A stretch of 64,000 nt of DNA. Origin: Chiloscyllium plagiosum (taxonomy: Eukaryota). The notes under the pieces are model-generated. The model had not been told where the DNA came from. It did not search any database and saw only the letters and a list, made by a program, of their open reading frames with translations. The stretch covers positions 38,620,401 to 38,684,400 of the forward strand of contig NC_057719.1 in NCBI RefSeq assembly GCF_004010195.1. The letters run 5' to 3'. The position numbers were made by a program, and so were the translations under genes. Positions 1-64,000 of the stretch are shown piece by piece; positions within the stretch are counted from its first letter, which is position 1, and each line of letters begins with the position of its first letter.

Positions 1-393
1 CAGCACAGTGACTCTGACAACTGCTGAGAGGCTAAGCATGTAAGCCAAGTGGGACAGGTGTCAGGTGGTTAGGATGTCTGGCCAGTGATGAAGTACTCAG
101 GGTGTGGATGTCAGATCAAGACTTCTGGTCAATCCAAATGAACATGGGTCAGCTCTAGAATGGACTTAATTTGGTCCTCAGATCTGTAAGCACTCCTACG
201 ACGCTTTTTCTAAATGCAATTTGTCTCATGCTCTCAAACATTGAAAACTTGAATACAACATACTGTAAACTGAAAAATATACAGGCTATTAAGTATTGAA
301 TGAATAATGTTCAGCATTTTAAATAGAAATTATTAGCAAGCATACCCAAGCAGTAATATCACATTAAGTGGAAAAGAACATTAAATTAGGCAT

Positions 394-840
394 AAAACAG
401 AAAGTACTGGAATACTTCAGTAAGTTTAGTGCCATCTGCTGAGAGAACAGAGTTAAGATTGAGCCAAATAGGATTCTTCTGAACTAAATGCAGGTGGAAA
501 TGTGGGGCTGGGAGAATGAAGGAGCTGGGAATGAAGGGAAGCTATGGGATGGATTAGAGTGCATAAAGATTAAATGACAATGTTGTGGAACAAAAGGCAA
601 AAAGAGTGGTCATGGTTGTAGTAAAGAAACAAAATGCAAATGTGAATGGCGGAATAGAACATCTCTACCCAAAAGCAAATTTAAAAATGAAACACAGGAT
701 TCAGACAAAAAAAAAATCAAAATGGGGAAGCGCTCATGCTCCACAACTGCTGAACTCAATGCTGAGTCTGGAAGGCTGTAAATTGCCTTAAGAGAAGATG
801 GAGGTGCTATTTCTCAAGCTTGCTCAAGCTGCTTCATGAC
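394..840 (-). mobile_element. Decayed Penelope-like element 3' part (ORF end plus terminal repeat)
   Basis: 394-485 resembles the other terminal-repeat copies; the reverse complement of 750-825 resembles the PLE ORF C-terminus (HL.F.LG.LQPS.L.IEF). Confidence 0.5.
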
Positions 841-1820
841 CTCAGTTTGAGAGGTCACAAGGTTACTAAAGGTCATGGGAAACCCCACTCATGCTTAAGT
901 TTTAGGGCAAAGTAAACTTATAAGTTGGGCAAGCATTTTTAAAAATAAACTAACAGTTTTCTTAACCAGAACAAGACAAGAATCCTTCATACTTCAGAAT
1001 TTGTGTTGTGACAGTTTAACTGAAAATGGTTTTGTAATGTCCAACTGTTATAAGTAAACAACATATAAAAAAGTCAGTAATTTAGTCCCAAAGACCTAAC
1101 TACTATAAGAAAAATGACAAACTACCCTGTAATCCTTTATTCAGCACAAGACCAATCTCAACCACGTAGACAGTCAAATTGAGTTGTGAAGTGGATGTTG
1201 ATCATTTCATTTGAAAACTTACCAACAATTAACAAGTATTAATGAACGAACACCAATCCTCACCACTGACATAGGGCTTGCTCAGACTACTATATGTAAC
1301 ACTGATGAGAGCAAGAGCCCAAGATTTAAACAAGTTAAACGTGACCTTATAATCAATTATTGAAAGCTGCCATACACTAAACAGTTTAGTGCCCGAGGTT
1401 AGCTTTGGTAACAGTTAATCAAATCAAAATGAGCAACATAAAGTTATTATTTCATAGAATTTCCTTCATGTTAAATTGGCTAATTTAAAGTCATTTTGCT
1501 TAAATATGCCTTCTTCTTGATATGTTCAAAGCTGAATATAAAACTAATTCCATCTCTCAAATGATCACTTTTACCTTTGTTTTTCTTAACAAAAGGAAAA
1601 GAAAACTATGCACTCTTGAAACATCTTTTAGAAAAAGGAGTAAGCTTTAACAAGTTGGAAGAGGCTCCTGAATTTGTGAACTAAAACAGCACAGTCAATG
1701 TTATTTTGTCTGCATTCATAAATTCTAGCCCAAGTCACATCAGATTTGTTTGCGACCTAGTAAGCATAACCAATACGAATTGAGTGAAAGAGGAATAACT
1801 AAGACAGACAACAATAAAAT

Positions 1821-2040
1821 AGGTAAAAACAATGACTGCAGATGCTGGAAACCAGATTCTGGAGTAGTGATGCTGGAAAAGCATAGCAGTTCAGGCAGCA
1901 TCCGAGAAGCAGTAAAATCGACATTTTGGGCAAAAGCCCTTCATCAGGGCTGATGAAGGGCTTTTGCCCAAAACATCGATTTTACTGCTCCTCGGATGCT
2001 GCCTGAACTGCTGTGCTTTTCCAGCATCACTACTCCAGAT
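1821..2040. mobile_element. Self-inverted Penelope-like terminal-repeat insertion (182 bp palindrome) with hammerhead-core remnants
   Basis: 1858-1947 is the reverse complement of 1950-2039 (86/90 matches, 2-nt loop). CTGATGA-AGGGC-TTTT-GCCC-AAAACATC at 1950-1977. Flanks AACAATAAAAT / AACATAAAAT resemble a TSD. Confidence 0.85.
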
Positions 2041-3124
2041 AACATAAAATGAATGTTGGAAGTAAGTTGGGCAAGACCCATTAGGATGGCATCACTTTGG
2101 ATGGCTCTGGTGCCAAAGCAATTTCAGCAGGATAGTCTACATTTTAGATGCAATTTCTGATACAATTAGTTTCCTTAAGAAAGATGGAGCTCTGAGTATT
2201 TCATTAGTCCCCAACACTTGGAATAAATATCTGTGTGTGAACAGTTCTAGCCACAAAAATGTTTAGTTTTCATCATATCTGCATCAGGCTTTCTTCTTCA
2301 AGCTCTCCGCCAGGTACCTAGGTGTCCATGTTGGAAAGTAACCTGTTTATCTGGCTTTTTTTTCCACCTGACATTTCCTTTATGTGCAACTTTACAAACT
2401 GCCTTCCTTCAGAAACCATAGTCAGCTTCATATTAAGCTGTACATGTAACCATTAGGTGGTTACAACATGGCATATCACCATTCAGCACCTTGAGTCATT
2501 TCAGCGTATGCAGGATCAATTTAGCCACTCCACTACTCCATCTATTTTCCACAGCCCTGTGAATGATGCCTCTTTAGCTGCTTATTCAATTGCTTCCATC
2601 ACAGAGAGCATAGTGAGATTCCAGCTACTTGCCACATTAAAAAAAACTTTCCTCATATCATATATGGTTAATTTGGAAATAACTTTAAATTTACAATCTG
2701 GTTTTTCATCCTTCATCTGCTCTCTCATAATGAACACATATTCTCCAAGGAGAAAATCCCCAGCTTCTCCAATCTAACCTTCTAAAGAGAGCCAATCACT
2801 CCTGCACTGATTTTCATTCATTATTTCTGTATTTTCCAAAACCTTTATATATTTGCCTCAGTGTGGTATGCAGAAATGGACACAGAACTCCATTTGAGGT
2901 GGAACCAGAGCTTTATAAAGGTTTCATAACTTCCTCACTTTCATATTCCATGGCTCTATTTATAAAGTGAGTGGTGGACAAAGGACAAAATTAAGGGCTG
3001 CAATATAGTGCAAGAGGAACTCTTGTTATTCAATCTGTCCTGACTTAAACCCCATTAAAGACTTTACTTTGGTCCTTGCTCCAAGGCCTGGTGCTCAAAA
3101 TCTGTTTTATCAGAACTGGTAAAA

Positions 3125-3255
3125 GCTAGATGTAAGATTATCAACCTGAAATGTTAATTCTATTTCTCTCTCCACAGATGCTTCCAGGCCTGAGTATTTT
3201 CAAGATTTGCTATATTTTATTTCAGATTTCCAGTTCCTACAGAATTCTGCTTTTC
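3125..3255 (+). mobile_element. Decayed Penelope-like terminal repeat
   Basis: ...ACCTGAAATGTTAATTCTATTTCTCTCTCCACAGATGCT...TTTCAGATTTCCAG, same layout as other copies. Confidence 0.55.
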
Positions 3256-5019
3256 AGGAAAGTAGATCTGGTTCCAGCAAATTATTAGAGTTCAAGAGAT
3301 CATTTTTAAATTAGGAAATAATTAGGAAAGAATGATCATAAGATTTAGATTAGCAATGGAAAAGGACAAAAGCAATCTGGAGCAAAGATATTTAAGAGGG
3401 TCAATTTCATTATGTTGGAAGTGAACATATTCTGTGCAAATTGCATGAAAGATGGGAAGGTAAAACAGGAACAGATCAATGTTTTGCCTTTAAAGAGGAA
3501 TCGCATTGAGTATAATCCAAGTAAATTCTCTCTAGGATGAAGAGAGGGCAAAGAAAGCTAAAGTTCCTTGGATGATTAAAGATACTGACAGCAAGATGAA
3601 GACAAAACCAGGCTGGTCACACAAATTAGCAGGCTGAATATAAAAAATTAGGAGGGGAAATGAAAAGGGAAAAGGCAAAAGGAAAACAAGATTACGAGAA
3701 GAGAATATTCATTTAATTTTCTAAGGGGGAGATGTGTGCAAAAAAAAGATGAACTTTAAATCATCCAATAATGTTCCAGAAGCTATAATTACTAGTACAC
3801 AGTCTAATCTTTGCAGACTTCTGGCCAAATAGTCAGGGGAAAAAATAGTTAGGAGAAAAAATTCAGAACATTACATTAATTAGATGGCATTTACTTCGAA
3901 CTATATTTTCTGTACATCAGCCTATAAACTACTGAAAGGGATAGAATTTTATGGTAGTTTATTCCTCTATTATACTACAAAGAACATAGCATGCTGTTGC
4001 TTTTATTATTACATTAGATGCAAACTTAGCAAACTCAGTCAAAAGATAGTATTTGAGTACCCAAAAATAAGTACCATTCCATCCATTGTTAATGACATCC
4101 AAATGTAGTATCATATGCGAGTCTAATATTATGCAATTTGAATATATGCGGACTGAAGAAAGTTTGATTTTATACTTGCCAGTTCACTTATTAAAATAAA
4201 TCAAGATTTAAGACTGCAGAGATAACAACTAATAGACAATATTTTGCAAGGGTAGGATAGTTGTAAAGAGAAATTCACTACAATGGCTCAAAATGTGAAA
4301 ACTCCTAATTTGACTACACCAGATTTCATAATAAAAGTGCATATCTGCATACCAACAACACTCATTTACTAAAAACAAATCTTCATCAGCTATACATAAA
4401 AAATATTAGTTGGCATTCCATGCAATGTGCCAGGAATGCTATACAATAAATTGACATTGAAAACACTCAGTGGTGAGGTCTGCAAAATAATTTTATTCAG
4501 AATGAGTTAAAATAACTAGGGTAACTGGAGTCTGGAACTATTTATTTCCTGCATGTCTTTAAAGATTCCTCAAGTAGTAAACAGAAAATTTCCTCAAAAA
4601 CCCTTCTAAAGACTAACTTCAATGCCACGACATCGAACATAGACTACTCTGTGCAAGAGGAGAGGCTAAGTCTAAGCTTTAATCACTGCCACTTTAAAAA
4701 TATTGCATCCCAATGACATCAATAAACAGTGAAAAAGTTTCAAACAACACATACATACTAAGACAAAAATAAAGTACAAACAAGAACATAATTAGGTGTA
4801 TTCAAAGGAAGAACTCCCAAATTGCTAGCAGTGCTGCACTTGCATGCAGTACCATGAATTTAACATTAAAAAGACCTCAACCACTTATTGCATCACTCTT
4901 TGTCCCATGCCCTAACCATTTATTATTACCATAGACTTGCTTAATTTGAGTACTAAGGAGAGGAATTTACAAAATATCTCAAAAAATAATAAAAGAATTC
5001 AAACAAACATGATCATAAC

Positions 5020-6655
5020 CTGAGACATACCCAACAGTCCTAGAAGTGCACCAACTCTACATAGACTGCGATATTAGTTCACCATCACCATCTCAACAGC
5101 AAATAAAAATGGCCAATAAATGCTGACCTTGCTAGCAATGCTCACATCCCATAAACAATAAAGTGTCAACTTGGTGAAGAGACATGGGACTGCATATGTG
5201 CTTATCAACAAGAGCTGCATCCTATAGACACAGCTAATTGATTTAACAATTAATGATCAGATCAAGGTTCTGCAGTCCTGCTGCATCAGTCATGAATAAG
5301 GGAGAGCAATTTAACATTTAACCAAAGTAGGAAGTTCCACAAACATACTCATCTGCAATAATGACAAACCAAACAGATGAACGCTACAAACAAGTCTGAA
5401 GCTGACACAACTAGCTTCAGCCAAAAGTGCCGAGTGGATGACCCATCTGACCACTTCCTGAAGTCAGTTTTCTCCACAGTGTCAAGAAACAGTTAAAGCC
5501 CCTGACAACATCCTGGCTAAAGTACTGAAAGACTTTGCTCCAGAACTAGCCAGCCCTTTAATCTAGCAGCTCTAGTACTTATGACACTGATGTTTACCCA
5601 CTTTTTATTTTGAAAAGCTGTCCAATAAATGTCTTGTTTACAAAATAACCAGGATGAATTAAATCCAGTCAATTACTGTTACATCATACCAACCTGGATC
5701 AAATGATTTAAAACTGCTGTCAAATGGTATTTACTCAGCAACAATTCACTCAGTAATGCTCAGTTTGGATTCTTTCAGGGCCAGACTTCAAATAGTCATG
5801 TTCCAAACATGGATAAAAGTTGAATTTCAGATACTGGTAACCATTCTTAGCTCCAACATAACATCTGACCCAGTGTGGTACAAAGGAGCCCTCGCAACAG
5901 AGAAGTGCATGGGAATCAGAGGAAATTCTCGATTATTTGGAAGACACATTGGTCTTCAATTGCCTATAACCTTTGTGCTCAATCATTTCAACCTGGGGAT
6001 ATTGTTGCAGGAGTTCTTCATGGTTGCACTGTTAGCCCGACAATCTCTGGCTTCATAAATGATCTCCCACTATTCTTAGATCATAAGTGTGTTTTAGCAG
6101 TGAACATTCACGTCTTGCCTTGATTCACCCAAAGGGTCACAGCAAAGATTCACCCAAATTGATTCCTGGGGATGACAGCACTGCCTTATGATGAGAGGCT
6201 GAGTAAATTGTGTCTGTTGTCTCTGCAGATCAACAAAATGAGAAGTGTTCTCATCAAAACAAAGATGACTCTCTGAAGGAGTATGACATGACCTTTAGTT
6301 GTTTCTCCTTTTATGGGCTGACCTGAAGGTAAGGGTTGAAGTTTTAACTATTGAATGATAAGCAGGCTTAAGGAGCAATGTGGTCTGCTCCAAAACCTAC
6401 AGTTTATGTTCTTCTTGCATATTGTTGACACGCATGATTCCCCAGATACTGAAGCAATTGGTGTCAATATGCAGCAGACTTGGGCTGATAAATAGCAAGT
6501 AGCATTCATGTAAGAAAAGTGCCAAGCAATAACGATTTTAACAAAAACTTCTAGTCACCTACACTTGATATTTAAAAGGTATTACTATTGATGAATCCTC
6601 CATTGGCTTCCTGGGAGCCACCACTGACCAGAACTGGACCAGCCATTTAAAAACA
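5020..6655 (+). mobile_element. Old, highly decayed LINE fragments (CR1/L2-type family with AATAAATGCTGGCC-like 3' tail)
   Basis: Colinear similarity to 24300-26995; tail-like CAATAAATGCTGACCTTGCTAGCAATGCTCACATCCC at ~5114-5150. Confidence 0.55.
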
Positions 6656-6659
6656 GACT

Positions 6660-7197
6660 TGAGGCCTGTAACCAGTGGTGGACCACAAGGTTTGGTGTTG
6701 GGTCCACTACTTTTTGGCATTTATAGAAATAATTTGGATGTGAACATAGGAGATATAGTTAGTAAGTTTGCAGATGACAGCAAAATTAGAGGTATAGTTG
6801 GAGGCTGAGGGATGACCTTATCAACATTTATATCATCATGAAGGGCATGGATAAGGTAAATAGACAAGATCTCTTCCCCAGGGGAGGCGAGTCCAAAACT
6901 AGAGAGCATAGGCTTAAGGCGAGGGGAGAAAGATTTAAAGGGATGTGATGGCTAACCTTTTCATGCAGAGGGTGGTGCATGTATCAAATAAGCTGCCAAA
7001 GGAAATGGTAGGAGCTGTTACAATTACATTATTTAAAAGGCATTTGGATGGGCATATGAATAGGAAGAGTTTAGTGGGATTTGGGCCAAATACTGGCAAT
7101 TGGGACTAGAATTACTTAGGATATCTGGTCAGCATGATCGTGTTGAACCAAGTAATCTATTTCCGTACTGTACATATCTATGACTCTATGGCTATGA
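6660..7197 (+). mobile_element. CR1 LINE 3' fragment with internal deletion
   Basis: AGTAAGTTTGCAGATGACAGCAAA (SKFADDSK), CR1 3' UTR and TATGACTCTATG tail. Confidence 0.85.
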
Positions 7198-8561
7198 GAC
7201 AAAGCGAAGATGGGAATTTTACATGGACTAATTCAACTCCAGACTCTCCAATGCCTGTGCGCTATCTACAAAATATAAGTGAAGAATGTGAGGGCAGGAA
7301 TATGTCCCATAAACAAGATGAATTACAACAACTTGCTAATACTTTTCACTTGTACCTTCTAAACCCATGTTCATGATACATAGAAGAAAAGGCTCAGAGC
7401 TGCATTGGAACATGGTCAACTGCAAATTCCCCTGCAAGTCATATATTTGGGAATATAAAATAATGCACTTCAAAATCCTGAAGCTGCCCTAGAATGTGAA
7501 TAACTGCTTTTTGGCAAAATATTTAGACTCTTTGGCAAAATAAGGTGAAAAGACTATTTTGTTTCACTTTTCTTCTCCTTCATATTACTGAATGTCAATT
7601 CTTGTTCAAGGATTACATTTAAGGCCATTAATGAGTAGCAGTCAAGTGATAAAGTTTCAGCATCTAATTTTTCAAAGACCACTGCTTAAAAATGTCTACT
7701 TGGATGGTCAATGAGGAGAAAATAATTCTTAGTTGTCAAACCATCTGTACATAGCTACTATCTTCACCAGACTCATTTGATAAAAATAGCATTTGGGCAA
7801 GGTACTGGTTGCTTATCTTTCATGCCTTACCGAATGGAAATGACTTATTTTGTCAACCAACCTTCATCACATAACTTCAATCACTAAACTGACAATTTTC
7901 CTGAATCTTTTGGATTAATAGAATATATAAAAATAATCCATCCATGGCACATTAACTGCTTAAGTCAATGAACTATCCAAGATTTCAAACTGATATGTAG
8001 CTGTGAAAAACAGCACAAAAGCAATTTAGGAGGCCAACATTGACAATTCCTGAGAATGGAAAAATGCATGCCAGAACCTACATGGCATTGTATAAAACAG
8101 GTATTATACAACAGGTTGCCTAGTTCTTGAACAATCTGCTGTTGTATTGATCATTCAACTGAAAAAGGATGTTACAACATCTGAATACAACAGAAAATTA
8201 CATTACTACTTCACATTCATTCAAATTTCCCGAACTATAAATCTGTAAGAATGAGATAAAGTTAGAAGGTACAGAACTCAGCCTTATATGGCATCTCTCT
8301 CTTTCCAGAGAATTTGCCAAAATTTTCACACCAAAAAGCTCGCTCTCTTCTAGAGAAGGTTGAAAACAATTTGCTCACCGGTCAATAGTTTCCTTTCGAA
8401 TGAATTAGAGTTGATTTTCTAATTTTTATCACAGCTGTTCACCCATTAACTTAACTTTTGAAACAGCTTAAAAGTTAAATAATTGTTCAGTAATTTATCT
8501 ATTAATTTATTTCACTATTCACAAAGCTATAAAATCCACAATATACCAGCAATCTTTAATT

Positions 8562-11386
8562 ATAGAACATAGAAGCACAGTACAGACCCTTCGGCCCTCG
8601 ATATTGCGCCGACCTGTCATACCAATCTGAAGCCCATCTAACTTACACTATTCCATGCACGTCCATATGCTTGTCCAATGACGACTTTAATATACTTAAC
8701 GTTGGCGAATCTACTACCGTTGCAGGCAAAGCATTCCATACCTTTACCACTCTGAGCAAAGAAACTACCTCTGACATCTGTCCTATATCTATCACCCCTC
8801 AAGTTTAAGCTATGCCCCCTCGTGCTCACCGTCACCATACTTGGAAAAAGGTTCTCGCTACCTATCTAACCCTCTGATTATCTTATATGTCTCTATCAAG
8901 TCACCTCTTAACCTTCTTCTCTCTAACGAAAACAGCCTCAAGTCCCTCAGCCTTTCCTCATAAGACCTTCCCTCCATACCAGGCAGCATCAGAGTAAATC
9001 TCCTCTGCACCCTTTCCAAAGCTTCCACATCCTTCTTATAATGTGGTGACCAGAACTGTACACAATACTCTAAAGTGCGGCCGCACTGAACTCAATCCCT
9101 CTATTCATAAAAGCCAAAACACTGTATGCCTTCTTAACGATCCTGTCAACCTGGGTAGCAACTTTCAAGGATCGCGTACCTGGACACCGAGATCTCTCTG
9201 CTCATCTACACGACCAAGAATCTTACCATTAGCCCAGTACTTTGCATTCCGGTTACTCCGACCAAAGTGAATTACCTCACACTTGTCCGCATTAAACTCT
9301 ATTTGCCACCTCTCAGCCCAGCTCTACAGATTGTCTCTCTGTAACCTACAACATCCTTTGTCACTATCCACAACTCCACCAACCTTAGTGTCGTCTGCAA
9401 ATTTACTAACCCACCCTTCTACGCCCTCATCCAGGTCGTTTATAAAAATAACGAACAGCAGTGGACCCAACACCGACCCTTGCGGTACATCGCTAGTAAC
9501 TGAAATCCAGGATGAACATTTCCCATCAACCACCACCCTCTATCTTCTTTCAGCAAGCTAATTACCGATCCAAACTGCTATATCGCCCACAATTCCATTC
9601 CTCCGCATTTTGTACAATAACCTACTGTGGGGAACCTTATCGAATGCCTTGCTGAAACCCATATACACCACAACCACCGGTTTACTCTCATCTACCTGCT
9701 TGGTCAGCCTCTCAAAGAACTCAATAAGGTTTGTGAGGCAAGACCTATCCTTCACAAAACCGTGCTGACTACATCTAATCAAATTATTCTTTTCTAGATG
9801 ATTATAAATCCTATCTCTCATACCCTTTTCCAACACTTTACCAACAACTGAAGTAAGGCTCACTGGTCTATAATTACCAGGGTTGTCTCTACTCCCCTTC
9901 TTGAACAGGGGAACCACATTTGCTATCCTCCAGTCTTCTGGCACTATTCCTGTAGACAATGACTATTTAAAGATCAATGCCAAAGGCTTGGCAATCTACT
10001 CCCTAGCTTCCCAGAGAATCCTAGGATAAATCCCACCCGGCCCAGGGGACTTACCTATTTTCACACTCTGCAGGATTTCTAATACCTCTTCATTGTGAAC
10101 CTCAAATCACACCTAGTCTAGTAGCCAGCATCTCAGTATTCTCCTCAACAACATGTTGTTTTCTAGAGTGAATATTGTCAAAAAATACTCATTTAGTGCT
10201 TCCCCTATCTCCTATGACTCAACACACAACTTCCCACTACTATCCTTGATTGGCCCTAATCTTACTCTCATCATTCTTTTATTCCTTAAATACCTATAGA
10301 AAGCCTTACGGTTCACCCTGATCCTATCCGCCAACAACTTCTCATGTCTCCTCTGAGCTCTCTCTTTAGGTCTTTCCTGGCTACCTTGCAGCCCTAACTG
10401 AGCCTTCACATCCCATCCTAACATAAGCCTTCTTCTTCCTCTTGACCAGAGATTCCACTTCCTTTGTAAACTACGGCTCCCGCGATCTACAGCTTCCTCC
10501 CTGCCAGGTACATACTTATCTAGGACACTTTCCTTGAATAAGGTCCACATTTCTAATGTGCCTATCCCCTGCAGTTTCCTTCCCCATCCTATGCTTCCTA
10601 AATCTTGCCTAATCGCATTGTAATTGCCTTTCCGCCAGCTGTAACTCGTGCCCAGTGATATACACCTATCCCTTTCTTTCACTAAAGTAAACATAACAGA
10701 ATTGTGATTGCTATCACCAAAGTGCTCACCTACTTCCAACTCTAACACCTGGCCGGGCTCATTACCCAGTACCAAATCTAATGCGGTTTCGCCCTTGTTG
10801 GCCTGTCTACATACTGTGTCAGGAAGCCCTCCTGCACACACTGGACAAAAACTGACCCATCTATAGTACTCTTACTATAGTGTTCCCAGTCAATATTTAG
10901 AAAGTTGAAGTCCCCCATGACATCTACCCTGTCTCTCTCACTCCTATCGTGAATCATTTTTGCTATCCTTTCCTCTACATCTCTGGAACTATTTGGAGGC
11001 CTATAGAAAACTCCCAACAGGGCAACCTCTCCTTTCCTGTTTCTAATCTCAGCCGACAAGTCCCCAAACATCCTTTCTGCAACTGTAATACTGTCCTTGA
11101 CCAACAATGCCACACCTCCCCCTCTTTTACCATCTTCTCGGTTCTTACTGAAACATCTAAATCCTGGAACCTGCAACAACCATTCCTGTCCCTGTTCTAT
11201 CCATGTCTCCGAAATGGCCACAACATTGAAGTCCCAGGTACCAACCCATGCTGCAAGTTCACCCACTTTATTCCGGATGCTCCTGGCGTTGAAGTAGACA
11301 CACTTCAAACCAATTTCTTGCTTGCCAGTGCCATCTTGCGTCCCTGAAACTTGCTTTCGGACCTCCCTACTCTCAACCTTTTCTAT
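8562..11386 (-). mobile_element. CR1-clade LINE, 5'-truncated, near-complete but frameshifted ORF2 (APE endonuclease + reverse transcriptase)
   Basis: ORFs 10778-11308 (YFNARSIRNK, VAISETW, GGGVALLVK, YRPP, MGDFNF = APE), 9558-9959 (NYRPVSLTSVVGK, QHGFVK..SCLTNL, FSKAFDKVPH) and 9324-9536 ([25 protein letters not shown]). TTCTATG-type microsatellite tail at ~8562-8574. Confidence 0.95.
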
Positions 11387-14084
11387 AATCTATGCTATTG
11401 TATTGAATTATATTCAATTAACATTCATAAATCACTAAGTGTGCAACACAAGATTTAAACATAGCAAACATGGGTGAGATTAGATATTAAAGCTAAAATT
11501 AAGTTATTTTCACATGGTTTCCCTTTCTTCAAAAATTTCCACTGCCATTTCAACAAGTAGGATTCCAAGTCTATGACAAATTTACAAACACTGTATTGCA
11601 TTAAATATTTTAGAATACTTACTTGATTGGTAAATGAACAAAAAAATGTGAAAGTGAATACATTTTTTAGATTGATCAGAACTAAAAGTTCACTGATTTT
11701 AAAGATGAATTTAAATCTGCACAGCCAAACTGAATTATGTTCGGCATTAACCGATTTTATAAATGACAGCAAAGCAATTGTACAAGCTGAGATGGAATCA
11801 TGATTCTTGCCAACTTAAAATGGGGACTTTAAAGATAACATATACTATAAGATTATTATTAGTCCCAATTTCACATGTGGATCAAATACAGGCTGGAACA
11901 TCTATTTTGCTCAAGTGAGTGTGGTTATGTAAATTAGAAAGCTTTTGGTGTAATTAAAGGATTTTTTTGCTTAGCTTATGCTATCTTTAAAAAAGCAGTC
12001 AACTTAGCTGTCAAGACAGGCAGTGACAACATTAATGCAAGCAAGCAGAACTGGGCATTTTATTTTTGGCACAAAGAATAATCATTGAAGAAGATTAACA
12101 ATTTAACTGCTCCAACCTTTACTCTGGAAAACAAAAGGAGCTTTTCGCAATTAAAAATATTTAGTTTTTTGTTTTACAGTTATACATAAACATGATACTC
12201 AAACTCTACAGACCAAAGAAAGGCTTGGCTTACTTCATTAAAGCTACCTCTGCAACAAAAGTGAGGCAACCCTCATCATGCTCGCCCCAAGAACAAAAGA
12301 ATGCCCTAAAGGAATTTATCAAGATGAACTTCTTTGCAAGCAATTGTATGTTACGCCTTCACCAAGCCTTGCACAATTTTATGCACTTATATGCTTTATG
12401 ATCTATTTTTTCCTACAAAAAACTTGCACACAAAGTTTTTTGTAGGATAAACTTTTAAACAAGAGAAAACGTATTTACAAATTCTTAAATATGAGTACAG
12501 CTTCTAAGCAACTGAACATTTAAACCATATTTTCACCATAAGTGAGCACATTACACAAAATACTTGCAATAAATAGCTACTGGATGCATCTATGGCAAGT
12601 ATCCCATATTACAGAACGATCATAAACAAGGAGGTAGAAATACTTGCTGTCAAAGTAAAAATGAAAGAACAAATGTTCTAAATGTTACTGATCTACCAGT
12701 TATTTGTCCAATTAGCTCATTTGTTTCCTTTTGTTCAGATGTGACATCATTCAGGTGAGAAATATACAATTATGTCAGTGTTGAAAACATGAAAATGCAT
12801 TGCTGTAGAATTACAAACTTTTCTAATTAATTTTCTCCACAGTTGCATGGTTTCCAAAAAAGTTCAAAAGTTGACAGACTCGCCAACAGGACTCTTTATT
12901 AAAAGTTAGAAATCTGTAATCGATTTGTTAACTGTTTAAATTGGAATCCACACAGGTTTGCATAGTTCAACACAAAACAGTAGACCTTTTAACCATAGTT
13001 TATATGCACTGATATGGTTATCGTTTTTCCTTCTATCGACCCAGTGCTCTTTCAAATTTGGTACAATCAACCCCTGCTGACAAACCATCCTTGACACTTC
13101 TGTTCCTCCAAACTACCTCTTGGCTTCTACTAGCCCTCCTCCTCTAAACTTACCTATATTTTATTGTGCAAAGTTCTTTATTATACTCTGCAGTAGAGGC
13201 TATTAATCACACGTGAAGAGAGTTTGATAATTATTTTCGTTGCTTGCAAGAAGATGGAATGCCTTTGAAGTGACCAGATAAACTATTTTTCCTCATTCCT
13301 TTCCTCTGGAATGTAGCATGTGACTTGGAGGGTCACATCATTCTTTGAGGAAATACATAGGAGCAAGGAGGAGGCCTTTCACCATAGAGCTTTTCCTGCC
13401 GTTCAGTATGATCATGGCCAATCATCTACTTCAATTCCTTTGCCCTCACATTATCCCCGTATCCTTTTATATCATTGGTATTTTGAAATCTGTCAATTTC
13501 TACTTTAAAACATACTTTATGACTAAGCTTGGGCAACCCTCTGGGGTAGAGAATTTCAAATTCTCATGATTCACAACCCAAGTTCAAAAGAAAACTTCTC
13601 GATCTTAAGTGGCTTCTTCCTTATTTTGAAATGATATCCCCTAGTTCTAGACTCCTGAACGGGAGGAAACATCATACTTGCATCGACCTTGTCCATCCCA
13701 AGTAGATCACCTCCCAATCTTTCAAACTCTAGTGAGCATACAGGCCCAGTTTCTCCCAGCTCTCTTCACAGGACTGCCCTGTCATCTCAGGAACCTCATT
13801 GTGATCCTTCTATTGCAAGGTAAGGAGACAAAAACTGCAAACAGCACTTCAGGTGCAGGTTAACCAAGCTCCTGTACAACCAAAGCAAGAATTCACTACT
13901 CCTGATTTAAATCCTCTTGTAATAAAAGTTAACATGCCATAAGTCTTCCTTCCACCTGCATGTTAGCCTTCAGTGGGAAGAACACCAAGATCCCTTTGTA
14001 CATCTATACTTGCTAATCTTCGACCATTGAAGAATTAAACTACATACCTGTCCCTCCTACCAAAATAGATAACCTCACATTTTC

Positions 14085-14208
14085 TGAAGTAGTTATGAAG
14101 AAATGTCATACTAGACTTGAAACATTTATTCTGTTTCTTTCTCCACACATACTGCAAGATCTGCTAAGTTTTTCAGATTTTCAGCATATTAGACAATATT
14201 GTCTAATT
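14085..14208 (+). mobile_element. Penelope-like terminal-repeat insertion
   Basis: TGAAGAAATGTC-ATACTA-GACTT-GAAACATT core remnant; flanked by TCACATTTTC (14075-14084) and TCATATTTTC (14209-14218). Confidence 0.6.
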
Positions 14209-14593
14209 TCATATTTTCCACACTATACCCCATCTGCATATTCACCAGTCTTTCATTTCTTCTTGAAATGGTTTTGCATCTTCCTTGCAATACGCATTTC
14301 CACCTCGCTTTGTGTCATCCATAAACTTTGATATGAGACATTTGGTGCCAAATTCAAATCATTGCAATATACTGTGAATTGCTAAAGCCTGCTTACTTCT
14401 ACTCTTTTGCTCCTATCCCATGTGTTTTATCAAAAGCATTCTGAAAATTCAAATATATGAGGTCCACTGACTCCCCAATATCAATTCTGTTAATAAAATC
14501 CTCAAAAACCTTCAAGAGGTTTATCAAACATTACAGAGTCACACTGAAGATGCCAAATGACAATTATTATTCAAGTCTCCATTTATCAATGCA

Positions 14594-14885
14594 GGGGCGG
14601 CACAGTGGCTCAGTGGTTAGCACTGCTGCCTCTCAGTCCCAGGTTCAATTCTAGCCTCGGGTGACTGACTGTGTGGAGTTTGCACATTCTCCCAGTGTCT
14701 GCGTGGGTTTCCTCCGGGTGCTCCAGTTTCCTCCCACAGCCCAAAGATGTGCAAGGCAGGTGAATTGTCCATCATGTTCGGTGCATTAGTCGAAGGGGAA
14801 TGGGTCTGGATGGGTTACTCTTCCGGGGGGGGGGGGGAGCTTGAGCTGAAGGGCCTGTTTCCACACTGTAGAGAATATAATCTAA
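14594..14885 (+). mobile_element. tRNA-derived V-SINE (HE1-like)
   Basis: A box TGGCTCAGTGG (14606-14616), B box GGTTCAATTCT (14642-14652), V-domain TGTGTGGAGTTTGCACATTCTCCC...GGGTTTCCTCCGGGTGCTCC, CR1-like tail GGGCCTGTTTCCACACTGTA. Confidence 0.9.
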
Positions 14886-16329
14886 AAATAATCAAATCCT
14901 TTATGGTAAATGTTAGCATTTTCCCAAATAATATTGCAAGGCTTACATGCCTGTGGCTACCCTGTCTTCTCCATCTCTCTCAAGTAAGAGAGTGACATTT
15001 GCTACTTTCCAAACTATGGAAACCATTTCACAAACCATAGAATTTTGGAAGATTATTATTAATGCATCTACTTTGACATACCAACCTTTCCAACAATCTG
15101 GGATGTGAAACATCAGGTCACAGAATCTTGTCAACCTTCAGTCCAATGAATATCTTTAACACAATCTTCTTAAGACTAATGGTCTTAAATGCCACATTCA
15201 CCCTAGTGCTCGAAGTATGTAAGTTTTTTTCATATTTTCCTAGGTAACTACAAAGAAAATAATTTCATTTCTCTGCCAATTCCCATTACAAATTCACATG
15301 ACTGTCCTTGTCTTCACCAAACATTTCCTTTTTACTTAGCTAATGAAGATTTTACAGTCTCTTTTTACCTTTTTTAGCTAGTTTATGATTCATAATCTCA
15401 CTTTTTTTTCCTTTTCTTTACCTGTTCCTTGGTTTTCCTGTCAAACCTCAGTAATACTACTTCTGGCAACTTCATGAGCCTTTTCTTTCAAATTATTTGC
15501 ATGCCTTAACTTACTTAGTTATGGTTTACTGAGATTTTAAGGTTATAGTGCCTTGTAGGAATACTTGTTTGCTGTAAACTATGTAATGGTTCTTTAAAGA
15601 ATATTATTAAAACTTTTAATGTATTTTTTCATTTGAGCCTTAGGCCTGCTCTACCATTCAATAGGATAGTGACTGATCCAACATTTCTCATGTCCACCTT
15701 CCCGCCCTTTTCCTCGATTCCCCTACTGATCACTAACAGCCAAATTCATCCATCACACGATTTGCGGCTGTTAGGTTTACACAGTCCATATACAGATTGA
15801 TGTCACCAATGGGTATTGTATGAACCATGCTGCATGACTCACTAATCCCGTGATTATAGCTTGATGGCCCATAAATAACTGATATCAATGTTTGCTGTTT
15901 CTTTGCTCCACAAAAACAAAACTTCCACATTTTGTTCTTCCTACACAAGATGTTCACTAATGTATTTCCCTCATCCTTTATTATCAGTGGGGTGTTTTCC
16001 CCACACTTCCTAAATATCAAATAAACTGAGTATTTAAGATCTCTCTCTAGGTTACCCTACAGCCATGCTTCCATGCTGGAAGTTAGACCATACCCATTTA
16101 TCTATATTTGTCTCTTTGAATCACCTACTTTAATGCGAATGATGCATATGTTCAGAGAAAGTGTCCTGAAATTTTGGCTTTCTGGCATTATTCTGCACTT
16201 TAACTCTTTACTCTTTTAAAGATGAATTTAAAAATGAATAAACAGCTCACGATAGGATACTGTAACAAAAACTTAAAGATTTAATGTAAACTAATAAAAG
16301 GTAAACACAAACTTACTAAAATGAAAATA

Positions 16330-16545
16330 TTAACCAAATGCACCCCAGAACCTGCAGCACCCACTAGTCTCTAAAGTCCTCTATTACATCAATGGACATC
16401 ACATTCACCGTCTCAATGGACACCTGACTACAGCTGTAAGCACAAAAGGAGGACAGACAGTCATGCACAATGACCTCGTGCATGGTCCACTGCCTGGATT
16501 TTTAATTGCCACTTTGGCAAGGCCCAGGAGCAAGCCTAAAAGAAG
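16330..16545 (-). mobile_element. Tx1/L1-clade LINE ORF2 C-terminal remnant
   Basis: Reads LLLGLAKVAIK.. then VIVHDCLSSFCAY..SQVSIE...EDFRD*W; homologous to 62370-62440. Confidence 0.6.
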
Positions 16546-16739
16546 CTTAGTTGATGTTCACCTTTATTTCAATTGCCTATTAATTTAACTTGCCACCTTT
16601 ACTTCTTTCCAGTTGTGCTAACCTTCAGGCATCCATCCACATTAAGCTAGTTTCAAACCCTCTAAAAACGGGATTTACAAATCTCCTTATGTTTCCAAAC
16701 AATTAATCCTCCTAACCCCAAACTCACTGTTGCATGAGA

Positions 16740-17040
16740 CTGGGAGCAATTAGTGCTCTAAGATTACTGCTCTTTTCAGGTCCTGCTTTTCAATCTTGGC
16801 CCTAATTCCCTAAAATATGCATTTGTGATTTCATCCCTCTTGCTGCCTAGTTTCATCGTACAACTTGCACTGTTATCTTGAGCTGTTCACTTTCCTGCAA
16901 CCACTCTGATATCCTTAACAGTAGCACCAGGAAGCCAACACACCATCTTGGAATCTTTTTTATTGTCACAAAAATGTCTACTGGATCACCTAAGGAAACC
17001 TCTGTCACTATCGCTCTTCCATTCTTACGCCTCCCCTCCT
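16740..17040 (-). mobile_element. CR1 ORF1 (SGNH esterase-like) remnant
   Basis: GRAIV...GD..D..F....R..C..LPGA-like decayed sequence in ORF 16853-17080; similar to 59420-59760. Confidence 0.55.
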
Positions 17041-17049
17041 CAAGAGATA

Positions 17050-18710
17050 AGACCATAAAAAAGGAGCAGAAGCAGGTCATTCAAGTCATCAGGTGTATTC
17101 CACCGTGGCTGAACTGATATTCCTCTTAACCACCTTATCTGTTTCCTTAATGATAAACTTCAATGCCCTTACTGATTAAAAATCTGTCTTTCTCAGCCTT
17201 GAATATACTAAAGACCCCTGTAGTAAAGAATTCCACAAAATTTATTACCTTCTGAGAAAAGAGAGATTATGCCCTCTGGTCATAGATTGTCCCACAAGGG
17301 AAAAACAAGTATCGCACATCTAAGCTGTCAAGAACCAACTCCCCCCACCCAATGATCTCATACTTTTCAACAGGGCAGCCTCTCATTCTTATAAACTCCA
17401 ACAGGTAGGTCCAATACACTCAACCTATTCTCCTCCTAAGACAGTCACTCCATAGCTGGGATCAGCCTTGTGAAGCATCTCTGGACTGCCTCCCATTCCA
17501 GCATTTTCTTTTAGGTAAGGGGAACGAAACTGCTCACAATATATTGCATCTATGGTCTGATTAAAGCCATGTATTGTTTTGGCAAGATTTGTTTTACCCT
17601 ATTTCCTTTGAAATAAAGGCCAACATTCCATTTGCCTTCTCCATTACTGCTCAGCCCGGATGCTCATTCTGTGATTAACACAAGAGGACTCAAATGCCTC
17701 TGTGCTTTCTGCAGTCTTCATTTAAATAATATTCATCTCCTCTATTCTTCAAGCCAAGGAACATAACCTCATATTTTAAACACATTATATTTCATCTCTC
17801 AAGTTTTTGCCCATTTGCTGAACCTGCCTGTTATCCTCTGTAGACTGTGTTATCCTCACATACTTCTTTTTGTCATCTGCAAACTTCGCTACAGCACATT
17901 CACTTTCCTCATCCAAGTCATTAATATCATTATGTAAATAACTGTGGTATATCCCTGTGGCACACAACTAGTCACTGACTGCCATCCTGAAAATGCCTCT
18001 TGTATCCCACTTCTGTTAGTCAGTCAATGAAATGCTTTGATTGGTGGTACTTCCAAGAATTCTGTTCAGTTTGTCAAGTACAATTTCCCCTTCAAGAAGC
18101 CATGCTGACTCTACTTGATTACATAAATTATTTCTAAATGCTCTGCTATTAGATCTTTTACAATTCAGTCTAACATTTTTTCCAATAACATATCAAACTA
18201 ACTGGCCTATAGTTATCGGTTTTTGCCTCCTTCCTTTTTTAAACAAAGGTATTACATTGGCAGTTTTCCAACCTTTTGGAACTTTTCCAGAATCTAAAGA
18301 TTCGTGCAAGCTTACTACCAATATATCCATTATCAGTTGTAGCAATTTTTAATATCCTCAGATCGAGACGACTTATCAGTTTTTAGCCCCATTAGTTTCC
18401 CTAGCACTTTTTTCTCGTGATCATTTTCGTATGTATTTCCTTTCCTCCTTTTGCTCCGTGATTATTTAGTAATTTTGGAATGTTAGCAGCATTTTCTATT
18501 GCCAAGGCTAATGCAAAGTATTCATTCAACTCCTCTGCTATTTCCTGGTACCCCATTTGGCCTCTCTCTTCCTTTTTATATATTTGAAGTTCTTACTGTC
18601 TATTTTGATATTACTTGCAAGTTTACCTTCAAAACCTATCTTATCATTTTGCTTCTCTTTTATTGGTTTTTGAAACTTTCCCAATCCTCTGGCTCACCAC
18701 TAACATTTCT
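17050..18710 (-). mobile_element. Old CR1 LINE RT/3' region
   Basis: INDLDEESECAVAKFADD in ORF 17785-17967; decayed 3' end at ~17050. Confidence 0.75.
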
Positions 18711-20861
18711 GACTCAAATAGCAACGAGTGTTATGCATTTGGTGAGACCGAACTGGGTGGGTCCAAAGCAGAAAACCAATCACCATGCAAGATAGATTCT
18801 GGGAACTTCTGCACTGCATGCCTGGTTCTCAAGACTGTCTGGCAACTATCCATTCCATTTCTGCCTATATGTTTCTACCTGCAGTGTTACCGCCTCCCTA
18901 AAATGAGCTATACACGCTGTTCTCAGTCTCATGGATGCACAACACTCACTTTAGCCATCGTTCGACTTCTGAAACCTAGAGCCCAAGCTTCTGCAGCCAG
19001 TGACACATCCTGCACCATGAATTCGCACAACTCACAGGATGTATATTCTGCTGCCAAACTGACCTTCCAAACATTAGCTTTGGAAACTATTACAACTAGA
19101 ATCAATAGAGTAAATTTCTTGTAACCAGCTTCTTACCCTGTAGTAAAGTAACAGCCAATTACTGGAGGGTGCTCCTACCCCTCATCATTGAACGCCCCCA
19201 CTTCCTAAACTCCCATTTACATTCAGCGTACCCAAAGCAGCACTCACTGCAGAAAAACCCAGCACTGAAGATACTGAAAATTTTGATTTTTTTTATGTTG
19301 TAATGTACTTGTTTGGACATGTTGAGATGCAGCTAGTAATTTATATAGTGATTCCAGTGTGGTTCTAAACAGACCTAATAATGATCAGATTTTGTAAAAA
19401 ATAAGACCCCAATAGTGAGACCTTTTGCATAGGAAAAACAAACTTTCAATGTTGGATTTTTTTTAAAAAGGACTTATTACAGAAAATACAGAAAAACAAT
19501 ACACACACCCTTATCCTTGCTTGGACATTTCCCAAAGAGGTGTGGTGGTGCTCGATAGTAAATTATATTTATTGTCAAATGCCAGTAAACTAACTGCGTT
19601 TTTTTTTGCCAATACACACCCAGTTCACAGAAAACTTCCTCAGCAGTTAAGTTTCAAATTAAAGGTCAGTGAAAGTCAAGTTCCTGCTTTGGGCAATGTT
19701 CAGATAGATTATATTTTTCACAAAGCATGTGACTATCACCCAGCCAATCTCAAATCAGTTAGCTGTAGGATGTTTATTGTAAGACAGCTGTTTCTGCTGC
19801 ATTAAATGTGAAACCATATTCCGAGGTCAAGTATAAACTTATCCAAGTTCTAAGCAGATGCTTAACTTTTAATAAAATTAATTATTTTACTGATTTAATG
19901 CAGGAGAGACTCAACCTACACTGAATAGTAGTATCTTATTCACTGAATGAGCACATTCTCAAGCTATCAAGTTAATGTCGTCTTATTTTGGTAATGCACA
20001 GTTAAGACTACAAGTCACCAATGACTAAATTAGATTTAAAATTTATTTCTACTCGTAGAAAACAGAAGGCAAATCACCTGGCTATTGTCAGATTCTGACG
20101 GAGGTGAAAACAATGCCTGACTGATGCCTAGCACAATTACGTTACAGGATAGAAAACATTGTTAAAGAACATTCTTGTCCCCTGAAAAACATGTCAGTAT
20201 GTAAACTATTTAAAAAGTTAATTTGAAATAGTTTAAACCCAATCTGAATTTATCTTATTCTTTTAATACTTTACATAAATAAACTATCCAAAACAAATGA
20301 ATATACCAAACCAATTCTGCAGCAATTTCAAAAGGAAAGGTCAGCTATAACCAATTTTCCAAAGGTTTTGTGAACAAGTCTGTGCAAAGGTAAAAGGGCT
20401 CCAAAGAAGTCTTACTCAACTAGTAAATTTTAATTGATCCTCCCTTCTGCCAGATCTGAACTTTTCCAGCACTTTAATTATGAAAAAAGCCTTCAGACAT
20501 TTCCAGATAAGACCAAGTTCAGAAATATCCTATCCCCCATGAGATATCACCAGCAGGTTCAAAAATGTTTAGAATTGCTCTATAATAAATAAAAGGAGCT
20601 ACAGTATGTCGAGGTTTCCTTTTTGCATAGTAATTCACAATCCATCTTCCCTCCTGAGAATCAATGCTGGTGCCTGAGAGCACCTTGAAAAGGTACATTG
20701 AGTTTGCCAAAAGGCTTCAAAAATTACAAGAACCTCAGTACTGTTAGCAAAAAATAAAGAATTTCTTGCTATTAAACTGGTGCCAGAACTAAAAAGATTT
20801 AAATTTTGATGCAAAAGTGAAGAACAGCAACAATTTTATCAATGTAAAGCTCTTAATTACT

Positions 20862-21745
20862 ATAGGGTCAGAGATGTACAGCATGGAAACAGACCCTTCG
20901 GACAAACAGGTCCATGCCAACCAGATATCCCAACCTAATCTAGTCCCACTCACCTACATCCGTCCCATATCCTTCCAAACCGTTTCTATTCATTTCCCAT
21001 CCAGATGCCTTTTAAGTGTTGCAATTGTACTAGCCTCCACCACTTCCTCTGGCAGCTCATTCCATACATGTACCACCCTCTGTGTGAAAAAATTGCCCCT
21101 TAGGTCTCTTTTCTATCTTTCCCCCCTCAACCTAAACCTATGCCCTCTAGTTCTGGATTCCCTCACCCCAGGGAAAAGACTTCATTTATTTATCCTATCC
21201 GTGTCCCTCAAGATTTTATAAACCTCAATAAGGTCACCCCTCAGTCTCTGATGCTCCAGGGAAAACAGACCCAGCCAATTCAACCTCTCCCTTGAGCTCA
21301 AATCCTCCAACTCTGGCAACATCCTTGTAAAGCTTTTCTGAACCCTTTCAAGTTTCACAACATCCTTCTGATAGGAAGGAGACCAGAATTGCATGTAATA
21401 TTTCAAAAGTGGCCTAGCCAATGTTCTGTACAGCCACAACATACCTCCCAATACTCTGACTAATAAAGGAACGCATACCAAACGCCTTCTTCACTATCCT
21501 GTCTACCTGCGATTCCACTTTCAAGGAGCTGTGAACCTGCACTCCAAGTTCTCTTTGTTCAGCAACACTCCCTTGGACCTTACCATCAAGTGTACAAGTC
21601 CTGCTATGGTTTGCTTTGCCTAATGCAGCACCTCACATTTATCTAAATTAAACTCCATCTGCCACTTCACAGCCCACTGGCTCATCTGATCAAGATCCCG
21701 TTGTAATCTTAGCTGTCCATGACACCTCCAATTTTGGTATCATCC
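20862..21745 (-). mobile_element. CR1 LINE 3' fragment
   Basis: LYRTLARPLLKYYMQFWSP...LRGDLIEVYKI (ORF 21182-21481) plus CR1 3' UTR. Confidence 0.9.
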
Positions 21746-21834
21746 CAATGTCTAGATTATTAAAGAAATTGATGGGGATATTCAGCAGCTCTGGAAAATA
21801 AAGTAGTTTATCAGTCTCAGGTTAGTGGCTGGTC

Positions 21835-21932
21835 AGTTCTGATGTAAAGTTTATAACTGAAATGCTAAATCTGCTGCTCTCTCTACGAATGCTGTTTGAC
21901 CCAAATATTTCCAGCATTTTCTGCTCTTATTC
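21835..21932 (+). mobile_element. Decayed Penelope-like terminal repeat
   Basis: CTGATGT...TGAAATGCT followed by CTCTCTCTACGAATGCTG...TTTCCAGCATTTTCTG. Confidence 0.5.
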
Positions 21933-22857
21933 TAGAATAATAAATTACACAAATCTTGGCACTATTAGATTCTCAAGTCATGGAACAAATAGAGACTCAA
22001 CAAGTACTTAAAAATAGACCAAATTCACTGATGCCTTGGAGATATACTACAAACTATTAGTTTAGATGTTATCATGCAAACCATCTCTGAAATTTAATAA
22101 ACTTCATAGGATGGTTACTCCTAGTACAAAACAATACACATTATGCGCAGCAATAAAGTGTGAAACTTACTAACTACTACAGAGAAATATTATAAATTAA
22201 CAAAATAAAGCCATGACAAGTTTTCTTGACTTTGTTTATTTTTTCAAAATTAATTGCTAAACATAAATGATGACAGTCATTGCATTGCTGCCTTGTGGCA
22301 TTGAATTCACTTCATCACCCTTGTATACAAGCAACTTCAGCAAAACTGACATCAGTGAGGATATTTTTTTAAAATCTAGTTGTCAAGTATCAAGCATCAA
22401 TACAGAAGTTCCTCAGTGATAGTTCCTTGTCACAAGTATCATCAAATTTCCCTCAATCAGAAAGTCAGGCATGCAGCTGTTCACAGTTTAGCTTTTCCAA
22501 TAATAAGCTCCCACCAGTCTACATCAGGGCCTGGGAAACAAGTGACAGGTAGCTACAAAAGCAATGCAAGGCTCCATCCTGGATCTTTAGACCCTCTACA
22601 CAAAGCTTCAAGGCTCAATTCAGCAAAGAAATATTCATCAGTCACCTAGATGGGTGTAGCCACAACACTCAAGAGGCTTGACACAATCTAACATACTGAA
22701 CTCAACATCGACCTTCTGAATCACTGGCTAGAGGATGCAATATAGTGAACTGATCAAGGTTACTCCGAATGCCTCACTCCCCTTCCTAACTTTTACTGTG
22801 AAAGGCATTAGCAATGTTGTGCAAATACTGTCACGTCAATGCTTTCCAAAACCTGCA

Positions 22858-24086
22858 GATGTGGGTATCACTGGCTAAGCCAGCAATTATTGGCCATCCA
22901 TAGTTGCCCAAGAAAGCAATTAAGAATCAACCATGTCTCTGTGGAACTGAAGACATGTGGATAGATCAGAAGGGACAGCAAATTTCCTTCCTTTAAAAAG
23001 GAGCAATTGTGGGTGTTAAATGACAATCGGCAATGGTTACTTGGTGTCCATCAGACTAACTCCTTTTATAGTCAATAAAAAGTTCTGGAATTCAAAAATA
23101 ATTTGGATGCGAACATAGGAGGTATGGTCAGTAACTTTGCAGACAATACCAAAATTGGTGGTGTAATGGACAAAGAAGGTTACGTCAGATTACAATGAGA
23201 TCTTGATCAGATGGACCAATGGGCCAAGAAGTGGTAGATGGAGTTTAATTTAGATAAATGTGAGGTGCTGCATTTTGGAAAAGCAAATCAGAGAAGGACT
23301 TGTACAATTAGTGGTAAGGTCCTGGGGAATGCTGCTGAACAAAGAGACCTTGAAGTGCATGTTCATAGCTCCCTGAAACTGGAGACAGCGCGGTGATGGC
23401 AGCTTTTGGTATGCTTGTTTTTATTGGTCAATGCATTGAGAATAGGAGTTGGGAAATCATGTTGCAGCTATATTTGGTTCAGCCACCCTTGGAATACTAT
23501 GTTCAGTTCAGGTCTCCCTGGTATAGGGAAGGTGTTGTGAAACTTGAAAAGATTCAGAAATTAGGGTTTCAGCTATGGGGAGAAGCTGAATAGGCTGGGG
23601 CTATTTTCCCTAGAGAGTTGATGGCTGAGGGATGACCTTATAGAAGTTTACAAGATCATGAGGGGCATGGACAGAGTGAATAACTAAGGTATTTTCCACA
23701 GGGTAAGGAGTCCAAATCTAGAATGCATAGATTTAGAGTGAGGGAAGAAAGATTTAAAAGGGACTCGAGATGCAACTTTTTCACTCAAAGGGTGTATGGA
23801 TTGAGCTGCCAGAGGAAGTGGTGAGACTAATAGAATTACAACATTTAAAAGGCACCTGAATGGATACATGAATAGGAAGGGTTTAGAGGGAAATTGGCCA
23901 AATGCTGGCAAACAGGACTAGATTAATTTAGGATATCTGGTTGACGTGGACAAGTCAGACCGACTGGCCTGTTTCCATGCCTATACAGCTCCATGACTTC
24001 AAATTTCTCCATGTGCCTTGGAAGGATTTGAATCCAGCCTCGAGCTTTGGCTTGCTAGTCCGTGATATTACCACTATGCCACCACA
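22858..24086 (-). mobile_element. Deu-domain SINE split by a CR1 insertion
   Basis: 22858-23096 is reverse-complement similar to the Deu body at 31509-31830 plus a tail; the tRNA-like head resumes at 23998-24086. Confidence 0.65.
23097..23997 (+). mobile_element. CR1 LINE 3' fragment nested in the SINE
   Basis: FADNTKIGG, KCEVLHFG and QFRSPWY motifs; TTCAAA on both sides (23091-23096, 23998-24003). Confidence 0.88.
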
Positions 24087-24299
24087 GATGTTGACTCTCA
24101 TTGGTAAATACCTTGGAATCCCCTACCTGAAACCATTACAGAAGCACCAGCAAGGCTACAGTAGATTAATTAGATGGTCCATCATCAATATACGCAGTCA
24201 TCCCATTCCTAGAACAATGTTAAACTATAAAATTATCAAAAGAAACAAAACAATTTGACGCATCTTTACCAAGCTCGGTCACAGATGGATGCGCTCATG

Positions 24300-26995
24300 A
24301 CAGTATTAGAGAGAGTGCCCACCGCATAACTCTCGTGGAGACAAAATCCAGTCATCACATGGAAAACAGTCTCCACTGTGTCAAATGTCATCACAGCAGA
24401 TCCAGCTGGTCAAAATTGGACATGTGACCCTGTAGGTAATCAGCAGTAGAACTGTATCCAACTTCAAGGCCCATCATAGCCTTCATTCCACCACTGCCAT
24501 CAAACAATCGGAGCAAACTGATTAATGATGAGTCCAGGAGAGCATAATAGGAGCAACATTAGACATATAAAACTAATGTGCCAACCTGGTGAAGTTCAGT
24601 ACAGATCTATATCCAGGCTAAACATCAAAAGCAACATAGATACAGCTAAACAGTTATTCCGATCACAGGTCAGCAATCTGACTACATTTGATTATGAGTG
24701 ATATAGGGCAATTAAATAACTAATCAAAAGTAGCAGCTCCAGAAAGATCACCATCCTAGATGCTGAGGAAACCTGACAAGTCAGCACAAATAAATAAGGG
24801 GTGAAGCATTTATGACCACCCTCAGCCACAAGCCCTCAGTAAAATGATTCATCTTGGCTTCCATCGGAGATCCCTGAAATTATAGCTAGCAGTCATCATT
24901 AGCAAATTGCTGAAGGCACAGGAAGCTGCAAAATCTAGATCCTTACAATATACTAGTGGCAACACTGATGACTTGCGATCCAGAACTTGTGATAACCAAG
25001 TTACTTCAGCTGCTACAATACTGGAATCTGAGAGATGGTATGGAAATTTACCTATGTATGTCCTGTCCACAAAAAATCCAATGAGTGATAACTGATCTAC
25101 CAGTCTAGTCTGAATCAAATTAATGGAAGTAGTCATCCTGGTCTTAGTAAAAAGTGGTAATCTGCTCATCCAAGTTTAGTCTGTGTTCTAAAAAGACCAT
25201 TCAACTGCTTGGTGTTTTTTTTCAAATAAAATTTGATGTTTCACTTGGAGCTGGTGTACCTGATCACACCCTTGTTCCCGCTGACACAGCACCCTTGGCC
25301 AGCTCCTCAGGCCGCAGCAGACGCACTGGATCTCCCAGGAGCTAATGGCGCTGCATTGGTTGTAATGGGCCAGATGAGAAGCTTCCCCTATGATGTGTTC
25401 AAACATTTTGTTGATAAACAACTTCATGATGTAATTGGAGAAGATGCCAGTATCAGAATAACCTGCTTCATCACTTTAAAGATATTGATGGCACAACTTC
25501 CTCCTTCTCTTGCCACTTATCGTGGCATCCTCTTCACTGTTTTCTAGTACTTTTTTGACAACTTGTCCTTTCGTTGTGTTAACATCTACAGGACAGTTAA
25601 ATTCCAGAGCCAACATTAAAGTCACTGCTCGATATCATGGCAGCATTTGACTGAATAGTGGCATCAAAGTTCACTAGCAAAGTGTAAGTCAACAGGAATA
25701 AGGGAAAACCTCCATAAGACCATAGGAAATAGGAAGATCTGCTTTCTTGCCCTTTCCCCATAACACTGATTTCCCATCAGAACAAGCAATAGAATGCAAC
25801 CTTGCTGCATTCAAGAGTGGAATTTGGCAAAACAGGGAACTAGGTGAAAGATGTGATCAGTCCACCCTTTTTCTTTCATGGATAAGTACTTCTGCTCTTT
25901 AATATAACAGTAATGTCTTCGAGAATTTGGGGCCGATGGTGATCTTAAGGAACTCTTACAGTATAGAGTACTGGAGGTCAGACTGCGTGTAAATCTAGCA
26001 AGGAGCAGCTGAGCAGAGCAACAGGAAAACTTTCAATGGAGCAGTCCAGCATTACTTTCACTCAACACACCACCATGTCATACACAACACAATGGAACAT
26101 TGTTGTAATTACTAGAAACCACTCATTTCAGCTGCAGATCATTAATGCACGAGTTCAAGGTTCTAGGTCCAACCACCTTCAGGTGTTTCAATGTCTCACC
26201 TTCCTCCTTAAGGTCAAAAATGGAGGAGATGTTCATTGATGATGTTCAGGACCTTTGCAACTCTTCAAACACCGAATCAGTCTATGTCCCCATGCAGAGA
26301 GATTCAGACAATATTCAGATTTGCACAATTACATGCCATATACTGCCAATGATTACCTCAGCCAAGAGAGATTCTCAACATCTTCCCTTGACATTCAATG
26401 GCATTATCAGCCATTTATCCTCCATTAATATCCTGAGGATTACTAGTGATCAGAAACTGAACTGGACCAGCTATATAAATACTGTGGTTATGAGGAGGCC
26501 AGAACCTGGGAATTCTGGGACAAGCAACACATCTTGTACCAACTCTTCTAAAGTATTTCCACAATGTACATGTGCAGTGGAAGGCACATATGCCTCGATA
26601 GAGACAGTTCCAATGATATACAAAGCACCTGTTTGATTGACCCATCAAACACCTTAACTGCTAACTGTGTACCATGAACAAGATGCACTGCAACGCTGTG
26701 GCAAGACTCTTTCAACTATACCTTCCAAATCTGCGACCTGTACAATCAAGGAGGACTCTGGCAGTAGATGCATGGGACCACCATCAAGTTCCTTCCAATC
26801 ACACATCATTGTGACTTGAATTGTACACAATATCACTTCACTGAGTTTTGGTCGAAATCCTGAAACTTCATCTCTGACAATACAGTGTACTACATAGGCC
26901 GCATAAATTCAAGAAAGCAACTCATCCTCTCAAAGGCAATCTCGGAAGGATAATAAATGCTGGCCTTGCCAATGATGCTTACACCACAGGAATGA
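24300..26995 (+). mobile_element. Ancient LINE (CR1/L2-type), interrupted by the H2B pseudogene
   Basis: Decayed RT region (QGSRS..., PLTFNGI..INILRITSDQKLNWTSYINTV in ORF 26145-26636); tail AATAAATGCTGGCCTTGCCAATGATGC at ~26952. Confidence 0.65.
25183..25585 (-). pseudogene. Histone H2B pseudogene with degenerate histone 3' stem-loop
   Basis: Minus-strand pieces read [67 protein letters not shown] and VIRYTSSK* (stop 25243-25241), colinear with H2B and frameshifted. GGTCTTTTTAGAACAC at 25198-25183 resembles the histone stem-loop. Confidence 0.92.
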
Positions 26996-29900
26996 GTAAG
27001 CAAAAACTGAACTGCTAGAGCAAAAATCATACAAGTACTCATAGCCTATGCCATAGTGATGAAATCCAAAGAATGTGTTTACACTCTTAACATTAATCTA
27101 GAAAGTAACAATTTGATGCAATTTAGTGGCCTTTGATCTTTAGGTGTATTGTGTCCTCTTGCTTTTTCAATGGTATGAAATAAATGCTAGTGGCTGTATA
27201 TGCTAAACAAACTATCATGCTGGATTGTCTACATACTTCCTACTTTGAGAAGACAACAGAGTGCAAATTTTAAACTGGCAGTTCAGTAGTTTTATAGAAA
27301 AATGTCCACCATAAACAAAAGAATGCTTTCTGAAAATTATTATTATAAAATACAATTAAATTACTTTTGAAGTATTTGAAGGCACAGCAGCTTTTGAACA
27401 AATACTTATTGCATCAATCTCTTGCAGAAAAGCAGGCCAAAGTTAAAACTGAACACCCAACCCACCACAATTATCTTTCACTAACAGCCAATCAGTTCCT
27501 AGTTTCACACAAATCTTACAAAGTAAACAACAGTTATAAACAATATGTAGTTCTTACTTTCTGCAGCTTATTTCTTCAAAAATTGAACCACTGCACATTG
27601 CAAAACAAAATATAATTTAGTCATTGGCTCAATTACAAACATGACCATTAGACTTGGTATAATTTGACAGTTCAGTGGAATCGAACCATTTCATATCAAA
27701 TTTTGTTATAAAAATTGCATATTGTAATAATAAATTTCAGTTACATTTGAAAAAAAAAACCAACTGGTTACAATCAAGGTAGTCAATGACCCAATTGTCA
27801 CAACTCATTAAAAAAGTACATTAAGCAATGTGTGGAGCGACTACAGAAAGGCAAATGCACTTTGAGTTTCTTCATTGAGACTATGGAATATAAAAACTAC
27901 GTAAGCATAATATTTTTCACATCTCACTTTGAAATATTGTGTCTACCTCTATTCCTTACAGATTGATAATAATTGTCAACATGCTGGAAAAACACCCAAA
28001 ATTATGTTGGACCTCAAACCTTGGTTCAGCAGAAAGTAAAATATAGATGATGAAAATCTAAAACAAAAGCAGAAACTTCTGATACAAGCTCATCAACCAG
28101 AAATGTTAAAAGCTTGGTCCTTCTCTATAGGTACAATAGCTAGGGTTATTTAATTTTCAAAATGCAGGATTAGAGGGGACATGATTGATTCTTTTAAAAA
28201 TAAATCATTTACAGTTAGTTTGAATAGGTTATTTGATTATGAATAGCAACAAAGGATCCACCAACTATGCATAAAAACACTTACTATACATAAGTCAGCA
28301 TTTATTTTTGCATGGAAAGTATTGCCCTCGACAACTGCCAAAACATGCAATGGTTTTGGATTCTTCCCTGTCTTAAAATAAGAAATGACAAATCCCTGAG
28401 CAAACACAGCATTCTAGTTACAGCATGTAGGTTGCTAGTTAGCTGGGATTAATTGGAGTTACAGATTGACACTGTCTCCAGGAGCCTTGCTTGATTACCT
28501 TAGGGAATCACAAAAGGAGTTTTTTTCTGAATTGGCCGCAGGTTTTTCTGCTTTATTTGCTTCTCCCAGGCTTTTGCATGGTTGGGGTGGGTCAAAAATG
28601 TACGTGATTGCACCATGTCTGGATGGGTGGCTTCATGATCTTTTCCCATCTTTTTTGTATGTTGCTGATTGGCTGCTGCAAATGGAAAACTTAGGTTAAA
28701 GAGAACCATTTATCTGTAATTAAAAGATAAGGAGAAGATTTTCAAATCATAAAGGTTGTTCATAACTTCCAAATGTAAATAAATTTCTGGCCTTGTTAAT
28801 GTGTTCAGGCCAAAGAACAAAGCAGCACATTTAAAGTAAGATTAACAACTGTTTTTTGTTAGTCATCATCTCTTCAAGTCCCAATCATGCTGTGATGTAA
28901 TTTCTTAGATATTCCTTGAGAGATAAAGAGACCAAACATGAACGCAACTACATTTATGGTTAAGGAACCTCATTGTGGTCATTTTTTGAGCTGGAAACTA
29001 ATTGTAAAGGGAGCTACTGCAGTATTTAGGACAGAAGTCCCACTCAATAAGTACACATTCAGGAACATACTTACCAACTTAGGTGATCTGAATTACAAAC
29101 AATTTCAAATCTGAAAATTGAGATAGCAAACGCACTGCAGGCATGCATGCGCATATAATGGTGCTCAAAGGAAATCAAAAGGTAAACAAGTCTCAATATC
29201 AGATCCTATTTCAAATACTCTTAAAAATACAAATTTGCATTAAACATGGCACTTTGTCTTTCCAATACCCAATTCCAAGGCTATTTACATAAATTTTATA
29301 TATACACACACATTTCACAATGTTTGCAGTTTTGATGTTACTTGATTAAAAAAATGAGACTTTCAAAACAAGAGCAGCTGCATTTTTTCACTACCTTGTA
29401 ATAATGGTGAATAAATAATCTAACCAAATCCAAAAACCATCTTTTCAACCACCACTAATAGATCGCACACACACTCCTCTAATATTTCAAAACTATGCTG
29501 GGTGTTACATTAAGGATCAATTTGAAATTATGCTTGTTAGGAGTTTTGCTTAACTCAAGTATTGCTGTGACTTTGTAAAAAAAGTTAGATTTTGTTTTTT
29601 GGTGGAACAATTACAATGCAGAATTGAGAACAATGGAACAGATGCGAGCCAGACAAAACCCCATTAATGTCACAAAAATATTTTAACTATAAACAACTCC
29701 AGATTACTGTGATTAAAATTTCATTTCATTACTTAATTTTGGAATTTGATGAGTTGGTATTCTATTAAAAAATCCAAATAGACAACTGACGAATAACTAT
29801 TTCACTCCAACTAAGATCAAGATCACTAGCAATGTACAATATTGTAACTTTAGTGATCTACAATGTAAATAGTACTGATGTTGTTAAATAGTAACCACTG

Positions 29901-30458
29901 GCAATAGAAAACTTTCATTCATCCATTATTCAAACCAGACTTTTTGTCAAAAAAGAAATTCAGTAAACTTCTATCTTTGATTGTGACTAATTTACATAAA
30001 ACTACAGAAACTAACAGCATAGAAGAACATTCAGTTCATTATGTTTGTGCTGTCTCTTTATTAGATTTATCCAAAGCTACTCCCATTGACTTGCCCTCAA
30101 TCTTCCACTACTACAAATATGCAGCCAGTTTTACCTTGATGGAAGATTTGATACAGAAAATTTCTTTATAAAGAAATTGGTCCTAAACACTATCATCATT
30201 CTAAGTGATAATTGTAAATTATTTACAACAGATTGCTAAATCCCCATCCAAGGAAATAATTTGCTATTCATACGAGCATAAGAAATAGGTGGAGCACATC
30301 ATATGCTCCCTTGAGCCTGCTCCATCAGTCAATACAAACATGGTGGATCATCAGCCTTTAGGTTTAGAAAATGTTAATGATAGTACAAAGCTTCTACAAA
30401 ACCTCCCAGTGATATTAAAATAATATCACAAAATTTCATATGATCTGCTTCAGTGAAG

Positions 30459-30653
30459 TTCAAAATAAAATCACAACACCAGGTTATAGTCCAACAGGTT
30501 TATTTGGACATACTAGTTTTCAGAGTGCTGCTCCTTCACTGGGAGCAGCACTCTGAAAGCTAGGACTTCCAAATAAACCTGTTGGACTATAACCTAGTGT
30601 TTGTGATTTTTAACTTTGTCCACCCCAATCCAACACCAGCACCTCCACATCAG
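30459..30653. mobile_element. Self-inverted Penelope-like insertion, second family
   Basis: 30467-30535 is inverted to 30542-30610; GGAGCAGCACTCT-GAAAGCTA core remnant; TSD TGCT(T/A)CAGTGAAG at 30446-30458 and 30654-30666. Confidence 0.8.
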
Positions 30654-31508
30654 TGCTACAGTGAAGATAGTTCCAGTATCTCGCTTCTTCATTGTTTACA
30701 AAACTTCCGGATTTTGTTTTCATCAGTAAACTCTGGTGTCACAAGTTCAAACCATGTATGTGTATCAAAAAGAAAAATGGGGACTCAGCATTGATCCATT
30801 CAGGTACACCACTTCCAAACCTTGTCAAGTCAAGCAATGCCTAGTAACCAACTCTTCAAATGGTAAACCTCTTTGTGGCCTCCCCATTCACAAAATCAAG
30901 TTAGAAATCCAAACACATATATAATACTTCTGTTGAAGTTACATTAGTGCTCCAGCACAGCCCCTCGGGGGATTCCATTACTATACTTTTTGTCCAAACG
31001 ACTTGTACAAAGATTGTCAAGAAGCAAGTTTCTGAATGCATTCTGAAAATACAAATACAGTTTATCCACTGCATTCTCTTTATTGAATCAGTGACTTACT
31101 CAAAAACATTTAAGTAAATATTAAGAATTTCTCAATTGAATTGTAAGAGTAATGGATAAATGAATCGTGGTATATTTAGGGATAATGTACTACTTTTTAA
31201 AATTCACTTATGGGACAATTTGTTGTCCCGTGAATCACCGATTCTACATGCCATTAGGAAGGGAAATTTTAGGAATTTGACCCAGTGACATTGAAGGAAC
31301 GGTAATACATTTCCAAGTCAGCACAGTGAGTGACTTGGAGAAGAGCTTGCAGGTGCTAGTATTCCCAGGTACAGTACATGTTGTCTTTATCCTTTAAGAC
31401 GAAAGTGGTCATGGATTTGGAAGGTGCTTTCTAAAGATGTCTGGTGAACCTCTGCAGCAGATCTTGCAGATAATACACAACGTTGTTACTGAATGTCAAC
31501 AGTGGCTA

Positions 31509-31830
31509 GGGGAGGCTTTAGCCTAGCGATAATTCCACTAGGCTATTATACCAGAAACTCAGCTAATATCCAGGGGACCTGGGTTCAAGCTCCACTAGAG
31601 CAAATAGTGGAATTTGAATTCAATTAAAAATAAAATCTGGATTTAGAATCTACAGATGACTAGGATTGTCAGAAAGATGCATCTGGCTCACTAATGTCCT
31701 TCTGGGAAGTAAAACTGCCATCCTCACCTGGTCTGGCCTACATACGATTCTAGACCCACAGCCATGTGGTTGATTCTCAACTGCCCTCTGAAATTACTTA
31801 GCAAGCCATTCAGTTTTATCAATCACAACA
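31509..31830 (+). mobile_element. tRNA-derived Deu-domain SINE (SacSINE1/AmnSINE-related)
   Basis: B-box-like GGTTCAAGCTCC; Deu-like core CTGGCTCACTAATGTCCTTCTGGGAAG...CTGGTCTGGCCTACAT...GTGGTTGATTCTCAACTGCCCTCTGAAAT. Confidence 0.75.
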
Positions 31831-31935
31831 AAACTGCTCATGGTCCATATTATAACATTTCATACTATATGAAATTTTAAAATATTCAAAAGTCACATTC
31901 ATGCAGTATAAATCAGTGTATACCAGTTACATAAT

Positions 31936-32081
31936 ATAAAACAAAGAACTGCAAATGCTGGAGATCTGAAATTGCTGGTGAACTCAGGACTGCCAGAGTC
32001 ACTGAACTCAAAATGTTAACTCTGCTTTCTTCTAGATGCTGCCAGACCTGCTGAGTCTGCCAGAAATTTAAGTTTTTGTCA
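31936..32081. mobile_element. Partly inverted Penelope-like terminal repeat
   Basis: AAAGAACTGCAAATGCTGGAGATCTGAAA start; GAGTC-ACTG-AACTC-AAAATGTT core remnant; GATGCTGCCAGACCTGCTGAG. Confidence 0.6.
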
Positions 32082-32590
32082 TACACAATCACATCTTTAC
32101 AAATTCTCATCCCTATCAATGATGTACTTCATGTACTGCAATCAAGTAGGAGCCCCTAGAGAGACGGAGAGGTCCACAAAGATTAGGTTGGGATATCTGG
32201 ACAACATGGACAAGTTGGACCGAAGGGTCTGTTTCCGTACTGTACATCATGACTATGTACTTGCATACAAGTTTTGCCCCAACATTGTTTTGAACCTTCT
32301 GAAAGCAAAAGGAGTCGTCCCTTCCTCGGATCTCTGCAAGATTTTGTACAAGTACATGTAAAGGTGTTCAGATAGGTTTGCTGAGATGATTCCAGCTGGG
32401 AGTTTTTTTGACTAAATTCTTCCTATCAAGTAGAAGTGTTTCACTATCAAGTTATATGTTCAATTTAAAATGGTTCATATGCTTGAATATTTATATTTGG
32501 AGTTTGGTAGATTATTCAGTTGTAAACAGTACAAACAAGTATTGTAATGTTTAACATTAATATCTTAAGTAATTAAGACATGGTGAAAAA

Positions 32591-32695
32591 GGGCTCTTTT
32601 GGCACAGTAGTAGTGCCCCTACCTCTGGGGCAGAAGGCCTGGGTTACCACCTGCTCCAGAATGTGTCATAATCTGACTAAATGGGTGGATTAAGA
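32591..32695 (+). mobile_element. Short tRNA-like SINE head
   Basis: TGGCACAGTAGTAG A-box-like sequence and GGCCTGGGTT B-box remnant. Confidence 0.4.
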
Positions 32696-33867
32696 AGAGA
32701 CTAGTGAAGGTTCCTTAGAAATTAAATAATCTGCATGATTGATTAATACAATAGGAAAAAAATCTATGGAGTACAAAAAAGGTCCAGAAGTTAACTATAG
32801 TAAGTATCAAAATTGTTGTTACTTTCAAAATCTTGATCATCTTTAAATTGAATTAATCTCGTGTGGCACATGCAAATACGTTGGAAAATTTGAAGACTTC
32901 TCATTTAGAGATCACATTCATTCCACAATAAAAATTTTCATTCATAATTAAAAACATATTTACAGATGCATGTACACTATTTTGAATTTCTGATTATTGC
33001 AGTTTAAAACGGTTTAGAAATTCACGACTGAAAATGGTCCAATTAAATGTTGAAATAGTACACATGAAATTTGCAGCAATGATCATATTAAACCTCCAAT
33101 CATACTTATTACTAGCACCACCCAATGATGTCAGACCTCAAATCATACTGTAGATACCTTCCTAGAAAAGGAACTGTGCAAGCTGCCGAACTGTTACCAT
33201 TTAATACATGCCTCCTTTTTAAGCTGAGTTAAAAATCAATTTCAACAGATACAATAGCTCACCATTCAGTTGTGATTCTTACTATGTCAACAGAATAGGC
33301 TGGGAACTGAATCCTCGTAGCTTGTGAACATACAAGAGAGTGGTCATTTAATTATAATGAAACTATTACCACTTCCCTGTTAACATCTTATGATTGCTCT
33401 CAGCAATATCTATAAAGTTACATAATAAAATTTATAAGCTAAATAAATGCACATCATTTATTCCTATCACATGCTCACCTACTGACTTAGAATTGTGAAA
33501 CGTACATACAATCAAGTACTCATAAATAAAAGGTCAGCAAACAGACTGCAACAGCAGCAGTGGATGAAACTGATGCTAACCATTTTCAGAAAGGAGTGCA
33601 GGAGATGCGTGCCCCTTTTATAAAAGCAGCAGCATTTTTGGAAACGTTCTATCATTACAAAACATTAAAATCTGAGTTATTCATTTAGAATTTTGATTAG
33701 CCCTACACATGTATAGGAACGGCTCATCTTTTGATTTTTAAGCAGGAAAATCAGCGAAATTCCGCTCAGCCTGCTCCACAAAAGTAAACAAACAGCTGTT
33801 TCTTGAATCTGGACGCAGCTGAAAGCACGATACCATTAGAGACAAGATCATTTAAGGATATGCTTAC

Positions 33868-34042
33868 CCCATTCCAAGAATTCTGCAATGTATTTTTCCC
33901 GTCGTATAGGCGAGCTGCTACATTCGTTGTAAAGGCATATTAAAATATCCAACAAAGTCTCCACACTCATTGAACTTGCATTCATCTGAGGTCCGTTCAG
34001 GAGCAACTGCTCCAACTTCTTCAGGCGAACCTTCGCTGACAT
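33868..34042 (-). CDS. CDC42BPB: First coding exon of serine/threonine-protein kinase MRCK beta (CDC42-binding protein kinase beta)
   Basis: Translates [58 protein letters not shown], matching the MRCK-beta N-terminus ([15 protein letters not shown]...SVETLLD.L.CLY.EC...RR.KY.AEFLEW). ATG at 34042-34040 with A at -3. Ends TGG G|GTAAGC (phase-1 donor at 33867), giving 175 coding nt. Adjacent CpG island. Confidence 0.95.
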
Positions 34043-34650
34043 TTTAATCTCTCAAGTTTTAACTCTCAAAATGATCCTCCTCAAAAGGCGACTGGTGAGC
34101 AGCGTCCAGTTACCCGAAAGAGATCAAAGCAGTGATTTATTTCACATTTAAAAAGGCAGGAACTGGCATTTTCACGGTTGAAGTTAAAAGGTAAAGGAAA
34201 AAAAAAACGAATGCAGCGCTCAGGCCCAGCTGGTCATAATAACTTCTCCTCTATCGGGCGACCACCTCCCACCGCCAACCCCAACAGAGAAAAAAAAATC
34301 TCCTTCCCTCTGCAAAAAGAAAAGCCCCAAGTTGAGCCTTTAGTTGAGCTGAAGCCCAGCCCCAGAGAGAGGGCTCGTCTGCTCAAGTGCGTTGTTCATC
34401 TCCCGTTTTCCTGGCTCCGCCGAAGCTGCTGGGCGTCTTGTCGTCAGTGCGGAGCCGGCGGCGCTCATCCCGGGCTGCTGCCTGGCTACTGACCTCGCTC
34501 TCCGGCTCGCCACCGCTAACCCGCTCGTGTAGCCGAGCTGCAGGAATACCGCCCGAGGAGCGGTCCCTCTCCTCCCTACTCGGCCCGGCCCACCCCGCTC
34601 CGGTCCAGCACAACCGTAGCCAGCCCGGCCTGGCCCGAGCACACTGACTG
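34043..34650 (-). other. CDC42BPB: Putative 5' UTR of CDC42BPB containing several upstream ATGs
   Basis: Unique sequence between the ATG and the CpG-island core; tandem Inr-like TCAGTCAGT on the minus strand at ~34643-34651. The TSS is inferred, not observed. Confidence 0.5.
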
Positions 34651-34760
34651 AAACGACACCACAAAGCCACCCACCGGAAACACCGCGACGTCACCTGATT
34701 GACTGCCCCTCCCCATGGCAACCGGGTGGAACCCAGAGCGCGAGCGCCAGGGCCAGCAAT
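34380..34760 (-). promoter_or_regulatory. CpG-island promoter of CDC42BPB
   Basis: Only strongly GC/CpG-rich stretch in an otherwise CpG-depleted window. Contains ETS-like CCGGAA (34674-34679), CRE-like TGACGTCG (minus, 34686-34693) and RFX X-box half GTTGCCATGG (minus, 34713-34722). Confidence 0.85.
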
Positions 34761-35960
34761 GGGAACGTGCCTTTGCAGATCCGGAGCTGGGAATGGGAAT
34801 AAATTCCTGGCTCTATCTGGGAATGGCAATGTATCCTTGGGGATCATGAGCTGGAAATGAAATAAACATTTGGGATGTCTTCGGAATAGGAATGTACCCT
34901 TGCAGATCCGGAACCGGGAATGAGAATAAACTAATGGATTTCCGGGAACGGGAATGTTTCTCTGGAAATCCGAGCTGGAAATCAGAGTAAACTCTTGGAT
35001 ATCTGAGAATAGGAATGTATTCTTGGAGATCATGAGCTGGCAATGAGAATAAACTCCTGGATATTTGGGAATAGGAATGTATCCTTGGAGATCCACAACA
35101 GGGAATGAAAATAAATTAATGGATTTCCAGGAATAGGACTGTTTCTCTGGAAATCAGAATAAACTCTTGGATATCTGGAAATAGGAATGCATCCTTGGAG
35201 ATCCGGAGCTGGAAATTAAAACAAACTCCTCAATATTCGGGAATAGGAATCTTTTTCTGGAGATCCAGAGCTGGATCCAGAATAAACCCTTGGTTATCTG
35301 GGAATAATAATGTATCTTTTGAGATCCAGAACTGGAAATAAAAGTAAACTGAATATCTGGGAAAGGAATGTTTCACTGAAGATCCGAAGCTGGGAATGAA
35401 AATATGTCCCTGGAGATATGGGGGCATGTCATTGCAGATCTGGAAATGTGATTCCGAGATCCGGGGCTGAGAATTGTCTTGGAAGATCTGGGACCTGGAA
35501 TGTGTCCCTGGAAATCTAAGAATAGGAATCACGAGTAGAAATTGCTTGAAAAGCTCAAGCAGGTCTGGCAGTATCTGTGGAGAGAAATCAGAATATGGGA
35601 ATATTTCAAGGATGATCTGGGGCCGTGAATGGGAAACTGTCCCTGGAGATCTGGGGATGGGTGTGTGCTGGGAGATCCTGAAACAGGAATGTGCCCTACG
35701 AGATCTGGAAACAAGAATGAAAATGTGCACCGGGAGATCTGTGATTGCTGCTTGGAAGTGTCCCAGGTGATCTGGAGCCAGGAATAGGAATATTGCACAG
35801 AGTTTTGGGGCCGTGAACGGGAATATGTCCCTGGATATTCAGGAATGGGAGTGCACCTGGAGATCCAGGGCCGAGGATGAGAACGTGCTGTGGGATATCT
35901 GGGAATAGGAATGAGGATGTGTCCTGGAAGATCCGGGGCATGGAATGTTTCCCGTAAGAT
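34757..35960. repeat. Tandem minisatellite, ~62 bp unit made of two related ~31 bp halves, degenerating distally
   Basis: ATAGGA(A/C)TGT recurs at 35009, 35071 and 35133 (62 bp period). Consensus approx. GGGAATAGGAATGTATCCTTGGAGATCCGGAGCTGGAAATGAGAATAAACTCCTGGATATCT. Confidence 0.9.
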
Positions 35961-37339
35961 GGAGCACCTCATCCTTAGGAGTGAATAGTACACGTTGAGG
36001 ACAGAGGAAAACACTTGAAAAATGCCAACTTGCCTCTTCCGAAAACAGCGTACTTTGTTTTTCTGCCCCGCCCTCAGTATCTGCGCGGATTTCTCCAAAT
36101 ACCTGTAATTTAGGAAAGTCACTTCCTTCTCGAAATGTTTATGCCATCTAAAGTCATCAACATGAAAAGTTAACTGTTTCTTTATCGATACTCCCTAATG
36201 TGTATTTCCAGCATTATGTTTCTAAATTGTAAACACGATTCATCCCAATAAATATATATTATTTATAGCTAATACCTAGTGCTTACCGTACTTGCAACAG
36301 CATTTACATTGCTCATTGAAATACATTTTCTTCTAGTGTGATTTGAGAGTCCTAATCCAGTCCCCTCCCTTGGAAACATGCATCTGTGAACCTCCTGAGA
36401 TTCTGTGCTAAATTTCTTTCTCCGAAATGATAAGCAATTTGCTCCAAATCTACTCCTTATCTAAGCTCTAGGAATACTGGCAAAGTGGATCCAACGTTGG
36501 ATCAGTGGCATGAAGTGAAGGGTCAGTGTGTGTGTTTTGATTGGAAAGTTAATTCCAGTGGAGTTCCACTAGCACTAGGTCTTTGGTTTTTTCTGGTGAT
36601 AGTGATCAGGAAAGCTATGACAAGGGAGATACCAATGGACTGTTCAGGTAAATGGAAACTGGCAAATGAAACAAATCTAAAGTGTGAGGTGTTGCATTTG
36701 TAAAAAGGAAACTGGGGATTACCTTCCAATCACAGACTACTATCCAAATTTCTGACAGTAGAACTCCTCCCTCCTAATTTCAGTCCTCACCAGATTGCCA
36801 AAGTCTGTTCCTAAAGATTCCGAGATATTTCTCCTGCCACTTCTAGCTCCTCCTCCTTACCAGTCCAACTATCCATTTAGCCAACTGCCAAACAGGGAAC
36901 AACAGAAAAATGTTAAAAAGGTAAGTAAAACTGTTCAACAGAAAAATGTTAACAAGCTAATTTCAACCAAATCTTCTCATTCCTGGGCTTTTCAACTTCA
37001 CCTGTCTACCCATACATATTTCCAGCACCTGTTAAACTGCTCCAGTTCATAACTTTGCTTACAGTATCAAACCATATTAACATTTAAGCCATTACTTACA
37101 AATCATTGTGCGTTGGGTCACGGGAAGACAGTGGAATTATTTACTAATCAAAATCAACCACAGAAACTCATTAATAACCATTAAGCATTCATAGCCTGTC
37201 CCCAGTTGATGACAACCGCAACACACGCCTACATCATATTATTTTATAACTTAATGAGATTTGGTCCAGAAGGAATTTGAGGAAGTAATGTAAGATATGG
37301 GTGCCAAATTTGCTGACTACATACAAGATAGGTCAGAAA

Positions 37340-38430
37340 GTAAGCTGTGCATAGGACACAAAAGGTTACAGAAAGGTAATTATAGGTTAAGTGAGTAGAC
37401 AAAGATGTGACAACTGAAACATAATGTGGGGAAATTTTATACTGTCCATTTTGGCAGAGAAAAAGGAAAAATTTTTTTTTATCTAAATAGAGAATGCAGA
37501 GCTCTGAAATATAGAGGAATCTGATTGATTTTGTGATGACCTGTAAAAGGTTAGCATGCAAGTACAGCAAGTAATTAGAAAAATGAATAGAATGTTATAA
37601 TTTATCCCTCGGGGAATTGACTATGAAGTAGGAAGACTATGCTTCAGTTATACAATACACTGGTGAGGCCACGTCTGGAGTGCAAAGTATTGGTCACCTT
37701 ACCAAAGAATAATGTAAGCACAATGGAGGCAGATTAGAGTGGTGCTGGAAAAGCACAGCAGGTCAGGCAGCATCTGAGGACCAAGAGGTACAATGGAGGC
37801 AGTTCTGTGAAGATTTATTAAACTAATTTATTAAACTAATTTATTAAACTTGTGTTATGAAGGAAAGGTTGGACAGGCTAAGTTTGAATCTGCTGGAGTT
37901 TAGAAGAGTAAGAGGCAATTAGGCTCAAACATAAAATACTGAGGGGTCTTGATAAGGTGGATGTAGAGAGGATATTTCCTCTTGTGGGTAAATTTAAAAC
38001 TAGGGGGTCACTGTTTAAAATGCACATTGTGGAGCACGTCTTATGAGGATAGGTTGCACCAGTTGGGCTAGTTTCCACTGGAGTTTAAATGCATGAGGAG
38101 TGATTTAATTGAAATGTATAAAATCCTGAATGGTCTTGACAACATGGGTGTGTAAAGGATGTTTCCTCTTGTGGATAAGTCTAGAAATAGAGGCACTACT
38201 TTAAAATTAGTTGTCATCCCTTTAGGAGAGGGATATAGAGAATGTTTTTACACTCAGAGGGTTGTGTGGCTCTGGGATTTCCTGCCTCAGAAGGCAGGGT
38301 TATTGAATACTGTTAAGCTAAAGGTAGGTAGATTCTTGTTAGGGGAATGAAGGGTAATTGAAGGTAGGTGGGAATATGGAGTTCAAACACACAGATCAGA
38401 CATGATCTTATTGAATGTGGAGCAGTCTTG
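37340..38430 (+). mobile_element. Old CR1 3' region with a repeated 3' segment
   Basis: RT-end similarity; block GGGTCTTGA..AAGGTGGATGT..AGGAT.TTTCCTCTTGTGG occurs twice (~37945 and ~38130). Confidence 0.7.
37733..37789. mobile_element. 57 bp Penelope-like terminal fragment with perfect 13 bp TSD
   Basis: GTGGTGCTGGAAAAGCACAGCAGGTCAGGCAGCATC matches the 1858 arm; ACAATGGAGGCAG at 37720-37732 and 37790-37802. Confidence 0.85.
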
Positions 38431-38439
38431 AAAGGTCAG

Positions 38440-39150
38440 ATAGAATCATAGAGACATACAACACAGAAAAAGATCCTTCAATCCAACCAGTCCATATCGA
38501 GCATAGTCCTACTCCCTAAACTACTCCCACCTGCCTGAGCTTTGCCCATATTCCTCCATAGATTTCTTATTCATGTACTTGTTTAGATCTTTCAGGAATC
38601 ATAGAGTCATAGTCATATAGCACGGAAACAGACCCTTTGACCCAACTAATCCATATTAACCATAATCCCAAACTAGTCCCACCTGCCTGCTCCTGGGCCA
38701 TACTCGTCCAAACCTTTCTTAATCATGTACATATCAAAGTGTAATTGTGCCCACATCCACCTTTGGAAGCTCATTCCACATATGAACCACTCTCTGAGTA
38801 AAGCATTGCCCTCATGTATTTTTAAACCTTTCTCCGCTCACCTTAAAAATATGCCTGCTACTCTTGAAATCCGAAACCCTAGGAAACAGACACATGCCAT
38901 TCACCTTATCTATACCCCTCGATCTCCTACGCTCCAGTGATAAATGTTCCAGCCTATTCAGCCTTTCCTTGTAACTCAAACCCTTTATTCATTGCAACAT
39001 CCTGGTAATTCTTTCTGAATCCTGTCTGACTAAATCATATCCTTCCTATAACAGTGTGACTAGAATTGGATACAACATGCCAGAAGAGGCCTCATCAATT
39101 GTCCTGTACAGCCTCAACATGATGTCCCATTTCCTATACTCAAAGATCGA
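38440..39150 (-). mobile_element. Two tandem CR1 3' ends
   Basis: ATCATAGAG..ATA tails at ~38445 and ~38598, each followed by the reverse-complement CR1 3' UTR. Confidence 0.75.
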
Positions 39151-39156
39151 AGCAAT

Positions 39157-39262
39157 GCTTCATCAGCTCTGATGAAGAGTCATCTAGACTCAAAAAATAG
39201 CTTGCTCTTTTTCCATTGATGCAGCCTGAGTCACTGTGAACTCTAGCATTTGTTGTTTACAG
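39157..39262 (+). mobile_element. Penelope-like terminal repeat, third family, with hammerhead-core remnant
   Basis: CTGATGA(39169)-AGAGTC-ATCTA-GACTC-AAAAAATAGC, preceded by a short inverted CTTCATCAG. Confidence 0.7.
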
Positions 39263-39547
39263 TATCTCATATCCCTTCTTTGCCTTCCTCATCTCCTTCT
39301 TAAGAATGCCCCTACACTCTCTATGTTGTTCTAGAGATTCATTTGAACCCAGTTACCCATAAAATACATGATTCTTTTTTATTCTTGACTAGAGCCTCAA
39401 TATCTTTATTCATCTATTGTTCCCTAATTCTACCAGCCTTACCTTTCACTCTAACAGGAATATAATGAGTCTGAATTCTCATTATCGCACTTTTGAAAGC
39501 CTACCACTTATCAGACAATGGTCTGCTTCTGCTCCTATTTTGTATGT

Positions 39548-40060
39548 TTGCAGCAAAGTCATCCATGATGTCCTCAAAAATATATGAAGTTTATCATTTT
39601 CTAAGCATGTAAAACTTAGTTCAGACAGCTTTTCTTGCAGCATTGTTGTCTACAGTTAGTGGACTTAAAAGTCACAGAAACTAACATTTTCCTGAGCAGT
39701 TTGTTATCATTAGACTTAAAACAAGCTTCAACATTGCTTTCACATTATTGATTCTTATCTCACGGGATAAACTGAAACAGATCTTGATAGCATAAATGTC
39801 CTTGACTTGAATCATTTTCCTTGACATAAGCTTGGAAGTGCTTTATTTCTCCAACAAGGATAAGCATCAACTTCATCAGAATAATCTTTCAACAGAAGGT
39901 TTATGCTTTTATACAGCTGTTTTCCCAAGGCATCTTAACTAAAAATGAAAAGAATGCAATATTTTTATATGATCACTCTTTCTTCAAGTTGGTTTCATCA
40001 CAGGAATAAAGAATTTCACTCAAACTTTGTCTTTTGCAGAAAATATGCTGTCAGCATCAG
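39548..40060 (-). pseudogene. hAT-superfamily transposase fossil (C-terminal dimerisation domain)
   Basis: Minus-strand pieces NVKAMLKLVLSLMITNCSGKC*F, TTMLQEKLSELSFTCLENDKL and FEDIMDDFAA match the hAT C-terminal pattern (..TNCSGERSFS...LRSTM.Q.RL..LS...IE..F..II..FA); LVGEIKHFQAYV lies upstream. Confidence 0.8.
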
Positions 40061-40120
40061 ATAAATCTACAGATTTGATGGGGAAGGAATTTTGTTGGAT
40101 CATCAACTTAAGTGATGGTA

Positions 40121-40291
40121 AAAGTCAAAAGAAGTGCAGATGCTGTAAATCAGAAACAAAAACAGAATTTGCTGGAAAAGCTCAGCAGGTCTAGCAGCAT
40201 CTGTGAAGAGAAATCAAAGATAATGTTTGGTGACCCTTCCTCAGAACTTCTGAACTGCTAGCTTTTCCAGCAACTTCTGTTTTTGTTTGTG
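40121..40291. mobile_element. Partly inverted Penelope-like insertion
   Basis: AAACAAAAACAGAATTTGCTGGAAAAGC is inverted to GCTTTTCCAGCAACTTCTGTTTTTGTTT; TSD AAG(T/A)GATGGTA at 40110-40120 and 40292-40302. Confidence 0.75.
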
Positions 40292-40691
40292 AAGAGATGG
40301 TATTGTGAGTAGATGTATTTTGCTTTGCCGTGTGTTTTAAATCTTTCAAACTGTATTATGTAGATAGCATGATTTGCTTTATTATATGTTTATATTTTGT
40401 GTCATAACTTCAGTTTCATTTCTGAAACAAAACCTGTAGCATTATGTACTTATGTTTCAGTGAAAAAAAAACTTCATTAAATTATAAAACACAAGAACAT
40501 GGACTATCAGGTTAGATTTCATTCTGGGATCTGGCATCCATTAGTAACAAAGCTGGAATCAAAACGAATTCCTCTTGTAATAAAGAATAGTATCCCATTA
40601 GCGTTCTTTATTACATACTATACCAGCATACAAAGGTCCAAAACCACCTAAATATTGCAGCTCGGAATTCTGCACTTGTTCTTAAGTAATA

Positions 40692-41020
40692 CAGGTACAC
40701 AATCCTTTATCCAAAATTCTGAAATCCAAAAAGCTCTGAAATTCATTTTGTAGAGTGTGGAGTGTAATTTTGGCACACGAACCAGTGACCCAATTCCACA
40801 CCCACTTGAACCATGTCACTCACATGTGACATGGCAGCGTGGCCCAGCACTGGCAGGCACCAAATGTGTCTCAGTGCTCGTACTATTCACATATGCATCA
40901 GCTGTCAGGTAATTTTTTTTGATTTCACTGTGAAAATGTCATTTATTCCGAAATCTGAAAAATTCTGAATTCCGAAAACAACTGGCCCCTAAGGATTTCA
41001 GATAAAGGATTGTGTACCTG
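40692..41020. mobile_element. Non-autonomous Tc1/mariner-pogo (Tigger-like) DNA transposon, 329 bp
   Basis: Perfect 20 bp TIRs CAGGTACACAATCCTTTATC (40692-40711) and GATAAAGGATTGTGTACCTG (41001-41020); TA duplicated on both sides. Confidence 0.9.
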
Positions 41021-42856
41021 TACTCTGTTCTTTTTAAATTCTTACTGCCAAAGTGAACAACTTTGTATTTATTCACATTATTGTCCATCTGCCAGATTTT
41101 TGCCCACCTATTCAATCTATCCACATTCATCTGCAACTTCCTAATGTCTTCTTCACCACATGCTTTCCTAATATCTTGGTGTCATCTGAAAACAGCTGTG
41201 AGGCCATCAGTCCCCTCATCTAAGTTGTTGATGCAAATTGCAAGACATTTCCATCCCAGCACAAACTACTGTGGGACTCCACTTGTTACATTCTGCTAAT
41301 CAATAAATCATTCATGAATACTCTCATTTTCTGCTAGCCACTCGTCTTCCATCCATGAAACTATGTTACCCCTACACCATGAGCATTCATTTTCTGCAAT
41401 AAACTTATGAAATGCCTTCTGGAAATACAAGTATAGTATGTCTACAGGATCTCCAATTAATTGCTTAAATATGATTTCCGATTGAGCAAACCATACCAAC
41501 TCTTCTCAATTCCTTGAGTTTTCTAAATGCTGAGCTGTAATCTATTTAATGACTGATTATAATACTTTCTTCTCTCGGACATTAACTAAAAGCTCTATAA
41601 TTTCCTGTTTTCTGCCTCCCCAACTTCTTCAATAGAGGGATTATATTTACTATTTTGCAGTCTATTGGCACCATACGACATTAGCAGCAGAAGTAGACCA
41701 TTCAGTGTGAATCTGCACCATCACACAATGAGATCATGGCTGTTCTGATAATCCTCAACTCCACTTTTCTTATTTTTCCTATAACCCTGGATTTCCTTAC
41801 TGGTTAAATAGCTATCTATCTCATTCTTGAATTTACCTACCCCAGTTGGGCCTCAACAACCCTCTGCAGTAAAAAATTCCACATAGTCATACCCTCTGAC
41901 ATAACAAATTCCTCCTAATCTCTGCCTAAAATGTGCAACTCCTTGTTCTGAAATCATCTTAAACTCTCTCACAAGGCAAAACAAAACTTTATATAACTCC
42001 CCTGTCAAGCCCTCTAAGAATCTTGTATGTTTCAAAAGATTGCTTCACATCTTCTTAATGACAATGGGTACAGGGCTAACCTCTCCTATTAAAAGGTTCC
42101 TCCATACCTGGTATCAGTCTGGTGTACCTTCTCTGGATTGCCTCCAATGTCAATATATCTTTCCTTAGATAAGGGTTGCAAAATTGTTCACAGTTTTCCA
42201 GCTGCAGTCTGACTACTGCTTTGCTACTTTCAGCAAAACATCCCTATTTTTATACTCCATTGCCTTTGAAATAAAGAAAACACTCCATTTATCTTCCTTA
42301 CTACCTGCTGAGCTTGGATGCTAGCCTTATGTGACTCATGGATGAGGGCTCCCAAATCCCTCTGTGGCTTTCTGTAGTCTTTCTCTGTTTAAATAATATT
42401 CAGCTCTTCTTCCCACCAAAGTGCATAACCTCACATTTTTCCCACTTTATTTTCTATCACCCAAATTTTTGCCACTCACTAAATTTATCTACATCCCTCT
42501 GCAGAGTCGTTGTGTCATCCTCACCACTTGCCTTCACATCTACTTTTATATCATCCACAAACTTGACATAGTACATTCATTTTCTTCATCCAAATCAACA
42601 ATATATATTGCAAATAATTGTGGCCCCAGTACTAATCCCTGTGGCACATGACTATTTGAAGGATGCCCCCATCTCAACTCCTCTCATCTAATAATCAGCC
42701 AATCTTCTATTCATGCTGATATACTGTTCCAATGCCATGGACGCATCTTATTAAGTGGATTATTGTGTGGTATCTCATCAAATGCCATCTGAAATTTCAA
42801 ATAAATTACAAAAACTGTTTCTCCTCTTTCTGCTCAGCTTGCTCCACATCAAATAA

Positions 42857-43391
42857 TTGCGTGCAATTCTGGTCTCATTCCTATCGGAAGGATGTTGTGA
42901 AACTTGAAAGTGTTCAGAAAAGATTTATGAAGATGTTGCCAGGGTTGGAGGATTTGAGCTATAGAGAGAGGTTGAATAGGCTGGGACTGTTTTCGCTGAA
43001 GCTGAGGGGTGACGTTACAGAGGTTTATTAAATCACGAGGGGCATGGATAGGAGAAATAGATAAGATCTTTTTCCTGTGGTGGGAGAGTCCAGAACTAGA
43101 GGCATAGGTTTAGGGTGAGAGGGAAAAGATATAAAAGGGACCTAAGGGGAAACATTTTCATGCAGAGGGTGGTGTGTGTATGGAATGAGCTGCCAGAGGA
43201 AGTGGTGAAGGCTGGTATAATTACAGCATTTGAAAGGCATCTGGATGAATATATGAATAGGAAGGGTTTAGAGGGATATCGGCCAAGTGCTGGCAAATGG
43301 GACTAGATTAGCTTAGGATATCTGGTTGGCATGGACGAGTTGGACTGAAGGATCTGGTTCTGTGCTATACATTTCTATGACTATGACTCTA
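42857..43391 (+). mobile_element. CR1 3' fragment (nested)
   Basis: CVQFWSHSYRKDVVKLESVQKRFMKMLPGL..., WNELPEEVV; TATGACTATGACT tail. Confidence 0.9.
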
Positions 43392-43628
43392 AGTCAATTT
43401 ATCAATTTCCTCTTTGTGAAGCTGTGCTGACTCTGCTCATATTATGTATTTCTAAATGCTTTGCTGTTACATTCTTTATAATAGAGACGTGAACATTTTT
43501 TCAAGAGTAGATATTAAGCTTACTGGCCCATGTTTCCTGTTTTTTGTCTCCTTCCCTTTTTAAATAAACATGTTACATTGGCAGTTTTCAATTCCTCTTG
43601 GACTTTCCAAAAATCTAAAGCTACAAAG

Positions 43629-44212
43629 TTATGTTGAGTTTGTATAGGACATTGGTGAGGCCTCTTCTGGGATACCTTATCCAGTTCTGGTCACCCATTT
43701 ATAGGAAGGATATTACTAAGCTGGCGAGGGTTCAGAGGATATTTACCAGGATATTTACCAGGATATTGTCAGGTACGGAAGGTTTGAGTTATAATGAAAG
43801 GTTGGTTAGGCTGGGATTTTTTTCACTGGAATGTAGGATGTTGAGAGGTGACCTTATAGAAGTCTATCAAATCATGAGGGATATAGTTAGGGTTAATGAT
43901 AGGTGTCTTCTTCCTAGGGTTGGGGATTTCAAGACTAGGGGCACATTTTTAAGGTGAGAGGAGAGAGATTTAAAAAAAAGACATGAGGGGCAAAATTTTA
44001 TTTACAGAGAGTGACCCACATGTGGTATGCACTTCCTGAGTAAGTGGTGGATTGGACACATTACACTTTGACAAGTACATCACTAAGAAAGGTTAGGAGG
44101 GATATGGCCCAAGAGCGGACAGGTGGGACTAGTTTAGTTTGGAATTATGGTCAGTATGGACTGATTAGACCAAAGGGTCTGTTTCTGTTCTGTATGACTC
44201 TATGACTCTATG
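43629..44212 (+). mobile_element. CR1 3' fragment (nested)
   Basis: MLSLYRTLVRPLL...LRGDLIEVY; TATGACTCTATGACTCTATG tail; internal 12 bp triplication AGGATATTTACC. Confidence 0.9.
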
Positions 44213-45409
44213 ACACCATGATTCCTGGAAGATTGCTACTAATGCATCCACTGTCTCTGTAACAATTTCGTTCAATGTCCTATGCTGCATCCCATCAGGT
44301 CTAGGGGACCTACTGGTTTTTAACCCCACTAGTTTCCCTAGCATATTTTGTCTAGTGTTAGTTGTTGTATTTATTTTCTCTTCTCCTTTTACCCTGTGAT
44401 TATTTTGTAATTTTGTAATATTATTAATGTCTTCTATTATGAAGACTGATGCAAAGTATTTATTCAACTCCTCTGCCATTTCCTGTTTCCCCATTATCAA
44501 TTCTCCAGCCTTCTTCTCTAAGGGGCCTATGTTCACTTTGGCTTCTTATATTTAAATATACATTCATACATATTTAAATTCCTGTTTATTTAAATAAGTT
44601 CTTGCTGTCCTTCTTAATTTTACTGGCAAGTTTACTCTTAGTATTTTTTTTCCAATTATTTGGTTGTCTTTTGTTGGTGTTTTTAAAATTTTCTCAATCT
44701 TCTGGATTATCACTAACCTTTCTCACACGTATGTTTTTTTCTTTCAATATGATGCTATCCTTAACTTTCCCACTTAACCCTGGTTGGTTTATCCCCTTCC
44801 TAGAATCCTTCTTCCTCACTAGTATATATCTTAGCTGTGAGCCATGAACTATTTTCTTAAGCATCTGCATTGTTTCTCAACTGACTTTGCTGCTGAATTC
44901 CATTCTGTGTCTACTCCAGCCAGGTGCTGCACTCATTTCTTTGTAATTGCCCTTGTTTAAGCTTAGCACATTTGCTCCTGACCTAAGTTCATCTCTCTAA
45001 AATGGAATGCTAAATTCTAATATGTTATGGTCACTATTTTCAAGGGCATCTTTTACTGTGACATCATCTATTAAAGAAGCCGTATTACACGTCACCAGAT
45101 CCAAAATAGCCTGATTCCTGATGGATCCACAAAATATTATTCTGGAAAACGGTCTCAAATACACTGTATGAATTCTTCCTTATGGTTATCTCTGCAAACT
45201 GACTATTTCAATTTACATGAAGATTAAAGTCACCCATGAGGTACTGCCTTTGTTCCAAGCCCTCAAAATCTGATTTATTCTTTGTTCCACTGTATAGCAA
45301 CTGTTAGGAGGCCATATGCTACTCCTACCAATGTCATAGAGTCATAGAGTCTTACAACACGGAGACAGGCCCTTTGGCCCAAATTGGTCTATGCTGACCA
45401 AAATGTCCA

Positions 45410-45587
45410 ATAGCTTTATTTGAAAGCACGAGTTTTTGGAGCACTGCTCCTTCATCAGGTGGTTGTGGATGAAAGAGCAGTGCTCCAAAAGCTAGTGCTT
45501 CCAATAAACCTGTTGTTTGATAACCTGGTGTTGTGTGATTTTTAATTTTGTATACCCCAGTCCAACACCGGCACCTCCAAAGCATGG
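45410..45587. mobile_element. Self-inverted Penelope-like insertion (same family as 30459-30653)
   Basis: Minus strand CTGATGA-AGGAGC-AGT-GCTCC-AAAAACTC; TSD-like CCA(A/T)AATGTCCA at 45398-45409 and 45588-45599. Confidence 0.8.
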
Positions 45588-47074
45588 CCATAATGTCCAT
45601 CTTAACTTCTTTCTCTTTATCTTTCTTTCCTCCACCCATATTGTTACTGCTTTTTCTGATTCAATATCATTTCTTGCTATGTATTCCATCCTGTACCAAC
45701 GGTGCTCCTCCACCACCCTGACCTTCCTGCCTATCCTTTCAAAAAGACACATACCTGGAATATTTAGTTCCCTGATTTGTCACCTTGTAACTATGTTGTA
45801 ACCAATGGCTGTAAGCTCATACCTGTAACTATGCAGTAAATTCATTTATTTTGTTTTGTCTACTACATACATTTCCTGAATTTAGGAAATTTTGAAAAAT
45901 TAACACCAATGCATCTATTAGCTCATCAACAACTTCTTTTAAAGCTCTAGGATTAAAGCTGTCAGGACCCAGAGACTTTGCAGCCTGCACCCCCAAATTA
46001 GTTCTATCATTTATTTTAATACCACTTCCCTCATGGTTGTAATTTCACTAATGTCCTCTCTCCCTTCCACCTTGCGATTTATAACTATCACTGGCATGTT
46101 GCTTTTGTATCCCCCATAGTGAAGATAGACAAAACATGTGTTCATATCATCTAGCATTTCCTTCTTACTTATTACTAACTCCCTATTCTTATTTTGTAGA
46201 GGACCAACCCTCACATTATTTACTCTTTTCTTTTGAAAAACCAATCAAAATCTTGTTATCTGTTCTTCTTTAAAAAGCAAGTTTCCTCTAATTCTCTAAT
46301 TTCGTCATCCTGATTAACCTTTCAGTCATTTTCTGTTGTTCATTATATTCTGACCAATTATCTGAACTGTCACTCATCTTTGTACAGTTATATACTTTTA
46401 TTTAAGTTTGAGCTTTGTCTAACTTCTTTAGTTAACCTCAAAATGTTAATCCTTCCTTTAGAATTTTTCTCTGTAGCAGATATACCTATTCTGAGCATTC
46501 TAAAATATCCTCTTACATTTCTACCACTGTGTCTCTATTGATCTATCCCTTAGCCCAGTATTTCAATTCACTGGAGCTAGCTCAGCTTTCATGCCGACAT
46601 GGTTGTTTTTATTTAGACTTAAAATACAAGCCTTAGACCCAGTTTTCCCCTTTCAAACTGGCTGTACAATTCAATCATTTTCTGTTTGCTGCTATCTGGA
46701 TGTGCCTTTACTCTGAGACCATTAAGAAATCCTATCACATTACACAATAACAAGTCAAATATAACCTGCTGCCTAGTTGGTTCCAATTGCGCGACTTGAT
46801 GAAACTAACATGAAAGCACGCGATGAACTCTTCATCTAGGCTACTCCTGTCAAACTGATTTCTTCATTCTATGTGTAGATTAAAGTTACCCATTGTTATT
46901 GTCACTTCTTTACCACAAGCCCTCAATATTTCTTCTTGAAAACTTATTTCTAGATTGTGGTTAATATTAGTCGGCCTTTAGACCACGAACATTAGTGACT
47001 TAATTTTTATCACTTCCATCCAAAATGATTCTGCATCCTGATCTCCTGAGCTAAGCTATTCTCTAAACTATTGC

Positions 47075-49120
47075 ACAAGATTTAGAGGAGATGTGAAGAA
47101 AAATCTTTTCACCCAGAGGGTGGTGGGAATCTCATAGAGTCATATAGCATAAAAACAGACCCTTCAGCCCATCATATCTGTGCAGACCAATAAGCACCAA
47201 ACTACATTAATCCCATTTACCTGCACTCGCTCCATAGTCTACCATACCCCAACATTTTATATACTCATCCAGATACGCTTAACTATTGCTGGACTATCTA
47301 CCTCCACTACCCATTTAGACAGCATGTCTCATATTTCTATCATCCTGAGTGAAAAAAATATTTTTTAGATCTCCACTAAACCACTTGCTCCTCACCTTTA
47401 ACCTATGCCTTCTGGTCTTACACATGTCTGCCATGGGGAAAACTTCTTACGATCTACTCTCTCTATGCCTCTCATAACTTTGTATACCTCAATCAGATCT
47501 TCCCACAGTCTCCTCTGTTCCAAGGAAAGCAAACCCAGCCTATCCAGTCTCTTCTCATTACTGAGACTTTTCATCCCAGGCAATATCCTAGTGAATCTCC
47601 TCCACATCCTCTCCAGTGCAATCGTATCTTTCCAATAGTGTGGAACTCACTGCCAGTAAGAGTGGTCGAGGCAGAAACCTTCGTAACATTTGAGAAGTAT
47701 TTAGCTGTGCACTTATAAAGACAAGGAATCAAGGCTGTGGGCCAAGTGCTGGAAAATGGGATTACAATAGTTAGGTGGTTTTGTTTTGACTGGTGTGGAC
47801 ACAATGTGCTGAAAGCTTTTTTCAGTACTATAGATATTTATGATTTTATTAAGCTAAACACCACCCTTGAATAGCAGAGCAACCCCCGCTTCACCATTAC
47901 TGATTTTCCTATTTTTCTGGAATATCATATACCCCTTCATGTTCAAGTTCAAATCCTTGTCATACTGCAGCCATGTCTCTGTAGTGGCTATCAGATCATA
48001 TTGATTTACTTTATCTAAGGAATTCAAGATCTAATCTTTACCATGCAGCCATGTCCCTGTAGCAGCTATCAAATTACTTTTGTTCACTTTATCTAAGCAA
48101 AGATGTACTGGCATTAGAGGGAGTCCGGAGAAGGTTCACCAGGTTGATTCTGGGTTTGGATGGATTTTTTTTATTAGGAGAGTTTGAGTGTGTTGGGTTA
48201 GTGTACTCTGGAACTTAGAATAAAGAGGCCCGATTGAAACCTATAAGATTCTTAGAGGCTTGATAACTTGGATGTGGAGAAGTTGTTTTCTTTTGTGAGG
48301 GCGTCTAGGACCAGAGGGCAAAATCCCAGAGTTAGGGGGAACCCAGTTAAAACAGAGTTGAGGAGGATTTTCTTCTCTCACAGGGTAGTGAATCTGTGAA
48401 ATTCTTTACCCTAGAGTGCTGTCAAGTTTGGATCATTAAGTATATTCAAGCTTGACATCAACAGATTTTTAATTGGTAAGGGATTTAAGGGTTATGGGGG
48501 AAAGGCAGGAAAGTAGAGTTAAGGGTTTTGGAGTACTGTGTACAATTCTGGTTGCCCTGCTGTTATTAAATTGGAGAGGGTTTAGAAAATATTCAGAAAA
48601 GAAAAGATGTTGCTGGGACTGGAGGGTTTGGTTATAAGGAGAAGTTGAATAGGCCGGGACTATTTTCACCGGAGCGTAGGCAAATGAGTGGTGACCTTAT
48701 AGAGGTTTATAAATTAAAGGGATAAGCTGAAAATCAAAGTTCCTTTACCTAGGGTGGGGGAGTTCAAAATTAGGGAGCTTATTTTTAGGGTGAGAGGAGA
48801 AAGATTTAAAAGGGACCTGAGGGGCAACACTTTCACTCAGAGGGTGATTTGTCTATGGAATGGTAGATGCAGGTACAGTTACAACATTTAAATGATATTT
48901 GGAAAAGTACATGAATATGAAAGGTTTAGAGGGATTTGGGCAAAATACAGGCAGGTGGGACTCATTTAGTTTGGGAAACTTGGTCAGCATAGACAAGTTA
49001 GATCAAAAAGTCTGTTCCATGCTGTATGCCTCTATGAATCTGTCATCAGATCAGTATTGATCTCATTGAAGAAAGGAGCAGACTCAAAGAGCTGAATGGC
49101 CTACTTCTGTGTTATGGTAT
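47075..49120. mobile_element. Several nested CR1 3' fragments on both strands
   Basis: ORF 47398-47607 (RRFTRILPGMKSL...EQRRLWEDLIEVYK) sits inside a plus-strand CR1 end; further plus-strand CR1 ends at 48100-49040. Confidence 0.75.
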
Positions 49121-50137
49121 TATTTACTTCAACTTCAAGAGAATCTAGGGATAGGCAATAATTGCTAATCCAGCGAACATCATCCACATTCCCGAACGAA
49201 TAAAAAAAATCTGCATTATCAATGTATTTACTTTGTTATGAATGCTAAACATATTCAGATAAAGAGTTTTTAGTTTTGTACTGCTGTTAATCTTTGTAAC
49301 ATCTCAGTTGATTGTTGGTGTATTCCTCAGATATTTTTCTCTATGCCCCTTTCCACCATTCTCATACAATCATGTCCCATATTCCCTTACCCTTGTCTCT
49401 ACTTCTTGAAATAACACATCTTTCCACACTTGATCCTTTGCTTCTACTGTTTAGTTTAAAACACTGTCACTTCCCTAATTATGTAGCTCACAAGATCATT
49501 GGCACTAGCATGATTCAAGTGTAGACTGACCCAATGGTACAGCCCTCACATTCCCCAATACTGGTGTCACTCGCCCATGAACTGGAATCCCTTCTTTCCA
49601 CACCAGAACTGACCCACATATTCATCTGTCAAATTTTGCATGTGCTTCAGAGAATAATTCAGAAACTATAATCTTTGAGGTTTTGCTTTTTAATTTATTG
49701 GCTAGCTCCACATACTCTCTTTGCAAAACCTCTTTCCTAGTTCTTCCTATGTCGTTGGTGCCAACATGGACTAGATCCACTGGATCCTCAACCTTACCAT
49801 CCTGGCACCAGCTGGGAACACGTCTACCTGAATTCTTGTTCTTTGCTGCAAAAAAAACAAGGAAAGAAAATATATAAATTTAAATGCAGGTTCTATTGTT
49901 TCTTCCATATAGTAAGTGCTGATCTGTGCAATTGCTCTTCTAGCATAAAAGTTTTCAAATATGATTATAAGAAATCATAAAGTTCTTTTGTTTGAGCATA
50001 TTGCATATAGCAATGAAAACATTTAAGATGCATGTTCTGGTTATATTCATTTCTTTGTTCCATCTTTGCCTATATGTGTGAGGAAATATAAAGATTTTGT
50101 ATTTCTATTTTCATTGTTCTTTCTGTTAGAGTGATCC

Positions 50138-50540
50138 AACTTTGGCTTGACAATCAGCATCAGGAAAATAAATGCCATGGCTCAGGATTTTGTCATGCCA
50201 TCATCCAGCAGCATTGACAATGTGATGCTGAATGTTGTTGATAGCTTCAAAGAACCAGGTTCCATAATCACTAGTAATTTGTTACTTGATGCTAAAATCC
50301 ATAAATGCATCACAAAAGCCACATTATGGTCAAGAGGAAGATAGTGTGGAACAACGTGGCTGAGAATATTAAGTTGTGAGTCTACCAAGCCTGCATTGTT
50401 TGTGCACTCCTATACAATTGGAAGATTTGGACAACATATGTTAAGCAAAAGAAAATAATGAACAGGTATCATCGCTGTTTCAGACATATCCTCAGCATTT
50501 CTTGGCAGAACTAAATCAGTAACTCAGAGATCCTAGATCC
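50138..50540 (+). mobile_element. RTE-clade LINE RT C-terminal remnant
   Basis: FGLTISIRKINAMAQ...LNVVDSFKEPGSIITSNLLLDAKIHKCITKA follows the RTE pattern FGLTIS.KKT.VM.Q...VVD.F.YLGS.I..N..LD.EI..RI.KA. Confidence 0.7.
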
Positions 50541-50765
50541 GTCCACATAAAAATAACAAAGAATAAAGAATAATAAAGCACATGAACAGGCCCTTCGGCC
50601 TTCCAAGCCAATGCCAACACATTTTGTTCTTCCATACAAAAAAACTGTCTTCACTTACAGGATCCGTATCCCTCTATTCAGAAATGGAAGTTAAGCTTCC
50701 GTCATCAGCACAGCATAGATATGTGTTTCTTCACAGTGCAGTACTTTTCATTGGGTTTAGTTTTC

Positions 50766-51012
50766 TGGACAATGTGACTGTGTGGAGTTTGCACATTCTT
50801 CGCGTCTGTGTGGGTTTCCTCCGAGTGCCCTAGTTTCCTCCCACAATCCAAAAGATGTGCAGGTTAGATGAATCGGCCATGCTAAATTGCCCATAGTGCT
50901 AGATGCATTAGTCAGGGGTAGGGGAATGGGTCTGGGTGGGTTACTCTTCGGAGGGTCGGTGTGAGCTTGTTGGGCAGAAGGGCCTGTTTCCACACTGGAG
51001 GGAATCTAATCT
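50766..51012 (+). mobile_element. 5'-truncated V-SINE (HE1-like)
   Basis: V-domain and GGGCCTGTTTCCACACTG...AATCTAATCT tail as in 14594-14885. Confidence 0.88.
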
Positions 51013-51300
51013 TTAAGAAATGTGACTGGACCCTAATTGACATTTGAAAGGATTGGAAAGGAAATTCTGATTGAATTTCATTTGGGGTGGGAAGATGCCT
51101 GTTCGGAAATTAGACATTTACTCTAAATAGCCAACTTCCATGCCGTGATATTGTGTAATTCAGGCGTAAGGTTACTATGTAGGTTTTGTAGAGAAGCAAA
51201 ATATTTGTACAGTACTTCACAATATGGGTTTGAACAAGGGGAAAATATCTTTGTTTGACTTCAGTCAGGTGACATCTGAAAGAGTGGCAACCAGGGACTA

Positions 51301-51657
51301 TTTAGAATCCCTAGAGTTTAGAAACAGGCCATTTGGCCCATCAAGTCCACACCAACTCTCTGTAGAGCATCCCTCCCAGACGCACCACCCTATTCTATCC
51401 CTATAACCCTACATTTCCTATGACTAATCCATATGGCCTGCACATCACTGACACTACAGGTAATTTAATATGGCCAATTCATCTAACCTGCGCACTTTTA
51501 GGCTGTTGGAGGAAACTGGACCACCCAGAGGAAACACACACAGACGTGGGGAGAAGGTTTTCAGACTCCACACAGTCAGTTGCCCAAGGGTGGACTTGAA
51601 CCCGGGTCCCAGGAGCTGTGAGGCAGCAGTGCTAACCACTGAGCCACCATACCACCC
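51301..51657 (-). mobile_element. Full-length V-SINE (HE1-like)
   Basis: Minus strand TGGCTCAGTGG A box, GGTTCAAGTCC B box, V-domain and tail. Confidence 0.88.
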
Positions 51658-52113
51658 TGTGAAAGCTGGCATGATGGATTACACTTAACTGTGCCTGTGT
51701 ACCTTCCAGTGATCAGATGCATTAAACATTCCTTGGAAATGTTTTATCTACATAACCTATGCATGTAGGCGATTTTTGTTTCTCACATGTTTGAATAGTT
51801 TAGTCTGATAAACCAAGCACTTGATGCCCATGGGTGATTTAGAAAGGGTCGCAAGTTTTTTGTGGATGGGCTGAATGGCCTTTTTCTGTGCCATAACCTT
51901 TCTATGAATTTCATTTTGGAAGTTTTGGAAGGTGGTTTCTAGAACTAAAGATGGGCTGAAATAGTCACAGAAGACAGAAACTGTTGTTTAAGTGATATGT
52001 TGAAAATGCCATTCTAATTATCAATTTGCTTTCCAATCCCTCTTCCCAATGAACATTTATTGTTAGCAGTGACTACAGAAAGAAGATAGGAGCCTAGCTG
52101 TGACATGAAGTCC

Positions 52114-52580
52114 TTAAACACAACTAAGGCTAAACAGTTGCAAAGGATATCGTGGAAAAATGCCATATTGTTTCTTGAGATTGTACTTCACTGGGACACT
52201 GCAGAAGGCAAAGATAGGGACATCAGAATGAGAGCTAGGTGGGCGATGAAATTGGCAAGTAAGGGGAAGCTCAGGCTTACAACTGGAGCTTTTTTGTGAA
52301 ATCTTCTCCATGTAATGAAGCTTAAAGTAGTTATTAGATACGGGCCCAGGACAATCATATGAGATATGACCGGGTAAATATTGCATCTCTTATGCTTATA
52401 GAGGAAAGTGTGTGGGAGAGGAAAACAGGAGCTGCAAGGATGAACCAAGGTGTCATGGAGGGATTGGTTATAAAGCTTAAGGAAAGGGATGGGCATATTT
52501 TATGGGACTGGGGTGGCAGAAGATCATCCAGGTGAATGGAAAATGAGACAATAGGCAACAAATGGTGGTCTTGCCAAAGA
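52114..52580 (-). mobile_element. Penelope-like element ORF remnant (GIY-YIG endonuclease region)
   Basis: QSLHDTLVH...TFLYKHKRCNIYP...GP and PELPLTCQFHRPPSSHSD...LKKQYGIF..YPLQ match the PLE linker (SLRD.LVH..CNTCP) and C-terminus (P.LPVA.HFN..HS.SD..LEEQ.LIF.LG.LQP). Confidence 0.65.
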
Positions 52581-52719
52581 CAGCCACATCAATGAAATTA
52601 TAATGAAAATGGAAACAAAATGGGCAATGGATGGACTTCATTGCAGAATTGCTTGCAGGAGAATATTGCTTACTGAAAGAATTACAAAGGAACTATATCT
52701 TGAGCACAACTGCTTTCAA

Positions 52720-53223
52720 GTGTTGTGAAACTTGAAAGGGTTCAGAAAAGATTTACAAGGATGTTGCCAGGGTTGGAGGATTTGAGCTATAGGGAGAGTT
52801 TGAATAGGCTAGGGCTGTTTTCCCAGAAGCGTCGGAGACTGAGAGGTGACCTTATAAAGGTTTACAAAATCATGAGGGTATGGATAGGATAAATAGACAA
52901 GTCTTTTCCCTGGGGTGGGGGAGTCCAGAACTAGAGGGCATAGGTTTAGGGTGAGAGGGGAAAGATATAAGAGACCTAAGGGACAACTTTTTCACGCAGA
53001 GGGTGGTACATGTATGGAAAGTGCTGCCAGAGGAAGTGGTGGAGGCTAGTACAGTTGCAACATTTAAAAGGCATCTGGATGGGTATATGAATAGGAAGGG
53101 TTTGGAGGGATATGGGCCGGGCGCTGGCAGGTGGGATTAGATTGGATTGGGATATCTGGTCGGCATGGACAAGTTGGACCGAAGAGTATGATTCCATGCT
53201 GTACGTCTCTTTGACTCTATGAC
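52720..53223 (+). mobile_element. Young CR1 3' fragment
   Basis: Highly similar to 42890-43391. Confidence 0.9.
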
Positions 53224-54559
53224 ACTATTCCCTTCCTATTCATGTATTCTTCCAGGTGCTTCTTGAATGCTGCTATTGTGTCTGCATCTGGCAGTGCATT
53301 CTAGGCACTCATCACTCTTTGTGTGAAAAATCTGCCTCACACGTCTCTTTTAAACTGCCCCTACCCCTGCTCCATCCCCATGAGCCTGTGTCAGCTAGTA
53401 ATTGACCCCTCCACCTATGAGGGAAAATGCCTCATACTTTCCACTCTATCCATGCCATTCACAATGTTATGAACTTCTATCAGGTCACCCCTCAACCTCC
53501 TGCATTCCAGTGAAAACAAACCCAGTCTATCTAACTTTCTCCGTAGCTACACTCATAATGTTTGTGCTGGTTTGACCACTATTACCAATTCGATGGTGGC
53601 TACATATCAAAAGCCTTTCCATATAGTGTGGAGGTTACTGGGTCATGACCTTTTGAACATCTATACATCTGCTATAAGGGCATGTACAAGGATACTGATA
53701 CTGACAATTGTGGCACCATGATACAAAATATGGAATATTGATCTTTGAACCTCATTGGATGATTTAATGATGGTGAGTTAATGATGACTAACCCAGTCTC
53801 AGAATAAGGGGCAGAGCATTTAGGATTGAAGTGAGGAAGCATTTATTCACTCAGAGGGTGGTAAAATGTTGGATTACTCTATCTAAGAGGCTGTTGAAAT
53901 TCAATCATTGAGTATATTCAAGTGAAAAAGTGAGAAAATTCCAGATGTTAAAGATATCAAGGGATATGGGAAGTGGTGTTGGAAAATGGTGTTGAGATAG
54001 AAGGATTTCCATGAACTGAAATCATTTTAAAACGGACATAAAGTGTGGCTTAAAATAGCCGCAAGAGTGACCTGACTCACATATGATGGCCAGATTTCAT
54101 GAAAATTAAATCAAAGATAGTCTGAGATAAAATCAACATCTCATCTCGCGGGCAAAAATGTCTCCCTCCATCTCCTTGCCAGCTCCTCAAGAGGGGTGGC
54201 AAGACCCTCATAAGACTCTTCATGTGTTGGACATGGAACACTACCTGCAATTATCAAGCCTGAAGAAACATAACTTCAGTAGACATGGAATACACAGCCA
54301 AGATGTTATTTAAAGAAGTAGCTTTAGGTAGAGTGGAGGAAATGGAACTCAGGATGCAGAACTGAATATTAGCAAAATCCGAGTGACTATGGGTTTGCTC
54401 CCAGATTCTTATTTCTACAATCTTCTCCACCATAAATGTTAAAGTGACTGACCTCTAATTGTCAACTTTATAAAAGCATTGAAACAGCTGTTGGCCATTT
54501 AGCCCCTCCAGCCTGCTCTGCTATTCCAGACCATGGTCGATCATCTACCTCAATGCCAT

Positions 54560-55072
54560 CTCATAGAGCCATAGAGTTATACAGCACAGAAACAGACCCT
54601 TTGGTCCAACTCATCCATACTGATGAGACATCTAATCTGACTTAGTCTTATTTGCTAGCATTTGGCCCATATCCCTCTAAACCCTTCCTACTCATATACA
54701 CATCCAGATGTCTTTTAAATGTTGTAACTGTATGTGCCTTCACCACTTTCTCTGGCAGCTTGTTCCATGCACACACCACCCACTCCATGAAAACATTACC
54801 CCTCAGGACCTTTTTAAATCTTTCCCCTCTCCTCTTGTACCTATGACCTCTAGTTTTGGACTCCCCCACCCCAGGAAAAAGTCCTTGGCTATTCACATTA
54901 TCTGTGCCCCTCATGGTTTAATAAACCTCTATAAGGTCACCCCTCAACCTCCAACTCTCCAGGGAAAATAGCCCCAGCACATTCAGCCTCTCCCTATAGC
55001 TCAAATACTCCAATGCTGGCAACATTCTTGTAAATCTATTCTGCACCCTCTCAAGTTTAACAATATCTTTCC
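54560..55072 (-). mobile_element. CR1 3' fragment
   Basis: ORF 54648-54914 (LFPGVGESKTRGH...WNKLPEKVV...FKRHLD). Confidence 0.9.
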
Positions 55073-56373
55073 CGTGGAAGGGCAACCTGAATTGTTTGAA
55101 GTATTCTTAAATCATGAGCAACAAATATTGGCATTGCCAATAATAATCACATTTCATGATCAAGCAAAGGAAAAGAACTTTTTTAGACAACGGGAGATTG
55201 GTAAACCTGACAATTACAGGCTAATCAGTTTAGTACTCGTGCTCTTGAAGATTTTAGAAACAATCAAACCACATCACAAAGTTAAATGAAATTGTGCATT
55301 TGAGTAATAATTTGATCATTATATTCAAAACAGAAATGCCTGGACAGCAAATTCTGTAACTCTTTTCAGCATTAATTTCCCAATCTATTGTCTAGTTAAA
55401 AATAATCTAGTTTAGTGATCATATCAAAATAGATTCAGAAAATTAGGTGCTAGATAAGATGCAAGGAGACATGTGTTCTGTAGCAATTTTATGTAACAAG
55501 ATCTGCTGCACCAGTTATATACTAACAGGACATTAACTTTAAAAAGGTAACTTGAGCAGGACCTGTTTTATAGACCAAAGATTAACAGTAGCACTATTTT
55601 TAAATTGTTTAAGTGTTCTTAAACATTTTGAAGGAAACAAAATGCAGACTTTATACAGTAAAAATTGATAAGCTTTGAATCTATCTTCTGCTGAGGCAAT
55701 CTTAATATTCACTTTGATGCAACTATGTCCTAACTTCACATGTCAAACCTAATATCTGTGGACAATTCTTTAATATTGTATCAAATGAAGCAAACTAATT
55801 CACATGAAACATTACTTATCGAGGATCTTTTTCCAACTTATGGAATCCTGAAATGCACATCACAATCCAAAAGTATTGGTTTTCTAGTGTAAATTTTATT
55901 ATTCATTTTACATATGTTGAGTCATCACTTACTAGATTCTGAAATTCAAACTAATAGAGTATTTTAAAAATGGCCACTAAAGCAGCAAATGGCCACCAAA
56001 GGTCATCTGACTTCTCTTGTGGATTCAAACCGCTCCAGTCCACTTTGTCAAGAGAGAGTGAAGGGAATGTTCCAACTGATATGATCCGAATGGGTGTTAT
56101 CGTCAAATTGAAATAGCTATGGTTATCCAAACACAATGGTCTGAACTGTCTCAAACTCACAAAGTGTTAAGCACCAACATTAGTTGTGTAATCAACACAA
56201 TTATCTGTCTCATTTGGAAGGTGACTTTAAACTTGTAAAACATCACATGATGAGAAAGCTGTAATTTCTGTTAGCTTTTAAAATCAGCACAAACCATTTG
56301 CAGACCGAATTCTACCAGAAAGGCAGTGAACGAGCTGCAAATAATTCAAGCTGCCAAGGTAATAAACAACATG

Positions 56374-56509
56374 CTGGAAAAGCGTATCTTCAGGCTTATG
56401 CCCGAAACGTCGATTCTCCTTCTCCTTTGACACTGCCTGACCTGCTGCGCTTTTCCAGCAACACATTCTTAAGCTCTGATCCCCAGCATCTGCAGTCCTC
56501 ACTTTCTCC
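56374..56509 (+). mobile_element. Penelope-like insertion with perfect 14 bp TSD and intact 3' half of the hammerhead core
   Basis: TAATAAACAACATG at 56360-56373 and 56510-56523; GGC-TTAT-GCCC-GAAACGTCGA at 56393-56413; short inverted CTGGAAAAGCG at the left end. Confidence 0.88.
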
Positions 56510-56896
56510 TAATAAACAACATGGGCAAGGACTCCCCCAATTTGTTTCAAACATGAAATTCATTAAAGGAACTCAACTTGTAATGTGCAAGACAAAGAGT
56601 ATAAATCAGAGACTAAATTAATAATAATTTATACCAGTTTATTGTCATTACATGTAATTAAACTTCACATATAAGCTTGATTGTGGGAACAACTGCATCA
56701 GATATCAAGCTTTAAATGTAGGTTAAGCATGTGAGAATAAATAACATTCTTGTGTTAAACTTATAAAAGTTTGCTAAGTAAATCATTTAATTTGGATTTA
56801 TACTCAAGATAATAAAAGATATACCTTTTACGTGACCAAATGTCCTGATCAAAGGGAAAGGGAGCACTTAAGTTTTGTCTGTGACAGTTGGGAGAC

Positions 56897-57425
56897 ATAA
56901 TAAAGAACAAAGAACTTACAGCACAGGCACAGGTTCTTCGGCCCACCAAGCCTGTGCTGATTCATGATGCTTTCTAAACTAAAACCTTTTCCTCTACACG
57001 ATCCATACCCACTATTCCCTGTCTATTCATTTACCTGTCAAGATGCCTCTTAATCATTGCTGTTGTATCTGCTTCTACCATATCCTCTGACAGTGCATTC
57101 CAGGCACTTACCACCCTCTGTGTAAAAGAAATGCCTCTTGCATATCCTTTAAACATTCCCCCTTTTGACTTAGACCTCTCTCCCCTAGTAATTGACATTT
57201 CTACCCTAGGAAAAAGATTTCGGCTATTCATTCTATCCATATCTTTCATTATTTTGTAAACTTTTAATAGGGCACCCCTCAGCTTCTGACGCTCAATTGT
57301 AAACAAATCAAGTTTGTCTAATTTATCCTCATAACTATTATCTTCCAAACCAGGCAATATCTTAGTAAGTCATTTTTATACCCTCACCAAAGCCTCCACC
57401 TCCTTCTGGTAATGTGGAGATCAGA
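56897..57425 (-). mobile_element. CR1 3' fragment
   Basis: ORF 57031-57357 (MPGLED.SYEDKLDKL...FTQRVVSAWNALSE). Confidence 0.88.
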
Positions 57426-57465
57426 GAACCATTCATCCTTATCCATAAATGGCTTAAAAATTATG

Positions 57466-57632
57466 TCAGAAGTCACAAAACACCTAATTATAGTCCAACA
57501 GGTTTACTTGAAATCACAAGCTTTCAAAGCGCTGTCTCTTCGTCAAGTTAAGTGAATTTGTTGAACTATAATCAAGTGTCGTATGATTTCTGACCTTGCC
57601 CACCCCATTCCAACACCGGCACCTCCACATCA
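57466..57632. mobile_element. Partly inverted Penelope-like insertion (family of 30459-30653)
   Basis: TTATAGTCCAACAGGTTTA...CCAACACCGGCACCTCCACATC; TSD-like TTAA(A/G)A(A/C)TTATG at 57454-57465 and 57633-57644. Confidence 0.72.
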
Positions 57633-58497
57633 TTAAGACTTATGCTCATTGTTCCAGAAAAGCTCACCCAATGAAATTTTGATCACTCACGAAGTTCATT
57701 CCTCAAAACCTGGTCTAATACAGCCCCTTTCCTGGTTGGACTATTTACATATTGCTTCAAGAAACTCCTCTGGACATCCTTAACAAATTCCCTACCAACC
57801 AAGCCTCTGGCACTAAGGAATTCCCAGTTAATGTAAGGGAAGTTAAATCATCCACCATAACAACCTTGTTGATTTTACATTTTTACACAATCTGTCAATA
57901 TACCTGTTCCTCTATCATCTGCTGGTGTTGGGAGGTTGTCAAAGTGATGGCCCTTCCTATTCCTGAGCTCTAACCATATGTTCTTGCTGGATGAGCCCTC
58001 CAAGGTGTCCTCCCTTAGTACAGCTGCGATATTCTACCTAATCAGTAGCACAACTCCCCCACATCTTTCGCATCCCTCTCTATCTTGCCTGAAACATCTA
58101 AATCCCAGAATGTTAAACTACCAGTCTTGTCTCTCTCTCTCTCTCTCAGCTGTCACTGTAACAGCTACAGCATCAAAGTTATATATATTAATCCAAGGTC
58201 CCAGTTCATCTGCCTTACCTGTCATATGCATTAAAACATATACATTTCACACTGCTAGTCCTTCTGTGTTCAATTAACTCTCCTTGTTTATTCTTCATCT
58301 TAGTCTTACAGGTGTCCTACTTGTTGATCCTCTGCTCTGGTTCTCAGCACCCTACCACACTTTTTTAAACCCTCCGAGTGGCACTAAGACGCCTCTGACT
58401 TGGGTGTAATCTGTCTTCTTGCATTGGTCCCACCAGCCCCAGAAGACACCTGAATGATCCACATATCTGAAGCCCTCCTCTTATAGTGTCTTACTAT

Positions 58498-59401
58498 AAA
58501 CCTTATACACTCATAACTGTGCGGCCAAATTCAGCTCGAGCTGAATTTACAAATTTGGTGATGACACCACCATAGTGAATCGGATTGTAAACAATGATGA
58601 GACAGGGTACAGGAAGGAGATAGCTTAGTGACATGGTGTAAAGACAACAATCTCTCCCTCAATGCCAGCAAAACGAAGGAGCTGGACATCAACTTCAGGA
58701 ATTGGAGTGGAGGACGCGCTGCTACCTGTATCAATGGTGCTGAGGTGGAGACCTCTATGTTCCGAGGAGTAAATATCAACAATGACCTGGAGCATCAACA
58801 TGGATTGGAGCGTCAATCCATGTTGATGCTCCAGTCAGGAAAGTATACCAATGCTTCCATTTCCTCAGAAAGCTAAGCAATTTCAGTATGCCCACAACAA
58901 TACTTACCAATATTTATAGATCCACCATTGAAAGTATCCTATTAGGATGCATCACAGCTTGGTTTGGCAACTGCTCTGCCCCAGACCACAAGAAATTACA
59001 GAGTTGTGAACACAGCCCAGTCCATCATGAAAACTAGCCATTCTTCCACTGACTGCATCTACACTTCCCAGCACCTCAGGAAAGCAAACAGCATAATCAG
59101 ACATTCCTCTCACCCCGGATATACTCTCTTCCACCCTCTTCCATCAGGCAGAAGATACAAAAGTTAGAAAACACGTACCAACAGACTTAAGAACAGCTTC
59201 TTCCTCATTGTTATCAGACATTTGAACTCTGATATATTAGAGTTGATCTTTCTCTGCACCTTCTCTGTAGCTGTAACACTATATTCTGCGTTCAGTTCTA
59301 TTACTGAATGTACTTATGTTAAGCATGATTCATCCAGTTAGCATTAAATACAGTAGTTTTCACTGTATCTCAGTACATGTGACAATAATAAATCAAATCA
59401 A
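58498..59401 (+). mobile_element. Rex1/Babar-clade LINE 3' fragment
   Basis: KFGDDTTIV, WCKDNNLSLNASKTKELDINFR, LFHPLPSGRRYKS motifs; AATAAATCAAATCAA tail. Confidence 0.8.
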
Positions 59402-59419
59402 CTAAAAAAAAGCCAGTTG

Positions 59420-60340
59420 TTGAGCCAAGTATGTAACTGTACTATCTTCCTATTCCTAGTCTTACTGACACATGACACAAGAAATATTCCTGAAATTACA
59501 AACCTAGAAGTGCTGCTTTTCAACTTACTCCTAATGCTCTTTTCAGAATTTCATCATTATTCCTGCCTGTGTCATCAGTACCAACATGTGACTCAACCTC
59601 TGTCTGTTTGCTCTCTCTTTTGATAATGTCCTGCACCTGCTCAGAGATGTCCTTGACTCTGGCAGGGGGCCAAGAGAAGCAACACATCATTCCGGAGTTT
59701 ACTTTGTGGCCACAGAAATGCTTGTCTGTGCCCCCGACTACAGTTCCCTGTTACTACTGCTCCTCCCTCTGGCTACTGCTGTGCCCATTCCCTGATAGGC
59801 AACCCTCCCGACCAGTATCCAAAATGGTGTACTTGTTAGAGATAGCCACAGGGGTTCCTGCAGTGACTGCCCGCCTTATCTAAAGGTTCGAGACAAAAAA
59901 AATCTGCAGGTGCTGGAACCCAAGGTAGACGAGCTAGAAGACTGGAAGAACACAGTAAGCCAGGCAGCATCAGGAATGCACATGCCCAAAAGAAGGGTTG
60001 TACCTTAAATGTTAACTTCTCCACCTCCTGATGCTGACTGGTTTGCTGTGTTCTTTCAGCATCCTGCTTGTCCATCTTATCTAAAAGTTATCCATCCATC
60101 TGATTGAACCTTGAGAATGACCACATCTCTAAAATCCCTGTGAATGATGCTTTCTGCTTCCTGCATGCTTCGAAGAGCGTCAACTGTCACTCTAACAGAT
60201 TCACCTGGTCTGACAGGAGCTCCAACTGGACACGCTTCCTCAGATGAAGTTGTCAGGAGTGTTCAAACTGTTTCTGATTTTCCACATTCCACAATAGAAC
60301 CCCACTCAATGCAGTTTTCACCCTCCAGCTATATAACTAG
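59420..60340 (-). mobile_element. CR1 ORF1 remnant (esterase-like) interrupted by a Penelope-like insert
   Basis: Reverse complement of 59630-59750 resembles G..V.GTD..FCG....S.M.CC..A.VKD.SE. Confidence 0.55.
59889..60075. mobile_element. Self-inverted Penelope-like insertion
   Basis: GAAGAACACAGTAAGCCAGGCAGCATCAGGA is inverted to TCCTGATGCTGACTGGTTTGCTGTGTTCTTTC; TSD CTTATCTAAA(G/A)GTT at 59875-59888 and 60076-60089. Confidence 0.78.
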
Positions 60341-60855
60341 TTAATTAAAATTAAATTTCTCCTAAATTAATTTATAGCCAATTAGTTGGTCCCTGCTGTT
60401 AGATTCTCACTAAAAAGTTTAAAATATGCTATTCTGTAAATGTAAGTCTAGGTACTACTTTAAACCCTAGTACTGTAGTACACTCTAATGAGGACAAGTG
60501 GAAAGAAAATTAAACTGTAGAAGATGATTTCCTGTATCTTTTTACTTTGGATGGAAGTATACAATGCTCACTTTCAATTCAGCTTCTACTTTAAAACAAA
60601 AGTCCGGTGACACATAGAAAGGGTGGTAACATCAATATCGTCTTCCCCTCAATGATTTCTGTCCACTTGTGTGATACCTCTCCATCCCTGTTATCTTTCC
60701 ACATCTCCCCAACCCTTTTTCTCCCACAATCTCAACCTCCACAGTGCCAAGCTACAAGTTGCTCTCCCTTATCAACACCCCTCCTCCGCCACCTTCTTGA
60801 CCTCCCATGGAGAGCAAACCTCACAGCTGCCAGTCACTAACACCAGAAAACTCTA

Positions 60856-61554
60856 AATTAAAAAAAACAAAGTACTGCCAATGCTGGAAATCACAAAACG
60901 AAAAACAGAAATTGCTGGGAAAAAAATTCAGCAAGTCTGACAGCATCTGTGGAGACAAAACGGTTTGGGTCTAGTGACCATTCTTCAGAACTGATTGTAG
61001 CTTGGAAAGGGTTGATGTATATGCTGAAGGAGAAAAAAAATATAAGTGGAGATGGAACCAGAGAGAGAGAAATAGTTGGACAATAAAGGAATGGGTAAAA
61101 GTCAGCGTGGGAGAATCAATAATTGCTAATGGGGACCATTTGTAGCTGACAATGAGTTGGTTGTGGTAGCAGCCCATGTGATGACAAAATCTGGTGTGTG
61201 GTGGTTGGGGTGAAGATATGGGAGAAGGTGCTCAGGCCCTAAAATTATTTAACTTAATACTGAAGGCTGCAGGGTTCCCAGGTGGAAAATGAGATGATAA
61301 TGGTCAGAATTAGCAGGTATTGATTCCTATAGGCTGAACTTTACTCATTCCTTTCTCTCTGTCTTTTTGGACTCCATCTCCAGCCATTGTTTATTCGTCC
61401 CCTCTCCCTCACCGCTTCTCCAGCATATATATCAACATTTTCCTAGCTACAATCAATTCTAAAGAAGGGTCACTGGACCCAAAACATTAACTTTGCTTCC
61501 TCTCAATACATAGTGTCGGACTTGCTGAGTTTTTTCCAGCAATTTCTGCTTTTG
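60856..61554. mobile_element. ~700 bp Penelope-like insertion: inverted terminal repeats around an ORF C-terminus
   Basis: Arms ~60906-61141 and ~61298-61549 are inverted; spacer minus strand 61296-61261 reads HLIFHLGTLQPS; TSD CCAG(A/C)AAACTCTA at 60843-60855 and 61555-61567. Confidence 0.82.
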
Positions 61555-61879
61555 CCAGCAAACTCTAGTTGCTGCCTTGCACCAGTCCCCTTCCTAATCC
61601 CAGCAAAGTAGCCTCTCATTCTGACCAGCTGGAAATGATAAACAATTGTAAAATATACACCCTCCAAGGATATTCCAATTTCCTAGCTATTCCTCTGCAA
61701 ATCCTCTCCACCACCCTCCCAGCTATTTTTCCCTAGAGCTGGGATCTACAAATTTGGAATAAACACGACATTACAATCATGCATTTACAAAGTGCGGATT
61801 TAAGTCATTTGCAATCATATCATAGTGCAGGAATGCATGAAGTGTACAACTGTGTGGGGTGTGAGGTCAGAATTTTGCT

Positions 61880-62368
61880 GCAGAGGTTCTTCAATGTAGC
61901 GACTAGATGCAACCATCTTCAGTTGCTTCATCAATGTTTGCCTGTCCAGTTTAAGGTGGAGAAGTGGGGATATTCACTGTTGATTGCACAATGTTCAGCG
62001 CCATTCATGACTCCTCAGATACTGAAGCAGTTGGTGCCATATGTAGTAAGACCCAGACAAAACTCTTCTTTTGGTGGTAAGTGGCAAATAGCTTTCATGC
62101 CAGAAGGTGCTGGGCAATCATCATTTCTGAAAAGAGAGAATCTAACCATCACCATTTGATTTTCAATGTCATTAGCATCACTGAATCCCCCACTATCAAT
62201 ACCATTTACCATTGAAGGAAAACTGAACTGGTCTCTCCATATAAATACATACAAATACAAGAGCAGATCAAAGACTAAGAATCTTGTAACAAGCAACTCA
62301 TCTCCTGACTCCATCTTATATGTTCATCATCTATAAGGCACAAGTCAGAAGTGTTAAGGAATACTCCC
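61880..62368 (+). mobile_element. Ancient LINE fragment (family of 24300-26995)
   Basis: Similar to 26170-26560 (..GAAAACTGAACTGG..CATATAAATAC..). Confidence 0.6.
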
Positions 62369-62369
62369 T

Positions 62370-62440
62370 AACGACCCCCTTCACGGGCCACTGCCTGGAC
62401 CTATTTATGGCCAGTTTGGCCAGGCCCAGGAGCAGACCCA
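62370..62440 (-). mobile_element. Tx1/L1-clade LINE 70 bp fragment
   Basis: Reads GLLLGLAKLAINRSRQWPVKGVV; homologous to 16470-16540. Confidence 0.6.
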
Positions 62441-62459
62441 CGTCTTCAGGAAATGTTTT

Positions 62460-63080
62460 TAGAAACAATAATCTGGGATTCAATTAAATCACTCAGGCAA
62501 ATGTGAATTAAGGAAAGCCAGCATGGATTTGTGAAAAACAAATGGTAATTAACTAATTTCATTGTGCTTTTGGTTAGGTAACTGGGAGGATTGATGAGAA
62601 TAATGAAGGTGACATAGTTTACAGGTCTTCAAAAGACATTGATAATGTGCCCTACAATATGCTTACCAGCAAAGTTTTATGCCTATAGAATAAAAGGGAC
62701 AGTGGCAGCTTGAATATAAAATTGGCTGAGTTACTGAAGGAAAATATCTATTAAGGATTCCCAGGAGTCAACATTAATACAGCTGCTTTACTTGATCTAC
62801 ATTGGTGACATGGACATGGGTGTATGAGTAAAACTTCAAAATGTCTGTGCATCATAAGCATTATCAGCTGTGAAAAGAATAGTAATAAACATCAAGAGGT
62901 GTAGACAGGCTGGTGGAATGGATGGATTGGGACAGATAATACAGAAAACTGTGAAGTGATTCATTTTGGTAGGAAGCGGAAGAACAGAATTTTAAAAAAA
63001 ATTCTAAATGAAGAGGGGTTATACACACAAAAGATATTGAAGGCAGCCAGGCAGGTTGAGAGCATTTTTCAGAAATATTT
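62460..63080 (+). mobile_element. Old CR1 RT fragment
   Basis: AGCCAGCATGGATTTGTGAAA (SQHGFVK) and TGTGAAGTGATTCATTTTGGTAGGAAG (CEVIHFGRK). Confidence 0.7.
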
Positions 63081-64000
63081 TGAGGTAGGGTGTTTTACAT
63101 TGCCTTTGCATCTCTTCAAAACCAGATGAAATCAATACATAATTATGTTAGCCTTTAATACAAAATTACACACAAAGTGGTATAAATTGACAATCTGACA
63201 CAAAGTGTACATTGGGATTATTTATGTTAGAAGTAGCAAAATACAGGACACTGCAGTGAATGTTTTTTTTCTGAACTTTGAGTTGGTCAATTTTAGTCAA
63301 ATACAGACTATGCCATACCTGAAAAAGGAAAATCTTGCTGCAGAATCTAGCTGACAGGAATGAAATGCTTACTTCTGCAGCACTGACCTACTTTGACAGT
63401 CCCTGGAGCTTGCATGTTAACAATAGGCATCCCTACACCAGATGACAAGCACAAAGTCCTTTCCTATGAAGACACTGTCCACAACAGCTGTTGCCAGACA
63501 GATGCAGCAATGGGTTCAAATATGGTGTTGACATCTTTGTGTATGCAGCCAGCCAGTCTCTATATTTTGCTGGAATTATTGCTGAGTGTCTAAAAGCTGG
63601 TGTGCGGTATAGGATATACGACCATTAACAATGTCTCACTATCTAAGCCTGAACAGCACAACCCCAAAATGTGTAGTGTGTTTTTTCAGCTGGTTGCTGC
63701 TGACTGTGCTCAAAGAGAATAGAGTATTATAAATAATTGAACCCATAAACCTAATCCTGGACCATCATTCCTCACATCCAAACTCGCTTGCCCTTTATTT
63801 TTGTCTTGTGCTTGGATTCACATGTTACTCTTCTTTATGAACTTATCAAGATTGACTGCCGAGGTGCTTACACTACTGCTTGATATGTTGCTGTCATTAC
63901 AACCATGATTTAGTAACACAAACTTATTGTGACTAACAGCCTCTGGTAGGCATACATAAATATACATACTTATTGATGTTCTGTGGTTTTCTATATGTTG

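What the first reader, a model, noticed from the sequence alone, without database searches (positions are those of the whole stretch)
394..61567. Multi-family population of tiny self-inverted, hammerhead-ribozyme-bearing retro-insertions with 10-15 bp TSDs
Seen: about 15 short elements share one layout (a terminal repeat plus a partial inverted copy). TSDs are readable at 30446/30654, 37720/37790, 40110/40292, 45398/45588, 56360/56510, 57454/57633, 59875/60076 and 60843/61555. Unrelated families keep the same core: CTGA(T/A)GA, a hairpin, then (G)AAA-CGTC/CGTT/GCTA. The hairpin sequence changes while pairing is kept: GGGC-TTTT-GCCC (1958), GGAGC-AGT-GCTCC (45437), GAGTC-ATCTA-GACTC (39177), GGGTC-ACTG-GACCC (61467). 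Established: Penelope-like elements carry minimal type I hammerheads in their terminal repeats and often form inverted structures. Inference: several PLE lineages seeded these non-coding hairpin insertions here, and some may be a non-autonomous, retrozyme-like class that is poorly annotated in sharks.
Basis: partly seen in the sequence, partly recalled or inferred. Interest (0 to 1): 0.75.

Follow-up and report, generated by a model that had tools for sequence, protein, structure and literature searches.

The report
Twin-primed Penelope stubs with hammerheads
These tiny mirror-image insertions are the cut-short ends of several Penelope-type jumping genes of a known kind, not a separate ribozyme family, and their shapes likely record both cut DNA strands starting a copy of the same RNA, a step not yet settled for this group.

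Summary
The elements are real. The window has 16 loci with terminal-repeat (pLTR) arms of five Penelope-like (PLE) families; 9 are head-to-head inverted. No window copy keeps an intact hammerhead (0 of 9 arms), but intact cores occur genome-wide (15,500; 5,005; 130; 178 exact hits) and helix I covaries between families.

They are not a separate non-autonomous or retrozyme class. Longer copies of all five families run upstream into a GIY-YIG endonuclease; family A has an RT + endonuclease ORF. No tandem arrays appear in 464 kb. Inverted pLTRs, a tail on one arm, TSDs and minimal hammerheads are all published PLE features.

The added value is mechanistic. Exactly one arm carries the tail in 30 of 32 and 48 of 50 pairs; junctions include zero-loop palindromes; arms usually share subfamily variants. 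This favours twin priming over the published fold-back idea. In one subfamily, 5' ends are about 4-9-fold enriched at the predicted ribozyme cut.

The scan has reported this class in this genome, and twin priming in other genomes, many times.

The parts
1823..2039 (.). Family A head-to-head pair: tailed arm on minus (-1..+126 relative to the hammerhead's first base), short arm on plus (0..+89); both hammerheads decayed; decayed TSD
30459..30653 (.). Family B inverted pair: short arm minus, tailed arm plus; 13-bp TSD at 30446/30654
31940..32079 (.). Old family C-type inverted pair (tailed arm minus, short arm plus), read partly by eye
37733..37789 (-). Family A single short-ended arm (+36..about +88), no hammerhead; 13-15-bp TSD at 37720/37790
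39158..39264 (+). Family D single short-ended arm (-13..+96), decayed hammerhead; no TSD found
40121..40291 (.). Family C inverted pair: tailed arm minus (-4..+132), short arm plus (+60..+101); 11-bp TSD at 40110/40292
45410..45587 (.). Family B inverted pair: short arm minus (from -11), tailed arm plus (+2..+121); 12-bp TSD at 45398/45588
56374..56509 (.). Older family A copy: about 11-nt inverted arm plus tailed arm on plus (about +7..+126); perfect 14-bp TSD at 56360/56510
57466..57632 (.). Family B inverted pair: short arm minus (from -2), tailed arm plus (from +46); decayed 12-bp TSD at 57454/57633
59889..60075 (.). Family E inverted pair: tailed arm minus, short arm plus with decayed hammerhead; 14-bp TSD at 59875/60076
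60856..61554 (.). Family C-type inverted pair of about 700 bp; the minus arm runs through the 3' UTR into the GIY-YIG C-terminus (61293-61252); 13-bp TSD at 60843/61555
394..456 (-). Old family C-type pLTR remnant
748..823 (-). Fragment matching the endonuclease end of the family D consensus
3144..3233 (+). Old family C-type pLTR remnant
14091..14174 (+). Old family C-type pLTR remnant
28046..28095 (-). Old family C-type pLTR remnant (weak hit)
35537..35592 (-). Family C pLTR fragment inside the 62-bp tandem array

Best explanation
These are heavily 5'-truncated insertions of at least five endonuclease-positive Penelope-like retrotransposon families, and the head-to-head ones were likely built by twin priming: both strands of one staggered cut each start a DNA copy of what is usually the same RNA. 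SHOWN: each stub is the hammerhead-pLTR-tail segment of an element whose longer copies carry a GIY-YIG endonuclease; a family A copy has this segment in front of an RT + endonuclease ORF; TSDs peak at 14-15 bp; inverted pairs carry the tail on one arm only. INFERRED: (1) the endonuclease cuts both target strands about 14-15 bp apart; (2) one end primes at the fixed tail site (+126 in A) and the other about 35 nt further in, at a looser site; (3) both copies often run off near the start of the hammerhead (about -4 to -13), likely the RNA's 5' end, which makes the tiny inserts a by-product of the ordinary transcript; (4) the two copies are joined by blunt, microhomology or filled-in end joining; (5) most templates were uncut, but a minority had been cut by the hammerhead. 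The window's copies are dead remnants.
For: ORF link: endonuclease upstream and on the same strand as the hammerhead in A (L005, L012, L130-L138), C (L070), D (L082, L097, L102), B (L027, L044, L045) and E (L020). L141 shows hammerhead, tail, then ORF start; L145 has a 504-aa frame with RT motifs and GIY-YIG (Pfam GIY-YIG above cut-off, RVT_1 weak at E 0.009); its best named relatives are shark and ray proteins. One tailed arm: 30 of 32 pairs in an unselected 464 kb, while single arms are 28 tailed and 29 short (binomial p 1e-7), and 48 of the first 50 of 1,560 family A sites. No tail-to-tail pairs. TSD found in 45 of 50, mode 14-15 bp. The untailed arm starts further upstream than the tailed arm in 19 of 32 pairs, so it cannot be a copy of that arm. 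6 of 50 junctions are zero-loop palindromes and 1 of 50 fits fold-back from the tailed arm. Arm subfamily type agrees in 31 of 42 typed pairs against 8.1 when shuffled; private duplications are shared by both arms (L246, L264). Cut-site test: about 284 copies (95% CI 131-489) start at the predicted cut, against 78 (52-100) at +30 and 31 (18-45) at +26. In vitro, an Anolis PLE nicks and extends both strands and starts at two internal sites (PMC11167929).
Against: The 50-pair set was selected for near-symmetric junctions, which biases it against fold-back geometry; the unselected pairs include overlaps of 2-13 nt with large offsets that fold-back plus later trimming could also make. PMC11167929 reports no difference in start site between the two strands, which does not by itself predict the strict one-tail rule. 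Arm similarity could partly come from gene conversion after insertion. 11 of 42 typed pairs disagree, clearly so in L249, L256 and L265, so some events used two templates. The transcription start is not mapped: an extra G before -4 is only weakly enriched (19 G to 12 A in the first 100 hits, p 0.02) and is confounded by subfamily variants. The cut-site estimate rests on 8 of 30 loci in one subfamily, two control positions and an assumed flank composition. RNA reads show no pile of starts or ends at the cut, but the library is fragmented poly(A) single-cell RNA.
Confidence: 0.68

Rival explanations
1. They are PLE stubs, but the inversions arise by fold-back self-priming (as proposed for rotifer PLEs, on an antisense template), with the endonuclease later trimming the tail from one arm.
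For: Proposed in PMC3846280 (Discussion read); PMC8557442 (passages) ascribes the one-sided tail to endonuclease resolution. Arms usually share variants. Several unselected junctions have microhomology.
Against: Zero-loop palindromes (6 of 50) and many blunt or filled junctions; arms of different subfamily in L256 and L265; non-overlapping arms such as L206, where a 19-nt tail arm faces a -6..+94 arm; the untailed arm is the 5'-longer one in 19 of 32 pairs.
Confidence: 0.2
2. A separate non-autonomous, retrozyme-like or MITE-like family of hammerhead hairpins, mobilised as a unit by PLE proteins.
For: Stubs far outnumber ORF-bearing copies, and 5' ends cluster just before the hammerhead, giving a recurrent unit of about 130 nt. 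A preprint derives animal retrozymes from pLTRs and finds some in one chondrichthyan (10.64898/2026.07.22.740005). L248/L249 share one junction.
Against: All families continue into an endonuclease; junctions and ends are copy-specific; no tandem hammerhead arrays among 85 hammerhead-bearing arms in 464 kb; TSD length varies; head-to-head hammerheads lie on opposite strands, so one transcript holds only one sense copy and cannot release a circle. L248/L249 also share their flanks, so they are a local duplication.
Confidence: 0.07
3. The hammerhead is real in ancestry but no longer cuts; the 5'-end peaks (at -4 and at the cut site) are reverse-transcriptase stalls at RNA structure.
For: Minimal hammerheads cut poorly in vitro (PMC4209133); cutting is not needed for insertion in vitro and no RNA-seq ends were found at the cut in Anolis (PMC11167929); no pile of read ends here; the cut site borders helix I, where a stall is plausible.
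Against: Core and helices are conserved with compensatory changes across families, and the excess of 5' ends falls on the predicted bond rather than 2 nt to either side.
Confidence: 0.25

Closest known systems
Endonuclease-positive PLE insertion unit: pLTR, adjacent inverted 5'-truncated copy, 30-40-bp tail at one end, TSD (PMC3846280, passages and Discussion; PMC8557442, passages)
   Same: Head-to-head inverted pLTR, tail on one arm only, strong 5' truncation, TSD, GIY-YIG endonuclease with a CxxC linker (Neptune/Nematis type).
   Different: TSDs here peak at 14-15 bp (8-10 bp in the rotifer examples read); most copies are only 100-250 bp; very high copy number; the junction data favour twin priming over the self-priming proposed there.
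Minimal type I hammerheads of metazoan PLE pLTRs (PMC4209133, parts 1-2 of 4)
   Same: Conserved core, extra A before helix II, G-C base pair closing helix II, palindromic stub in place of helix III, short helix I, many single dispersed motifs in consensus families.
   Different: Sharks were not among the taxa named in the parts read. Helix II is 4-5 bp here. All window copies are decayed.
Poseidon element PAc of Anolis carolinensis (PMC11167929, parts 1-2 of 4)
   Same: Internal RT start at two sites that bound the tail; hammerhead about 100 nt upstream; mostly uncut template.
   Different: Different clade; here the tail lies before the ORF start (L141) rather than inside the ORF; the strict pairing of one tailed with one untailed arm in an insertion is not described in the parts read.
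Non-LTR retrozymes (PMC7229834, passages; bioRxiv 10.64898/2026.07.22.740005, parts 1-3 of 5)
   Same: Type I hammerhead, short non-coding units, pLTR ancestry, TSDs longer than 4 bp.
   Different: Retrozymes are head-to-tail tandem arrays that make circular RNA; these are single or head-to-head, with minimal hammerheads and no arrays.
LINE-1 twin priming (recalled; search listing of PMC2837659 only)
   Same: Both target strands prime; inverted product inside one TSD; microhomology at the joins.
   Different: In L1 the two copies cover non-overlapping parts of the RNA; here the arms usually overlap, which would need strand displacement or two pLTR templates.

Membership tests
Endonuclease-positive Penelope-like element | Single ORF with RT and C-terminal GIY-YIG endonuclease | tested here: met
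   Family A: L141, L145. For B, C, D, E only the endonuclease end was seen upstream of the pLTR; their RT was not looked for.
Endonuclease-positive Penelope-like element | pLTR at both ends, with optional 30-40-bp tail and inverted 5'-truncated copy | tested here: met
   Segment seen before the ORF (L141) and after the endonuclease (L130-L138); two 3' ends about 35 nt apart in A-D; inverted pairs.
Endonuclease-positive Penelope-like element | Target site duplication | tested here: met
   7 of 8 named pairs; 45 of 50 inverted family A copies.
Neptune/Nematis-type PLE | CX2-5CxxC linker before the GIY-YIG domain | tested here: met
   CX4CxxC in family A translations; related motif in D.
Neptune clade specifically | RT phylogeny with reference clade members | not tested
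   No Repbase or Dfam reference set on hand; no tree built.
Minimal type I hammerhead | Core, helix I and II, palindromic helix III stub, NUH site | tested here: met
   Met in family majorities A-D with helix I covariation; not met by any window copy (0 of 9); no Rfam model hits it.
Minimal type I hammerhead | Self-cleavage | not testable with these tools
   Indirect only: excess of 5' ends at the predicted bond; no read-end pile.
Non-LTR retrozyme | Two or more head-to-tail units each with a hammerhead | tested here: not met
   Of 85 hammerhead-bearing arms in 464 kb, the only same-strand neighbours within 1 kb belong to adjacent separate inverted insertions; no such array in the window. The rest of the genome was not screened.
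Non-LTR retrozyme | Circular RNA | not testable with these tools
   No joints listed; that library is not suited to the question.
MITE | Fixed TIRs, fixed short TSD, uniform length | tested here: not met
   The two ends differ (tail vs none); TSD 9-19 bp; junctions copy-specific.

The most novel reading that the evidence does not exclude
Shark genomes hold a readable record of the unresolved PLE integration step: a PLE protein pair primes both strands of a 14-15-bp staggered cut at two sites about 35 nt apart on one RNA, the two copies overlap by strand displacement and run off the RNA's 5' end, and a few per cent of templates were already cut by the minimal hammerhead, showing that these weak ribozymes cut in the germ line.
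Probability: 0.5. Interest if true: 0.62.

Novelty: new member of a known kind. Interest (0 to 1): 0.36.

Why it matters
As a class it is ordinary: PLE ends with minimal hammerheads are described. It matters as data. How PLEs finish integration, why they so often insert as head-to-head pairs with one tail, and whether their minimal hammerheads ever cut in animals are open points in the papers read. This genome offers thousands of young junctions that discriminate between models and point to a direct in vitro test. In practice, such stubs fill about 3% of the region sampled (14,848 of 450,695 bp) and mimic microRNA hairpins, so they can mislead annotation.

Tried and rejected
Rfam scans of the window and of three young inverted copies: no hammerhead family, only sub-threshold microRNA hits caused by the palindromes.

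De novo hammerhead scan of the window: not clearly above shuffles.

Cap-derived extra G at the 5' end: the G before -5 proved to be a subfamily variant, and the G before -4 is only weakly enriched; inconclusive.

Raw count at the cut site (533 vs 53) was rejected as it stood: 22 of the 30 loci inspected have element sequence upstream (mostly an internal duplication subfamily), so only the corrected estimate is used.

Expression: no RNA holder listed. Of four runs laid, X19 gave 729 reads, nearly all partly matching dispersed stubs; X20 gave none; no start or end pile at the cut.

An intact full-length ORF was not recovered from the 20 stretches fetched; most long frames were assembly gaps.

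Retrozyme and MITE readings rejected as above. The U6-fusion lead from earlier notes was not tested. Literature searches found no paper on shark PLE hammerheads and none applying twin priming to PLEs (listings only); Repbase and Dfam could not be checked, and the preprint's supplementary tables on its one chondrichthyan were not seen.
Full report
Observation. The window lies in a 3.56-Gb genome whose retroelement proteins are closest to shark and ray sequences. Family searches give 22 hits at 16 loci; with the element at 59889-60075 there are 17 loci, 16 with pLTR arms. Nine of the 16 are head-to-head inverted (6 automatic; 3 by eye). The eighth is decayed.

The ribozyme. None of the 9 window arms that span the motif is intact; 19 of 66 are intact in the surrounding 464 kb. 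Exact intact cores are common genome-wide: 15,500 for A, 5,005 for B, 130 for C and 178 for D, with 0 for the reversed controls. Family majorities show the minimal type I layout of PMC4209133 (parts 1-2 of 4 read). Helix I changes compensatorily: C-G, T-A in A; C-G, A-T, C-G in B; T-A, T-A, G-C, A-T in C; T-A, C-G, G-C, A-T in D. Helix II was part of the search patterns, so its pairing is not independent evidence. Rfam does not model this variant.

What the elements are. In longer copies the sequence upstream of the hammerhead is a 3' UTR preceded by a GIY-YIG endonuclease, on the same strand, in A, C and D and in B and E. The window element 60856-61554 holds the endonuclease C-terminus itself. 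L141 shows hammerhead, tail and then the ORF start; L145 has RT motifs, a CX4CxxC linker and GIY-YIG. So the stubs are ends of Neptune/Nematis-type PLEs (linker feature from PMC8557442, passages); the clade was not tested by a tree. Copies share two 3' ends about 35 nt apart and have variable 5' ends. No tandem hammerhead arrays were seen among 85 arms. Retrozyme membership (PMC7229834, passages; bioRxiv 10.64898/2026.07.22.740005, parts 1-3 of 5) and MITE membership both fail.

How the inversions form. In the unselected 464 kb, 30 of 32 inverted pairs have exactly one tailed arm (the other two look mixed by eye), while single arms split 28 tailed to 29 short; no tail-to-tail pair occurs. In the first 50 of 1,560 family A sites, 48 are mixed; L276 scored tail/tail but its second arm appears to end near +95, and L280 is short/short within a larger inverted repeat. 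L248 and L249 are one locally duplicated event. A TSD was found in 45 of 50, mode 14-15 bp; lengths are inflated by microhomology at the untailed end. The tailed end is fixed, the untailed end is looser (10 of 50 outside +72..+100).

Fold-back or twin priming. The untailed arm starts further upstream in 19 of 32 unselected pairs, so it cannot be copied from the tailed arm. Six of 50 junctions are zero-loop palindromes; 1 of 50 fits fold-back from the tailed arm (I did not script the opposite direction, and by eye it adds L247). That set is biased toward symmetric junctions. Arms agree in subfamily type in 31 of 42 typed pairs (8 of 50 dropped as too short or untyped) against 8.1 on shuffling, maximum 17 in 2,000. 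Three pairs clearly disagree. The simplest reading is two separately primed copies, usually from one RNA. This fits the in vitro finding that a PLE protein nicks and extends both strands and starts at two internal sites (PMC11167929, parts 1-2 of 4), and departs from the self-priming proposal in PMC3846280 (passages and Discussion). Fold-back with later trimming is not excluded for the unselected junctions with microhomology.

Why so small. 5' ends cluster just before the hammerhead: 22 of 59 family A arms start at -8 to -3 (partly inflated by older subfamilies whose upstream sequence differs), and public runs show loose ends at -5 to -2 and at +126. A transcript that starts in the 5' pLTR would carry the RT start sites only about 130 nt from its 5' end, so run-off copies are an expected by-product. 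The start site is inferred; a cap-derived G was not shown.

Does the hammerhead cut? In one young subfamily, true 5' starts were 8 of 30 loci among 533 hits at the predicted cut, 18 of 30 among 53 at +30, and 13 of 30 among 36 at +26. After correcting for the flank letters allowed, that is about 284 (131-489), 78 (52-100) and 31 (18-45) copies. The +26 pattern needs one more intact CpG, which lowers its count somewhat. This suggests a minority of templates were cut, but a stall at helix I could mimic it, and reads show no end pile there.

Novelty. The layout, tail, TSD and hammerhead are in print. Searches found no paper on these shark families and none applying twin priming to PLEs (listings only); Repbase, Dfam and the preprint's supplements were not available. 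I noted the twin-priming idea; one search then showed that earlier agents reached it in other genomes, and that this class was reported often in this genome. Those notes are not evidence here. Verdict: new members of a known kind, with useful but indirect mechanistic evidence; interest 0.36.

Noticed in passing
window 34758-35933: Degenerate 62-bp (and 110-bp) tandem array just after a CpG-rich stretch at about 34000-35000 (GC 0.51-0.57, CpG o/e 0.75-0.80), a likely promoter island; a family C pLTR fragment sits inside the array.
   Followed up: no
window 50775-51647: Two copies of a tRNA-type SINE in inverted arrangement (HE1/V-SINE-like; name recalled), with a third copy at 14605-14883.
   Followed up: no
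window 58787-58834: Perfect 21-bp inverted repeat with a 6-nt spacer that matches none of the PLE families; it appears to sit in an old LINE fragment.
   Followed up: no
L246, L264, L298-L324: A family A subfamily carries a tandem duplication of about 16-17 nt right after the hammerhead cut site; this segment is the most variable part of the young pLTR, with at least six variants.
   Followed up: partly
L029:1400-1630 (oriented); L308: L029 joins a family A inverted arm to a family B direct arm; L308 joins the element's ORF-start region to a second copy at the cut site through microhomology. Both suggest template switching or two-RNA events.
   Followed up: no
L206; 464-kb sample positions 33357 and 167279: Apparently single short-ended copies carry a 15-27-nt inverted piece of the tail at their 5' end, the non-overlapping form expected from classical twin priming.
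   Followed up: partly
window, many places (e.g. 6668-9500, 20862-23998, 42851-44219, 52721-55105): Abundant CR1-type LINE fragments make up most of the self-similar sequence (family name recalled).
   Followed up: no
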